Source of the DNA: Eledone cirrhosa
Taxonomy: Eukaryota
NCBI GenBank assembly: GCA_964016885.1
Contig: OZ024740.1
Span: forward strand, 9,362,001 to 9,426,000
Direction: 5' to 3'
DNA: 64,000 bases
Part shown: piece after piece, positions 1 through 64,000 of the stretch
Numbering within the stretch: the first letter of the stretch is position 1
Layout of the letters: each line of letters starts with the position of its first letter
Notes under the pieces: model-generated
The model's database searches: none
What the model saw: only the letters and a program-made list of their open reading frames with translations
What the model was told of the DNA's origin: nothing
Translations under genes and position numbers: made by a program

Positions 1-999
1 GGTATATCGGTTTCGATTGGTATATCAGTTTTGATTGGTATGTCAGTTTCTATTATTATGTCAGTTTCAATTGGTATGTCAGTTTCGATCGGTATGTAAG
101 TTTTATTGGAATGTCAGTTTTGATTGGTATATCAGTTTTGGTTGGTATGTCAGTTTCGATTGGGATGTCAGTTTCTATTGGTATATCAGTTTCGATTGGT
201 ATGTCAGTTTCTATTGGTATATCAGTTTCGAATGGTATGTCTGTCTCGATTGGTATGTCCGTTTTGATTGGTATAGCAGTTTCTATTTGTATGTCAGTTT
301 CGATTTGTATGTCAGTTTCTATTGGTATATCAGTTTCATTTGGTGTGTTTATTTCTATTGGTATGTCAGTTTCGATTAGTATATCAATTTCTATTGGTAT
401 GTTAGTTTCGATTGGTATGTTAGTTCTCGATTTGTATGTCAGTTTCTATTGGTATATCAGTTTCGATTGGTATGTCAGTTTCGATTGGTATGTCAGTTTC
501 TATTGGTATATCAGTTTCGCGTAGGTATCTCAGTTTCGATTGGTATGTCAGTTTCAATTGGTAAGTCAATTTCGATTGGTTTATCAGATCCGATTAGTAT
601 GTCAATTTCTATCAGTATATCAGTTTCCATTGGTATATCAGTTTCGATTGGTATGTCAGTTTCGATTGGTATATCAGTTTCGATTGGTATGTCAGTTTCG
701 ATTAGTATATCAGTTACTACTTGTATGTCAGTTTCTATTGCTATATCAGTTTTGATTGGTATATCAGTTTCGATTGGTATGTCTGTTTCGATTGGTATAT
801 CAGTTTCGATTGTTATGTCAGTTTCTATTGGTATATCAGTTTCGGCTGGTATGTTATTTTCGATTGGTATGTTAGTCCTTGATTTGTATGTCAGTTTCTA
901 TTGGTATATCAGTTTCAATTAGTATATCAGTTACTATTTGTATGTCAGTTTCTATTGGTATATCAGTTTCGATTGGTTTGTCAGTTTCGATTGGTATAT

Positions 1000-3900
1000 T
1001 AGTTTCGATTGGTATGTCAGTTTCGACAGGTATGTAAGTCTCGATTAGTATATCAGTTTCGAATGGTATGTCAGTTTTATTGGTATGTCAATTTCGATTG
1101 GTATATCAGTTTCGGTTGGTATGTTAGTTTCGATTGGTATATCAGTTTCTGTTGGTATGTCAGTTTCGATTTGTATATCAGTTTGTGTTGGTTTTTCAGT
1201 TTCTATTGGTATGTCAGTTTTTATTGGTATATCAGTTTCGATTAGTATATCAGTTTCGATTGGTATGTCAGTTTCGATTGGTATGTCAGATTCGATTGAT
1301 ATATCAGTTTCGATTGTTATGTCAGTTTCTATTAGTATATCAGTTTTGACTGGTATGTTAGTTTCTATTGGTATGTCAGTTTCGATTAGTGTATTAGTTT
1401 CTATTGGTATGTCATTTTCGATTGGTATGTTAGTCCTCGATTTGTATGTCTGTTTCTATTGGTATATCAGTTTCGATTGGTACGTCAGTTTCGATTAGCG
1501 TATCAGTTTCTAATGGTATGTCAGTTTTGATTGGTATATCAGTTTCGATTGGTATGTCAGTTTCGATTGGTATGTTAGTTTCGACTGGTATATCAGTTTC
1601 TATTGCTATGTCAGTTTCGATTGTTATGTCAGTTTCTATTGGTATATCAGTTTCGATTGATATATCAGTTTCGATTTCTATATCAGTTTTGATTGGTATG
1701 TCAGTTTCTATTATTGTGTCAGTTTCTATTGGTATATCAGTTTCGATTGGTATATCGGTTTCGATTGGTATATCAGTTTTGATTGGTATGTCAGTTTCTA
1801 TTATTATGTCAGTTTCAATTGGTATATCAGTTTCGATCGGTATGTAAGTTTTATTGGTATGTCAGTTTTGATTGGTATATCAGTTTTGGTTGGTATGTCA
1901 GTTTCGTTTGGGATGTCAGTTTCGATTGGTATATCAGTTTCGATTGGTATGTCAGTTTCTATGGGTATATCAGTTTCTATTTGTATGTCAGTTTCAATTG
2001 GTATGTCAGTTTCTATTGGTATATCAGTTTTGACTGGTATGTTAGTTTCTATTGGTATGTCAGTTTCGATTAGTATATTAGTTTCTATTGGTATGTCATT
2101 TTCGATTGGTATGTTAGTCCTCGATTGGTATGTCCGTTTCTATTGGTATATCAGTTTCGATTGGTATGTCAGTTTCTATTGGTATATCAGTTTCGATTGG
2201 TATATCAGTTTCGATTGGTATGTCAATTTCGATTGGTATGTCAGTTTCGATTGTTATGTAAGTTTCGATTAATATATCAGTTTCGATTGGTATGTCAGTT
2301 TCAATTGGTATGTCAGTTTCGATTAGTATGTCAGTTTCTATTGTTATGTCAATTTCGATTGGTATGTCAGTTTAGATTGGTATATCAGTTTCGATTGGTA
2401 TGTCAGTTTCTATTATTATGTCAGTTTCAATTGGTATATCGGTTTCGATTGTTATGTAAGTTTTATTGTTATTTCAGTTTCGATTGGTATATCAGTTTCG
2501 ATTAGTATGTCAATTTCTATTGGTATATCAGTTTCGATTGGTATGTCAGTTTCTATTGGTATATCAGTTTCGATTATTATATCAGCTTCGATTGGTATGT
2601 CAGTTTCGATTGGTATGTCTGTTTCAATTGGTATATCAGTTTCGAATGTTATGTCAGTTTCTATTGGTATGTCAGTTTCGATTAGTATATTAGTTTCTAT
2701 TGGTATGTCATATTCGATTGGTATGTCAGTTTAGATTGGTATATCAGTTTCGATTGGTATTTCAGTTTCTATTATTATGTCAGTTTCAATTGGTATATCG
2801 GTTTCGATTGTTATGTAAGTTTTATTGTTATTTCAGTTTCGATTGGTATATCAGTTTCGATTAGTATGTCAATTTCTATTGGTATATCAGTTTGTATTGG
2901 TATGTCAGTTTCTATTAGTATTTTAGTTTCTATTGGTATATCAGTTTCGATTATTATATCAGCTTCGATTGGTATGTCAGTTTCTATTGGTATATTAGTT
3001 TCGATTGGTATGTCAGTTTCTATGGGTATATCAGTTTCTATTTGTATGTCAGTTTCAATTGGTATGTCAGTTTCTATTGGTATATCAGTTTTGACTGGTA
3101 TGTTAGTTTCTATTGGTATGTCAGTTTCGATTAGTATATTAGTTTCTATTTGTATGTCATTTTCGATTGGTATGTTAGTCCTCGATTGGTATGTCCGTTT
3201 CTATTGGTATATCAGTTTCGATTGGTATGTCAGTTTCGATTAGTGTATCAGTTACTATTTGTATGTCAGTTTCAATTGGTATATCGGTTTCGATTGTTAT
3301 GTAAGTTTTATTGTTATTTCAGTTTCGATTGGTATATCAGTTTCGATTAGTATGTCAATTTCTATTGGTATATCAGTTTGTATTGGTATGTCAGTTTCTA
3401 TTAGTATTTTAGTTTCTATTGGTATATCAGTTTCGATTATTATATCAGCTTCGATTGGTATGTCAGTTTCTATTGGTATATTAGTTTCGATTGGTATGTC
3501 AGTTTCTATGGGTATATCAGTTTCTATTTGTATGTCAGTTTCAATTGGTATGTCAGTTTCTATTGGTATATCAGTTTTGACTGGTATGTTAGTTTCTATT
3601 GGTATGTCAGTTTCGATTAGTATATTAGTTTCTATTTGTATGTCATTTTCGATTGGTATGTTAGTCCTCGATTGGTATGTCCGTTTCTATTGGTATATCA
3701 GTTTCGATTGGTATGTCAGTTTCGATTAGTGTATCAGTTACTATTTGTATGTCAGTTTCTAGTGGTATATCAGTTTCGATTGGTATATCAGTTTCGATTG
3801 GTATGTCAATTTCGATTGGTATGTCAGTTTCGATTGTTATGTAAGTTTCGATTAATATATCAGTTTCGATTGGTATGTCAGTTTCAATTGGTATGTCAGT

Positions 3901-6900
3901 TTCGATTAGTATGTCAGTTTCTATTGTTATGTCAATTTCGATTGGTATGTCAGTTTAGATTGGTATATCAGTTTCGATTGGTATTTCAGTTTCTATTATT
4001 ATGTCAGTTTCAATTGGTATATCGGTTTCGATTGTTATGTAAGTTTTATTGTTATTTCAGTTTCGATTGGTATATCAGTTTCGATTAGTATGTCAATTTC
4101 TATTGGTATATCAGTTTGTATTGGTATGTCAGTTTCTATTAGTATTTTAGTTTCTATTGGTATATCAGTTTCGATTATTATATCAGCTTCGATTGGTATG
4201 TCAGTTTCGATTGGTATGTCTGTTTCAATTGGTATATCAGTTTCGAATGTTATGTCAGTTTCTATTGGTACATCAGTTTCGACTGGAATGTGATTTTCGA
4301 TTGGTATGTTAGTCCTCGATTTGTATGTCAGTTTCTATTGGTATATCAGTTTCGATTGGTATATCAGTTTCGATTGGTATGTCAATTTCGATTGGTATAT
4401 CAGTTTCGATTGGTATATCAGTTTCGATTGGTATGTCAGTTTCGATTGGTATGTCAGTTTCGATTGGTATGTAAGTGTCTATTGGTATATCAGTTTCGGC
4501 TGGTATGTTATTTTCGATTGGTATGTTAGTCCTCGATTTGTATGTCAGTTTCTATTGGTATATCAGTTTCAATCAGTATATCAGTTACTATTTGTATGTC
4601 AGTTTCTATTGGTATATCAGTTTCGATTGGTATCTCAGTTTCGATTAGTGTATCAGTTATTATTTGTATGTCAGTTTCTAGTGGTATATCAGTTTCGATT
4701 GGTATATCAGTTTCGATTGGTATGTCAATTTCGATTGGTACGTCAGTTTCGATTGTTATGTAAGTTTCGATTAATATATCAGTTTCGATTGGAATGTCAG
4801 TTTCAATTGGTATGTCAGTTTCGATTAGTATGTCAGTTTCTATTGATATGTCAATTTCGATTGGTATGTCAGTTTAGATTGGTATATCAGTTTCGATTGG
4901 TATGTCAGTTTCTATTATTATGTTAGTTTCAATTGGTATATCGGTTTCGATTGTTATGTAAGTTTTATTGTTATTTCAGTTTCGATTGGTATATCAGTTT
5001 CGATTAGTATGTCAATTTCTATTGGTATATCAGTTTCGATTGGTATGTCAGTTTCTATTGGTATATCAGTCTGTATTGGTATGTCAGTTTCTATTAGTAT
5101 TTCAGTTTCTATTGGTATATCAGTTTCGATTATTATATCAGCTTCGATTGGTATGTCAGTTTCGATTGGTATGTCTGTATCAATTGGTATATCAGTTTCG
5201 AATGTTATGTCAGTTTCTATTGGTACATCAGTTTCGACTGGAATGTGATTTTCGATTGGTATGTTAGTCCTCGATTTGTATGTCAGTTTCTATTGGTATA
5301 TCAGTTTCGATTGGTATATCAGTTTCGATTGGTATGTCAATTTCGATTGGTATATCAGTTTCGATTGGTATATCAGTTTCGATTGGTATGTCAGTTTCGA
5401 TTGGTATGTAAGTTTCGATTGGTATATCAGTTTCGATTGTTATGTCAGTTTCTATTGGTATATCAGTTTCGATTGGTATGATAGTCCTCGATTTGTATGT
5501 CAGTTTCTATTGGTATATCAGTTTCAATTAGTATATCAGTTACTATTTGTATGTCAGTTTCTATTGGTATATTAGTTTCGATTGGTATGTCAGTTTCGAT
5601 TGGTATATCAGTTTCGAATGGTATGTCAGTTTCGACAGGTATGTAAGTTTCGATTAGTATATCAGTTTCGAATGGTATGTCAGTTTTATTGGTATGTCAA
5701 TTTCGATTGGTATATCGGTTTCGGTTGGTATGTTAGTTTCGATTGGTATATCAGTTTCTGTTGGTATGTCAGTTTCGATTAGTATATCAGTATCTGTTGG
5801 TATGTCAGTTTCTATTGGTATGTCAGTTTTTATTTGTATATCAGTTTCGATTGTTATATCAGTTTCGATTGGTATGTCAGTTTCGATTGGTATGTCAGAT
5901 TCAATTGATATATCAGTTTCGATTGTTATGTCAGTTTCTATTAGTATATCAGTTTTGACTGGTATGTTAGTTTCTATTGGTATGTCAGTTTCGATTAGTG
6001 TATTAGTTTCTATTGGTATGTCATTTTCGATTGGTATGTTAGTCTTCGATTTGTATGTCTGTTTCTATTGGTATAAAAGTTTCGATTGGTACGTCAGTTT
6101 CGATTAGCGTATCAGTTTCTAATGGTATGTCAGTTTTGATTGGTATATCAGTTTCGATTGGTATGTCAGTTTCGATTGGTATGTCAGTTTCGACTGGTAT
6201 ATCAGTTTCTATTGCTATGTCAGTTTCGATTGTTATGTCAGTTTCTATTGGTATATCAATTTCTATTGATATATCAGTTTCGATTTGTATATCAGTTTTG
6301 ATTGGTATGTCAGTTTCTATTATTGTGTCAGTTTCTATTGGTATATCAGTTTCGATTGGTATATCGGTTTCGATTGGTATATCAGTTTTGATTGGTATGT
6401 CAGTTTCTATTATTATGTCAGTTTCAATTGGTATATCAGTTTCGATCGGTATGTAAGTTTTATTGGTATGTCAGTTTTGATTGGTATATCAGTTTTGGTT
6501 GGTATGTCAGTTTCGATTGGGATGTCAGTTTCGATTGGTATATCAGTTTCGATTGGTATGTCAGTTTCTATGGGTATATCAGTTTCTATTTGTATGTCAG
6601 TTTCAATTGGTATGTCAGTTTCTATTGGTATATCAGTTTTGACTGGTATGTTAGTTTCTATTGGTATGTCAGTTACGATTAGTATATTAGTTTCTATTGG
6701 TATGTCATTTTCGATTGGTATGTTAGTCCTCGATTGGTATGTCCGTTTCTATTGGTATATCAGTTTCGATTGGTATGTCAGTTTCTATTGGTATATCAGT
6801 TTCGATTGGTATATCAGTTTCGATTGGTATGTCAATTTCGATTGGTATGTCAGTTTCGATTGTTATGTAAGTTTCGATTAATATATCAGTTTCGATTGGT

Positions 6901-7320
6901 ATGTCAGTTTCAATTGGTATGTCAGTTTCGATTAGTATGTCAGTTTCTATTGTTATGTCAATTTCGATTGGTATATCAGTTTAGATTGGTATATCAGTTT
7001 CGATTGGTATGTCAGTTTCTATTATTATGTCAGTTTCAATTGGTATATCGGTTTCGATTGTTATGTAAGTTTTAATGTTATTTCAGTTTCGATTGGTATA
7101 TCAGTTTCGATTAGTATGTCAATTTCTATTGGTATATCAGTTTCGATTGGTATGTCAGTTTCTATTGGTATATCAGTTTCGATTATTATATCAGCTTCGA
7201 TTGGTATGTCAGTTTCGATTGGTATGTCTGTTTCAATTGGTATATCAGTTTCGAATGTTATGTCAGTTTCTATTGGTATGTCAGTTTCGATTAGTATATT
7301 AGTTTCTATTGGTATGTCAT
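1000..7320. repeat. Higher-order repeat: ~1000-2710 recurs at ~5610-7320 (offset 4609)
   Basis: Six pseudo-ORF pairs with near-identical variant patterns, all offset 4609 (1085/5694, 1446/6055, 1783/6392, 2125/6734, 2466/7075, 2507/7116); part recurs again at offset ~2845-2863 (5694/8557, 5261/8106). Confidence 0.85.
2780..3755. repeat. 486-bp tandem higher-order duplication within satellite (about 27 monomers)
   Basis: Rare-variant strings recur at offset 486 (2821 vs 3307; pseudo-ORFs 3150 vs 3636); ends approximate. Confidence 0.85.
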
Positions 7321-9992
7321 TTTCGATTGGTATGTTAGTCCTCGATTGGTATGTCCGTTTCTATTGGTATATCAGTTTCGATTGGTATGTCAGTTTCGAT
7401 TAGTGTATCAGTAACTATTTGTATGTCAGTTTCTATTGGTATATCAGTTTCGATTGGTATATCAGTTTCGATTGGTATGTCAATTTCGATTGGTATGTCA
7501 GTTTCGATTGTTATGTAAGTTTCGATTAATATATCAGTTTCGATTGGTATGTCAGTTTCTATTGGTATATCAGTTTCGATTGGTATGTCAGTTTCTATGG
7601 GTATATCAGTTTCTATTTGTATGTCAGTTTCAATTGGTATGTCAGTTTCTATTGGTATATCAGTTTTGACTGGTATGTTAGTTTCTATTGGTATGTCAGT
7701 TTCGATTGGTATGTCAGTTTCAATTGGTATGTCAGTTTCGATTAGTATGTCAGTTTCTATTGTTATGTCAGTTTCAATTGGTATATCGGTTTCGATTGTT
7801 ATGTAAGTTTTATTGTTATTTCAGTTTCGATTGGTATATCAGTTTCGATTAGTATGTCAATTTCTATTGGTATATCAGTTTCGATTGGTATGTGAGTTTC
7901 TATTGGTATATCAGTTTGTATTGCTATGTCAGTTTCTATTAGTATTTCAGTTTCTATTGGTATATCAGTTTCGATTATTATATCAGCTTCGATTGGTATG
8001 TCAGTTTCGATTGGTATGTCTGTTTCAATTGGTATATCAGTTTCGAATGTTATGTCAGTTTCTATTGGTACATCAGTTTCGACTGGAATGTGATTTTCGA
8101 TTGGTATGTTAGTCCTCGATTTGTATGTCAGTTTCTATTGGTATATCAGTTTCGATTGGTATATCAGTTTCGATTGGTATGTCAATTTCGATTGGTATAT
8201 CAGTTTCGATTGGTATATCAGTTTCGATTGGTATGTCAGTTTCGATTGGTATGTAAGTTTCGATTGGTATATCAGTTTCGATTGTTATGTCAGTTTCTAT
8301 TGGTATATCAGTTTCGGCTGGTATGTTATTTTCGATTGGTATGTTTGTCCTCGATTTGTATGTCAGTTTCTATTGGTATATCAGTTTCAATTAATATATC
8401 AGTTACTATTTGTATGTCAGTTTCTATTGGTATATCAGTTTCGAATGGTATGTCAGTTTCGATTGGTATATCAGTTTCGATTGGTATGTCAGTTTTGACA
8501 GGTATGTAAGTTTCGATTAGTATATCAGTTTCGAATGGTATATCAGTTTTATTGGTATGTCAATTTCGATTGGTATATCAGTTTCGGTTGGTATGTTAGT
8601 TTCGATTGGTATATCAGTTTCTGTTGGTATGTCAGTTTCGATTAGTATATCAGTTTCTGTTGGTATGTCAGTTTCTATTGGTATGTCAGTTTTTATTGGT
8701 ATATCAGTTTCGATTGTTATATTAGTTTCGATTGGTATGTCAGTTTCGATTGGTATGTCAGATTCGATTGATATATCAGTTTCGATTGTTATGTCAGTTT
8801 CTATTAGTATATCAGTTTTGACTGGTATGTTAGTTTCTATTGGTATGTCAGTTTCGATTAGTGTATTAGTTTCTATTGGTATGTCATTTTCGATTGGTAT
8901 GTTAGTCTTCGATTTGTATGTCTGTTTCTATTGGTATATCAGTTTCGATTGGTATGTCAGTTTCGATTAGCGTATCAGGTTCTAATGGTATGTCAGTTTC
9001 GATTGGTATATCAGTTTCGATTGGTATGTCAGTTTCGATTGGTATGTCAGTTTCGACTGGTATATCAGTTTCTATTGCTATGTCAGTTTCGATTGTTATG
9101 TCAGTTTCTATTGGTATATCAGTTTCCATTGATATATCAGTTTCGATTTGTATATCAGTTTTGATTGGTATGTCAGTTTCTATTATTATGTCAGTTTCTA
9201 TTGGTATATCAGTTTCGATTGGTTTATCGGTTTCGATTGGTATATCAGTTTTGATTGGTATGTCAGTTTCTATTATTATGTCAGTTTCAATTGGTATATC
9301 AGTTTCGATCGGTATGTAAGTTTTATTGGTATGTCAGTTTTGATTGGTATATCAGTTTTGGTTGGTATGTCAGTTTCGATTGGGATGTCAGTCTCTATTG
9401 GTATATCAGTTTCGATTGGTATGTCAGTTTCTATTGGTATATCAGTTTTGATAAGTATATCAGTTTCTATTGGTATATCAGTTTCGATTGGTATGTCTGT
9501 TTCGATTGGTATATCAGTTTCGAATGGTATGTCCGTTTTGATTGGTATAGCAGTTTCTATTTGTATGTCAGTTTCGATTTGTATGTCAGTTTCTATTGGT
9601 ATATCAGTTTCATTTGGTGTGTTTATTTCTATTGGTATGTCAGTTTCGATTAGTATATCAACTTCTATTGGTATGTTAGTTTCGATTGGTATGTTAGTTC
9701 TCGATTTGTATGTCAGTTTCTATTGGTATATCAGTTTCGATTGGTATGTCAGTTTCGATTGGTATGTCAGTTTCTATTGGTATATCAGTTTCGATAGGTA
9801 TCTCAGTTTCGATTGGTATGTCAGTTTCAATTGGTAAGTCAATTTCGATTGGTTTATCAGATCCGATTAGTATGTCAATTTCTATCATCATCATCATCAT
9901 CATCATCAGGTTTAGCGTCCGTGTTCCACGCTTGCATGGGTTTGGACGGGGGTTTTCCCACTTGAGGCAAGAGTGGTTGTCTTGCTCGCATA

Positions 9993-10224
9993 GGACTGTC
10001 TGGCGGGTTTTCTATAGTTGGATGCCCTTCCTAACACCAACCACATTTGCAGTGTGGGGCTGGGAGGTTTTTACCGTGTTGCCTACACGGCCACATTACA
10101 GCGTGGACTGTCTGGCGGGTTTTCTACAGCTGGATGCCCTTCCTAACACCAACCACATTTACAGTGTGGGGCTGGGAGGTTTTTACCGTGTTGCCTACAC
10201 GGCCACATTTACAGCGTGGACTGT
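9993..10224 (-). repeat. 112-bp tandem duplication in the 3' UTR of copy 1
   Basis: ggactgt at 9993, 10105 and 10218 delimit two near-identical units; other family A copies have one unit. Confidence 0.92.
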
Positions 10225-10392
10225 GTGTTTTTTGTCGTGACACCTACACGATCTCATTTGTTTCGGCCTGGATGTTGTGGGACCAACATAACTTTACATT
10301 GAAAGGGGCAGTGTGGGTGGGGTGGAGGTGGTGGGACGGGGGTGTGTTTTGATAGAGATGCCTACTGACTGTAGTAGGTTTTTACTTTGTAT

Positions 10393-13300
10393 TTAGGTAA
10401 GGCGGGTCTTCTCTATTACTGAGTACCGCCAAAGGTCTCGGTCCAGTGACATTGTCTTGGAGAGGTGTAAGCGTGTGAGGTCGGAATTTATCAGCTCGTC
10501 CCATGTTTTTCTGGGTCTGCCTACTCCGTGGCTACCGTCTATCTTTATTGCCCTGCACTTTGTTATACAGCTGTCGTCTTTCATGCGCATCACGTGACCG
10601 TACCAACGTAGCCTTCTCTCGAGTAAACAACATCTGATCCCTCTTCTTTCTAATTTTTTCCTTAGTTCGTTTATGCTTTGCCGTTCACGTATATTACTAT
10701 TGCACATCCAGCGGAGCATGCAAGCTTCGTTCCTCTCTAGTCTGCGTATATCCTCTGCACACAATGCCCAGGTCTCACTGCCATGCAGCATTGCTGTTCG
10801 TATGCAGGCATCGTATAACCTGCCTTTCATTTTTAGGGAGAACCCTCTTGCGGCTAATAGTGGTATAAGCTCTCTGAACTTTTTCCATCCAGTTCTGACT
10901 CTAGCTACTGTACTTTCAGAGCACCCTCCCCCACTGCTGATTTTGTCACCCAGATAACGGAAGCTGTCCACTATTTCTATAGTACCATCTGCGCAGTTGA
11001 AGGAGCTAGTATTTTGTGGGCACTTGCTGCTACTTATTACACCAGAGCACCGGCCACATGTAAAATCTATGTTCTTAGTTAGCTTACCTGTGATCCCACT
11101 ACATCTTTTATGCACCCATACTTTGCATTTGGGACATAAAATGGAGTTTCTACCTACGCCTTTCCTACACACTGAGCATGGCCATTTCCCAGATGGGACC
11201 GCCGCCTTATTTTCTTTCCTACAAACTAGAACTTTAGTCTTAGCCAGGTTAATTTTAAGGCCTTTTGATTCTAGGCCGTGCTTCCATGTTTGGAATTTCT
11301 TCTCTAGTTCGGTCATTGATTCAGCTATGAGCGTTAGATCATCTGCGTATAGGAGCTCCCATGGGCAGCCGGTCTTGAAATCCTCTGTTATAGCCTGAAG
11401 GGCAATAATAAATAGTAGGGGGCTAAGAACAGAGCCCTGATGGACACCAACTTTCACGCTAAACTCTTCACTATATTCGTTGTTAATTCTAACCTTACTG
11501 ACTGTTTCTTTATACATGGCTTGTATAGCTCTCACAAGCCATTCGTCAACACCTAGTTTTCTAAGAGACCACCAGATAATGGAACGGGGGACTCTGTCGA
11601 AGGCTTTCTCCAAGTCGACGAAAGCTAAGTATAGGGGTTTACTTTTAGCTAGGTACTTCTCCTGTAGTTGTCGTACAATGAAAAGAGCGTCTGTGGTACT
11701 TTTGCCTGACACAAACCCGAACTGCATTTCATCTAGATCAATTCTCTCTCTGATTAGTTGCGCTATTACTTTTTCCGTGACCTTCATGACCTGGTCGATT
11801 AATTTAATGCCTCTATAGTTACTCCTATCTAGGGCATCTCCTTTTCCCTTATAGCAGTTAACGATGATGCTGCTACGCCATTCCTTCGGAACAACCCCAT
11901 TCTGTACGACTTGGTTACCTATCCGGGTGACCATGGTGTGTCCCACCGAACCAGATGCCTTCAGCATCTCAGCAACTATTTCCGAAGGCCCAGCCGCCTT
12001 ACCCGTCTTCATATCTTTGATTGCCTTACTTATTATACTACCTTCAACTAACACTGCTGGTCCCTCTATTGGATCGATCTGGGGGAGACTGTCTTTCTCA
12101 CATTTGTTCTCCTCATTTAGAAGCCTTTCGTAGTGACACTTCCAAGCTACCTTCTTATCAGCGTCGGTGATGGCAAGTATGCCATCATCGTTAAGCACAC
12201 ACTTCTCCCCGACAATATCACGGTTTTCCTTGACACATTGCCTGGCAATCCTGAACACCTCACGTTTTTGGTCCTCACGTTGTAGAACATGCTTGAACTT
12301 TCTTTCCTCTGCTTCCCTTCTTGCGAAGTACACTTGTCTCCTAGCTTCCCTCCTGGCCACTTGATAGTCTTCTCTACTTCCCCCATCCCGCCATACTTTC
12401 CAAGCCTGCTTTTTGGCCTTAATTGACTCCTCCACCTTACTGTTCCACCACCATGTTACTCTCCTCCTACCTACAGGCCTGCTCCAGCCACAGACTTCGT
12501 CTGCCGCCGTCAGCAGGTTTGCTCTCAGGAATTCCCACTGTTCCTCTATATTATACGACTCTAATTGCTCTTCCTTACTGTCGAAAGCGTCAAGTAATAT
12601 GCTTTGAAATTTATTCCTGGCTATGGGGTCCTTTAGCTTCCATATTTTTCTCCTGAGGACAGTCCTCTTCCGCTGTCTAGTACGTCTCGTCCTGACTATG
12701 AGGTCGCTAATTATCAGTCTATGTTGGGAGGTGAATTCTTCATGGGGGTGGGATTTAGTCTTAAAAACAGACACTCTGTCACGTCTTCTGGTAAGGATAT
12801 AATCTACCTGGCTTGTGTGTTCCCCCGATCTATAGGTGATCAAGTGATTGTCTCGTTTTTTGAAGTTAGTGTTACAGATAGTTAAGTTATTTGCGTCGCA
12901 GAATTCCAGGATTCTGGAGCCTTCCTCATTTCTAGTACCGAACCCATAGCCTCCATGGATTCCGTCATAGCCGTCACAATGTTGTCCAACGTGACCATTT
13001 AGGTCGCCTGCAATAACTATATAGTCACTGTCGGTTATTTGGGAGGTAGCGAGCATCAGTGTCTCGTAGAATCTGTCTTTTATAGTGCCGGGCAGTCCGG
13101 ATTGGGGTGCGTACGCAGATATTACTGTCACCGTAGTTTTATTGAGGACAAGTCTTATTTTAATTATTCTGTCGTTCACTCTATTTACGTCTATTATCTT
13201 ATCTGCCCACTTTTCTGCTACCATGATTCCTACCCCACCCAACCCATTGCCATTTCCCACCCAAAAAAGCTTATAGCATCGTTCTTTACCCAAGATGAAT

Positions 13301-13638
13301 CTAGCCGACCCTCCCCTCCACCTGGTCTCTTGAATACAACAAACATCGACCTCCTTACGTTCAAGCATTTCTACAACCTCGTTAGAGCGACCCTTTAAGG
13401 TACCTACATTCATGGTACCAACTCTGAAGTTTTGGGTTGCGTTTGGAGGGAGGGAGCGGTGGGGAGCGGTGGGGGATGGGGTTATGTTAGCCATCCTGGT
13501 CCGAAACAAGGAGGAGTGCTTGCATTCTCGTCCACGAGGTGAATTTGGCTTTATCTTTGGCATTGTCGCTGAGCGTCCACATTTTTCTCTCTTCAACTCT
13601 CCAGAATTCCGTAGTCCATCCATCATATCGAAAAGCAA
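10393..13638 (-). CDS. LINE ORF2-type protein: AP endonuclease + reverse transcriptase with internal PHD-type zinc finger
   Basis: APE motifs TMNVGTL, CIQETRW, SAYAPQ, GDLNGHVG, VDYIL, SQH; RT motifs YRGIKL, QFGF, FVDLEKAFDRV, GVHQGSVLSPLLF, YADD, FRYLG; RTE-type C-terminus RRLRWYGHVMRM..GRPRKTW. The listed start is TTG; first ATG at 13626, and the MPK ATG at 13563 is conserved in other copies. Confidence 0.95.
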   Translation of the reverse strand: MLFDMMDGLRNSGELKREKCGRSATMPKIKPNSPRGRECKHSSLFRTRMANITPSPTAPHRSLPPNATQNFRVGTMNVGTLKGRSNEVVEMLERKEVDVCCIQETRWRGGSARFILGKERCYKLFWVGNGNGLGGVGIMVAEKWADKIIDVNRVNDRIIKIRLVLNKTTVTVISAYAPQSGLPGTIKDRFYETLMLATSQITDSDYIVIAGDLNGHVGQHCDGYDGIHGGYGFGTRNEEGSRILEFCDANNLTICNTNFKKRDNHLITYRSGEHTSQVDYILTRRRDRVSVFKTKSHPHEEFTSQHRLIISDLIVRTRRTRQRKRTVLRRKIWKLKDPIARNKFQSILLDAFDSKEEQLESYNIEEQWEFLRANLLTAADEVCGWSRPVGRRRVTWWWNSKVEESIKAKKQAWKVWRDGGSREDYQVARREARRQVYFARREAEERKFKHVLQREDQKREVFRIARQCVKENRDIVGEKCVLNDDGILAITDADKKVAWKCHYERLLNEENKCEKDSLPQIDPIEGPAVLVEGSIISKAIKDMKTGKAAGPSEIVAEMLKASGSVGHTMVTRIGNQVVQNGVVPKEWRSSIIVNCYKGKGDALDRSNYRGIKLIDQVMKVTEKVIAQLIRERIDLDEMQFGFVSGKSTTDALFIVRQLQEKYLAKSKPLYLAFVDLEKAFDRVPRSIIWWSLRKLGVDEWLVRAIQAMYKETVSKVRINNEYSEEFSVKVGVHQGSVLSPLLFIIALQAITEDFKTGCPWELLYADDLTLIAESMTELEKKFQTWKHGLESKGLKINLAKTKVLVCRKENKAAVPSGKWPCSVCRKGVGRNSILCPKCKVWVHKRCSGITGKLTKNIDFTCGRCSGVISSSKCPQNTSSFNCADGTIEIVDSFRYLGDKISSGGGCSESTVARVRTGWKKFRELIPLLAARGFSLKMKGRLYDACIRTAMLHGSETWALCAEDIRRLERNEACMLRWMCNSNIRERQSINELRKKLERRGIRCCLLERRLRWYGHVMRMKDDSCITKCRAIKIDGSHGVGRPRKTWDELINSDLTRLHLSKTMSLDRDLWRYSVIEKTRLT

Positions 13639-13654
13639 CCAGTTAAGCGATAGT

Positions 13655-13715
13655 ATGGGCCTCTGACTTATGATTGGTCCACGTAATAATGGTGGTGCGT
13701 GGGGGCGGGAGGGAG
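13655..13715 (-). promoter_or_regulatory. Putative internal promoter module (GC box + CCAAT box) in the 5' UTR of copy 1
   Basis: Minus strand reads cccgccccc..ttacgtggaccaatcataag; the same module is conserved in other family A copies; function is inferred. Confidence 0.5.
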
Positions 13716-14096
13716 GGATGATGGGTTGTTAGCGAGAATGTAAGGTTTAAGATAAGATCGCCGTATTTTGGGCATGATTTAACAATAAACGAAAATACAA
13801 GATTTGTTTTGTTTAAGAAAATATGATAGAGAAAATGCGGTGATAGGGAAAATATGATTTTTAGAGAAAAGATATGATATAGAATGGTGAAAATATGATA
13901 TAGTGTGAATTTAGGACATAGAAGTGATTGAATGAATGGGTTCGAATGGAGAGAAGAATCGAGAAAAATTTTGAACGTTACTTTATACCGAAGGAACCGA
14001 AGGGAACAGCCATCCCAGAAATAGCGAGTTGGCAATTTTGATTAATTTTGGTAGGGTTTTTATCTTATATGTATAGAGAGGGAGGGGGGGGGCAGC

Positions 14097-17000
14097 CAGT
14101 ATATCAGTTTCCATTGGTATATCAGTTTCGATTGGTATGTCAGTTTCGATTGGTATATCAGTTTCGATTGGTATGTCAGTTTCGATTAGTATATCAGTTA
14201 CTACTTGTATGTCAGTTTCTATTGCTATATCAGTTTCGATTGGTATGTCTGTTTCGATTGGTATGTAAGTTTCGATTAGTATATCAGTTTCGATTGGTAT
14301 GTCAGTTTTGATTGGTATATCAGTTTCGATTGGTATGTCAGTTTTGATTGGTATATCAGTTTAGATTGGTATGTCAGTTTTGATTGGTATATCAGTTTCG
14401 AATGGTATGTCAGTTTTGATTGGTATATCAGTTTCGAATGGTATGTCAGTTTTGATTGGTATATCAGTTTCGAATGGTATGTCAGTTTTGATTGGTATAT
14501 CAGTTTCTATTGGTATATCGGTTTCTATTGGTATATCAGTTTCTATTGGTATATCGGTTTCCATTGCTATATCAGTTTCGATTGGTATTTCAGTTTCTAT
14601 GGGTATATCAGTTTTTATTTGTATGTGAGTTTCAATTGGTATTTCAGTTTCTATGGGTATATCAGTTTTGACTGGTATGTTAGTTTCTATTGGTATGTCA
14701 GTTTCGAGTAGTATATTAGTTTCTATTGGTATGTCATTTTCGATTGGTATGTTAGTCCTCGATTGGTATGTCCGTTTCTATTGGTATATCAGTTTCGATT
14801 GGTATGTCAATTTCGATTGGTATGTCAGTTTCGATTGTTATGTAAGTTTCGATTAATATATCAGTTTCGATTGGTATGTCAGTTTCTATTGGTATGTCAG
14901 TTTCGATTGGTATGTCAGTTTCTATTGTTATGTCAATTTCGATTGGTATGTCAGTTTAGATTGGTATATCAGTTTCGATTGGTATGTCAGTTTCTATTAT
15001 TATGTCAGTTTCAATTGGTATATCGGTTTCGATTGTTATGTAAGTTTTATTGTTATTTCAGTTTCGATTGGTATATCAGTTTCGGTTGGTATGTCAATTT
15101 TAAATTAGTATATGAGTTTCTATTGGTATGTCAGTTTCGATTGGTATATCAGTTTCGAATGGTATGTCAGTTTGGATTGGTATGTCAGTTGGGATAGGTA
15201 TATCAGTTTCGATTGATATATCAGTTTCGATTACTATGTCAGTTTCTATTGGTATGTCAGTTTCGATTAGTATATCAGTTTCGATTGCTATGTTAGTTCT
15301 CGATTTGTATGTCAGTTTCCATTTGTATATCAGTTTCGATTGGTATGTCTGTTTCGATTCTTATGTCAGTTTCTATTGGAATATCAGTTTCGATTGTTAT
15401 GTCAGTTTCGATTATTATATCAGTTTATATTGGTATGTCAGTTTTTATTGGTATATCGGTTTCCATTGGTATATCAGTTTCCATTGGTATGTCAGTTTCT
15501 ATTGGTATATCAGTATCGATTGGTATGTCAGTTTCTATTGGTATGTCAGTGACAATTGGTATATCAGTTTTAATTGGTATTTCAGTTTTATTGGTATGTC
15601 AATTTCGATTGGTATGTCAGTTTCGATTGGTATAACAGTTTCGAATGGTATGTCAGTTTCGATTGGTATGTCAGTTTCGATTGGTATATCAGTTTCGATT
15701 AGTATGTCAATTTCTATTGGTTTATCAGTTTCGATTGTTATGTTAGTTTCTATTGGTATATCAGTTTCGGCTGGTATGTTGTTTTCGATTGGTATGTTAG
15801 TTCTCGATTTGTATGTCAGTTTCTATTGGTATATCAGTTTCAATTAGTATATCAGTTACTATTTGTATGTCAGTTTCTATTGGTATATCAGTTTGTATTG
15901 GTGTGTCAGTTTCTATTAGTATGTCAGTTTCTATTGGTATATCAGTTTCGATTGGTATATCAGCTTCGATTGGTATGTCAGTTTCGATTGGTATGTCAGT
16001 TTCAATTGGTATATCAATTTCGAATGTTATGTCAGTTTCTATTGGTACATCAGTTTCGACTGGTATGTGATTTTCGATTGGTATGTTAGTCCTCGATTTG
16101 TATGTCAGTTTCTATTGGTATATCAGTTTCGATTGGTATATCAGTTTCGATTGGTATGTCAATTTCGATTGGTATATCAGTTTCGATTGGTATATCAGTT
16201 TCGATTGGTATATCAGTTTCGATTGGTATGTAAGTTTCGATTGGTATATCAGTTTCGATTGTTATGTCAGTTTCTATTGGTATATCAGTTTCGGCTGGTA
16301 TGTTATTTTCGATTGGTATGTTAGTTCTCGATTTGTATGTCAGTTTCTATTGGTATATCAGTTTCAATTAGTATATCAGTTACTATTTGTATGTCAGTTT
16401 CTATTGGTATATCAGTTTCGATTGGTATATCAGTTTCGATTGGTATGTCAGTTTCGATTGGTATATCAGTTTCGATTGGTATGTCAGTTTCGATAGGTAT
16501 GTAAGTTTCGATTAGTATATCAGTTTCGAATGGTATGTCAGTTTTATTGTTATGTCAATTTCGATTGGTATATCAGTTTCGGTTGGTATGTTAGTTTCGA
16601 TTGGTATATCAGTTTCTGTTGGTATGTCAGTTTCGATTAGTATATCAGTTTCTGTTGGTATGTCAGTTTCGATTGATATATCAGTTTCGATTGTTATGTC
16701 AGTTTCTATTGGTATATCAGTTTTGACTGGTATGTTAGTTTCTATTGGTATGTCAGTTTCGATTAGTGTATTAGTTTCTATTGGTATGTCATTTTCGATT
16801 GGTATGTTAGTCCTCGATTTGTATGTCTGTTTCTATTGGTATATCAGTTTCGATTGGTATGTAAGTTTCGATTGGTATGTCAGTTTCGACTGGTATATCA
16901 GTTTCTATTGCTATGTCAGTTTCGATTGTTATGTCAGTTTCTGTTGGTATATCAGTTTCGATTGATATATCAGTTTCGATTAGTATATCAGTTTTGATTG

Positions 17001-19960
17001 GTATGTCAGTTTCTATTATTATGTCAGTTTCTATTGGTATATCAGTTTCGATTGGTATATCGGTTTCGATTGGTATATCAGTTTTGATTGGTATGTCAGT
17101 TTCTATTATTATGTCAGTTTCAATTGGTATATCAGTTTCGATCGGTATGTAAGTTTTATTGGTATGTCAGTTTTGATTGGTATATCAGTTTTGGTTGGTA
17201 TGTCAGTTTCGATTGGGATGTCAGTTTCTATTGGTATATCAGTTTCGATTGGTATGTCAGTTTCTATTGGTATATCAGTTTCGATTGGTATATCAGTTTC
17301 AATTGGTATGTCAGTTTCGATTGGTATATCAGTTTCGATTGGTATGTCAGTTTCGATAGGTATGTAAGTTTCGATTAGTATATCAGTTTCGAATGGTATG
17401 TCAGTTTTATTGTTATGTCAATTTCGATTGGTATATCAGTTTCGGTTGGTATGTTAGTTTCGATTGGTATATCAGTTTCTGTTGGTATGTCAGTTTCGAT
17501 TAGTATATCAGTTTCTGTTGGTATGTCAGTTTCGATTGATATATCAGTTTCGATTGTTATGTCAGTTTCTATTGGTATATCAGTTTTGACTGGTATGTTA
17601 GTTTCTATTGGTATGTCAGTTTCGATTAGTGTATTAGTTTCTATTGGTATGTCATTTTCGATTGGTATGTTAGTCCTCGATTTGTATGTCTGTTTCTATT
17701 GGTATATCAGTTTCGATTGGTATGTAAGTTTCGATTGGTATGTCAGTTTCGACTGGTATATCAGTTTCTATTGCTATGTCAGTTTCGATTGTTATGTCAG
17801 TTTCTGTTGGTATATCAGTTTCGATTGATATATCAGTTTCGATTAGTATATCAGTTTTGATTGGTATGTCAGTTTCTATTATTATGTCAGTTTCTATTGG
17901 TATATCAGTTTCGATTGGTATATCGGTTTCGATTGGTATATCAGTTTTGATTGGTATGTCAGTTTCTATTATTATGTCAGTTTCAATTGGTATATCAGTT
18001 TCGATCGGTATGTAAGTTTTATTGGTATGTCAGTTTTGATTGGTATATCAGTTTTGGTTGGTATGTCAGTTTCGATTGAGATGTCAGTTTCTATTGGTAT
18101 ATCAGTTTCGATTGGTATGTCAGTTTCTATTGGTATATCAGTTTTGATAAGTATATCAGTTTCTATTGGTATGTCAGTTTCGATTGGTATGTCTGTTTCG
18201 ATTGGTATATCAGTTTCGAATGGTATGTCAGTCTCGATTGGTATGTCCGTTTTGATTGGTATAGCAGTTTCTATTTGTATGTCAGTTTCGATTTGTATGT
18301 CAGTTTCTATTGGTATATCAGTTTCATTTAGTGTGTTTATTTCTATTGGTATGTCAGTTTCGATTAGTATATCAATTTCTATTGGTATGTTAGTTTCGAT
18401 TGGTATGTTAGTTCTCGATTTGTATGTCAGTTTCTATTGGTATATCAGTTTCGATTTGTATGTCAGTTTTGATTGGTAAGTCAATTTCGATTGGTTTATC
18501 AGATCCGAATAGTATGTCAGTTTCGATTAGTATATCAGTTACTACGTGTATGTCAGTTTCTATTGCTATATCAGTTTTGATTGGTATATCAGTTTCGATT
18601 GGTATGTCTGTTTCGATTGGTATATCAGTTTCGATTGGTATGTCAGTTTCGATTGGTATGTAAGTTTCGATTAGTATATCAGTTTCGAATGGTATGTCAG
18701 TTTTGATTGGTATATCAGTTTCGATTGGTATGTCAGTTTCGATTGGTATGTAAGTTTCGATTAGTATATCAGTTTCGAATGGTATGTCAGTTTTGATTGG
18801 TATATCAGTTTCGATTGGTATGTCACTTTCGATTGGTATGTCAGTTTCGTTTGGTATATCAGTTTCGATTAGTATGTCAGTTTCTATTGGTATATCGGTT
18901 TCCATTGCTATATCAGTTTCGATTGGTATTTCAGTTTCTATGTGTATATCAGTTTCTATTTGTATGTCAGTTTCAATTGGTATGTCAGTTTCTATTGGTA
19001 TATCAGTTTTGATTGGTATGTCAGTTTCTATTGGTATATCAGTTTTGATTAGTATATCAGTTTCTATTGGTATGTCAGTTTCGATTGGTATGTCTGTTTC
19101 GATTGGTATATCAGTTTCGAATGGTATGTCAGTCTCGATTGGTATGTCCGTTTTGATTGGTATAGCAGTTTCTATTGGTATGTCAGTTTCGATTAGTATA
19201 TCAGTTTCTATTGGTATGTTAGTTTCGATTGGTATGTTAGTTCTCGATTTGTATGTCAGTTTCTATTTAGCATATCAGTTTAGATTGGTATGTCAGTTTC
19301 TATTGGTATATCAGTTTCGATAGGTATCTCAGTTTCGATTGGTATGTCAGTTTCAATTGGTAAGTCAATTTCGACTGGTTTATCAGATCCGATTAGTATG
19401 TCAATTTCTATCAGTATATCAGTTTCGAATGGTTTGTCAGTTTCGATTGGTATGTTAGTTTCTATTGGTATATCAGTTTGTATTGGTATGTCAGTTTCTG
19501 TTAGTATATCAGTTTCGATTGGTATATCAGTTTCGATTGGTATGTCAATTTCGATTGGTATATCAGTTTCGTTTGGTATATCAGTTTCGATTGTTATGTC
19601 AGTTTCTATTGGTATATCAGTTTCAACTGGTATGTTATTTTCGATTGGTATGTTAGTCCTTGATTTGTATGTCAGTTTCTATTGGTATATCAGTTTCAAT
19701 TAGTATATCAGTTACTATTTGTATGTCTGTTTCTATTGCTATATCAGTTTCGATTGGTATGTCAGTTTCGATTGGTATGTAAGTTTCGATTAGTATATCA
19801 GTTTCGAATGGTATGTCAGTTTCGATTGGTATGTCAGTTTCGATTGGTATATCAGTTTCGATTAGTATGTCAGTTTCTATTGGTATATCGGTTTCCATTG
19901 CTATATCAGTTTCGATTGGTATTTCAGTTTCTATGGGTATATCAGTTTCTATTTGTATGT
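14097..19960. repeat. 18-bp satellite block 2, including an 863-bp tandem duplication (~16430-18150)
   Basis: Same monomer; variant strings recur at offset 863 (16501/17364; pseudo-ORFs 16552/17415, 16877/17740). Confidence 0.98.
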
Positions 19961-19971
19961 ATATATATTTG

Positions 19972-20016
<45 letters not shown>
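19961..20016. repeat. (AT)n microsatellite at the 5' junction of copy 2
   Basis: AT run, preceded by a 16-bp duplication atttgtatgtatatat (19951-19966 / 19967-19982). Confidence 0.9.
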
Positions 20017-20019
<3 letters not shown>

Positions 20020-20323
20020 ATAAGTTCTCCTTCATGTTTATTCACTTTCGCCAATCCATCGCTGCTTCAATTATTCCTACTACGGTGTACCCATGTAAAT
20101 CGTAAAGTACAAATTTTTCTCTATCTACTCCACGCTCAATTTCGTACATAGTCCAAACATCCAATCTCGCAAAATCCGAAATCTGTATTTTTTGTTATCT
20201 ATTTAAGGTTTAAATACGGTGTTTTTGTCGTATTGAACAGAACAAATCTTGCAGTTTTGCTTTTTGTTAAATCGCTTGTTAAACATTCATAACCTTCCAG
20301 CTAGCTACCCCACACCCCTCCCA

Positions 20324-20432
20324 CCCGCCCCCACACACCACCATTCTTAATACGTTGACCAATCATAAGCCAGAGCCTCCCCCCACGCATCACCATTATT
20401 ATTATTACGCGGACCAATCATAAGCCAGAGGC
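20324..20432 (+). promoter_or_regulatory. GC box plus two tandem ~50-bp CCAAT modules in the 5' UTR of copy 2
   Basis: cccgccccc at ~20324; gaccaatcataagccagag twice (CCAAT at 20359 and 20414). Confidence 0.5.
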
Positions 20433-20476
20433 CTATACTATCGCTTGCCCGGTTGCCTTCGATATATGATGGATGA

Positions 20477-23400
20477 ATGGATGGATGGACGGACTGCGGA
20501 ATCCTGGAGAGTGGAAGGGAGAGAAAAATCTGGACGCTCAGAGCGAAAATGCCAAAGTTAAAGTCAAATTCACCTCGTGGACGAGAATGCGAGCACTCCT
20601 CTTTGTTTCGTCCGCGGATGGCTAACATAACCCTATCTCCCCCCGCCCCCCACCACCCCCACCCTCCAAACGCAACCCAAAACTTCAGAGTTGGTACCAT
20701 AAATGTAGGCACCCTAAAGGATCGCGCTAACGAGGCTGTAGAAATGCTTGAACGTAAGGAGGTCGATGTTTGTTGTATTCAAGAGACCAGGTGGAGGGGT
20801 GGGTCTGCTAGATTCATTGAGGGTAAAAAACGATGTTATAAGCTTTTCTGGGTGGGAAACGACGATGGGCTGGGTGGAGTAGGAATCATGGTAGCAGAAA
20901 AGTGGGCAGATAAGATAATAGACGTAAATAGAGTGAACGACAGAATAATTAAAATATGACTTGTCCTCAATAGAACTACGGTGACAGTAATATCTGCGTA
21001 CGCACCCCAATCCGGACTGCCCGGCACTATAAAAGACAGATTCTATGAGACACTGTTGCTAACTACCTCCCAAATATCTGACAGTGACTATATAATTATT
21101 GCAGGCGACCTAAATGGTCACGTTGGACAACATTGTGACGGCTACGACGAAATCCATGGAGGCTATGGGTTTGGTACTAGAAATGAGGAAGGCTCCAGAA
21201 TCCTGGAATTCTGTGATGCAAATAACCTAACTATCTGTAACACTAACTTCAAAAAACGTGACAATCACCTGATCACCTATAGATCCGGGGAACACACAAG
21301 CCAGGTAGATTATATCCTTACCAGAAGACGTGACAGAGTGTCTGTTGTAAACACTAAATCCCTCCCCCATGAAGAATGCACCTCCCAACATAGACTGATA
21401 ATTAGCGACCTCATAGTCAGGACGAGACGTACTCGACAGCAGAAGAGGACTATCCTCAGGAGGAAAATATGGAAACTAAAGGACCCCACAGCCAGAAATA
21501 AATTTCAAAGCATATTACTTGATGCTTTTGACAGTAAGGAAGAGCATCTAGAATCGGACAATATAGAGGGACAGTGGGAATTTCTGAAAGCAAACCTGCT
21601 GTTGGCGACAGACGAAGTCTGTGGCTGGAGCAGGCCTGTAGGCAGGAGGAGAGTAACATGGTGGTGGAACAGTAGGGTGGAGGGGTCAATTAAGGCCAAA
21701 AAGCAGGCTTGGAAAGTATGGCGGGATGGGGGAAGTAGAGTAGACTATCAAGTGGCCAGGAGGGAAGCTAGGAGAGAAGTGTACTTAGCAAGAAGGGAAG
21801 CTGAGGAAAGAAAGTTCAAGCATGTTCTACAACGCGATGACCAAAAACGTGAGGTGTTCAGGATTGCTAGGCAATGCGTCAAGGAAAACCGTGATATTGT
21901 CGGGGAGAAGTGTGTACTTAACGATGATGGCATACTTGCCATCACCGACACTGATAAGAAGGTAGCTTGGAAGTGTCACTATGAAAGGCTACTAAATGAG
22001 GAGAATAAATGGGAGAAAGACAGTCTCCCCCATATCGACCCAATACAGGGACCAGCAGTGTTAGTCGAGGGGAGTATAATAAGTAAGGCAATCAAGGATA
22101 TGAAGACGGGTAAGGCAGCTGGGCCTTCGGAAATAGTTGCTGAGATGCTGAAGGCATCTGGCACGGTGGGACACACCATGGTCACCCGCATAGTTAACCA
22201 AGTCGTACAGAATGGGGTTGTTCCGAAGGACTGGCATAGCAGCATCATCGTTAACTGTTATAAGGGTAAAGGAGACGCACTAGATAGGAGTAACTATAGA
22301 GGCATTAAATTAATCGACCAGGTCATGAAGGTCACGGAAAAAGTAATAGCGCAACTAATCAGAGAGAGAATTGACCTAGATGAAATGCAGTTCGGGTTTG
22401 TGTCAGGCAAAAGCACCACAGACGCTCTTTTCATAGTACGACAACTACAGGAGAAGTACCTAGCTAAAGGTAAACCCCTCTACTTAGCTTTTGTCGACCT
22501 GGAGAAAGCCTTCGACAGAGTCCCCCGCTCCATTATCTGGTGGGCTCTTAGAAAACTAGGCGTTGACGAATGGCTTGTGAGGGCTATACAAGCCATGTAT
22601 AAAGAAACAGTCAGCAAGGTTAGAATTAACAACGAATATAGTGAAGAGTTTAGCGTAAAAGTTGGCGTCCATCAGGGCTCTGTTCTCAGCCCCCTACTAT
22701 TTATTATTGCCCTTCAGGCTATAACAGAGGAGTTCAAGACAGGCTGCCCATGGGAACTCCTATACGCAGACAACCTGACACTCATAGCGGAATCAATGGC
22801 CAAGCTAGAGAAGAAATTCCAAACATGGAAGCACGGCCTAGAGTCAAAAGGACTTAAAATTAACCTGGCTAAGACCAAAGTTCTAGTTTGTAGGAAAGAA
22901 AACAAGGCGGCGGTCCCTTCTGGGAAATGGTCGTGCTCGGTGTGTAGGAAAGGCGTAGGTAGAAACTCCATTTTATGTCCTAAATGCAAAGTATGGGTGC
23001 ATAAAAGATGTAGTGGGATCACAGGTAAGCTAACTAAGAACATAGATTTTACATGTGGCCGGTGTTCTGGTGCAATAAGTAGCAGCAAGTGCCCACAAAA
23101 TACTAGCTCTTTCAATTGCGCAGAGGGTTCTATAGAAATAGTGGACAGCTTCCGTTACCTGGGCGATAAAATCAGCAGTGGGGGAGGGTGCTCTGAAAGT
23201 ACTGTAGCTAGAGTCAGAACTGGTTGGAAAAAGTTCAGAGAGCTTATACCACTATTAGCTGCTAAAGGGTTCTCCCTAAAAATGAAAGGCAGGTTGTACG
23301 ATGCCTGCATACGAACAGCAATGTTACATGGTAGTGAGACCTGGGCATTGTGTGCAGAGGATATACGCAGACTAGAGAGGAACGAAGCTTGCATGCTCCG

Positions 23401-23731
23401 CTGGATGTGTAACAGTAATATACGTGAACGGCAAAGCATAAACGAACTAAGGAAAAAATTAGAGATAAGAGGGATCAGATGTTGTTTACTCGAGAGAAGG
23501 CTGCGTTGGTATTGACACGTGATGCGCATGAAAGTCGATAGCTGTATAACAAAGTGCAGGGCAATAAAGATAGACGGTAGCCACGGAATAGGCAGACCTA
23601 GAAAAACCTGGGATGAGCTGATAAACTCCGACCTCACACACTTACACCTCTCCAAGACAATGTCACTGGACCGAGACCTTTGGCGGTACTCAGTAACAGA
23701 GAAGACCCGCCTTGCCAGTAGGCATCTCTAA
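20477..23731 (+). pseudogene. Disrupted APE-RT ORF of copy 2
   Basis: In-frame stops at 20957-20959 (CGA>TGA) and 23513-23515 (GGA>TGA); catalytic YADD changed to YADN; small deletion removes the normal stop near 23713. Confidence 0.92.
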
Positions 23732-24085
23732 CAAAATACACCCCGTCCCGCCACCACCCCCACCCCATCCACACCACCCCGTTCTATGTAAAGTTATGTT
23801 GGTGCCGCGCCATCCAGGCCGAAACAAATGAGATCGTGTAGGTGTCACGACAAAAAAACACACAGTCCATGCTGTAATGTGGCCGTGTAGGCAACACGGT
23901 AAAAACCTCCCAGACCCACACTGTAAATGTGGTTGGTGTTAGGAAGGGCATCCAACTGTAGAAAACCTGCCAGACAGTCCTATGCGAACAAGACAATCAC
24001 TCTTGCCTCAAGTGGGACTACCCCCGTCCAAACCCATGCAAGCGTGGAACACGGACGTTAAACGTTGATGATGATGATGATGATG

Positions 24086-24195
24086 ATGTCAGTTTCAATT
24101 GGTATGTCAGTTTCTATTGGTATATCAGTTTCAATTGGTATATCAGTTTCGATTGGTACATCAGTTTCGATTGGTATGTCAGTTTCGATTGGTAT
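24086..24195. repeat. 18-bp satellite spacer (about 6 monomers)
   Basis: Same monomer between copy 2 and the CR1-like fragment. Confidence 0.95.
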
Positions 24196-24771
24196 AATAA
24201 TGATAATGAAATTATTGTGTAAAGTGCTCAGGTGCACTACAACTCGTCAATATAGTACATAGAATAATACACAAATGTCAGGGAAGTTCATGTGTGTATG
24301 TGTTAGCTGTTCTGTTGGCGGATCTCGGGAAGCATGGAGGCCTTAAAGGATGCAGTGTCTCGACAGCTGACAACTGATGCAGGTAGTTTGTTCCATGCTT
24401 CAGCAACGCTGAGCGTGAAAAAATGTTTCCGAAAGTCATGGGAACTGTGCTGTTTTCTTACTTTGTGGGCATGTCCACGTGTGTTAGACACATGGAAATC
24501 GAAAAGGTACTCAGGGTTGTTGTTGGCAACATGGTTAACAATTTTGTGGGTGTTTACCAAGTCAGTTGCCAGGCGTCGGAGCTTCAATGAATCCATGCCC
24601 AGGGAAGCAAGGCGCTCAGAGTATAGTAGATGCCTGATGGAGGGTATTCGCTTGGTTGCACGTCTCTGAACAGTTTCCAGGCGGTCAATGTCCTGAGCAA
24701 GATAGGGGTTCCAGACTGGTGATGCAAATTCTAAGTGTGGTCGCACAATAGCTGTATACAGCCTTAAATAG
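24196..24771 (-). mobile_element. 5'-truncated CR1-like LINE fragment (ORF2 C-terminus + 3' UTR)
   Basis: ORF 24303-24746 reads (LYTAI)VRPHLEFASPVWNPY..DIDRLETVQRRATK..YSERL..LRR..D..TRGH..FF...WNKLP, typical of CR1/L2-group C-termini; short TTA/TCA-rich tail at 24194-24209. Confidence 0.88.
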
Positions 24772-25334
24772 ATGTAAGTTTCGATTGGTATATCAGTTTC
24801 GATTGTTATGTCAGTTTCTATTGGTATATCAGTTTCGACTGGTATGTTATTTTCGATTGGTATGTTAGTCCTCGATTTGTATGTCAGTTTCTATTGGTAT
24901 ATCAGTTTCAATTAGTATATCAGTTACTATTTGTATGTCAGTTTCTATTGGTATATCAGTTTCAATTGGTATATCAGTTTCGATTGGTATGTCTGTTTCG
25001 ATTGGTATATCAGTTTCGATTGGTATGTCAGTTTCGATTGGTATGTAAGTTTCGATTAGTATATCAGTTTCGAATGGTATGTCAGTTTTGATTGGTATAT
25101 CAGTTTCGATTGGTATGTCAGTTTCGATTGGTATGTCAGTTTCGATTGGTATATCAGTTTCGATTAGTATGTCAGTTTCTATTGGTATATCGGTTTCCAT
25201 TGCTATATCAGTTTCGTTTGGTATTTCAGTTTCTATGGGTATATCAGTTTCTATTTGTATGTCGGTTTCAATTGGTATGTCAGTTTCTATTGGTATATCA
25301 GTTTCGATTGATATATCAATTTCGATTAGTATGT
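24772..25334. repeat. 18-bp satellite block
   Basis: Same monomer; variant order resembles ~19570-19960. Confidence 0.97.
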
Positions 25335-27219
25335 GAGGCAATTACAGGAAAAGTACCTAGCTAAAAGTAAGCCACTCTACTTGGCATTTGTCGTAATACT
25401 AGAAGGGGCCATACCAAAAGATTGGTGCAGTAGCATCATTGTCAACTGCTACAACGGTAAAGGCGATGCACTAGATAGAGGAAACTATAGAGGTATAAAG
25501 TTGATGGACCAGGTCATGAAAGTAACAGAAAGAGTTATAGCACAGCTGATTAGGGACCGGGTGAATATAGACGAGATGCAATTTGGGTTTGTACCAGGGA
25601 AAGGCACCACTGATGCCCTCTTTCTTGTGAGGCAATTACAGGAAAAGTACCTAGCTAAAAGTAAGCCACTCTACTTGGCATTTGTCGACCTTGAGAAAGC
25701 CTTTGACAGAGTTCCACGTGCAGTAATCTGGTGGGCTCTTAGAAAACTAGGAGTAGATGAATGGCTTGTGAAAGCGGTACAAGCCATGTATAGGGGAGCA
25801 GTCAGCAAAGTTAGGATTGGCAATGAGTATAGCGAGGAATTTAGCGTACAGGTTGGGGTCCACCAGGGCTCTGTTCTTAGCCCTCTCCTGTTCATCATAG
25901 TCCTGCAGGCAATAACGGAGGAGTTTAAGACCGGATGCCCATGGGAACTCCTGTATGCTGATGACCTCGCACTCATAGCTGAATCTATGGTAGAACTAGA
26001 GAATAAATTCCAAACCTGGAAGCAGGGACTAGAGAGAAAGGGCCTCAAAGTCAACATGACAAAGACTAAGGTCCTTATAAGTAGACGAGAAAACAGAACC
26101 CAGATCCCCTCAGGGAAATGGCCTTGCTCAGTATGTAGGAAAGGTGTAGGTAGGAACTCCATTCTCTGCCCCAAATGCAAACAATGGGTACACAAGAGAT
26201 GTAGCGGGATCTCAGGAAGCTTAATTAAGAATGTAGGATTCACATGCAGCAGCTGTGCTGAAACAGCAAGCAAACAGCCACAGGAAACAAGTACCACCAA
26301 TCTCTGGGAGGGCCCTGTAGAAACAGTAGACAGCTTCTGCTAACTAGGTGACCGAATTAGCAACGGAGGTGGGTGCTCAGAAAGTACAATAACTAGGGTA
26401 AGAACGGGATGGAAGAAGTTTAGGGAACTACTACCACTGCTAGCTGCAAAAGGCTTCTCCCTCAGAATGAAAGGCTGACTGTATGATGCGTGTATCCGAA
26501 CAGCGATGTTGCATGGTAGTGAGACCTGGGCGCTGAAGGTGGAAGACCTACGTAGATTAGAGAGAAACGAGGCCTGCATGCTCCGATGGATGAGTAACAG
26601 TAATATACGTGAACGACAAAGCATAAAGGAATTGAGAGAGAGACTGAGCATAAGAGGAATCAAATGCTGCGTGCAGGAGAGGCGGTTACGCTGGTATGGA
26701 CATGTGATGCGTATGAAGGATGACAGCTGCATAAAAAGGTGCAGAGCACTAGAAGTTGATGGAAACCGCGGAGTGGGGAGACCCAAGATGACTTGGGATG
26801 AGGTGATAAAAGCCGACCTTACCCAACTACACCTCTCAAAGACAATGACACACGACCGTGACTTCTGGCGTCACGCAGTAATACAGGGTACCCGACCTCC
26901 CATGGGTACATGCTGAAGCATATAAACAATATGCCCCCACTCCCCCCACCGCAAGGTGGTCGTGGAGGTGCCACGGCAAATAAGCACCCAGCCCACACTG
27001 TAAAGTGGACGTGTAGGCGCCACGAAAAAGCACCCAGCACTCACTGTAAATGAGGTTGGTGTTAGGAAGGGCATCCAGCTGTAGAAATCAAGCCAGATCA
27101 GTTCCTGTATGAGCAAGGCATGGTCAGCCGACCAGACACTGCCCACAACAGGACAACCCGTCTAACCCATGCTAGCGTGGAAGAACGGACGTAAAACGGT
27201 GATGATGATGATGATGATG
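25332..27219 (+). mobile_element. RTE-like family B, copy 1 (5'-truncated, with a 62-bp duplicated internal piece at its 5' end)
   Basis: RT motifs as in family A but diverged in sequence; distinct 3' UTR; (TGA)n tail at 27200-27219. Confidence 0.93.
25333..26916 (+). pseudogene. Truncated, disrupted RT ORF of family B copy 1
   Basis: Stops at 26341 (TAC>TAA) and ~26476 (AGA>TGA) relative to copy 2 of family B; no endonuclease domain. Confidence 0.9.
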
Positions 27220-30003
27220 TCAGTTTCGATTGGTATGTCAGTTTCGATTGGTATATCAGTTTCGATTAGTATGTCAGTTTCTATTGGTATATCGGTTACC
27301 ATTGGTATATCAGTTTCTATTGGTATATCAGTTTCCATTGGTACATCAGTTTCGATTGGTATGTCAGTTTCTATGGGTATATCAGTTTCTATTTATATGT
27401 CAGTTTCGATTGGTATGTCAGTTTCGATTGGTATATCATTTTCGATTGGTATGTTAGTTTCGATTAGTATATCAGTTTCTATTGGTATGTCAGTTTCTAT
27501 TGGTATATCAATTTCGATTGGTATGTCAGTTTCGATTTGTATATCAGTTTTGATTCGTATGTCAGTTTCGATTGGTATGTCAGTTTCTATTGGTATGTCA
27601 GTTTTGATTGGTATGTCAGTTTCTATTGGTATATCAGTTTCGATTGGTATATCAGTTTCTATTGGTATATCAGTTTCGATTGGTATATCAGTTTCGACAG
27701 GTATGTAAATTTCGATTGGTATGTCAGTTTCGATTGGTATATCAGTTTCGAATGTTATGTCAGTTTTGATTGGTATATCAGTTTCGATTGGTATGTCAGT
27801 TTCGATTGGTATGTCAGTTTCGATTGGTATATCAGTATCGATTAGTATGTCATTTTCTATTGGTATATCGGTTTCCATTGGTATATCAGTTTCTATTTGT
27901 ATATCAGTTTTGATTGGTATGTTGGTTTTGATTGGTATGTCAGTTTCGATTTGTATATCAGTTTCTATTGGTATGTCAGTTTCGACTGGTATGTTAGTCC
28001 TCGATTTGTATGTCAGTTTCTATTGGTATATCAATTTCAATTGGTATGTCAGTTTCTATTGGTATGTCAGTTTCGAATGGTATGTCAGTTTTGATTGGTA
28101 TATCAGTTTCGATTGGTATGTCAGTTTCGATTGGTATGTCAGTTTCGATTGGTATATCAGTTTCGATTAGTATGTCAGTTTCTCTTGGTATATCAGTTTT
28201 GATTGGTATATCAGTTTCGATTGGTATGTCAGTTTCTATTGGTATGTTAGTGCTCAATTTGCATGTCAGTTTCTATTGGTATATCAATTTCGATTGGTAT
28301 GTCAGTTTCTATTGGTATGTCAGTTTCTATTGGTATATCAATTTCGATTGGTATGTCAGTTTCAATTTGTATATCAGTTTTGATTCGTATGTTAGTTTCG
28401 ATTGGTATGTCAGTTCAATTGGTATATCAGTTTTCATGTGTATGTCAGTTTCGATTGGTATATCAGTTTCGATTAGTATGTCAGTTTCTATTGGTATATC
28501 GGTTTCCATTGCTATATCAGTTTTGATCGGTATGTCAGTTTCGATTAGTATATCAGTTTCTATTGGTATGTCAGTTTCTATTGGTATATCGGTTTCCATT
28601 GGTATATCAGTTTCTATTTGTATATCAGTTTTGATTGGTATGTTAGTTTTGATTTGTATGTCAGTTTCGATTTGTATATCAGTTTCTATTGGTATGTCAG
28701 TTTCGACTGGTATGTTAGTCCTCGATTTGTATGTCAGTTTCTATTCGTATCTCAATTTCGATTGGCATGTCAGTTTCTATTGGTATGTCAGTTTCTATTG
28801 GTATATCAGTTTCGATTGGTATGTTAGTTTCGATTAGTATATCAGTTTCTATTGGTATGTAAGTTTCTATTGGTATATCAATTTCGATTGGTATGTCAGT
28901 TTCTATTGGTATATCGGTTTCCATTGGTATATCAGTTTTGATTGGTATATCAGTTTCTATTGGTATATCAGTTTCTATTGGTACGTCAGTTTTGATTGGT
29001 ATGTCAGTTTCTATTGGTATATCAGTTCCTATTGATATATCAGTTTCGATTGGTATGTCAGTTTCGATTAGTATATCAGTTTCTATTAGTATGTCAGTTT
29101 CTATTGATATGTCAGTTTCAATTGGTATATCAGTTTCGATGTGTATGTCAGTTTCTATTGGTATATTAGTATCGACTGGTATGTCTGTTTCGATTAGTAT
29201 ATCAGTTTCTATTTGTATGTCAGTTTCTATTGGTATATCAGTTTTGATAGGTATATCAGTTTCTATTGGTATGTCAGTTTCTATTGGTATGTCAGTTTCA
29301 ATTGGTATATCAGTTTTGATCCGTATGTCAGTTTCGATTGTTATGTCAGTTTCTATTGGTATATCAGTATTGATTTGTATGTCAGTTTCGATTAGTATAT
29401 CAGTTTCTATTTGTATGTCAGTTTCTATTGGTATATCAATTTCGATTGGTATATCAGTTTCTATTGGTATGTCAGTTTCAATTGGTGTCAGTTTCTATTG
29501 GTATATCAGTTTCTATTGGTATGTCAGTTTGTATTGGCATGTCAGTTTCAATTGGTATATCAGTTTCGATTCGTATGTCAGTTTCGATTGTTATGTCAGT
29601 TTATATTGGTATATCAGTATCGATTGGTATGTCCGTTTCGAATGGTATATCAATTTCTATTTGTATGTCAGTTTCTATTCGTATATCAGTTTCGACGTGT
29701 ATTCAATTGGTATATCGGTTTAGATTGGTATGTCAGTTTCGATTGGTATGTTAGTTTCGATTAGTATATCATTTCTATTTGTATGTTAGTTTCTATTGGT
29801 ATATCAGTTTCGATTGGTATATCAGTTTCGACTGGTATGTCAATTTTGATTGGTATGTCAGTTTCAATTGGTATATCGGTTTCGATTGGTATGTCAGTTT
29901 CGATTGGTATATCAGTTTCGATTAGTATATCAGTTTCGAATGGTATGTCAGTTTTGATTGGTATGTCAGTTTCGATTGGTATGTCAGTTTCGATTGGTAT
30001 ATC
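27217..30003. repeat. 18-bp satellite block
   Basis: Same monomer. Confidence 0.98.
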
Positions 30004-31837
30004 TAGGTAATACTAGAAGGGGCCAAACCAAAAGATTGGTGCAGTAGAATCATTGTCAACTACTACAAAGATAAAGGCGATGCACTAGATAGAGGAAACT
30101 ATAGAGGTATAAAGTTGATGGACCAGGTCATGAAAGTAACAGAAAGAGTTATAGCACAGCTGATTAGGGACTGGGTGAATATAGACGAGATGCAATTTGG
30201 GTTTGTACCAGGGAGAGGCACCACTGATGCCCTCTTCCTTGTGAGGCAATTACAGGAAAAGTACCTAGCTAAAAGTAAGCCACTCTACTTGGCATTTGTC
30301 GACCTTGAGAAAGCCTTTGACAGAGTTCCACGTGCAGTAATCTGGTGGGCTCTTAGAAAACTAGGAGTAGATGAATGGCTTGTGAAAGCGGTACAAGCCA
30401 TGTATAGGGGAGCAGTCAGCAAAGTTAGGATTAGCAATGAGTATAGCAAGGAATTTAGCGTACAGGTTGGGGTCCACCAGGGCTCTGTTCTTAGCCCTCT
30501 CCTGTTCATCATAGTCCTGCAGGCAATAACGGAGGAGTTTAAGACCGGATGCCCATGGGAACTACTGTATGCTGATGACCTCGCACTCATAGCTGAATCT
30601 ATGGTAGAACTAGAGAATAAATTCCAAACCTGGAAGCAGGGACTAGAGAGAAAGGGCCTCAAAGTCAACGTGACAAAGACTAAGGTCCTTGTAAGTAGAC
30701 GAGAAATCAGAACCCAGATCCCCTCAGGGAAATGGCCTTGCTCAGTATGTAGGAAAGGTGTAGGTAGGAACTCCATTCTCTGCCCCAAATGCAAACAATG
30801 GGTACACAAGAGATGTAGCGTGATCTCAGGAAGCTTAATTAAGAATGTAGGATTCACATGCAGCAGCTGTGCTGAAACAGCAAGCAAACAGCCACAGGAA
30901 ACAAGTACCACCAATCTCTGGGAGGGCCCTGTAGAAACAGTAGACAGCTTCTGCTACCTAGGTGACCGAATTAGCAACGGAGGTGGGTGCTCAGAAAGTA
31001 CAATAACTAGGGTAAGAACGGGATGGAAGAAGTTTAGGGAACTACTACCACTGCTAGTTGCAAAAGGCTTCTCCTTCAGAATGAAAGGCAGACTGTATGA
31101 TGCGTGTATCCGGACAGCGATGTTGCATGGTAGTGAGACCTGGGCGCTGAAGGTGGAAGACTTACGTAGATTAGAGAGAAACGAAGCCTGCATGCTCCGA
31201 TGGATGTGTAACAGTAATATACGTGAAGGACAAAGCATAAAGGAATTGAGAGAGAGACGGAGCATAAGAGGAATCAAATGCTGCGTGCAGGAGAGGCGGT
31301 TACGCTGGTATGGACATGTGATGCGTATGAAGGATGACAGCTGCATAAAAAGGTGCAGAGCACTAGAAGTTGATGGAAACCGCGGAGTGGGGAGACCCAA
31401 GATGACTTGGGATGAGGTGATAAAAGCCGACCTTACCCAACTACACCTCTCAAAGACAATGACACACGACCGTGACTTCTGGCGTCATGCAGTAATACAG
31501 GGTACCCGACCACCCATGGGTACATGCTGAAGCATATAAACAATATGCCCCACTCCCCCCACCGCAAGGTGGTCGTGGAGGTGCCACGGCAAAAAAATCA
31601 CCCAGCCCACACTGTTAAGTGGACGTGTAGGCGCCACGAAAAAGCACCCAGCACTCACTGTAAATGAGGTTGGTGTTAGGAAGGGCATCCAGCTGTAGAA
31701 ATCAAGCCAGATCAGTTCCTGTATGAGCAAGGCATGGTCAGCCGACAGAACACTGCCCACAACAGGACAACCCGTCTAACCCATGCTAGCGTGAAAGAAC
31801 GGACGTAAAACGGTGATGATGATGATGATGATGATGA
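30004..31837 (+). mobile_element. RTE-like family B, copy 2 (5'-truncated)
   Basis: Nearly identical to 25394-27219; (TGA)8 tail at 31814-31837. Confidence 0.93.
30115..31530 (+). pseudogene. 5'-truncated but open RT + PHD-type finger + C-terminal ORF (471 aa)
   Basis: QFGF, FVDLEKAFDRV, GVHQGSVLSP, YADD, CSVC..CPKC..HKRC..CSSC, FCYLG, RRLRWYGHV; lacks APE and a promoter. Confidence 0.88.
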
Positions 31838-32750
31838 CAGTTTCTATTGGTATATCAGTTTCTATTGGTATGTCAGTTTTGATTGGTATGTCAGTTTCTA
31901 TTGGTATATCAGATTCTATTGGTATATCAGTTTCGATTGGTATATCAGTTTCTATTGGTATATCAGTTTCTATTAGTATATCAGTTTCTATTGGTATGTC
32001 AGTTTCTATTGGTATATCAATTTCGATTGGTATGTCAGTTTCGATTGGTATATCAGCTTCGATTTGTATGTCAGTTTCGATAGTTATGTCAGTTTCTATT
32101 GGTATATCAGTTTTGATTGATATATCAGTTTCGATTCGTATGTCAGTTTCGATTGGTATGTCAGTTTCGATTAGTATATCAGTTTCTATTGGTATGTCAG
32201 TTTCTATTCGTATGTCAGTTTCGATTGTTATATCAGTTTCTATTGGTATATCAGTTTCGTTTGATATATCAGTTTCGATTAGTATGTCACTTTCTATTGG
32301 TATGTCAGTTACGATTAGTATATCAGTTTGTATTGGTGTGTCAGTTTCGATTGGTATGTCAGTTTCTATCGGTATATCAGTTTCCATTTGTATATCAGTT
32401 TCGATTGGTATGTCCGTTTCGAATGGTATGTCAGTTTCGATTGGTTTATCATATTCGATTATTATGTCAAATTCTATTGGTATATCAGTTTCGATTGGTA
32501 TGTCAGTTTCGATTGATATATCAGTTTCGATTGGTATGTCAGTTTCGATTGGTATGTCAGTTTCTATTGGTATATCAGTTTCGATTGGTATGTCAGTTTC
32601 GATTAGTATATCAGTTTCTATTGGTATGTCAGTTTCTATTGATATATCAATTTCGATTTGTATATCAGTTTCGATTGTCATGTCAGTTTCTAATGGTACA
32701 TCAGTTTCGAATGGTATGTTAGTTTCTATTGGTACGTCAGTTTCGATTAG
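31838..32750. repeat. 18-bp satellite block
   Basis: Same monomer. Confidence 0.98.
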
Positions 32751-32949
32751 GCAACACGGTAAAAACCTCCCAGACCCACACTGTAAATGTGGTTGGTGTT
32801 AGGAAGGGCATCCAACTATAGAAAACATGCCAGACGGTCCTATGCGAGCAAGACAATCACTCTTGCCTCAAGTGGGACTACCCCCGTCCAAACCCATGCA
32901 AGCGTGGAACACGGACGTTAAACATTGATGATGATGATGATGATGATGA
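32748..32949 (+). mobile_element. 200-bp 3'-terminal stub of RTE-like family A
   Basis: Matches 23888-24088 (taggcaacacgg...acggacgttaaac) and ends in (TGA)8 at 32926-32949. Confidence 0.93.
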
Positions 32950-35900
32950 CAGTTTCGATTGTTATGTCAGTTTCTATTGGTATATCAGTTTCGTTTGATA
33001 TATCAGTTTCGATTAGTATGTCACTTGCTATTGGTATGTCAGTTATGATTAGTATGTCAGTTTGTATTGGTGTGTCAGTTTCGATTGGTATGTCAGTTTC
33101 TATTGGTATATGAGTTTCGATTGGTATATCAGTTTCGATTGGTATATCAGTTTCGATTGGTATGTCAGTTTCTATTGGTATGTCAGTTTCTATTGGTATG
33201 TCAGTTTCAATTGGTATATCAGTTTCGATTGGTATGTCAGTTTTATTGGTATGTCAATTTCGATTCGTATTTCAGTTACAGTTGGTATGTAGGTTTCGAT
33301 TGGTATGTCAGTTTCTATTGGTATGTCAGTTTCGATTAGTATATCAGTTTCTATTGGTATGTCAGTTTCAATTGGTATGTCAGTTTCTATTGGTATATCA
33401 GTTTCTATTGGTATGTCAGTTTCTATTGGTATGACAGTTTCAATTGGTATATCAGTTTCGATTCGTATGTCAGTTTCGATTGTTATGTCAGTTTCTTTTG
33501 GTATATCACTATCGATTGGTATGTCAGTTTCGATTAGTATATCAATTTCTAATTGTATGTCAGTTTCTATTGGTATATCGGTTTCGATTGGTATGTCAGT
33601 TTCTATTGGTATGTCAGTTTCGATTTGTATATCAGTTTCTATTGGTATGTCAGATTTGATTGGTATGTTAGTCCTCGATTTGTATGTCAGTTTCTATTGG
33701 TATATCAATTTCGATTCGTATGTCAGTTTCTATTGGTATATCAGTTTCGATTAGTATATCAGTTTCTATTGGTATGTCAGTTTCTATTGGTATATCAATT
33801 TCGATTTGTATGTCAGTTTCGATTGGTATATCAGTTTCGATTAGTATGTCAGTTTCTATTGGTATATCGGTTTCCATTGGTATATCAGTTTCGATTGGTA
33901 TGTCAGTTTCTATTGGTATATCAGTTTCGAATGGTATGTCAGTTTTGATTGGTATATCAGTTTCAATTGGTATGTCAGTTTCTATGGGTATATCAGTTTT
34001 GATTGGTATGTTAGTTTCGACTGGTATGTTAGTTTCGATTTGTATATCAGTTTCCATTGGTATGTCAGTTTCGATTGGTATGTCAGTTTCGATTGGTATG
34101 TCAGTTTCTATTGGTATATCAGTTTCGAATGGTATGTCAGTTTTGGTTGGTATATCAGTTTCAATTGGTATGTCAGTTTCTATGGGTATATCAGTTTTGA
34201 TTGGTATGTTAGTTTCTATTGGTATGTCAGTTTCGATTTGTATATCAGTTTCTATTGGTATGTCAGTTTCGATTGGTATGTCAGTTTCGATTGGTATGTC
34301 AGTTTCGATTGGTATGTCAGTTTCTATTGGTATATCAGTTTCCATTGGTATATCAGTTTCGATTGGTATGTCAGTTTCTATTGGTATATCAGTTTCTATC
34401 GGTATGTCAGTTTCTAATGGTATGTCAGTTTCTATTGGTATATCAGTTTCGATTGGTATGTCAGTTTCTATTGGTATGTCAGTTTCCATTGGTATATCAG
34501 TTTCGATTGGTATGTCAGTTTCTATTGGTATGTCAGTTTCTATTGGTATATCAATTTCGATTGGTATATCAGTTTCTATTGGTATATCAGTTTAGATTGG
34601 TGTATCTGTTTCTATTGGTATGTCAGTTTCGATTGGTATGTCAGTTTCGATTGGTATGTCAGTTTCGATTGTTATGTCAGTTTCTAATGGAACATCAGTT
34701 TCGAATGGTATGTTAGTTTCTATTGGTATGTCGGTTTCGATTAGTATATCAGTTTCTATTGGTATATCAGTTTCGATTGGTATGTTAGTCCTCGATTTGT
34801 ATGTCAGTTTCTATTGGTATATCAGTTTCGATTGGTATGTCAGTTTCGATTGGTATGTCAGTTTCTATTGGTATATCAGTTTCGATTAGTATGTCAGTTT
34901 CGATTAGTATATCAGTTTCGATTTTTGTTTCAGTTTCGATTGGTATGTCAGTTTCGATTAGTATGTCAGTTTCTATGCGTATATCAGTTTCTATTGGTAT
35001 GTCAGTTTTGATTGGTATGTCAGTTTCTATTGGTATATCAGTTTCTATTGGTATATCAATTTCGATTGGTATGTCAGTTTCGATTGGTGTATCAGCTTCG
35101 ATTCGTATGTCAGTTTCGATTGTTATGTCAGTTTCTATTGGTATAACAGTTTTGATTGGTATATCAGTTTTGATTGGTATGTCAGTTTCGATTGGTATGT
35201 CAGTTACGATTGGTATATCAGCTTCGATTCGTATGTCAGTTTCGATTGTTATGTCAGTTTCTATTGGTATATCAGTTTCGATTGGTATGTCAGTTTCGAT
35301 TGTTATGTCAGTTTCTATTGGTATATCAGTTTCTTTGATATATCAGTTTCGATTAGTATGTCACTTTCTATTGGTATGTCAGTTACGATTAGTATATCAG
35401 TTTGTATTGGTGTGTCAGTTTCGATTCGTATGTCAGTTTCTATTGGTATATGAGTTTGGATTGGTATATGAGTTTTGATTAGTATATCAGTTTCGATTGG
35501 TATGAAGGTTTCTATTGGTATGTCAATTTTGATTAGTATATCAGTTTCTATTGGTATGTCAGTTTCAATTGTTATGTCAGTTTCTATTGGTATATCAGTT
35601 TCTATTGGTATGTCAGTTTCTATTGGTATGTTAGTTTCAATTAGTATATAAGTTTCGATTCGTATGTCAGTTTCGAGTGTTATGTCAGTTTCTGTTGGTA
35701 TATCAGGATCGATTGGTATGTCAGTTTCGATTAGTATATCAATTTCTATGTGTATGTCAGTTTGTATTGGTATATCAGTTTCGATTAGTATATCAATTTC
35801 TATGTGTATGTCAGTTTGTATTGGTATATCAGTTTCGATTGGTATATTAGTTTCGACTGGTATGTCAATTTTGATTGGTATGTCAGTTTCAATTGGTATA

Positions 35901-37917
35901 TCGGTTTCGATTGGTATGTCAGTTTCGATTGGTATGTCAGTTTCGATTGGTTTATCAGTTTCGATTAGTATGTCAGTTCCTATTGGTATATCAGTTTCCA
36001 TTGGTATATCAGTTTCGATTGTTATGTCAGTTTCTTTTGGTATATCAGTATCGATTGGTATGTCAGTTTCGATTAGTATATCAATTTCTAATTGTATGTC
36101 AGTTTCTATTGGTATATCAGATTCGATTGGTATATCAGTTTCGACTGGTATGTCAATTTTGATTGTTATGTCAGTTTCGATTGTTATGTCAGTTTCGATT
36201 GGTATGTCAGTTTCGATTTTATATCAGTTTTCATTGGTATATCAGTTTCGATTCGTATGTCAGTTTCGATTGGTATGTCAGTTTCGATTGGTATATCTGT
36301 TTCAATTAGTATGTCAGTTTCTATTGGTATATCGGTTTCCATTGGTATATCAGTTTCGATTGGTATGTCAGTTTCTATTGGTATATCAATTTTGATTGGT
36401 ATGTTAGTTTCTATTGGTATGTCAGTTTCGATTTGTATATCAGTTTCTATTGGTATGTCAGATTCGATTGGTATGTTAGTCCTCGATTTGTATGTCAGTT
36501 TCTATTGGTATATCAATTTCGATTGGTATGTCAGTTTCTATTGGTATATCAGTTTCGATTAGTATATCAGTTTCTATTGGTATGTCAGTTTCTATTGGTA
36601 TATCAATTTCTATTGGTATATCGGTTTCCATTGGTATATCAGTTTTGATTGGTATGTCAGTTTCTATTGGTATATCAGTTTCTATTGGTATGTCAGTTTC
36701 GATTGGTATGTCAGTTTCGATTGGTATGTCAGTTTCGATTGGTATGTCAGTTTCGATTAGTATATCAGTTTCTATTGGTATGTCAGTTTCTATTGGTATG
36801 TCAGTTTCGATTGGTATATCAGTTTCTATTGGTATATCAGTTTCATTTGATATATCAATTTCGATTAGTATGTCACTTTCTATTGGTATGTCAGGTACGA
36901 TTAGTATATCAGTTTGTGTTGGTGTATCAGTTTCGATTGGTATGTCAGTTTCTATTGGTATATGACTTTCGATTGGTATATCAGTTTCGACTGGTATATC
37001 AGTTTCGATTGGTATGTCAGTTTCTATTGGTATGTCAGTTTCGATTAGTATATCAGTTTCTATTGGTATGTCAGTTTCAATTGGTATGTCAGTTTCTATT
37101 GGTATATCAGTTTCTATTGGTATGTCAGTTTCTATTGGTATGTCAGTTTCAATTGGTATATCAGTTTCGATTCGTATGTCAGTTTCTATTGGCATGTCAG
37201 TTTCAATTGGTATGTCTGTTTCTATTGGTATATCAGTTTCTATTGGTATGTCAGTTTCTATTGGTATGTCAGTTTCAATTGGTATATCAGTTTCAATTGG
37301 TATGTCAGTTTCTATTGGTATATCAGTTTCTATTGGTATGTCAGTTTCTATTGGTATGTCAGTTTCAATTGGTATATCAGTTTCGATTCGTATGTCAGTT
37401 TCTATTGGTATGTCAGTTTCAATTGGTATGTCAGTTTCTATTGGTATATCAGTTTCTATTGGTATGTCAGTTTCTATTGGTATGTCAGTTTCAATTGGTA
37501 TATCAGTTTCAATTGGTATGTCAGTTTCTATTGGTATATCAGTTTCTATTGGTATGTCAGTTTCTATTGGTATATCAGTTTCGATTCGTATGTCAGTTTC
37601 TATTGGTATGTCAGTTTCAATTGGTATGTCAGTTTCTATTGGTATATCAGTTTCTATTGGTATGTCAGTTTCTATTGGTATGTCAGTTTCAATTGGTATA
37701 TCAGTTTCGATTCGTATGTCAGTTTCTATTGGTATGTCAGTTTCAATTGGTATGTCAGTTTCTATTGGTATATCAGTTTCTATTGGTATGTCAGTTTCTA
37801 TTGGTATGTCAGTTTCTATTGGTATATCAGTTTCTATTGGTTTGTCAGTTTCTATTGGTATGTCAGTTTCTATTGGTTTGTCAGTTTCAATTGGCATATC
37901 AGTTTCGATTCGTATGT
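32950..37917. repeat. 18-bp satellite block
   Basis: Same monomer; very homogeneous, indel-free stretch at ~37010-37917. Confidence 0.98.
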
Positions 37918-38051
37918 TTGTATTTATTAATTGTTAAATACGAAAGTTTTTGGTCGTATTGAACAGAACAAATTTTGTATTTTTTGTTAATCGCTTGTTA
38001 AATGCAAGGACCCCATTCAATCATTACCTCCTATCTCTTCTCCTTCTTATA

Positions 38052-38165
38052 AATTCCTTAATTCCTTAATTCTTAATCTAGCGTATTTTCAAACCTTAAT
38101 TCCTAGCGTATTTTCAAACCTCAATCCCTAATTCTAGCGTATTTTCAAAAAAAAAAAAAAAAAAA
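38052..38165 (+). repeat. Short tandem repeats (aattcctt-like x3, ctagcgtattttcaaa x3) ending in A19
   Basis: ctagcgtattttcaaa at 38078, 38103 and 38134; poly(A) at 38147-38165. Confidence 0.85.
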
Positions 38166-38275
38166 TCCTTTCCTTCTTCCGAAACTCCCGCTTACACTCG
38201 ACCCCCCCACCCGCTACTTCGAAGGCATGGGGCGGTCAAACGCCTAACACACACAACCATCATGCGGCCACCCCC

Positions 38276-38309
<34 letters not shown>
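38276..38309. repeat. (CT)n(AT)n compound microsatellite in the 5' region of copy 3
   Basis: ctctctctctctctctatatatatatatatatat. Confidence 0.9.
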
Positions 38310-38410
38310 GATAGGAATTCACTTCGCCAAATTTCATTGCTTTGCTGTCTACCCCACGATATTCATGTAATGTACATATTTTCCTTCATCTCTACCTCCA
38401 CAAATCCTAA

Positions 38411-38505
38411 AACGCACCACCATTGCTATTACGTGGACCAATCATAAGCCAGAGCCCCCACGCATCACCAGTATTATTACGCGGACCAATCAGAAGCCAG
38501 AGGCC
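38411..38505 (+). promoter_or_regulatory. Two tandem CCAAT modules in the 5' UTR of copy 3
   Basis: ggaccaatca with CCAAT at 38438 and 38486 (48-bp spacing). Confidence 0.5.
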
Positions 38506-38611
38506 TATACTATCGCTTGCCTGGTTGCCTTTCGATATATGATGGATGGATGGACTGCGGAATCCTGGAGAGTGAAGGAGAGAGAGAGAAAAATCTGGAC
38601 GCTCAGCGACA

Positions 38612-41600
38612 ATGCCAAAGATAAAGACAAATTCACCTCTTGGACGAGAATGCGAGCACTCCTCATTGTTTCGACCGCGGACGGCTAACATAACCCCATC
38701 GCCCCCGCCCCCCACCGCCCCCAACCCCCAAACGCAATCCAAAACTTCAGAGTTGGTAGCATAAATGTAGGCACCCTAAAGGGTCGCGCTAACGAGGTTG
38801 TAGAAATGCTTGAACGTAAGGAGGTCGATGTTTGTTGTATTCAAGAGACCAGGTGGAGGGGTGGGTCTGCTAGGTTCATTGAGGGTAAAAAACGATGTTA
38901 TAAGCTTTTCTGGGTGGGAAACGACGATGGGCTGGGTGGAGTAGGAATCATGGTAGCAGAAAAGTGGGCAGATAAGATAATAGACGTAAATAGAGTGAAC
39001 GACAGAATAATTAAAATACGACTTGTCCTCAATAGAACTACGGTGACAGTAATATCTGCGTACGCACCCCAATCCGGACTGCCCGGCACTATAAAAGACA
39101 GATTCTATGAGACACTGATGCTAACTACCTCCCAAATATCCGACAGTGACTATATAATTATCGCAGGCGACCTAAATGGTCACGTTGGACAACATTGTGA
39201 CGGCTACGACGAAATCCATGGAGGCTATGGGTTTGGTACTAGAAATGAGGAAGGCTCCAGAATCCTGGAATTCTGTGATGCAAATAACCTAACTATCTGT
39301 AACACTAACTTCAAAAAACGTGACAATCACCTGATCACCTATAGATCCGGGGAACACACAAGCCAGGTAAATTATATCCTTACCAGAAGACGTGACAGAG
39401 TGTCTGTTGTAAACACTAAATCCCTCCCCCATGAAGAATGCACCTCCCAACATAGACTGATAATTAGCGACCTCATAGTCAGGACGAGACGTACTCGACA
39501 GCAGAAGAGGACTATCCTCAGGAGAAAAATATGGAAGCTAAAGGACCCCACAGCCAGGAATAAATTTCAAAGCACAATACTTGATGCTTTCGAAAGTAAG
39601 GAAGAACATTTAGAGTCGGACAATATAGAGGGAGAGTGGGAATTTCTGAAAGCAAACCTGCTGTTGGCGACAGACAAAGTCTGTGGCTGGAGCAGGCCTG
39701 CAGGCAGGAGGAGAGTAACATGGTGGTGGAACAGTAAGGTGGAACGGTCAATTAAGGCCAAAAAGCAGGCTTGGAAAGTATGGCGGGATGGGGGAAGTAG
39801 AGAAGACTATCAAGTGGCCAGGAAGGAAGCTAGGAGACAAGTGTACTTAGCAAGAAGGGAAGCTGAGGAAAGAAAGTTCAAGCATGTTCTACAACGCGAT
39901 GACCAAAAACGTGAGGTGTTCAGGATTGCTAGGCAATGCGTCAAGGAAAACCGTGATATTGTCGGGGAGAAGTGTGTACTAAACGACGATGGCACACTTG
40001 CCATCACCGACGCTGATAAGAAGGTAGCTTGGAAGTGTCACTATGAAAGGCTACTAAATGAGGAGAATAAATGGGAGAAAGACAGTCTCCCCCATATCGA
40101 CCCAATAGAGGGACCAGCAGTGTTAGTCGAGGGGAGTATAATAAGTAAGGCAATCAAGGATATGAAGACGGGTAAGGCGGCTGGGGCTTCGGAAATAGTT
40201 GCTGAGATGCTGAAGGCATCTGGCACGGTGGGACACACCATGGTCACCCGCATAGTTAACCAAGTCGTACAGAATGGGGTTGTTCCGAAGGACTGGCATA
40301 GCAGCATCATCGTTAACTGTTATAAGGGTAAAGGAGACGCCCTAGATAGGAGTAACTATAGAGGCATTAAATTAATCGACCAGGTCATGAAGGTCATGAA
40401 AAAGTAATAGCGCAACTAATCAGAGAGAGAATTGACCTAGATGAAATGCAGTTCGGGTTTGTGTCAGGCAAAAGTACCACAGACGCTCTTTTCATAGTAC
40501 GACAACTACAGGAGAAGTACCTAGCTAAAGGTAAACCCCTCTACTTAGCTTTTGTCGACTTGGAGAAAGCCTTCGACAGAGTCCCCCGCTCCATTATCTG
40601 GTGGGCTCTTAGAAAACTAGGCGTTGACGAATGGCTTGTGAGGGCTATACAAGCCATGTATAAAGAAACAGTCAGCAAGGTTAGAATTAACAACGAATAT
40701 AGTGAAGAGTTTAGCGTAAAAGTTGGCGTCCAACAGGGCTCTGTTCTCAGCCCCCTACTATTTATTATTGCCCTTCAGGCTATAACAGAGGAGTTCAAGA
40801 CAGGCTGCCCATGGGAACTCCTATACGCAGACGACCTCACACTCATAGCGGAATCAATGGCCGAGCTAGAGAAGAAATTCCAAACATGGAAGCACGGGCT
40901 AGAGTCAAAAGGACTTAAAATTAACCTGGCTAAGACCAAAGTACTAGTTTGTAGGAAAGAAAACAAGGCGGCGGTCCCTTCTGCGAAATGGTCGTGCTCG
41001 GTGTGTAGGAAAGGCGTAGGTAGAAACTCCATTTTATGTCCTAAATGCAAAGTATGGGTGCATAAAAGATGTAGTGGGATCACAGGTAAGCTAACTAAGA
41101 ACATAGATTTTACATGTGGCCGATGTTCTGGTGCAATAAGTAGCAGCAAGTGCCCACAAAATACTAGCTCTTTCAATTGCGCAGAGGGTTCTATAGAAAT
41201 AGTGGACAGCTTCCGTTACCTGGGCGATAAAATCAGCAGTGGGGGAGGGTGCTCTGAAAGTACTGTAGCTAGAGTCAGAACTGGTTGGAAAAAGTTCAGA
41301 GAGCTTATACCACTATTAGCTGCTAAAGGGTTCTCCCTAAAAATGAAAGGCAGGTTGTACGATGCCTGCATACGAACAGCAATGCTGCATGGCAGTGAGA
41401 CCTGGGCATTGTGTGCAGAGGATATACGCAGACTAGAGAGGAACGAAGCTTGCATGCTCCGCTGATGTGTAACAGTAATATACGTGAACGGCAAAGCATA
41501 AACGAACTAAGGAAAAAATTAGAGATAAGAGGGATCAAATGTTGTTTACTCGAGAGAAGGCTACGTTGGTATGGACACGTGATGCGCATGAAAGTCGATA

Positions 41601-41779
41601 GCTGTATAACAAAGTGCAGCGCAATAAAGATAGACGGTAGTCACGGAATAGGCAGACCTAGAAAAACCGGGGACGAGCTGATAAACTCCGACATCACACA
41701 CTTACACCTCTCCAAGACAATGACACTGGACCGAGACCTTTGGCGGTACTCAGTAACAGAGAAGACCCGCCTTACCTAA
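38612..41779 (+). pseudogene. Frameshifted APE-RT ORF of copy 3 (pieces 38806-40407, 40446-41465, 41411-41779)
   Basis: 1-bp deletions near 40397 and 41464, plus a frame break in the C-rich stretch near 38720; APE motif VDYIL changed to VNYIL. Confidence 0.92.
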
Positions 41780-42173
41780 ATATATAGTAAAACCTACTCC
41801 AGCCAGTAGGCATCTCTAACAAAATACACCCCGTCCCACCACCACCACCCCCACCCCATCCACACGACCCCGTTCTATGTAAAGTTATGTTGGTGCCGCG
41901 CCATCGAGGCCGAAACAAATGAGATCGTGTAGGTGTCACGACAAAAAAACACACAGTCCACGCTGTAATGTGGCCGTGTAGGCAACACGGTAAAAACCTC
42001 CCAGACCCACACTGTAAATGTGGTTGGTGTTAGGAAGGGCATCCAACTGTAGAAAACCTGCCAGACAGTCCTATGCGAGCAAGACAATCACTCTTGCCTC
42101 AAGTGGGACTACCCCCGTCCAAACCCATGCAAGCGTGGAACACGGACGTTAAACGTTGATGATGATGATGATG

Positions 42174-44948
42174 ATGTCAGTCTCGATTGTTATGTCAGTT
42201 TCTTTTGGTATATCAGTTTCGAATGGTATGTCAGTTTTGATTGGTATATCAGTTTCGATTGGTATGTCAGTTTCTATGGGTATATCAGTTTTGATTGGTA
42301 TGTTAGTTTCTATTGGTATGTCAGTTTCGATTTGTATATCAGTTTCTATTGGTATGTCAGTTTCGATTGGTATGTTCGTCCTTGATTTGTATGTCAGTTT
42401 CTATTGGTATATCAATTTCGATTGGTATGTCAGTTTTAATTGGTATATCAGTTTCGATTGGTATATCAGTTTCTATTGGTATATCAATTTCGATTTGTAT
42501 GTCAGTTTCGATTGGCATATCAGTTTCGATTGGTATATCAGTTTCGATTGGTATGTCAGTTTCTATTGGTATGTCAGTTTCAATTGGTATATCAGTTTTG
42601 ATTGGTATGTCAGTTTTATTGGTATACCAGTTTCGATTGGTATGTCAGTTTCTATTGGTATGTCAGTTTCGATTGGTATGTCAGTTTTGATTGGTATATC
42701 AGTTTCGATTGGTATGTCAGTTTCTATTGGTATATCAGTTTCTATCGGAATCTCAGTTTCTAATGGTATGTCAGTTTCTATTGGTATATCAGTTTCGATT
42801 GGTATATCAGTTTCGATTGGCATGTCAGTTTCGATTGGTATGTCAGTTTCGATGGTATGTCAGTTTCGATTGGTATATCAGTTTCGATTAGTATATCAGT
42901 TTCTATTGGTATGTCAGTTTTGATTGGTATGTCAGTTTCTACTGGTATATCAGTTTTGATTGGTATATCAGTTTCTATTGGTATATCAGTTTCGATTAGT
43001 ATATCAGTTTCTATTGGTATGTCAGTTTCTATTGGTATATCAATTTCGATTGGTATGTCAGTTTCGATTGGTATATCAGCTTCGATTCGTATGTCAGTTT
43101 CGATTAGTATATCAATTTCTAATTGTATGTCAGTTTCTATTGGTATATCAGATTCGATTGGTATATCAGTTTCGACTGGTATGTCAATTTTGATTGTTAT
43201 GTCAGTTTCGATTGTTATGTCAGTTTCGATTGGTATGTCAGTTTCGATTTTATATCAGTTTTCATTGGTATATCAGTTTCGATTCGTATGTCAGTTTCGA
43301 TTGGTATGTCAGTTTCGATTGGTATATCTGTTTCGATTAGTATGTCAGTTTCTATTGGTATATCGGTTTCCATTGGTATATCAGTTTCGATTGGTATGTC
43401 AGTTTCTATTGGTATATCAATTTTGATTGGTATGTTAGTTTCTATTGGTATGTCAGTTTCGATTTGTATATCAGTTTCTATTGGTATGTCAGATTCGATT
43501 GGTATGTTAGTCCTCGATTTGTATGTCAGTTTCTATTGGTATATCAATTTCGATTGGTATGTCAGTTTCTATTGGTATATCAGTTTCGATTAGTATATCA
43601 GTTTCTATTGGTATGTCAGTTTCTATTGGTATATCAATTTCTATTGGTATATCGGTTTCCATTGGTATATCAGTTTTGATTGGTATGTCAGTTTCTATTG
43701 GTATATCAGTTTCTATTGGTATGTCAGTTTCGATTGGTATGTCAGTTTCGATTGGTATGTCAGTTTCGATTGGTATGTCAGTTTCGATTAGTATATCAGT
43801 TTCTATTGGTATGTCAGTTTCTATTGGTATGTCAGTTTCGATTGGTATATCAGTTTCTATTGGTATATCAGTTTCATTTGATATATCAATTTCGATTAGT
43901 ATGTCACTTTCTATTGGTATGTCAGGTACGATTAGTATATCAGTTTGTGTTGGTGTATCAGTTTCGATTGGTATGTCAGTTTCTATTGGTATATGACTTT
44001 CGATTGGTATATCAGTTTCGACTGGTATATCAGTTTCGATTGGTATGTCAGTTTCTATTGGTATGTCAGTTTCGATTAGTATATCAGTTTCTATTGGTAT
44101 GTCAGTTTCAATTGGTATGTCAGTTTCTATTGGTATATCAGTTTCTATTGGTATGTCAGTTTCTATTGGTATGTCAGTTTCAATTGGTATATCAGTTTCG
44201 ATTCGTATGTCAGTTTCTATTGGCATGTCAGTTTCAATTGGTATGTCTGTTTCTATTGGTATATCAGTTTCTATTGGTATGTCAGTTTCTATTGGTATGT
44301 CAGTTTCAATTGGTATATCAGTTTCAATTGGTATGTCAGTTTCTATTGGTATATCAGTTTCTATTGGTATGTCAGTTTCTATTGGTATGTCAGTTTCAAT
44401 TGGTATATCAGTTTCGATTCGTATGTCAGTTTCTATTGGTATGTCAGTTTCAATTGGTATGTCAGTTTCTATTGGTATATCAGTTTCTATTGGTATGTCA
44501 GTTTCTATTGGTATGTCAGTTTCAATTGGTATATCAGTTTCAATTGGTATGTCAGTTTCTATTGGTATATCAGTTTCTATTGGTATGTCAGTTTCTATTG
44601 GTATATCAGTTTCGATTCGTATGTCAGTTTCTATTGGTATGTCAGTTTCAATTGGTATGTCAGTTTCTATTGGTATATCAGTTTCTATTGGTATGTCAGT
44701 TTCTATTGGTATGTCAGTTTCAATTGGTATATCAGTTTCGATTCGTATGTCAGTTTCTATTGGTATGTCAGTTTCAATTGGTATGTCAGTTTCTATTGGT
44801 ATATCAGTTTCTATTGGTATGTCAGTTTCTATTGGTATGTCAGTTTCTATTGGTATATCAGTTTCTATTGGTTTGTCAGTTTCTATTGGTATGTCAGTTT
44901 CTATTGGTTTGTCAGTTTCAATTGGCATATCAGTTTCGATTCGTATGT
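42174..44948. repeat. 18-bp satellite block between the duplicated LINEs
   Basis: Same monomer; contains the duplication junction at ~43089-43105. Confidence 0.98.
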
Positions 44949-45306
44949 TTGTATTTATTAATTGTTAAATACGAAAGTTTTTGGTCGTATTGAACAGAAC
45001 AAATTTTGTATTTTTTGTTAATCGCTTGTTAAATGCAAGGACCCCATTCAATCATTACCTCCTATCTCTTCTCCTTCTTATAAATTCCTTAATTCCTTAA
45101 TTCTTAATCTAGCGTATTTTCAAACCTTAATTCCTAGCGTATTTTCAAACCTCAATCCCTAATTCTAGCGTATTTTCAAAAAAAAAAAAAAAAAAATCCT
45201 TTCCTTCTTCCGAAACTCCCGCTTACACTCGACCCCCCCACCCGCTACTTCGAAGGCATGGGGCGGTCAAACGCCTAACACACACAACCATCATGCGGCC
45301 ACCCCC

Positions 45307-45340
<34 letters not shown>

Positions 45341-48300
45341 GATAGGAATTCACTTCGCCAAATTTCATTGCTTTGCTGTCTACCCCACGATATTCATGTA
45401 ATGTACATATTTTCCTTCATCTCTACCTCCACAAATCCTAAAACGCACCACCATTGCTATTACGTGGACCAATCATAAGCCAGAGCCCCCACGCATCACC
45501 AGTATTATTACGCGGACCAATCAGAAGCCAGAGGCCTATACTATCGCTTGCCTGGTTGCCTTTCGATATATGATGGATGGATGGACTGCGGAATCCTGGA
45601 GAGTGAAGGAGAGAGAGAGAAAAATCTGGACGCTCAGCGACAATGCCAAAGATAAAGACAAATTCACCTCTTGGACGAGAATGCGAGCACTCCTCATTGT
45701 TTCGACCGCGGACGGCTAACATAACCCCATCGCCCCCGCCCCCCACCGCCCCCAACCCCCAAACGCAATCCAAAACTTCAGAGTTGGTAGCATAAATGTA
45801 GGCACCCTAAAGGGTCGCGCTAACGAGGTTGTAGAAATGCTTGAACGTAAGGAGGTCGATGTTTGTTGTATTCAAGAGACCAGGTGGAGGGGTGGGTCTG
45901 CTAGGTTCATTGAGGGTAAAAAACGATATTATAAGCTTTTCTGGGTGGGAAACGACGATGGGCTGGGTGGAGTAGGAATCATGGTAGCAGAAAAGTGGGC
46001 AGATAAGATAATAGACGTAAATAGAGTGAACGACAGAATAATTAAAATACGACTTGTCCTCAATAGAACTACGGTGACAGTAATATCTGCGTACGCACCC
46101 CAATCCGGACTGCCCGGCACTATAAAAGACAGATTCTATGAGACACTGATGCTAACTACCTCCCAAATATCCGACAGTGACTATATAATTATCGCAGGCG
46201 ACCTAAATGGTCACGTTGGACAACATTGTGACGGCTACGACGAAATCCATGGAGGCTATGGGTTTGGTACTAGAAATGAGGAAGGCTCCAGAATCCTGGA
46301 ATTCTGTGATGCAAATAACCTAACTATCTGTAACACTAACTTCAAAAAACGTGACAATCACCTGATCACCTATAGATCCGGGGAACACACAAGCCAGGTA
46401 AATTATATCCTTACCAGAAGACGTGACAGAGTGTCTGTTGTAAACACTAAATCCCTCCCCCATGAAGAATGCACCTCCCAACATAGACTGATAATTAGCG
46501 ACCTCATAGTCAGGACGAGACGTACTCGACAGCAGAAGAGGACTATCCTCAGGAGAAAAATATGGAAGCTAAAGGACCCCACAGCCAGGAATAAATTTCA
46601 AAGCACAATACTTGATGCTTTCGAAAGTAAGGAAGAACATTTAGAGTCGGACAATATAGAGGGAGAGTGGGAATTTCTGAAAGCAAACCTGCTGTTGGCG
46701 ACAGACAAAGTCTGTGGCTGGAGCAGGCCTGCAGGCAGGAGGAGAGTAACATGGTGGTGGAACAGTAAGGTGGAACGGTCAATTAAGGCCAAAAAGCAGG
46801 CTTGGAAAGTATGGCGGGATGGGGGAAGTAGAGAAGACTATCAAGTGGCCAGGAAGGAAGCTAGGAGACAAGTGTACTTAGCAAGAAGGGAAGCTGAGGA
46901 AAGAAAGTTCAAGCATGTTCTACAACGCGATGACCAAAAACGTGAGGTGTTCAGGATTGCTAGGCAATGCGTCAAGGAAAACCGTGATATTGTCGGGGAG
47001 AAGTGTGTACTAAACGACGATGGCACACTTGCCATCACCGACGCTGATAAGAAGGTAGCTTGGAAGTGTCACTATGAAAGGCTACTAAATGAGGAGAATA
47101 AATGGGAGAAAGACAGTCTCCCCCATATCGACCCAATAGAGGGACCAGCAGTGTTAGTCGAGGGGAGTATAATAAGTAAGGCAATCAAGGATATGAAGAC
47201 GGGTAAGGCGGCTGGGGCTTCGGAAATAGTTGCTGAGATGCTGAAGGCATCTGGCACGGTGGGACACACCATGGTCACCCGCATAGTTAACCAAGTCGTA
47301 CAGAATGGGGTTGTTCCGAAGGACTGGCATAGCAGCATCATCGTTAACTGTTATAAGGGTAAAGGAGACGCCCTAGATAGGAGTAACTATAGAGGCATTA
47401 AATTAATCGACCAGGTCATGAAGGTCATGAAAAAGTAATAGCGCAACTAATCAGAGAGAGAATTGACCTAGATGAAATGCAGTTCGGGTTTGTGTCAGGC
47501 AAAAGTACCACAGACGCTCTTTTCATAGTACGACAACTACAGGAGAAGTACCTAGCTAAAGGTAAACCCCTCTACTTAGCTTTTGTCGACTTGGAGAAAG
47601 CCTTCGACAGAGTCCCCCGCTCCATTATCTGGTGGGCTCTTAGAAAACTAGGCGTTGACGAATGGCTTGTGAGGGCTATACAAGCCATGTATAAAGAAAC
47701 AGTCAGCAAGGTTAGAATTAACAACGAATATAGTGAAGAGTTTAGCGTAAAAGTTGGCGTCCATCAGGGCTCTGTTCTCAGCCCCCTACTATTTATTATT
47801 GCCCTTCAGGCTATAACAGAGGAGTTCAAGACAGGCTGCCCATGGGAACTCCTATACGCAGACGACCTCACACTCATAGCGGAATCAATGGCCGAGCTAG
47901 AGAAGAAATTCCAAACATGGAAGCACGGGCTAGAGTCAAAAGGACTTAAAATTAACCTGGCTAAGACCAAAGTACTAGTTTGTAGGAAAGAAAACAAGGC
48001 GGCGGTCCCTTCTGCGAAATGGTCGTGCTCGGTGTGTAGGAAAGGCGTAGGTAGAAACTCCATTTTATGTCCTAAATGCAAAGTATGGGTGCATAAAAGA
48101 TGTAGTGGGATCACAGGTAAGCTAACTAAGAACATAGATTTTACATGTGGCCGATGTTCTGGTGCAATAAGTAGCAGCAAGTGCCCACAAAATACTAGCT
48201 CTTTCAATTGCGCAGAGGGTTCTATAGAAATAGTGGACAGCTTCCGTTACCTGGGCGATAAAATCAGCAGTGGGGGAGGGTGCTCTGAAAGTACTGTAGC

Positions 48301-49207
48301 TAGAGTCAGAACTGGTTGGAAAAAGTTCAGAGAGCTTATACCACTATTAGCTGCTAAAGGGTTCTCCCTAAAAATGAAAGGCAGGTTGTACGATGCCTGC
48401 ATACGAACAGCAATGCTGCATGGCAGTGAGACCTGGGCATTGTGTGCAGAGGATATACGCAGACTAGAGAGGAACGAAGCTTGCATGCTCCGCTGATGTG
48501 TAACAGTAATATACGTGAACGGCAAAGCATAAACGAACTAAGGAAAAAATTAGAGATAAGAGGGATCAAATGTTGTTTACTCGAGAGAAGGCTACGTTGG
48601 TATGGACACGTGATGCGCATGAAAGTCGATAGCTGTATAACAAAGTGCAGCGCAATAAAGATAGACGGTAGTCATGGAATAGGCAGACCTAGAAAAACCG
48701 GGGACGAGCTGATAAACTCCGACATCACACACTTACACCTCTCCAAGACAATGACACTGGACCGAGACCTTTGGCGGTACTCAGTAACAGAGAAGACCCG
48801 CCTTACCTAAATATATAGTAAAACCTACTCCAGCCAGTAGGCATCTCTAACAAAATACACCCCGTCCCACCACCACCACCCCCACCCCATCCACACGACC
48901 CCGTTCTATGTAAAGTTATGTTGGTGCCGCGCCATCGAGGCCGAAACAAATGAGATCGTGTAGGTGTCACGACAAAAAAACACACAGTCCACGCTGTAAT
49001 GTGGCCGTGTAGGCAACACGGTAAAAACCTCCCAGACCCACACTGTAAATGTGGTTGGTGTTAGGAAGGGCATCCAACTGTAGAAAACCTGCCAGACAGT
49101 CCTATGCGAGCAAGACAATCACTCTTGCCTCAAGTGGGACTACCCCCGTCCAAACCCATGCAAGCGTGGAACACGGACGTTAAACGTTGATGATGATGAT
49201 GATGATG
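44949..49207 (+). mobile_element. RTE-like family A, copy 4 (duplicate of copy 3)
   Basis: Same junctions, tail length and frameshifts as copy 3, at offset 7031. Confidence 0.95.
45643..48810 (+). pseudogene. Frameshifted APE-RT ORF of copy 4 (pieces 45837-47438, 47477-48496, 48442-48810)
   Basis: Shares the lesions of copy 3; differs at RCY/RYY and GVQQG/GVHQG. Confidence 0.92.
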
Positions 49208-50099
49208 TCAGTCTCGATTGTTATGTCAGTTTCTTTTGGTATATCAGTTTCGAATGGTATGTCAGTTTTGATTGGTATATCAGTTTCGATTGGTATGTCA
49301 GTTTCTATGGGTATATCAGTTTTGATTGGTATGTTAGTTTCTATTGGTATGTCAGTTTCGATTTGTATATCAGTTTCTATTGGTATGTCAGTTTCGATTG
49401 GTATGTTCGTCCTTGATTTGTATGTCAGTTTCTATTGGTATATCAATTTCGATTGGTATGTCAGTTTTAATTGGTATATCAGTTTCGATTGGTATATCAG
49501 TTTCTATTGGTATATCAATTTCGATTTGTATGTCAGTTTCGATTGGCATATCAGTTTCGATTGGTATATCAGTTTCGATTGGTATGTCAGTTTCTATTGG
49601 TATGTCAGTTTCAATTGGTATATCAGTTTTGATTGGTATGTCAGTTTTATTGGTATACCAGTTTCGATTGGTATGTCAGTTTCTATTGGTATGTCAGTTT
49701 CGATTGGTATGTCAGTTTTGATTGGTATATCAGTTTCGATTGGTATGTCAGTTTCTATTGGTATATCAGTTTCTATCGGAATCTCAGTTTCTAATGGTAT
49801 GTCAGTTTCTATTGGTATATCAGTTTCGATTGGTATATCAGTTTCGATTGGCATGTCAGTTTCGATTGGTATGTCAGTTTCGATGGTATGTCAGTTTCGA
49901 TTGGTATATCAGTTTCGATTAGTATATCAGTTTCTATTGGTATGTCAGTTTTGATTGGTATGTCAGTTTCTACTGGTATATCAGTTTTGATTGGTATATC
50001 AGTTTCTATTGGTATATCAGTTTCGATTAGTATATCAGTTTCTATTGGTATGTCAGTTTCTATTGGTATATCAATTTCGATTGGTATGTCAGTTTCGAT

Positions 50100-52640
50100 T
50101 GGTATATCAGCTTCGATTCGTATGTCAGTTTCGATTGTTATGTCAGTTTCTATTGGTATATCAGTATCGATTGGTATGTCAGTTTCGATTGGTATGTCAG
50201 TTTCGATTGTTATGTCAGTTTCTATTGGTATATAAGTTTCTTTGATATATCAGTCTCGATTATTATGTCACTTTCTATTGGTATGTCAGTTACGATTAGT
50301 ATATCAGTTTGTATTGGTGTTTCAGTTTCGATTGGTATGTCAGTTTCTATTGGTATATGAGTTTCGATTGGTATATCAGTTTCGATTGGTATATCAGTTT
50401 CGATTGGTATGAAGGTTTCTATTGGTATGTCAATTTCGATTAGTATATCAGTTTCTATTGGTATGTCAGTTTCAATTGGTATGTCAGTTTCTATTGGTAT
50501 ATCAGTTTCTATTGGTATGTCAGTTTCTATTGGTATGTCAGTTTCAATTGGTATATAAGTTTCGATTCGTATGTCAGTTTCGAGTGTTATGTCAGTTTCT
50601 GTTGGTATATCAGTATCGATTGGTATGTCAGTTTCGATTAGTTTATCAATTTCTATGTGTATGTCAGTTTGTATTGGTATATAAGTTTCGATTGGTATAT
50701 TAGTTTCTACTGGTATGTCAATTTTAATTGGTATGTCAGTTTCAATTGGTATATCGGTTTCGATTAGTATGTCAGTTTCGATTGGTATGTCAGTTTCAAT
50801 TGGTATATCAGTTTCGATTAGTATGTCAGTTCCTATTGGTATATCAGTTTCCATTGGTACATCAGTTTCGATTGTTATGTCAGTTTCTTTTGGTATATCA
50901 GTATCGATTGGTATGTCAGTTTTAATTGGTATATCAATTTCGATTGGTATGTCAGTTTTAATTGGTATATCAGTTTCGATTGGTATGTTAGTTTCGATTA
51001 GTATATCAGTTTCTATTGGTATGTCAGTTTCTATTGGTATATCAATTTCGATCTGTATGTCAGTTTCGATTGGTATATCAGTTTCGATTGGTATATCAGT
51101 TTCGATTGGTTTGTCAGTTTCTATTGGTATGTCAGTTTCAATTGGTATATCAGTTTTGATTGGTATGTCAGTTTTATTGGTATACCAGTTTCGATTGGTA
51201 TGTCAGTTTCTATTGGTATGTCAGTTTCGATTGGTATGTCAGTTTCGAATGGTATGTCAGTTTCTATTGGTATATCAGTTTTCATTGGTATATCAGTTTC
51301 GATTGGTATGTCAGTTTCTATTGGTATATCAGTTTCTATCGGAATCTCAGTTTCTAATGGTATGTCAGTTTCTATTGGTATATCAGTTTCGATTGGTATA
51401 TCAGTTTCGATTGGCATGTCAGTTTCGATTGGTATGTCAGTTTCGATGGTATGTCAGTTTCGATAGGTATATCAGTTTCGATTTTTGTTTCAGTTTCGAT
51501 TGGTATGTCAGTTTCGATTAGTATGTCAGTTTCTATGCGTATATCAGTTTCTATTGGTATGTCAGTTTTGATTGGTATGTCAGTTTCTACTGGTATATCA
51601 GTTTTGATTGGTATATCAGTTTCTATTGGTATATCAGTTTCGATTAGTATATCAGTTTCTATTGGTATGTCAGTTTCTATTGGTATATCAATTTCGATTG
51701 GTATGTCAGTTTCAATTCGTATATCAGCTTCGATTCGTATGTCAGTTTCGATTGTTATGTCAGTTTCTATTGGTATATCAGTTTTGATTGGTATATCAGT
51801 TTCGATTGGTATGTCAGTTTCGATTGGTATGTCAGTTTCGATGGGTATATCAGCTTCGATTCGTATGTCAGTTTCGATTGTTATGTCAGTTTCTATTGGT
51901 ATATCAGTATCGATTGGTATGTCAGTTTCGATTGGTATGTCAGTTTCGATTGTTATGTCAGTTTCTATTGGTATATAAGTTTCTTTGATATATCAGTCTC
52001 GATTAGTATGTCACTTTCTATTGGTATGTCAGTTACGATTAGTATATCAGTTTGTATTGGTGTTTCAGTTTCGATTGGTATGTCAGTTTCTATTGGTATA
52101 TGAGTTTCGATTGGTATATCAGTTTCGATTGGTATATCAGTTTCGATTGGTATGAAGGTTTCTATTGGTATGTCAATTTCGATTAGTATATCAGTTTCTA
52201 TTGGTATGTCAGTTTCAATTGGTATGTCAGTTTCTATTGGTATATCAGTTTCTATTGGTATGTCAGTTTCTATTGGTATGTCAGTTTCAATTGGTATATA
52301 AGTTTCGATTCGTATGTCAGTTTCGAGTGTTATGTCAGTTTCTGTTGGTATATCAGTATCGATTGGTATGTCAGTTTCGATTAGTATATCAATTTCTATG
52401 TGTATGTCAGTTTGTATTGGTATATCAGTTTCGATTGGTATATTAGTTTCGACTGGTATGTCAATTTTGATTGGTATGTCAGTTTCAATTGGTATATCGG
52501 TTTCGATTGGTATGTCAGTTTCGATTGGTATGTCAGTTTCGATTGGTATATCAGTTTCGATTAGTATGTCAGTTCCTATTGGTATATCAGTTTCCATTGG
52601 TACATCAGTTTCGATTGTTATGTCAGTTTCTTTTGGTATA
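50100..52640. repeat. Higher-order repeat, offset 1743 (~50100-50900 vs ~51845-52640)
   Basis: Pseudo-ORF pairs 50222/51965, 50422/52165, 50728/52471; ends approximate. Confidence 0.8.
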
Positions 52641-55600
52641 TCAGTATCGATTGGTATGTCAGTTTCGATTAGTATATCAATTTCTAATTGTATGTCAGTT
52701 TCTATTGGTATATACGATTCGATTGGTATATCAGTTTCGACTGGTATGTCAATTTTGATTGGTATGTGAGTTTCAATTGGTATATCGGTTTCGATTGTTA
52801 TGTCAGTTTCAATTGGTATGTCAGTTTCGATTGTATATCAGTTTCGAATGGTATGTCAGTTTTCATTGGTATATCAGTTTCGATTCGTATGTCAGTTTCG
52901 ATTGGTATGTCAGTTTCGATTGGTATATCAGTTTCGATTAGTATGTCAGTTTCTATTGGTATATCGGTTTCCATTGGTATATCAGTTTGGATTGGTATGT
53001 CAGTTTCTATTGGTATATCAGTTTTGATTGGTATGTTAGTTTCTATTGGTATGTCAGTTTCGATTTGTATATCAGTTTCTATTGGTATGTCAGATTCGAT
53101 TGGTATGTTATTCCTCGATTTGTATGTCAGTTTCTATTGGTATATCAATTTCGATTGGTATGTCAGTTTCTATTGGTATATCAGTTTCGATTAGTATATC
53201 AGTTTCTATTGGTATGTCAGTTTCTATTGGTATATCAGTTTCGATTGGTATATCAGTTTCGATTGGTATATCAATTTCTATTGGTATATCAGTTTCGATT
53301 GGTATGTTAGTTTCTATTGGTATGTCAATTTCGATTGGTATATCAGTTTCGGTTGTATGTGAGTTTCGATTGGTATGTCAGTTTCTATTGGTATATCCGT
53401 TTCTATCGGTATGTCTGTTTCTATTGGTATGTCAGTTTCTATTGGTATGTCAGTTTCGAGTGGTATATCAGCTTCGATTTGTATGTCAGTTTCGATTGTT
53501 ATGTCAGTTTCTATTGGTATATCAGTTTTGATTGGTATATCAGTTTCGATTGGTATGTCAGTTACGATTGGTATGTCAGTTTCGATTAGTATATCAGTTT
53601 CTATTAGTATGTCAGTTTCGATTGTTATGTCAGTTTCTATTGGTATATCAGTTTCTTTTGTATATCAGTTTCGATTAGTATGTCACTTTCTATCGGTATG
53701 TCAGTTACGATTAGTATATCAGTTTGTATTGGTGTATCAGTTTCGATTGGTATGTGAGTTTCTATTGGTATATGACTTTCGATTGGTATATCAGTTTCGA
53801 TTGGTATATCAGTTTCGATTGGTATGTAGGTTTCGATTGGTATGTTAGTTTCTATTGGTATGTCAGTTTCGATTAGTATATCAGTTTCTATTGGTATGTC
53901 AGTTTCAATTGGTATGTCAGTTTCTATTGGTATATCAGTTTCTATTGGTATGTCAGTTTCTATTGGTATGTCAGTTTCAATTGGTATATCAGTTTCGATT
54001 CGTATGTCGGTTTCGATTGTTATGTCAGTTTCTTTTGGTATGTCAGTATCGATTGGTATGTCAGTTTCGATTCGTATGTCAGTTTCGATTGTTATATCAG
54101 TTTGTATTGGTATATCAGTTTCGAATGGTATGTCAGTTTTGATTGGTATATCAGTTTCGATTGGTACGTCAGTTTCGATTGGTATGTCAGTTTCGATTGG
54201 TATATCAGTTTCGATTAGTATGTCAGTTTCTATTGTTATATCGGTTTCCATTGGTATATCAGTTTCGATTGGTATGTCAGTTTCTATTGGTATGTCAGTT
54301 TCGATTTGTATATCAGTTTCTATTGGTATGTCAGTTTCGATTGGTGTGTTCGTCCTCGATTTGTATGTCAGTTTCTATTGGTATATCAATTTCGATTGGT
54401 ATGTCAGTTTTAATTTGTATATCAGTTTCTATGGGTATATCAGTTTCGATTGGTATGTTAGTTTCGATTAGTATATCAGTTTCTATTGGTATGTCAGTTT
54501 CTATTGGTATATCAATTTCGATTTGTATGTCAGTTTCGATTGGTATATCAGTTTCGATTGGTATATCAGTTTCGATTGGTATGTCAGTTTCTATTGGTAT
54601 GTCAGTTACAATTGGTATATCAGTTTCGATTGGTATGTCAGTTTTATTGGTATGTCAATATTGATTGGTATATCAGTTTCGGTTGTATGTGAGTTTCGAT
54701 TGGTATGTCAGTTTCTATTGGTATACCAGTTTCGATTGGTATGTCAGTTTGTATTGGTATGTCAGTTTCAATTGGCATGTCAGTTTCGATTGGTATGTCA
54801 GTTTCTATTGGTATATCAGTTTCCATTGGTATATAAGTTTCGATTGGTATGTCAGTTTCTATTGGTATATTAGTTTCTATCGGTATGTCAGTTTCTAATG
54901 GTATGTCAGTTTCTATTGGTATATCAGTTTCGATTGGTATATGAGTTTCGATTGGTATGTCAGTTTCGATTTGTATGTCAGTTTCTATTGGTATATCAAT
55001 TTCGATTGGTATGTCAGTTTCTATTGGTATATCAGTTTCGATTAGTATATTAGTTTCTATTGGTATGTCAGTTTCTATTGGTATATCAATTTCTATTGGT
55101 ATATCGGTTTCCATTGGTATATCAGTTTCGATTGGTATGTCAGTTTCTATTGGTATATCAGTTTCTATTGGTATGTCAGTTTTGATTGGTATGTCAGTTT
55201 CTATTGGTATATGTGTTTCGATTGGTATATCAGTTTCTATTGGTATATCAGTTCCGATTGGTATATCAGTTTCGATTGGTATGTCAGTTTCAATTAGTAT
55301 ATCAGTTTCTATTAGTATGTCAGTTTCTATTGGTATATCAATTTCGATTGGTATATCAGTTTCGATTGGTATGTCAGTTTCTATTGGTATGTCAATTTCG
55401 ATTGGTATATCAGTTTCGGTTGTATGTGAGTTTCTATTGGTATGTCAGTTTCTATAGGTATATCAGTTTCTATCGGTATGTCTGTTTCGATTTGTATGTC
55501 AGTTTCGAGTGTTATGTCAGTTTCTTTTGGTATATCAGTATCGATTGGTATGTCAGTTTCGATTAGTATATCAATTTCTATGTGTATGTCTGTTTGTATT

Positions 55601-58489
55601 AGTATATCAGTTTCGATTATAATATCAGTTTCGATTAGTATGTCAGTTTCGATTGGTATGTCAGTTTCGATTGGTATATCAGTTTTGATTATTATGTCAG
55701 TTCCTATTGGTATATCAGTTTCCATTGGTATATCAGTTTCGATTGGTATGTCAGTTTCGATCAGTATATCAGTTTCTATTGGCATGTCAGTTTCTATTGG
55801 TATGTCAGTTTCGATTGATATATCAGTTTCGATTAGTCTGTCACTTTCTATTGGTATATCAGTTTCCATTGGTATATCAGTTTCGATTGGTATGTCAGTT
55901 TCTATTGGTATATCAGTTTCGATTGTTATGTGAGTTTCTATTGGTATGTCAGTTTCGATTGGTATGTCAGTTTCGATTGGTATGTCAGTTTCTATTGGTA
56001 TGTCAGTTACGATTAGTATATCAGTTTGTATTGGTGTATCAGTTTCGATTGATATGTCAGTTTCTATTGGTATCTGAGGTTCGATTGGTATATCAGTTTC
56101 GATTGGTATATCAGTTTAGATTCGTATGTAGGTTTCGATTGCTATGTCAGTTTCTATTGGTATGTCAGTTTCGATTAGTATATCAGTTTCTATTGGTATG
56201 TCTGTTTCAAGTGGTATGTCAGTTTCTATTGGTATATCAGTTTCTATTGGTATGTCAGTTTCTATTGGTATGTCAGTTTCGATTCGTATGTCAGTTTCGA
56301 TTGTTATGTCAGTTTCTTTTGGTATATCAGTATCGATTGGTATGTTAGTTTCGATTAGTATATCAATTTCTATGTGTATGTCAGTTTGTATTGGTATGTC
56401 AGTTTCGATTGGTATATCAGTTTCGACTGGTATGTCAATTTTGATTGGTATGTCAGTTTCAATTGGTATATCGGTTTCGATTGGTACGTCAGTTTCGATT
56501 TGTATTTCAGTTTCGATTGTATATCAGTTTCGAATGGTATGTCAGTTTTTATTGGTATATCAGTTTCGATTGGTATGTCAGTTTCGATTGGTATGTCAGT
56601 TTCGATTGGTATACCAGTTTCGATTAGTATGTCAGTTTCTATTGTTATATCGGTTTCCATTGGTATATCAGTTTCGATTGGTATGTTAGTTTCTATTGGT
56701 ATGTCAGTTTCGATTGGTATGTTCGTCCTCGATTTGTATGTCAGTTTCTATTGGTATATCAATTTCGATTGGTATGTCAGTTTCTATTGGTATATCAGTT
56801 TCGATTGGTATGTTAGATTCGATTAGTATATCAGTTTCTATTGGTGTGTCAGTTTCTATTGGTATATCAATTTCGATTTGTATGTCAGTTTCGATTGGTA
56901 TATCAGTTTCGATTAGTATGTCAGTTTCTATTGGTATATCGGTTTCCATTGGTATATCAGTTTCGATTGGTATGTCAGTTTCTATTGGTATGTCAGTTTC
57001 TATTGGTATATCAGTTTCCATTGGTATATCAGTTTCGATTGGTATGTCAGTTTCTATTGGTATATCAGTTTCGATTGGTATGTGAGTTTCTATTGGTATG
57101 TCAGTTTCGATTGGTATGTCAGTTTCGATTGGTATGTCAGTTTCTATGGGTATACCAGTTTCAATTGGTATGTGAGTTTCTATTGGTATGTCAGTTTCGA
57201 TTGGTATGTCAGTTTCGATTGGTATGTCAGTTTCTATTGGTATATTAGTTTCCATTGGTATATCAGTTTCGATTGGTATGTCAGTTTCTATTGGTATATC
57301 AGTTTCTATCGGTATGTCAGTTTCTATTGGTATATCAGTTTCGATTGTTATGTCAGTTTCTAATGGTACATAAGTTTCGAATGGTATGTTAGTTTCTATT
57401 GGTACGTCGGTTTCGATTGTATATCAGTTTCTATTGGTATGTCAGTTTCGATTGGTATGTTAGTCCTCGATTTGTATGTCAGTTTCTATTGGTATATCAG
57501 TTTCGATTGGTATATCAGTTTCTATTGGTATATCAGTTTCGATTGGTATATCAGATTCTATTGGTATGTCAGTTTCTATTGGTATGTCAGTTTCAATTGG
57601 TATATCAGTTTCGATTCGTATGTCAGTTTCGATCGTTATGTCAGTTTCTATTGGTATATCAGTTTTGATTGTTATATCATTTTCGATTGGTATGTCAGTT
57701 TCGATTAGTATATCAGTTTCGATTAGTATGTAACTTTCTATTGGTATGTCAGTTACGATTAGTATATCAGTTTCGATTGGTATATCAGTTTCGATTGGTG
57801 TGTCAGTTTCGATTGGTATGTCAGTTTCTATTGGTATATGAGTTTCGATTGGTATATCAGTTTCAATTGGTATATCAGTTTCGATTGGTATGCAGGTTTC
57901 GATTGGTATGTCAGTTTCTATTGGTATGTTAGTTTCGATTAGTATATCAGTTTCTATAGGTATATCAGTTTCAATTGGTATGTCAGTTTCTATTGGAATA
58001 TTAGTTTCTATTGGTATGTCAGTTTCTATTGGTATGTCAGTTTCGATTGTTATGTCATTTTCTTTTGGTATATCAGTATCGATTGGTATGTCAGTTTCGA
58101 TTAGTATATCAATTTCTATGTGTATGTCAGTTTGTATTGGTATATCAGTTTCGATTGGTATATCAGTTTCGACTGCTATGTCAATTTTGATTGGTATGTC
58201 AGTTTCAATTGGTGTATCGGTTTCGATTGGTATGTCAGTTTCGATTGTTATGTCAGTTTTGATTGTATATCAGTTTCGAATGGTATGTCAGTTTTGATTG
58301 GTATATCTGTTTCGATTGGTATGTCTGTTTCGATTGGTATGTCAGTTTCGATTGGTATGTCAGTTTCTATTGGTATATCAGTTTCCATTGGTATATAAGT
58401 TTCGATTGGTATGTCAGTTTCTATTGGTATGTCAGTTTCTATCGGTATGTCAGTTTCTATTGGTATGTCAGTTTCTATTGGTATATCAG

Positions 58490-61400
58490 TTTCGATTGGT
58501 ATATCAGTTTCAATTGGTATGTCAGTTTCGATTGGTATGTCAGTTTCGATTGGTATATCAGTTTCGATTGTTATGTCAGTTTCGATTGGTATGTTAGTCC
58601 TCGATTTGTATGTCAGTTTCTATTGGTATATCAGTTTCGATTGGTATATCAGTTTCGATTAGTATATCAGTTTCTATTGGTATGTCAGCTTCTATTGGTA
58701 TAGCAATTTCGATTGCTATGTTAGTTTCGATGGTTATATCAGTTTCGATTTTTATTTCAGTTTCAATTGGTATGTCAGTTTCTATGCGTATATCAGTTTC
58801 TATTGGTATGTCAGTTTTGATTGGTATGTCAGTTTCTATTGGTATATCAGTTTCGATTGGTATATCAGTTTCTATTGGTATATCAGTTTTGATTGGTATA
58901 TCAGATTCTATTGGTATGTCAGTTTCTATTGGTATGTCAGTTTCTATTGGTATGTCAGTTTCAATTGGTATATCAGTTTCGATTCGTATGTCAGTTTCGA
59001 TCGTTATGTCAGTTTCGATTAGTATATCAGTTTCGATTAGTATGTAACTTTCTATTGGTATGTCAGTTACGATCAGTATATCAGTTTCGATTGGTATATC
59101 AGTTTCGATTGGTGTGTCAGTTTCGATTGGTATGTCAGTCTCGATTGGTATGTCAGTTTCTATTGGTATATGAGTTTCGATTGGTATATCAGTTTCGATT
59201 TGTATATCAGTTTCGATTGGTATGTAGGTTTCGATTGGTATGTCAGTTTCTATTGGTATGTTAGTTTCGATTAGTATCTCAGTTTCTATAGGTATATCAG
59301 TTTCAATTGGTATGTCAGTTTCTATTGGTATGTCAGTTTCAATTGGTATATCAGTTTCGATTCGTATGTCAGTTTCGATTGTTATGTCATTTTCTTTTGG
59401 TATATCAGTATCGATTGTTATGTCAGTTTCGATTAGTATATCAATTTCTATGTGTATGTCAGTTTGTATTGGTATATCAGTTTCGATTGGTATATCAGTT
59501 TCGACTGGTATGTCAATTTTGATTGGTATGTCAGTTTCAATTGGTATATCGGTTTCGATTGGTATGTCAATTTCGATTGTTATGTCAGTTTTGATTGTAT
59601 ATCAGTTTCGAATGGTATGTCAATTTTGATTGGTATATCTGTTTCGATTGGTATGTCCGTTTCGATTGGTATGTCAGTTTCGATTGGTATATCAGTTTCG
59701 ATTAGTATGTCAGTTTCTATTGGTATATCAGTTTCGATTGGTATGTCAGTTTCTATTGGTATATCAGTTTCGATTGGTATGTCAGTTTCGATTAGTATGT
59801 TAGTTTCTATTGGTATGTCAGTTTCGATTTGTATGTCAGTTTCTATTGGTATGTCAGATTCGATTGGTATGTTATTCCTCGATTTGTATGTCAGTTTCTA
59901 TTGGTATATCAATTTCGATTGGTATGTCAGTTTCTATTGGTATATCAGTTTCGATTAGTATATCAGTTTCTATTGGTATGTCAGTTTCTATTGGTATATC
60001 AATTTCTATTGGTATATCGGTTTCCATTGGTATATCAGTTTCGACTGGTATGTCAATTTTGATTGGTATGTCAGTTTCAATTCGTATATCGGTTTCGATT
60101 GGTATGTCAGTTTTGATTGGTATGTCAGTTTCGATTGGTATATCAGTTTCGATTAGTATGTCAGTTCCTATTGGTATATCAGTTTCCATTGGTACATCAG
60201 TTTCGATTGTTATGTCAGTTTCCTTTGGTATATCAGTATCGATTGGTATGTCAGTTTCGATTAGTATATCAATTTCTAATTGTATGTCAGTTTCTATTGG
60301 TATATCAGATTCGATTGGTATATCAGTTTCGACTGGTATGTCAATTTTGATTGGTATGTCAGTTTCAATTGGTCTATCGGTTTCGATTGTTATGTCAGTT
60401 TCAATTGGTATGTCAGTTTCGATTGTATATCAGTTTCGAATGGTATGTCAGTTTTCATTGGTATATCAGTTTCGATTTGTATGTCAGTTTCGATTGGTAT
60501 GTCAGTTTCGATTGGTATATCAGTTTCGATTAGTATGTCAGTTTCTATTGGTATATCGGTTTCCATTGGTATATCAGTTTGGATTGGCATGTCAGTTTCT
60601 ATTGGTATATCAGTTTTGATTGGTATGTTAGTTTCTATTGGTATGTCAGTTTCGATTTGTATATCAGTTTCTATTGGTATGTCAGATTCGATTGGTATGT
60701 TATTCCTCGATTCGTATGTCAGTTTCTATTGATATATCAATTTCGATTGGTATGTCAGTTTCGACTGCTATGTCAATTTTGATTGGTATGTCAGTTTCAA
60801 TTGGTGTATCGGTTTCGATTGGTATGTCAGTTTCGATTGTTATGTCAGATTTGATTGTATATCAGTTTCGAATGGTATGTCAGTTTTGATTGGTATATCT
60901 GTTTCGATTGGTATGTCTGTTTCGATTGGTATGTCAGTTTCGATTGGTATGTCAGTTTCTATTGGTATATCAGTTTCCATTGGTATATCAGTTTCAATTG
61001 GTATGTCAGTTTCGATTGGTATGTCAGTTTCGATTGGTATATCAGTTTCGATTGTTATGTCAGTTTCGATTGGTATGTTAGTCCTCGATTTGTATGTCAG
61101 TTTCTATTGGTATATCAGTTTCGATTGGTATATCAGTTTCGATTAGTATATCAGTTTCTATTGGTATGTCAGCTTCTATTGGTAGATCAATTTCGATTGC
61201 TATGTTAGTTTCGATGGTTATATCAGTTTCGATTTTTATTTCAGTTTCAATTGGTATGTCAGTTTCTATGCGTATATCAGTTTCTATTGGTATGTCAGTT
61301 TTGATTGGTATGTCAGTTTCTATTGGTATATCAGTTTCGATTGGTATATCAGTTTCTATTGGTATATCAGTTTTGATTGGTATATCAGATTCTATTGGTA

Positions 61401-63235
61401 TGTCAGTTTCTATTGGTATGTCAGTTTCTATTGGTATGTCAGTTTCAATTGGTATATCAGTTTCGATTCGTATGTCAGTTTCGATCGTTATGTCAGTTTC
61501 GATTAGTATATCAGTTTCGATTAGTATGTAACTTTCTATTGGTATGTCAGTTACGATTAGTATATCAGTTTCGATTGGTATATCAGTTTCGATTGGTGTG
61601 TCAGTTTCGATTGGTATGTCAGACTCGATTGGTATGTCAGTTTCTATTGGTATATGAGTTTCGATTGGTATATCAGTTTCGATTTGTATATCAGTTTCGA
61701 TTGGTATGTAGGTTTCGATTGGTATGTCAGTTTCTATTGGTATGTTAGTTTCGATTAGTATCTCAGTTTCTATAGGTATATCAGTTTCAATTGGTATGTC
61801 AGTTTCTATTGGTATGTCAGTTTCAATTGGTATATCAGTTTCGATTCGTATGTCAGTTTCGATTGTTATGTCATTTTCTTTTGGTATATCAGTATCGATT
61901 GTTATGTCAGTTTCGATTAGTATATCAATTTCTATGTGTATGTCAGTTTGTATTGGTATATCAGTTTCGATTGGTATATCAGTTTCGACTGGTATGTCAA
62001 TTTTGATTGGTATGTCAGTTTCAATTGGTATATCGGTTTCGATTGGTATGTCAATTTCGATTGTTATGTCAGTTTTGATTGTATATCAGTTTCGAATGGT
62101 ATGTCAATTTTGATTGGTATATCTGTTTCGATTGGTATGTCCGTTTCGATTGGTATGTCAGTTTCGATTGGTATATCAGTTTCGATTAGTATGTCAGTTT
62201 CTATTGGTATATCAGTTTCGATTGGTATGTCAGTTTCTATTGGTATATCAGTTTCGATTGGTATGTCAGTTTCGATTAGTATGTTAGTTTCTATTGGTAT
62301 GTCAGTTTCGATTTGTATGTCAGTTTCTATTGGTATGTCAGATTCGATTGGTATGTTATTCCTCGATTTGTATGTCAGTTTCTATTGGTATATCAATTTC
62401 GATTGGTATGTCAGTTTCTATTGGTATATCAGTTTCGATTAGTATATCAGTTTCTATTGGTATGTCAGTTTCTATTGGTATATCAATTTCTATTGGTATA
62501 TCGGTTTCCATTGGTATATCAGTTTCGACTGGTATGTCAATTTTGATTGGTATGTCAGTTTCAATTCGTATATCGGTTTCGATTGGTATGTCAGTTTTGA
62601 TTGGTATGTCAGTTTCGATTGGTATATCAGTTTCGATTAGTATGTCAGTTCCTATTGGTATATCAGTTTCCATTGGTACATCAGTTTCGATTGTTATGTC
62701 AGTTTCCTTTGGTATATCAGTATCGATTGGTATGTCAGTTTCGATTAGTATATCAATTTCTAATTGTATGTCAGTTTCTATTGGTATATCAGATTCGATT
62801 GGTATATCAGTTTCGACTGGTATGTCAATTTTGATTGGTATGTCAGTTTCAATTGGTCTATCGGTTTCGATTGTTATGTCAGTTTCAATTGGTATGTCAG
62901 TTTCGATTGTATATCAGTTTCGAATGGTATGTCAGTTTTCATTGGTATATCAGTTTCGATTCGTATGTCAGTTTCGATTGGTATGTCAGTTTCGATTGGT
63001 ATATCAGTTTCGATTAGTATGTCAGTTTCTATTGGTATATCGGTTTCCATTGGTATATCAGTTTGGATTGGCATGTCAGTTTCTATTGGTATATCAGTTT
63101 TGATTGGTATGTTAGTTTCTATTGGTATGTCAGTTTCGATTTGTATATCAGTTTCTATTGGTATGTCAGATTCGATTGGTATGTTATTCCTCGATTCGTA
63201 TGTCAGTTTCTATTGATATATCAATTTCGATTGGT
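58490..63235. repeat. Near-identical higher-order duplication, offset 2484 (138 x 18)
   Basis: Pseudo-ORF pairs 58610/61094, 58893/61377, 59240/61724, 59452/61936, 59810/62294, 60280/62764. Confidence 0.9.
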
Positions 63236-64000
63236 ATGTCAGTTTCTATTGGTATATCAGTTTTGGTCAGTTTCTATTGGTAAATCAATTTCTATTGGTA
63301 TATCGGTTTCCATTGGTATATCAGTTTCGATTGGTATGTCAGTTTCTATTGGTCTATCAGTTTCTATTGCTATGTCAGTTTTGAATGGTATGTCAGTTTC
63401 TATTGGTATATCAGTTTCGATTGTTATATCAATTTCTATTGGTATATCAGTTCCGATTGGTATGTCAGTTTCAATTAGTATATCAGTTTCTATTAGTATG
63501 TCAGTTTCTATTGGTATCTCAGTTTCGATTGATATCAGTTTCTATTGGTATGTCAGTTTCTATTGGTATATCAATTTCGATTCGTATATCAGTTTCGATT
63601 GGTATATCAGTTTCGATTGGTATGTTAGTTTCTATTGGTATGTCAATTTCGATTGGTATATCAGTTTCGGTTGTATGTGAGTTTCGATTGGTATGTCAGT
63701 TTCTATTGGTATATCAGTTTCTATCGGTATGTCTGTTTCTATTGGTATGTCAGTTTCTATTGGTATGTCAGTTTCGAGTGGTATATCAGCTTCGATTTGT
63801 ATGTCAGTTTCGATTGGTATGTCAGTTTCTATTGGTATATCAGTTTTGATTGGTATTTCAGTTTCGATTGGTATGTCAGTTTCGATTGGTATGTCAGTTT
63901 CGATTAGTATATCAGTTTCTATTGGTATGTCAGTTTCTATTGGTATGTCAGTTTCGATTGTTATGTCAGTTTCTATTGGTATATCAGTTTCGTTTGATAT

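What the first reader, a model, noticed from the sequence alone, without database searches (positions are those of the whole stretch)
19951..49210. RTE insertions hit the same register of the 18-bp monomer: (ATG)n tail fused to the monomer ATG, with an apparent 4-bp ATGT duplication
Seen: three independent plus-strand insertions have left flank ...gtATGT| and right flank (ATG)n merging into ATGTcag (19960/24086, 25334/27217, 37917/42174). Two more tails end tga|cagtttc at the same monomer position (31838, 32950). Matching empty sites exist in sister repeats (~1961-2030 for copy 2; ~33461-33510 for copy 3). Known: TPRT can be primed by tail-target microhomology. Inference: the satellite offers a periodic landing site, and both families nick or prime at one of 18 possible positions, leaving much shorter target duplications than typical L1-type TSDs. 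This would be a satellite-phased LINE integration system.
Basis: partly seen in the sequence, partly recalled or inferred. Interest (0 to 1): 0.75.

Follow-up and report, generated by a model that had tools for sequence, protein, structure and literature searches.

The report
LINEs land in phase in satellite
Very common jumping genes enter an 18-letter DNA repeat at the same spot of the unit in 81 of 82 independent cases, but over 99% of their copies lie elsewhere, mostly beside TA runs, so the fixed spot likely reflects their ordinary cutting preference and not a system aimed at this repeat.

Summary
The phase lock is real. The window lies in a 2.36-Mb array of the 18-bp unit GTATRTCAGTTTCNATTG. 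In 1.12 Mb held, 81 of 82 independent RTE-like LINE/SINE insertions join at one AT: 70 sense (GT^ATRT), 11 antisense; the exception is in this window (9884). The 3-6-bp duplication is real (30 of 36 concordant at a variable base; 38% expected).

The interpretation needs correcting. ATAT sites are used as often as ATGT (29:40, background 52% G). Better tail-homology sites in the unit go unused, so pairing alone does not set the phase. Only 0.3-0.4% of copies lie in the array, at densities like nearby ordinary DNA; outside it they sit in TA runs. The phase likely reads out a genome-wide short target rule, probably helped by the unit's TTT 9-11 bases upstream, the published RTE signature. A phased LINE in a satellite is already described in Cuscuta.

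Unexplained: 174.5 kb of neighbouring satellites, mostly ATRT-rich, hold no insertion. This scan noted the same pattern earlier in other windows of this array.

The parts
1..64000 (+). 18-bp satellite, unit GTATRTCAGTTTCNATTG, interrupted by the insertions below; part of a 2.36-Mb array (G000:C1:7,229,887-9,587,786)
   Evidence: TRF period 18 in seven long blocks plus a 108-bp one; position matrix from 2,305 monomers; array ends; dimer pattern 21,975 forward, 144 reverse genome-wide
9884..14098 (-). Family A (A2 variant) full-length RTE-like LINE with an intact 1,033-aa ORF (13494-10396: APE endonuclease, RT, PHD finger); the one off-phase insertion (tail joins at unit positions 15-16, 2-bp target deletion)
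   Evidence: ORF; Pfam; phase
19957..19960 (+). Left copy of ATGT duplication, insertion 1
19961..24085 (+). Family A LINE, near full length, ORF broken by a stop; 5' end begins with a (TA)n tract (19956-20017); (GAT)n tail
24086..24089 (+). Right copy ATGT; the AT is shared with the tail
24196..24771 (-). 3' fragment of an unrelated LINE with an (ATT)n-like tail (CR1-like by recalled motif, untested); it joins at the same GGTAT| core
   Evidence: no BLAST match to A or B; ends; no Pfam hit
25335..27216 (+). Family B LINE, 5'-truncated, with a 61-bp internal copy at its 5' end; ATGT at 25331-25334 and 27217-27220; 3-nt 5' microhomology
30004..31837 (+). Family B LINE, 5'-truncated at the same point as the core of 25335-27216 (98% alike); tail ends TGA|CAG; left ATATC vs right ATGAC
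32749..32949 (+). Family A 3' fragment (about 200 bp); tail ends TGA|CAG; target deletion at the 5' side
37918..42173 (+). Family A LINE, near full length, frameshifted; ATGT at 37914-37917 and 42174-42177
44949..49204 (+). Duplicate of 37918-42173 (tandem duplication 36058-43105 / 43089-50136, 99.94%); not an independent insertion

Best explanation
RTE-like LINEs and a SINE join this satellite at one AT per strand of each 18-bp unit, likely because that spot is the only one that fits a short target rule they use genome-wide. Inferred steps: the APE endonuclease nicks the strand opposite an alternating T^ATRT stretch, the same kind of site as the (TA)n runs they favour elsewhere. The freed 3' end (..AT) pairs with the (GAU)n RNA tail over about 2 bases and primes reverse transcription. 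The second strand is cut about 4-6 bases downstream. The overhang is then joined directly or by short 5' annealing, or is trimmed, giving duplications of 1-6 bp or small deletions. The sense site wins about 6:1, probably because ATRT is preferred to ATAC and because the unit's TTT lies 9-11 bases upstream of the sense site only. Later array duplications multiply some insertions.
For: Shown: 70 sense and 11 antisense events at the GTAT core, 1 elsewhere, of 82 independent. Whole-genome junction patterns give 81 sense hits in the array and 16 of 16 antisense hits at GGTAT|CATC with none shifted by 1-3 bases. Outside the array (TA)3 lies within 20 nt of the tail in 24 of 30 A, 22 of 30 B and 17 of 30 SINE/family C loci. 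The array holds 35 of 11,474 A and 41 of 10,219 B pattern hits. Duplication is real: 30 of 36 concordant at variable position 5 vs 37.7% for adjacent monomers (p=3e-8); an 18-bp-longer duplication fits 1 of 36. 5' microhomology averages 1.9 nt vs 0.33 random, in 53 of 72 locatable LINE junctions. Longer tail-homology sites are unused: sense position 14 (3 nt or more in 54% of monomers) and antisense position 8 (3 nt or more in 89%, 4 or more in 43%). Genome-wide SINE 5' junctions: ATRT 10,018, with ATGT in 8 of the first 100 listed, vs ATAC 76. TTT at P-9..-11 occurs in 349 of them vs AAA 82 and TTT at P-5..-7 169; background 1.55%, 1.01% and 1.46%. Known: RTE T-stretch near P-10 and tail-matched first base (PMC6007223, Results and Discussion read).
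Against: The T-run effect is modest (about 2.2-fold) and broad: 276 hits at P-15..-17, with a shorter anchor. It was measured on the SINE, not on families A and B. The ATAC count may be lowered by CpG decay, since ATAC|GG makes a CG. The ATRT core alone is not sufficient: 174.5 kb of neighbouring satellites, mostly with 20-67 TATRT per kb, held 0 tails, against about 73 independent per Mb in three blocks of this array. The off-phase event and 25 of 69 irregular 5' ends are not explained in detail. Nick positions are inferred from junctions only.
Confidence: 0.75

Rival explanations
1. Dedicated satellite targeting: the elements recognise this array (a longer unit motif, or its chromatin through the PHD finger) and seek it out.
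For: Family A is 3.9-fold and family B 5.1-fold above the genome mean. There are no family A pattern hits in about 7.5 Mb of flanking DNA rich in other satellites and no tails in 174.5 kb of other satellites. The ORF carries a PHD finger.
Against: Only 0.3-0.4% of copies are in the array. Nearby non-satellite DNA has similar density: A 14 in 1.09 Mb and 15 in 0.92 Mb vs 14.8/Mb; B 33 in the first 2.04 Mb vs 17.4/Mb. SINE/family C is not enriched (0.63-fold) yet is equally phased. The PHD finger is common among the 120 listed relatives.
Confidence: 0.12
2. Pure tail-target microhomology: nicks fall anywhere and only those where the (GAU)n tail can pair with ATG get used.
For: Every in-phase junction shares AT with the tail; 40 of 70 sense sites continue with G.
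Against: The G share equals background (p=0.34). Sites with equal or longer homology got 0 events (GAT at sense 14-16; TGAT at antisense 8-5), and the AT at sense 15-16 got 0; the AT at antisense 16-15 got 1. The SINE's GAAAT-ended tail lands at the same base.
Confidence: 0.05
3. Apparent phasing from amplification: a few insertions were copied by satellite duplication and conversion.
For: 22 of 106 tails are duplicates, including one pair in this window; several copies share 5' breakpoints.
Against: After removing them, 82 events remain, of four subfamilies, both strands and lengths from about 70 bp to over 4 kb, with distinct 5' ends and flanks.
Confidence: 0.03
4. For the contrast with neighbouring satellites only: this array is older, turns over more slowly or is more open, so it simply kept more insertions; the T-run plays no part.
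For: Neighbouring-copy match is 81-86% in the long blocks here vs 84-93% in most ATRT-bearing neighbours.
Against: One 57-bp array (84-86%) and a 52-bp array (80%) are as diverged, and many insertions here are young (nearest-copy identity of the last 110 nt, median 99-100%). The TTT-N6-8-TATR motif is 51/kb on the sense strand here, 0 antisense, and at most 4.3/kb in the other satellite probes.
Confidence: 0.35

Closest known systems
RTE-clade LINE/SINE insertion signature (plant RTE-1 and Au SINE, Bov-B, Sauria SINE; Nishiyama and Ohshima 2018, PMC6007223; abstract, passages, Results and Discussion read)
   Same: T stretch about 10 nt upstream of the duplication's first base; first base A for animal RTEs and matched to the tail repeat; 3' overlap of 1-2 bases; SINE sharing the LINE's 3' end
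   Different: Duplications here are mostly 3-6 bp against 7-15 bp quoted there (their search required 10 bp or more). The tail is (GAT)n, the main target is (TA)n, the ORF has a PHD finger after the RT, and the T excess here is only about 2-fold.
L1-CS LINEs in the CUS-TR24 satellite of Cuscuta europaea (PMC8091179; passages and section 3.3 read)
   Same: LINE insertions map to fixed monomer positions that match a short cleavage motif, with orientation bias and later segmental duplication
   Different: L1 clade with 13-16-bp duplications and 91% of copies tied to the satellite; here RTE-like, 3-6 bp, 0.3-0.4% of copies, and single-base precision in an 18-bp unit
Zebrafish ZfL2-1 5' junction model (PMC4245944; abstract only)
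   Same: Element-specific short (5-bp) duplication; 5' joining either by annealing or direct
   Different: L2 clade, cell-culture insertions, no satellite context
Repeat-targeting LINEs such as R2, SART/TRAS, Waldo (recalled, not looked up beyond search listings)
   Same: Insert at one register of a tandem repeat
   Different: Those place most copies in their target; these elements do not

Membership tests
RTE-clade LINE | Single ORF with APE endonuclease followed by RT (feature recalled) | tested here: met
   1,033-aa ORF with Exo_endo_phos and RVT_1
RTE-clade LINE | No separate ORF1 and no RNase H (feature recalled) | tested here: met
   About 600 bp upstream of the ORF with no separate frame of 150 aa; no RNase H family in Pfam
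RTE-clade LINE | 3' end in a short tandem repeat | tested here: met
   (GAT)n tails; feature per PMC6007223
RTE-clade LINE | RT groups with named RTE elements in a tree | not tested
   No named RTE reference was available: relatives at 42-53% identity are nearly all unnamed. 'RTE' rests on architecture.
RTE insertion signature (PMC6007223) | T stretch near P-10 | tested here: met
   SINE junctions genome-wide: TTT 349 vs AAA 82 at P-9..-11, about 2.2-fold over background, broad peak; in the array P-10 and P-11 are T in 43 of 43, which the unit itself dictates
RTE insertion signature (PMC6007223) | Duplication of 7-15 bp | tested here: not met
   Mode 4, mostly 3-6 bp; only 3 perfect matches of 8-12 bp among 69 sense events
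Repeat-specific (target-dedicated) LINE | Most copies lie in the target repeat | tested here: not met
   0.31% (A), 0.40% (B), 0.05% (SINE/family C) of pattern hits are in the array
Repeat-specific (target-dedicated) LINE | Fixed insertion position within the repeat unit | tested here: met
   81 of 82 independent events
Repeat-specific (target-dedicated) LINE | Endonuclease nicks the target specifically in vitro | not testable with these tools
   Needs biochemistry

The most novel reading that the evidence does not exclude
This RTE-like lineage with a PHD finger picks out this one satellite among its neighbours by a two-part signal (TTT one helical turn upstream of T^ATRT, possibly plus chromatin read by the PHD finger), and cuts with an unusually short 4-6-base stagger. 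The array of about 100,000 units would then be a natural base-resolution readout of the RTE endonuclease rule.
Probability: 0.2. Interest if true: 0.6.

Novelty: new variant of a known kind. Interest (0 to 1): 0.3.

Why it matters
It is a clean natural test of how a LINE picks its site. Every unit offers the same 36 strand-positions, so 82 events separate endonuclease preference from tail pairing, and they show that pairing length does not choose the site. It also adds an RTE-like family with short duplications and a (TA)n habit. It does not reveal a new satellite-targeting system, since almost all copies are elsewhere. The open point worth a specialist's time is why ATRT-rich neighbouring satellites are empty.

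Tried and rejected
ATG advantage: none. 22-bp duplication hidden by the period: fits 1 of 36. Pure microhomology null: fails. Amplification artefact: 22 duplicates removed by eye, signal stays. The C3 cluster of 7 junction-pattern hits lies in a different, 46-bp satellite and my tail pattern found no RTE tail in the two loci fetched. Naming the clade through relatives failed, as almost none carry names; the protein Atlas gave no result. Duplication length outside the array is mostly unreadable because both flanks are TA runs. Rfam gave only a sub-threshold tRNA match for the SINE head (19.8 bits, E 0.14). PMC3812793 had no relevant passage for my terms; PMC9115989 passages describe an RTE with a 3' microsatellite but no target analysis. 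Seven literature searches found no paper on RTE insertions phased in an animal satellite or on a TA-targeted RTE with 4-6-bp duplications; subscription papers and Repbase were not searchable, and no supplements were read.

Full report
Setting. The window is G000:C1:9,362,001-9,426,000 in a 3.0-Gb genome. It is an 18-bp satellite, unit GTATRTCAGTTTCNATTG, broken by eight insertions: five family A segments (one of them a duplicate), two family B and one unrelated LINE fragment. The satellite is essentially one array in one orientation (21,975 forward, 144 reverse dimer hits), running from 7,229,887 to 9,587,786. The intact copy at 9884-14098 encodes a 1,033-aa APE-RT-PHD protein. I call these elements RTE-like from architecture; no tree with named references was possible.

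Observation. All five quoted junctions are correct. The copy at 44949-49204 is part of a 7,031-bp tandem duplication at 99.94% and is not independent. The minus-strand copy at 9884 is off-phase and lies outside the finding's range.

Larger sample. I held 1,122,400 bases in and at the edges of the array, 0.90 Mb of it satellite: loci around all 35 family A pattern hits, chosen without regard to flank, plus contiguous blocks. A tail search gave 108 hits. I dropped 2 that were not RTE tails, 2 nested inside other elements and 22 duplicates judged by eye from shared ends and flanks, leaving 82. Of these 70 are sense and all join at GT^AT-R; 12 are antisense and 11 join at the AT of the same GTAT core. 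Five tails had a computed phase that I corrected by eye (three with a 1-bp deletion just downstream, two with a variant tail unit). Three sense events are in register but do not read RT after the AT (two GACAG, both in this window; one CTCAG). Whole-genome patterns agree: 81 sense junction hits in the array and 16 of 16 antisense hits flush at GGTAT. Insertions without a recognisable tail were not counted.

Duplication. Left ends peak at unit position 6 (19 of 69), with 5, 6 and 6 at positions 5, 7 and 8, so 3-6 bp counting the AT shared with the tail. The variable position 5 agrees on both sides in 30 of these 36, against 37.7% for adjacent monomers (p=3e-8). One discordant case is a script mis-assignment and is concordant by eye. 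A duplication 18 bp longer fits 1 of 36. Seven events have 1-2 bp, one 7 bp, and 25 end at positions 10-2; only 3 of those match perfectly, so most are target deletions. 5' microhomology with the element averages 1.9 nt vs 0.33 random (53 of 72 LINE junctions located), so single lengths are uncertain by a few bases. Antisense events give ATAC, ATACC or ATACCA in 7 of 12.

What sets the phase. Not ATG pairing: G follows the AT in 40 and A in 29, against 52% G in background (p=0.34). Not homology length: GAT at sense position 14 and TGA(T) at antisense position 8 offer 3-4 bases in many monomers and got no events. Outside the array the same families sit in TA runs: (TA)3 within 20 nt of the tail in 24 of 30 A, 22 of 30 B and 17 of 30 SINE/family C loci, each the first 30 in genome order. 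GTATRT is the only TA-like stretch of the unit.

Strand bias. Two local features fit the 70:12 ratio. SINE 5' junctions genome-wide read ATRT 10,018 times (ATGT in 8 of the first 100 listed) and ATAC 76 times, though ATGT and ATAC are about equally common in background; CpG decay may inflate this gap. The unit's TTT lies at P-9..-11 of the sense site only, the RTE signature of PMC6007223. Among the 10,018 junctions, TTT at that offset occurs 349 times (3.5%; background 1.55%), AAA 82 (0.8%; 1.0%), TTT at P-5..-7 169 (1.7%; 1.46%) and TTT at P-15..-17 276 with a shorter anchor. The signature is present but modest and broad, and was tested on the SINE only.

Enrichment. The array holds 35 of 11,474 family A, 41 of 10,219 family B and 8 of 16,063 SINE/family C pattern hits: 3.9-, 5.1- and 0.63-fold the genome mean, duplicates included. 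Nearby non-satellite DNA is as dense (A 13-16 per Mb, B up to 16 per Mb). Against my reading: the flanking 7.5 Mb, where most probes were other satellites, has no family A pattern hit, and 174.5 kb of satellite in 20 fresh loci, mostly with 20-67 TATRT per kb, had no tail inside satellite, against 53 independent events in 727 kb of satellite in three blocks here. One SINE does lie in the 77-bp satellite, away from its TA run. So the core motif is not enough. The upstream T-run (51 per kb here, at most 4.3 in the other probes), array age or chromatin must supply the rest; I could not separate these.

Mechanism. Shown: positions, strand ratio, duplication sizes, microhomologies, copy distribution. 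Inferred: first nick opposite T^ATRT, priming through about 2 bases of pairing with the (GAU)n tail, second cut 4-6 bases downstream, joining directly, by annealing or after trimming. The 5' joining scheme follows PMC4245944 (abstract only).

Comparison and verdict. Monomer-phased LINE insertion with orientation bias is described for L1-CS in Cuscuta (PMC8091179, section 3.3), where 91% of copies are tied to the satellite. The T-run and tail-matched first base are described for RTEs (PMC6007223). New here are the short duplications, the TA habit and single-base precision in an animal-type array; my seven searches found no paper on these, within the library's limits. Earlier agents of this scan reached the same general reading on other windows of this array (consulted after my reading was written); those notes are not independent support. 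Verdict: real, well supported, a by-product of a general target rule; interest 0.3.

Noticed in passing
G000:C1 about 6.0-17 Mb (loci L071-L090): A patchwork of at least 13 unrelated satellite arrays (units of 19-77 bp) surrounds the 18-bp array; nearly all are free of these LINEs.
   Followed up: partly
window 25335-27216 and 30004-31837; also C1:8071730 vs 9157707 and 8269509 vs 9558703: Separate copies, some in opposite orientation, share 5' truncation points within a few bases, suggesting reverse-transcription stop hot spots or truncated source copies.
   Followed up: no
window 36058-50136: 7,031-bp tandem duplication at 99.94% including a LINE; very recent duplication or an assembly artefact, not checked with reads.
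   Followed up: no
window 24196-24771 and C1:8321088-8324367: An unrelated LINE with an (ATT)n tail: one copy joins at the GGTAT core, the other at ATTG (positions 15-18); a possible control family with a different phase, n=2.
   Followed up: partly
L270:1504-1850 and about 10,000 or more copies genome-wide: A 345-bp SINE with a weak tRNA-like head shares its 3' end with a third LINE family (C) and uses the same satellite phase.
   Followed up: partly
window 12942-10396 region of the ORF, residues 851-894 of the 1,111-aa frame: PHD finger placed after the RT domain; common among relatives at 42-53% identity in public data.
   Followed up: partly
L040 (C1:8,069,200-8,078,699): An inverted block of the satellite, about 8 kb held; its LINE is sense relative to the satellite, not to the chromosome.
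   Followed up: no
C1:9,108,010-9,121,292: Two LINEs inserted one monomer apart, then duplicated with a hybrid third copy.
   Followed up: no
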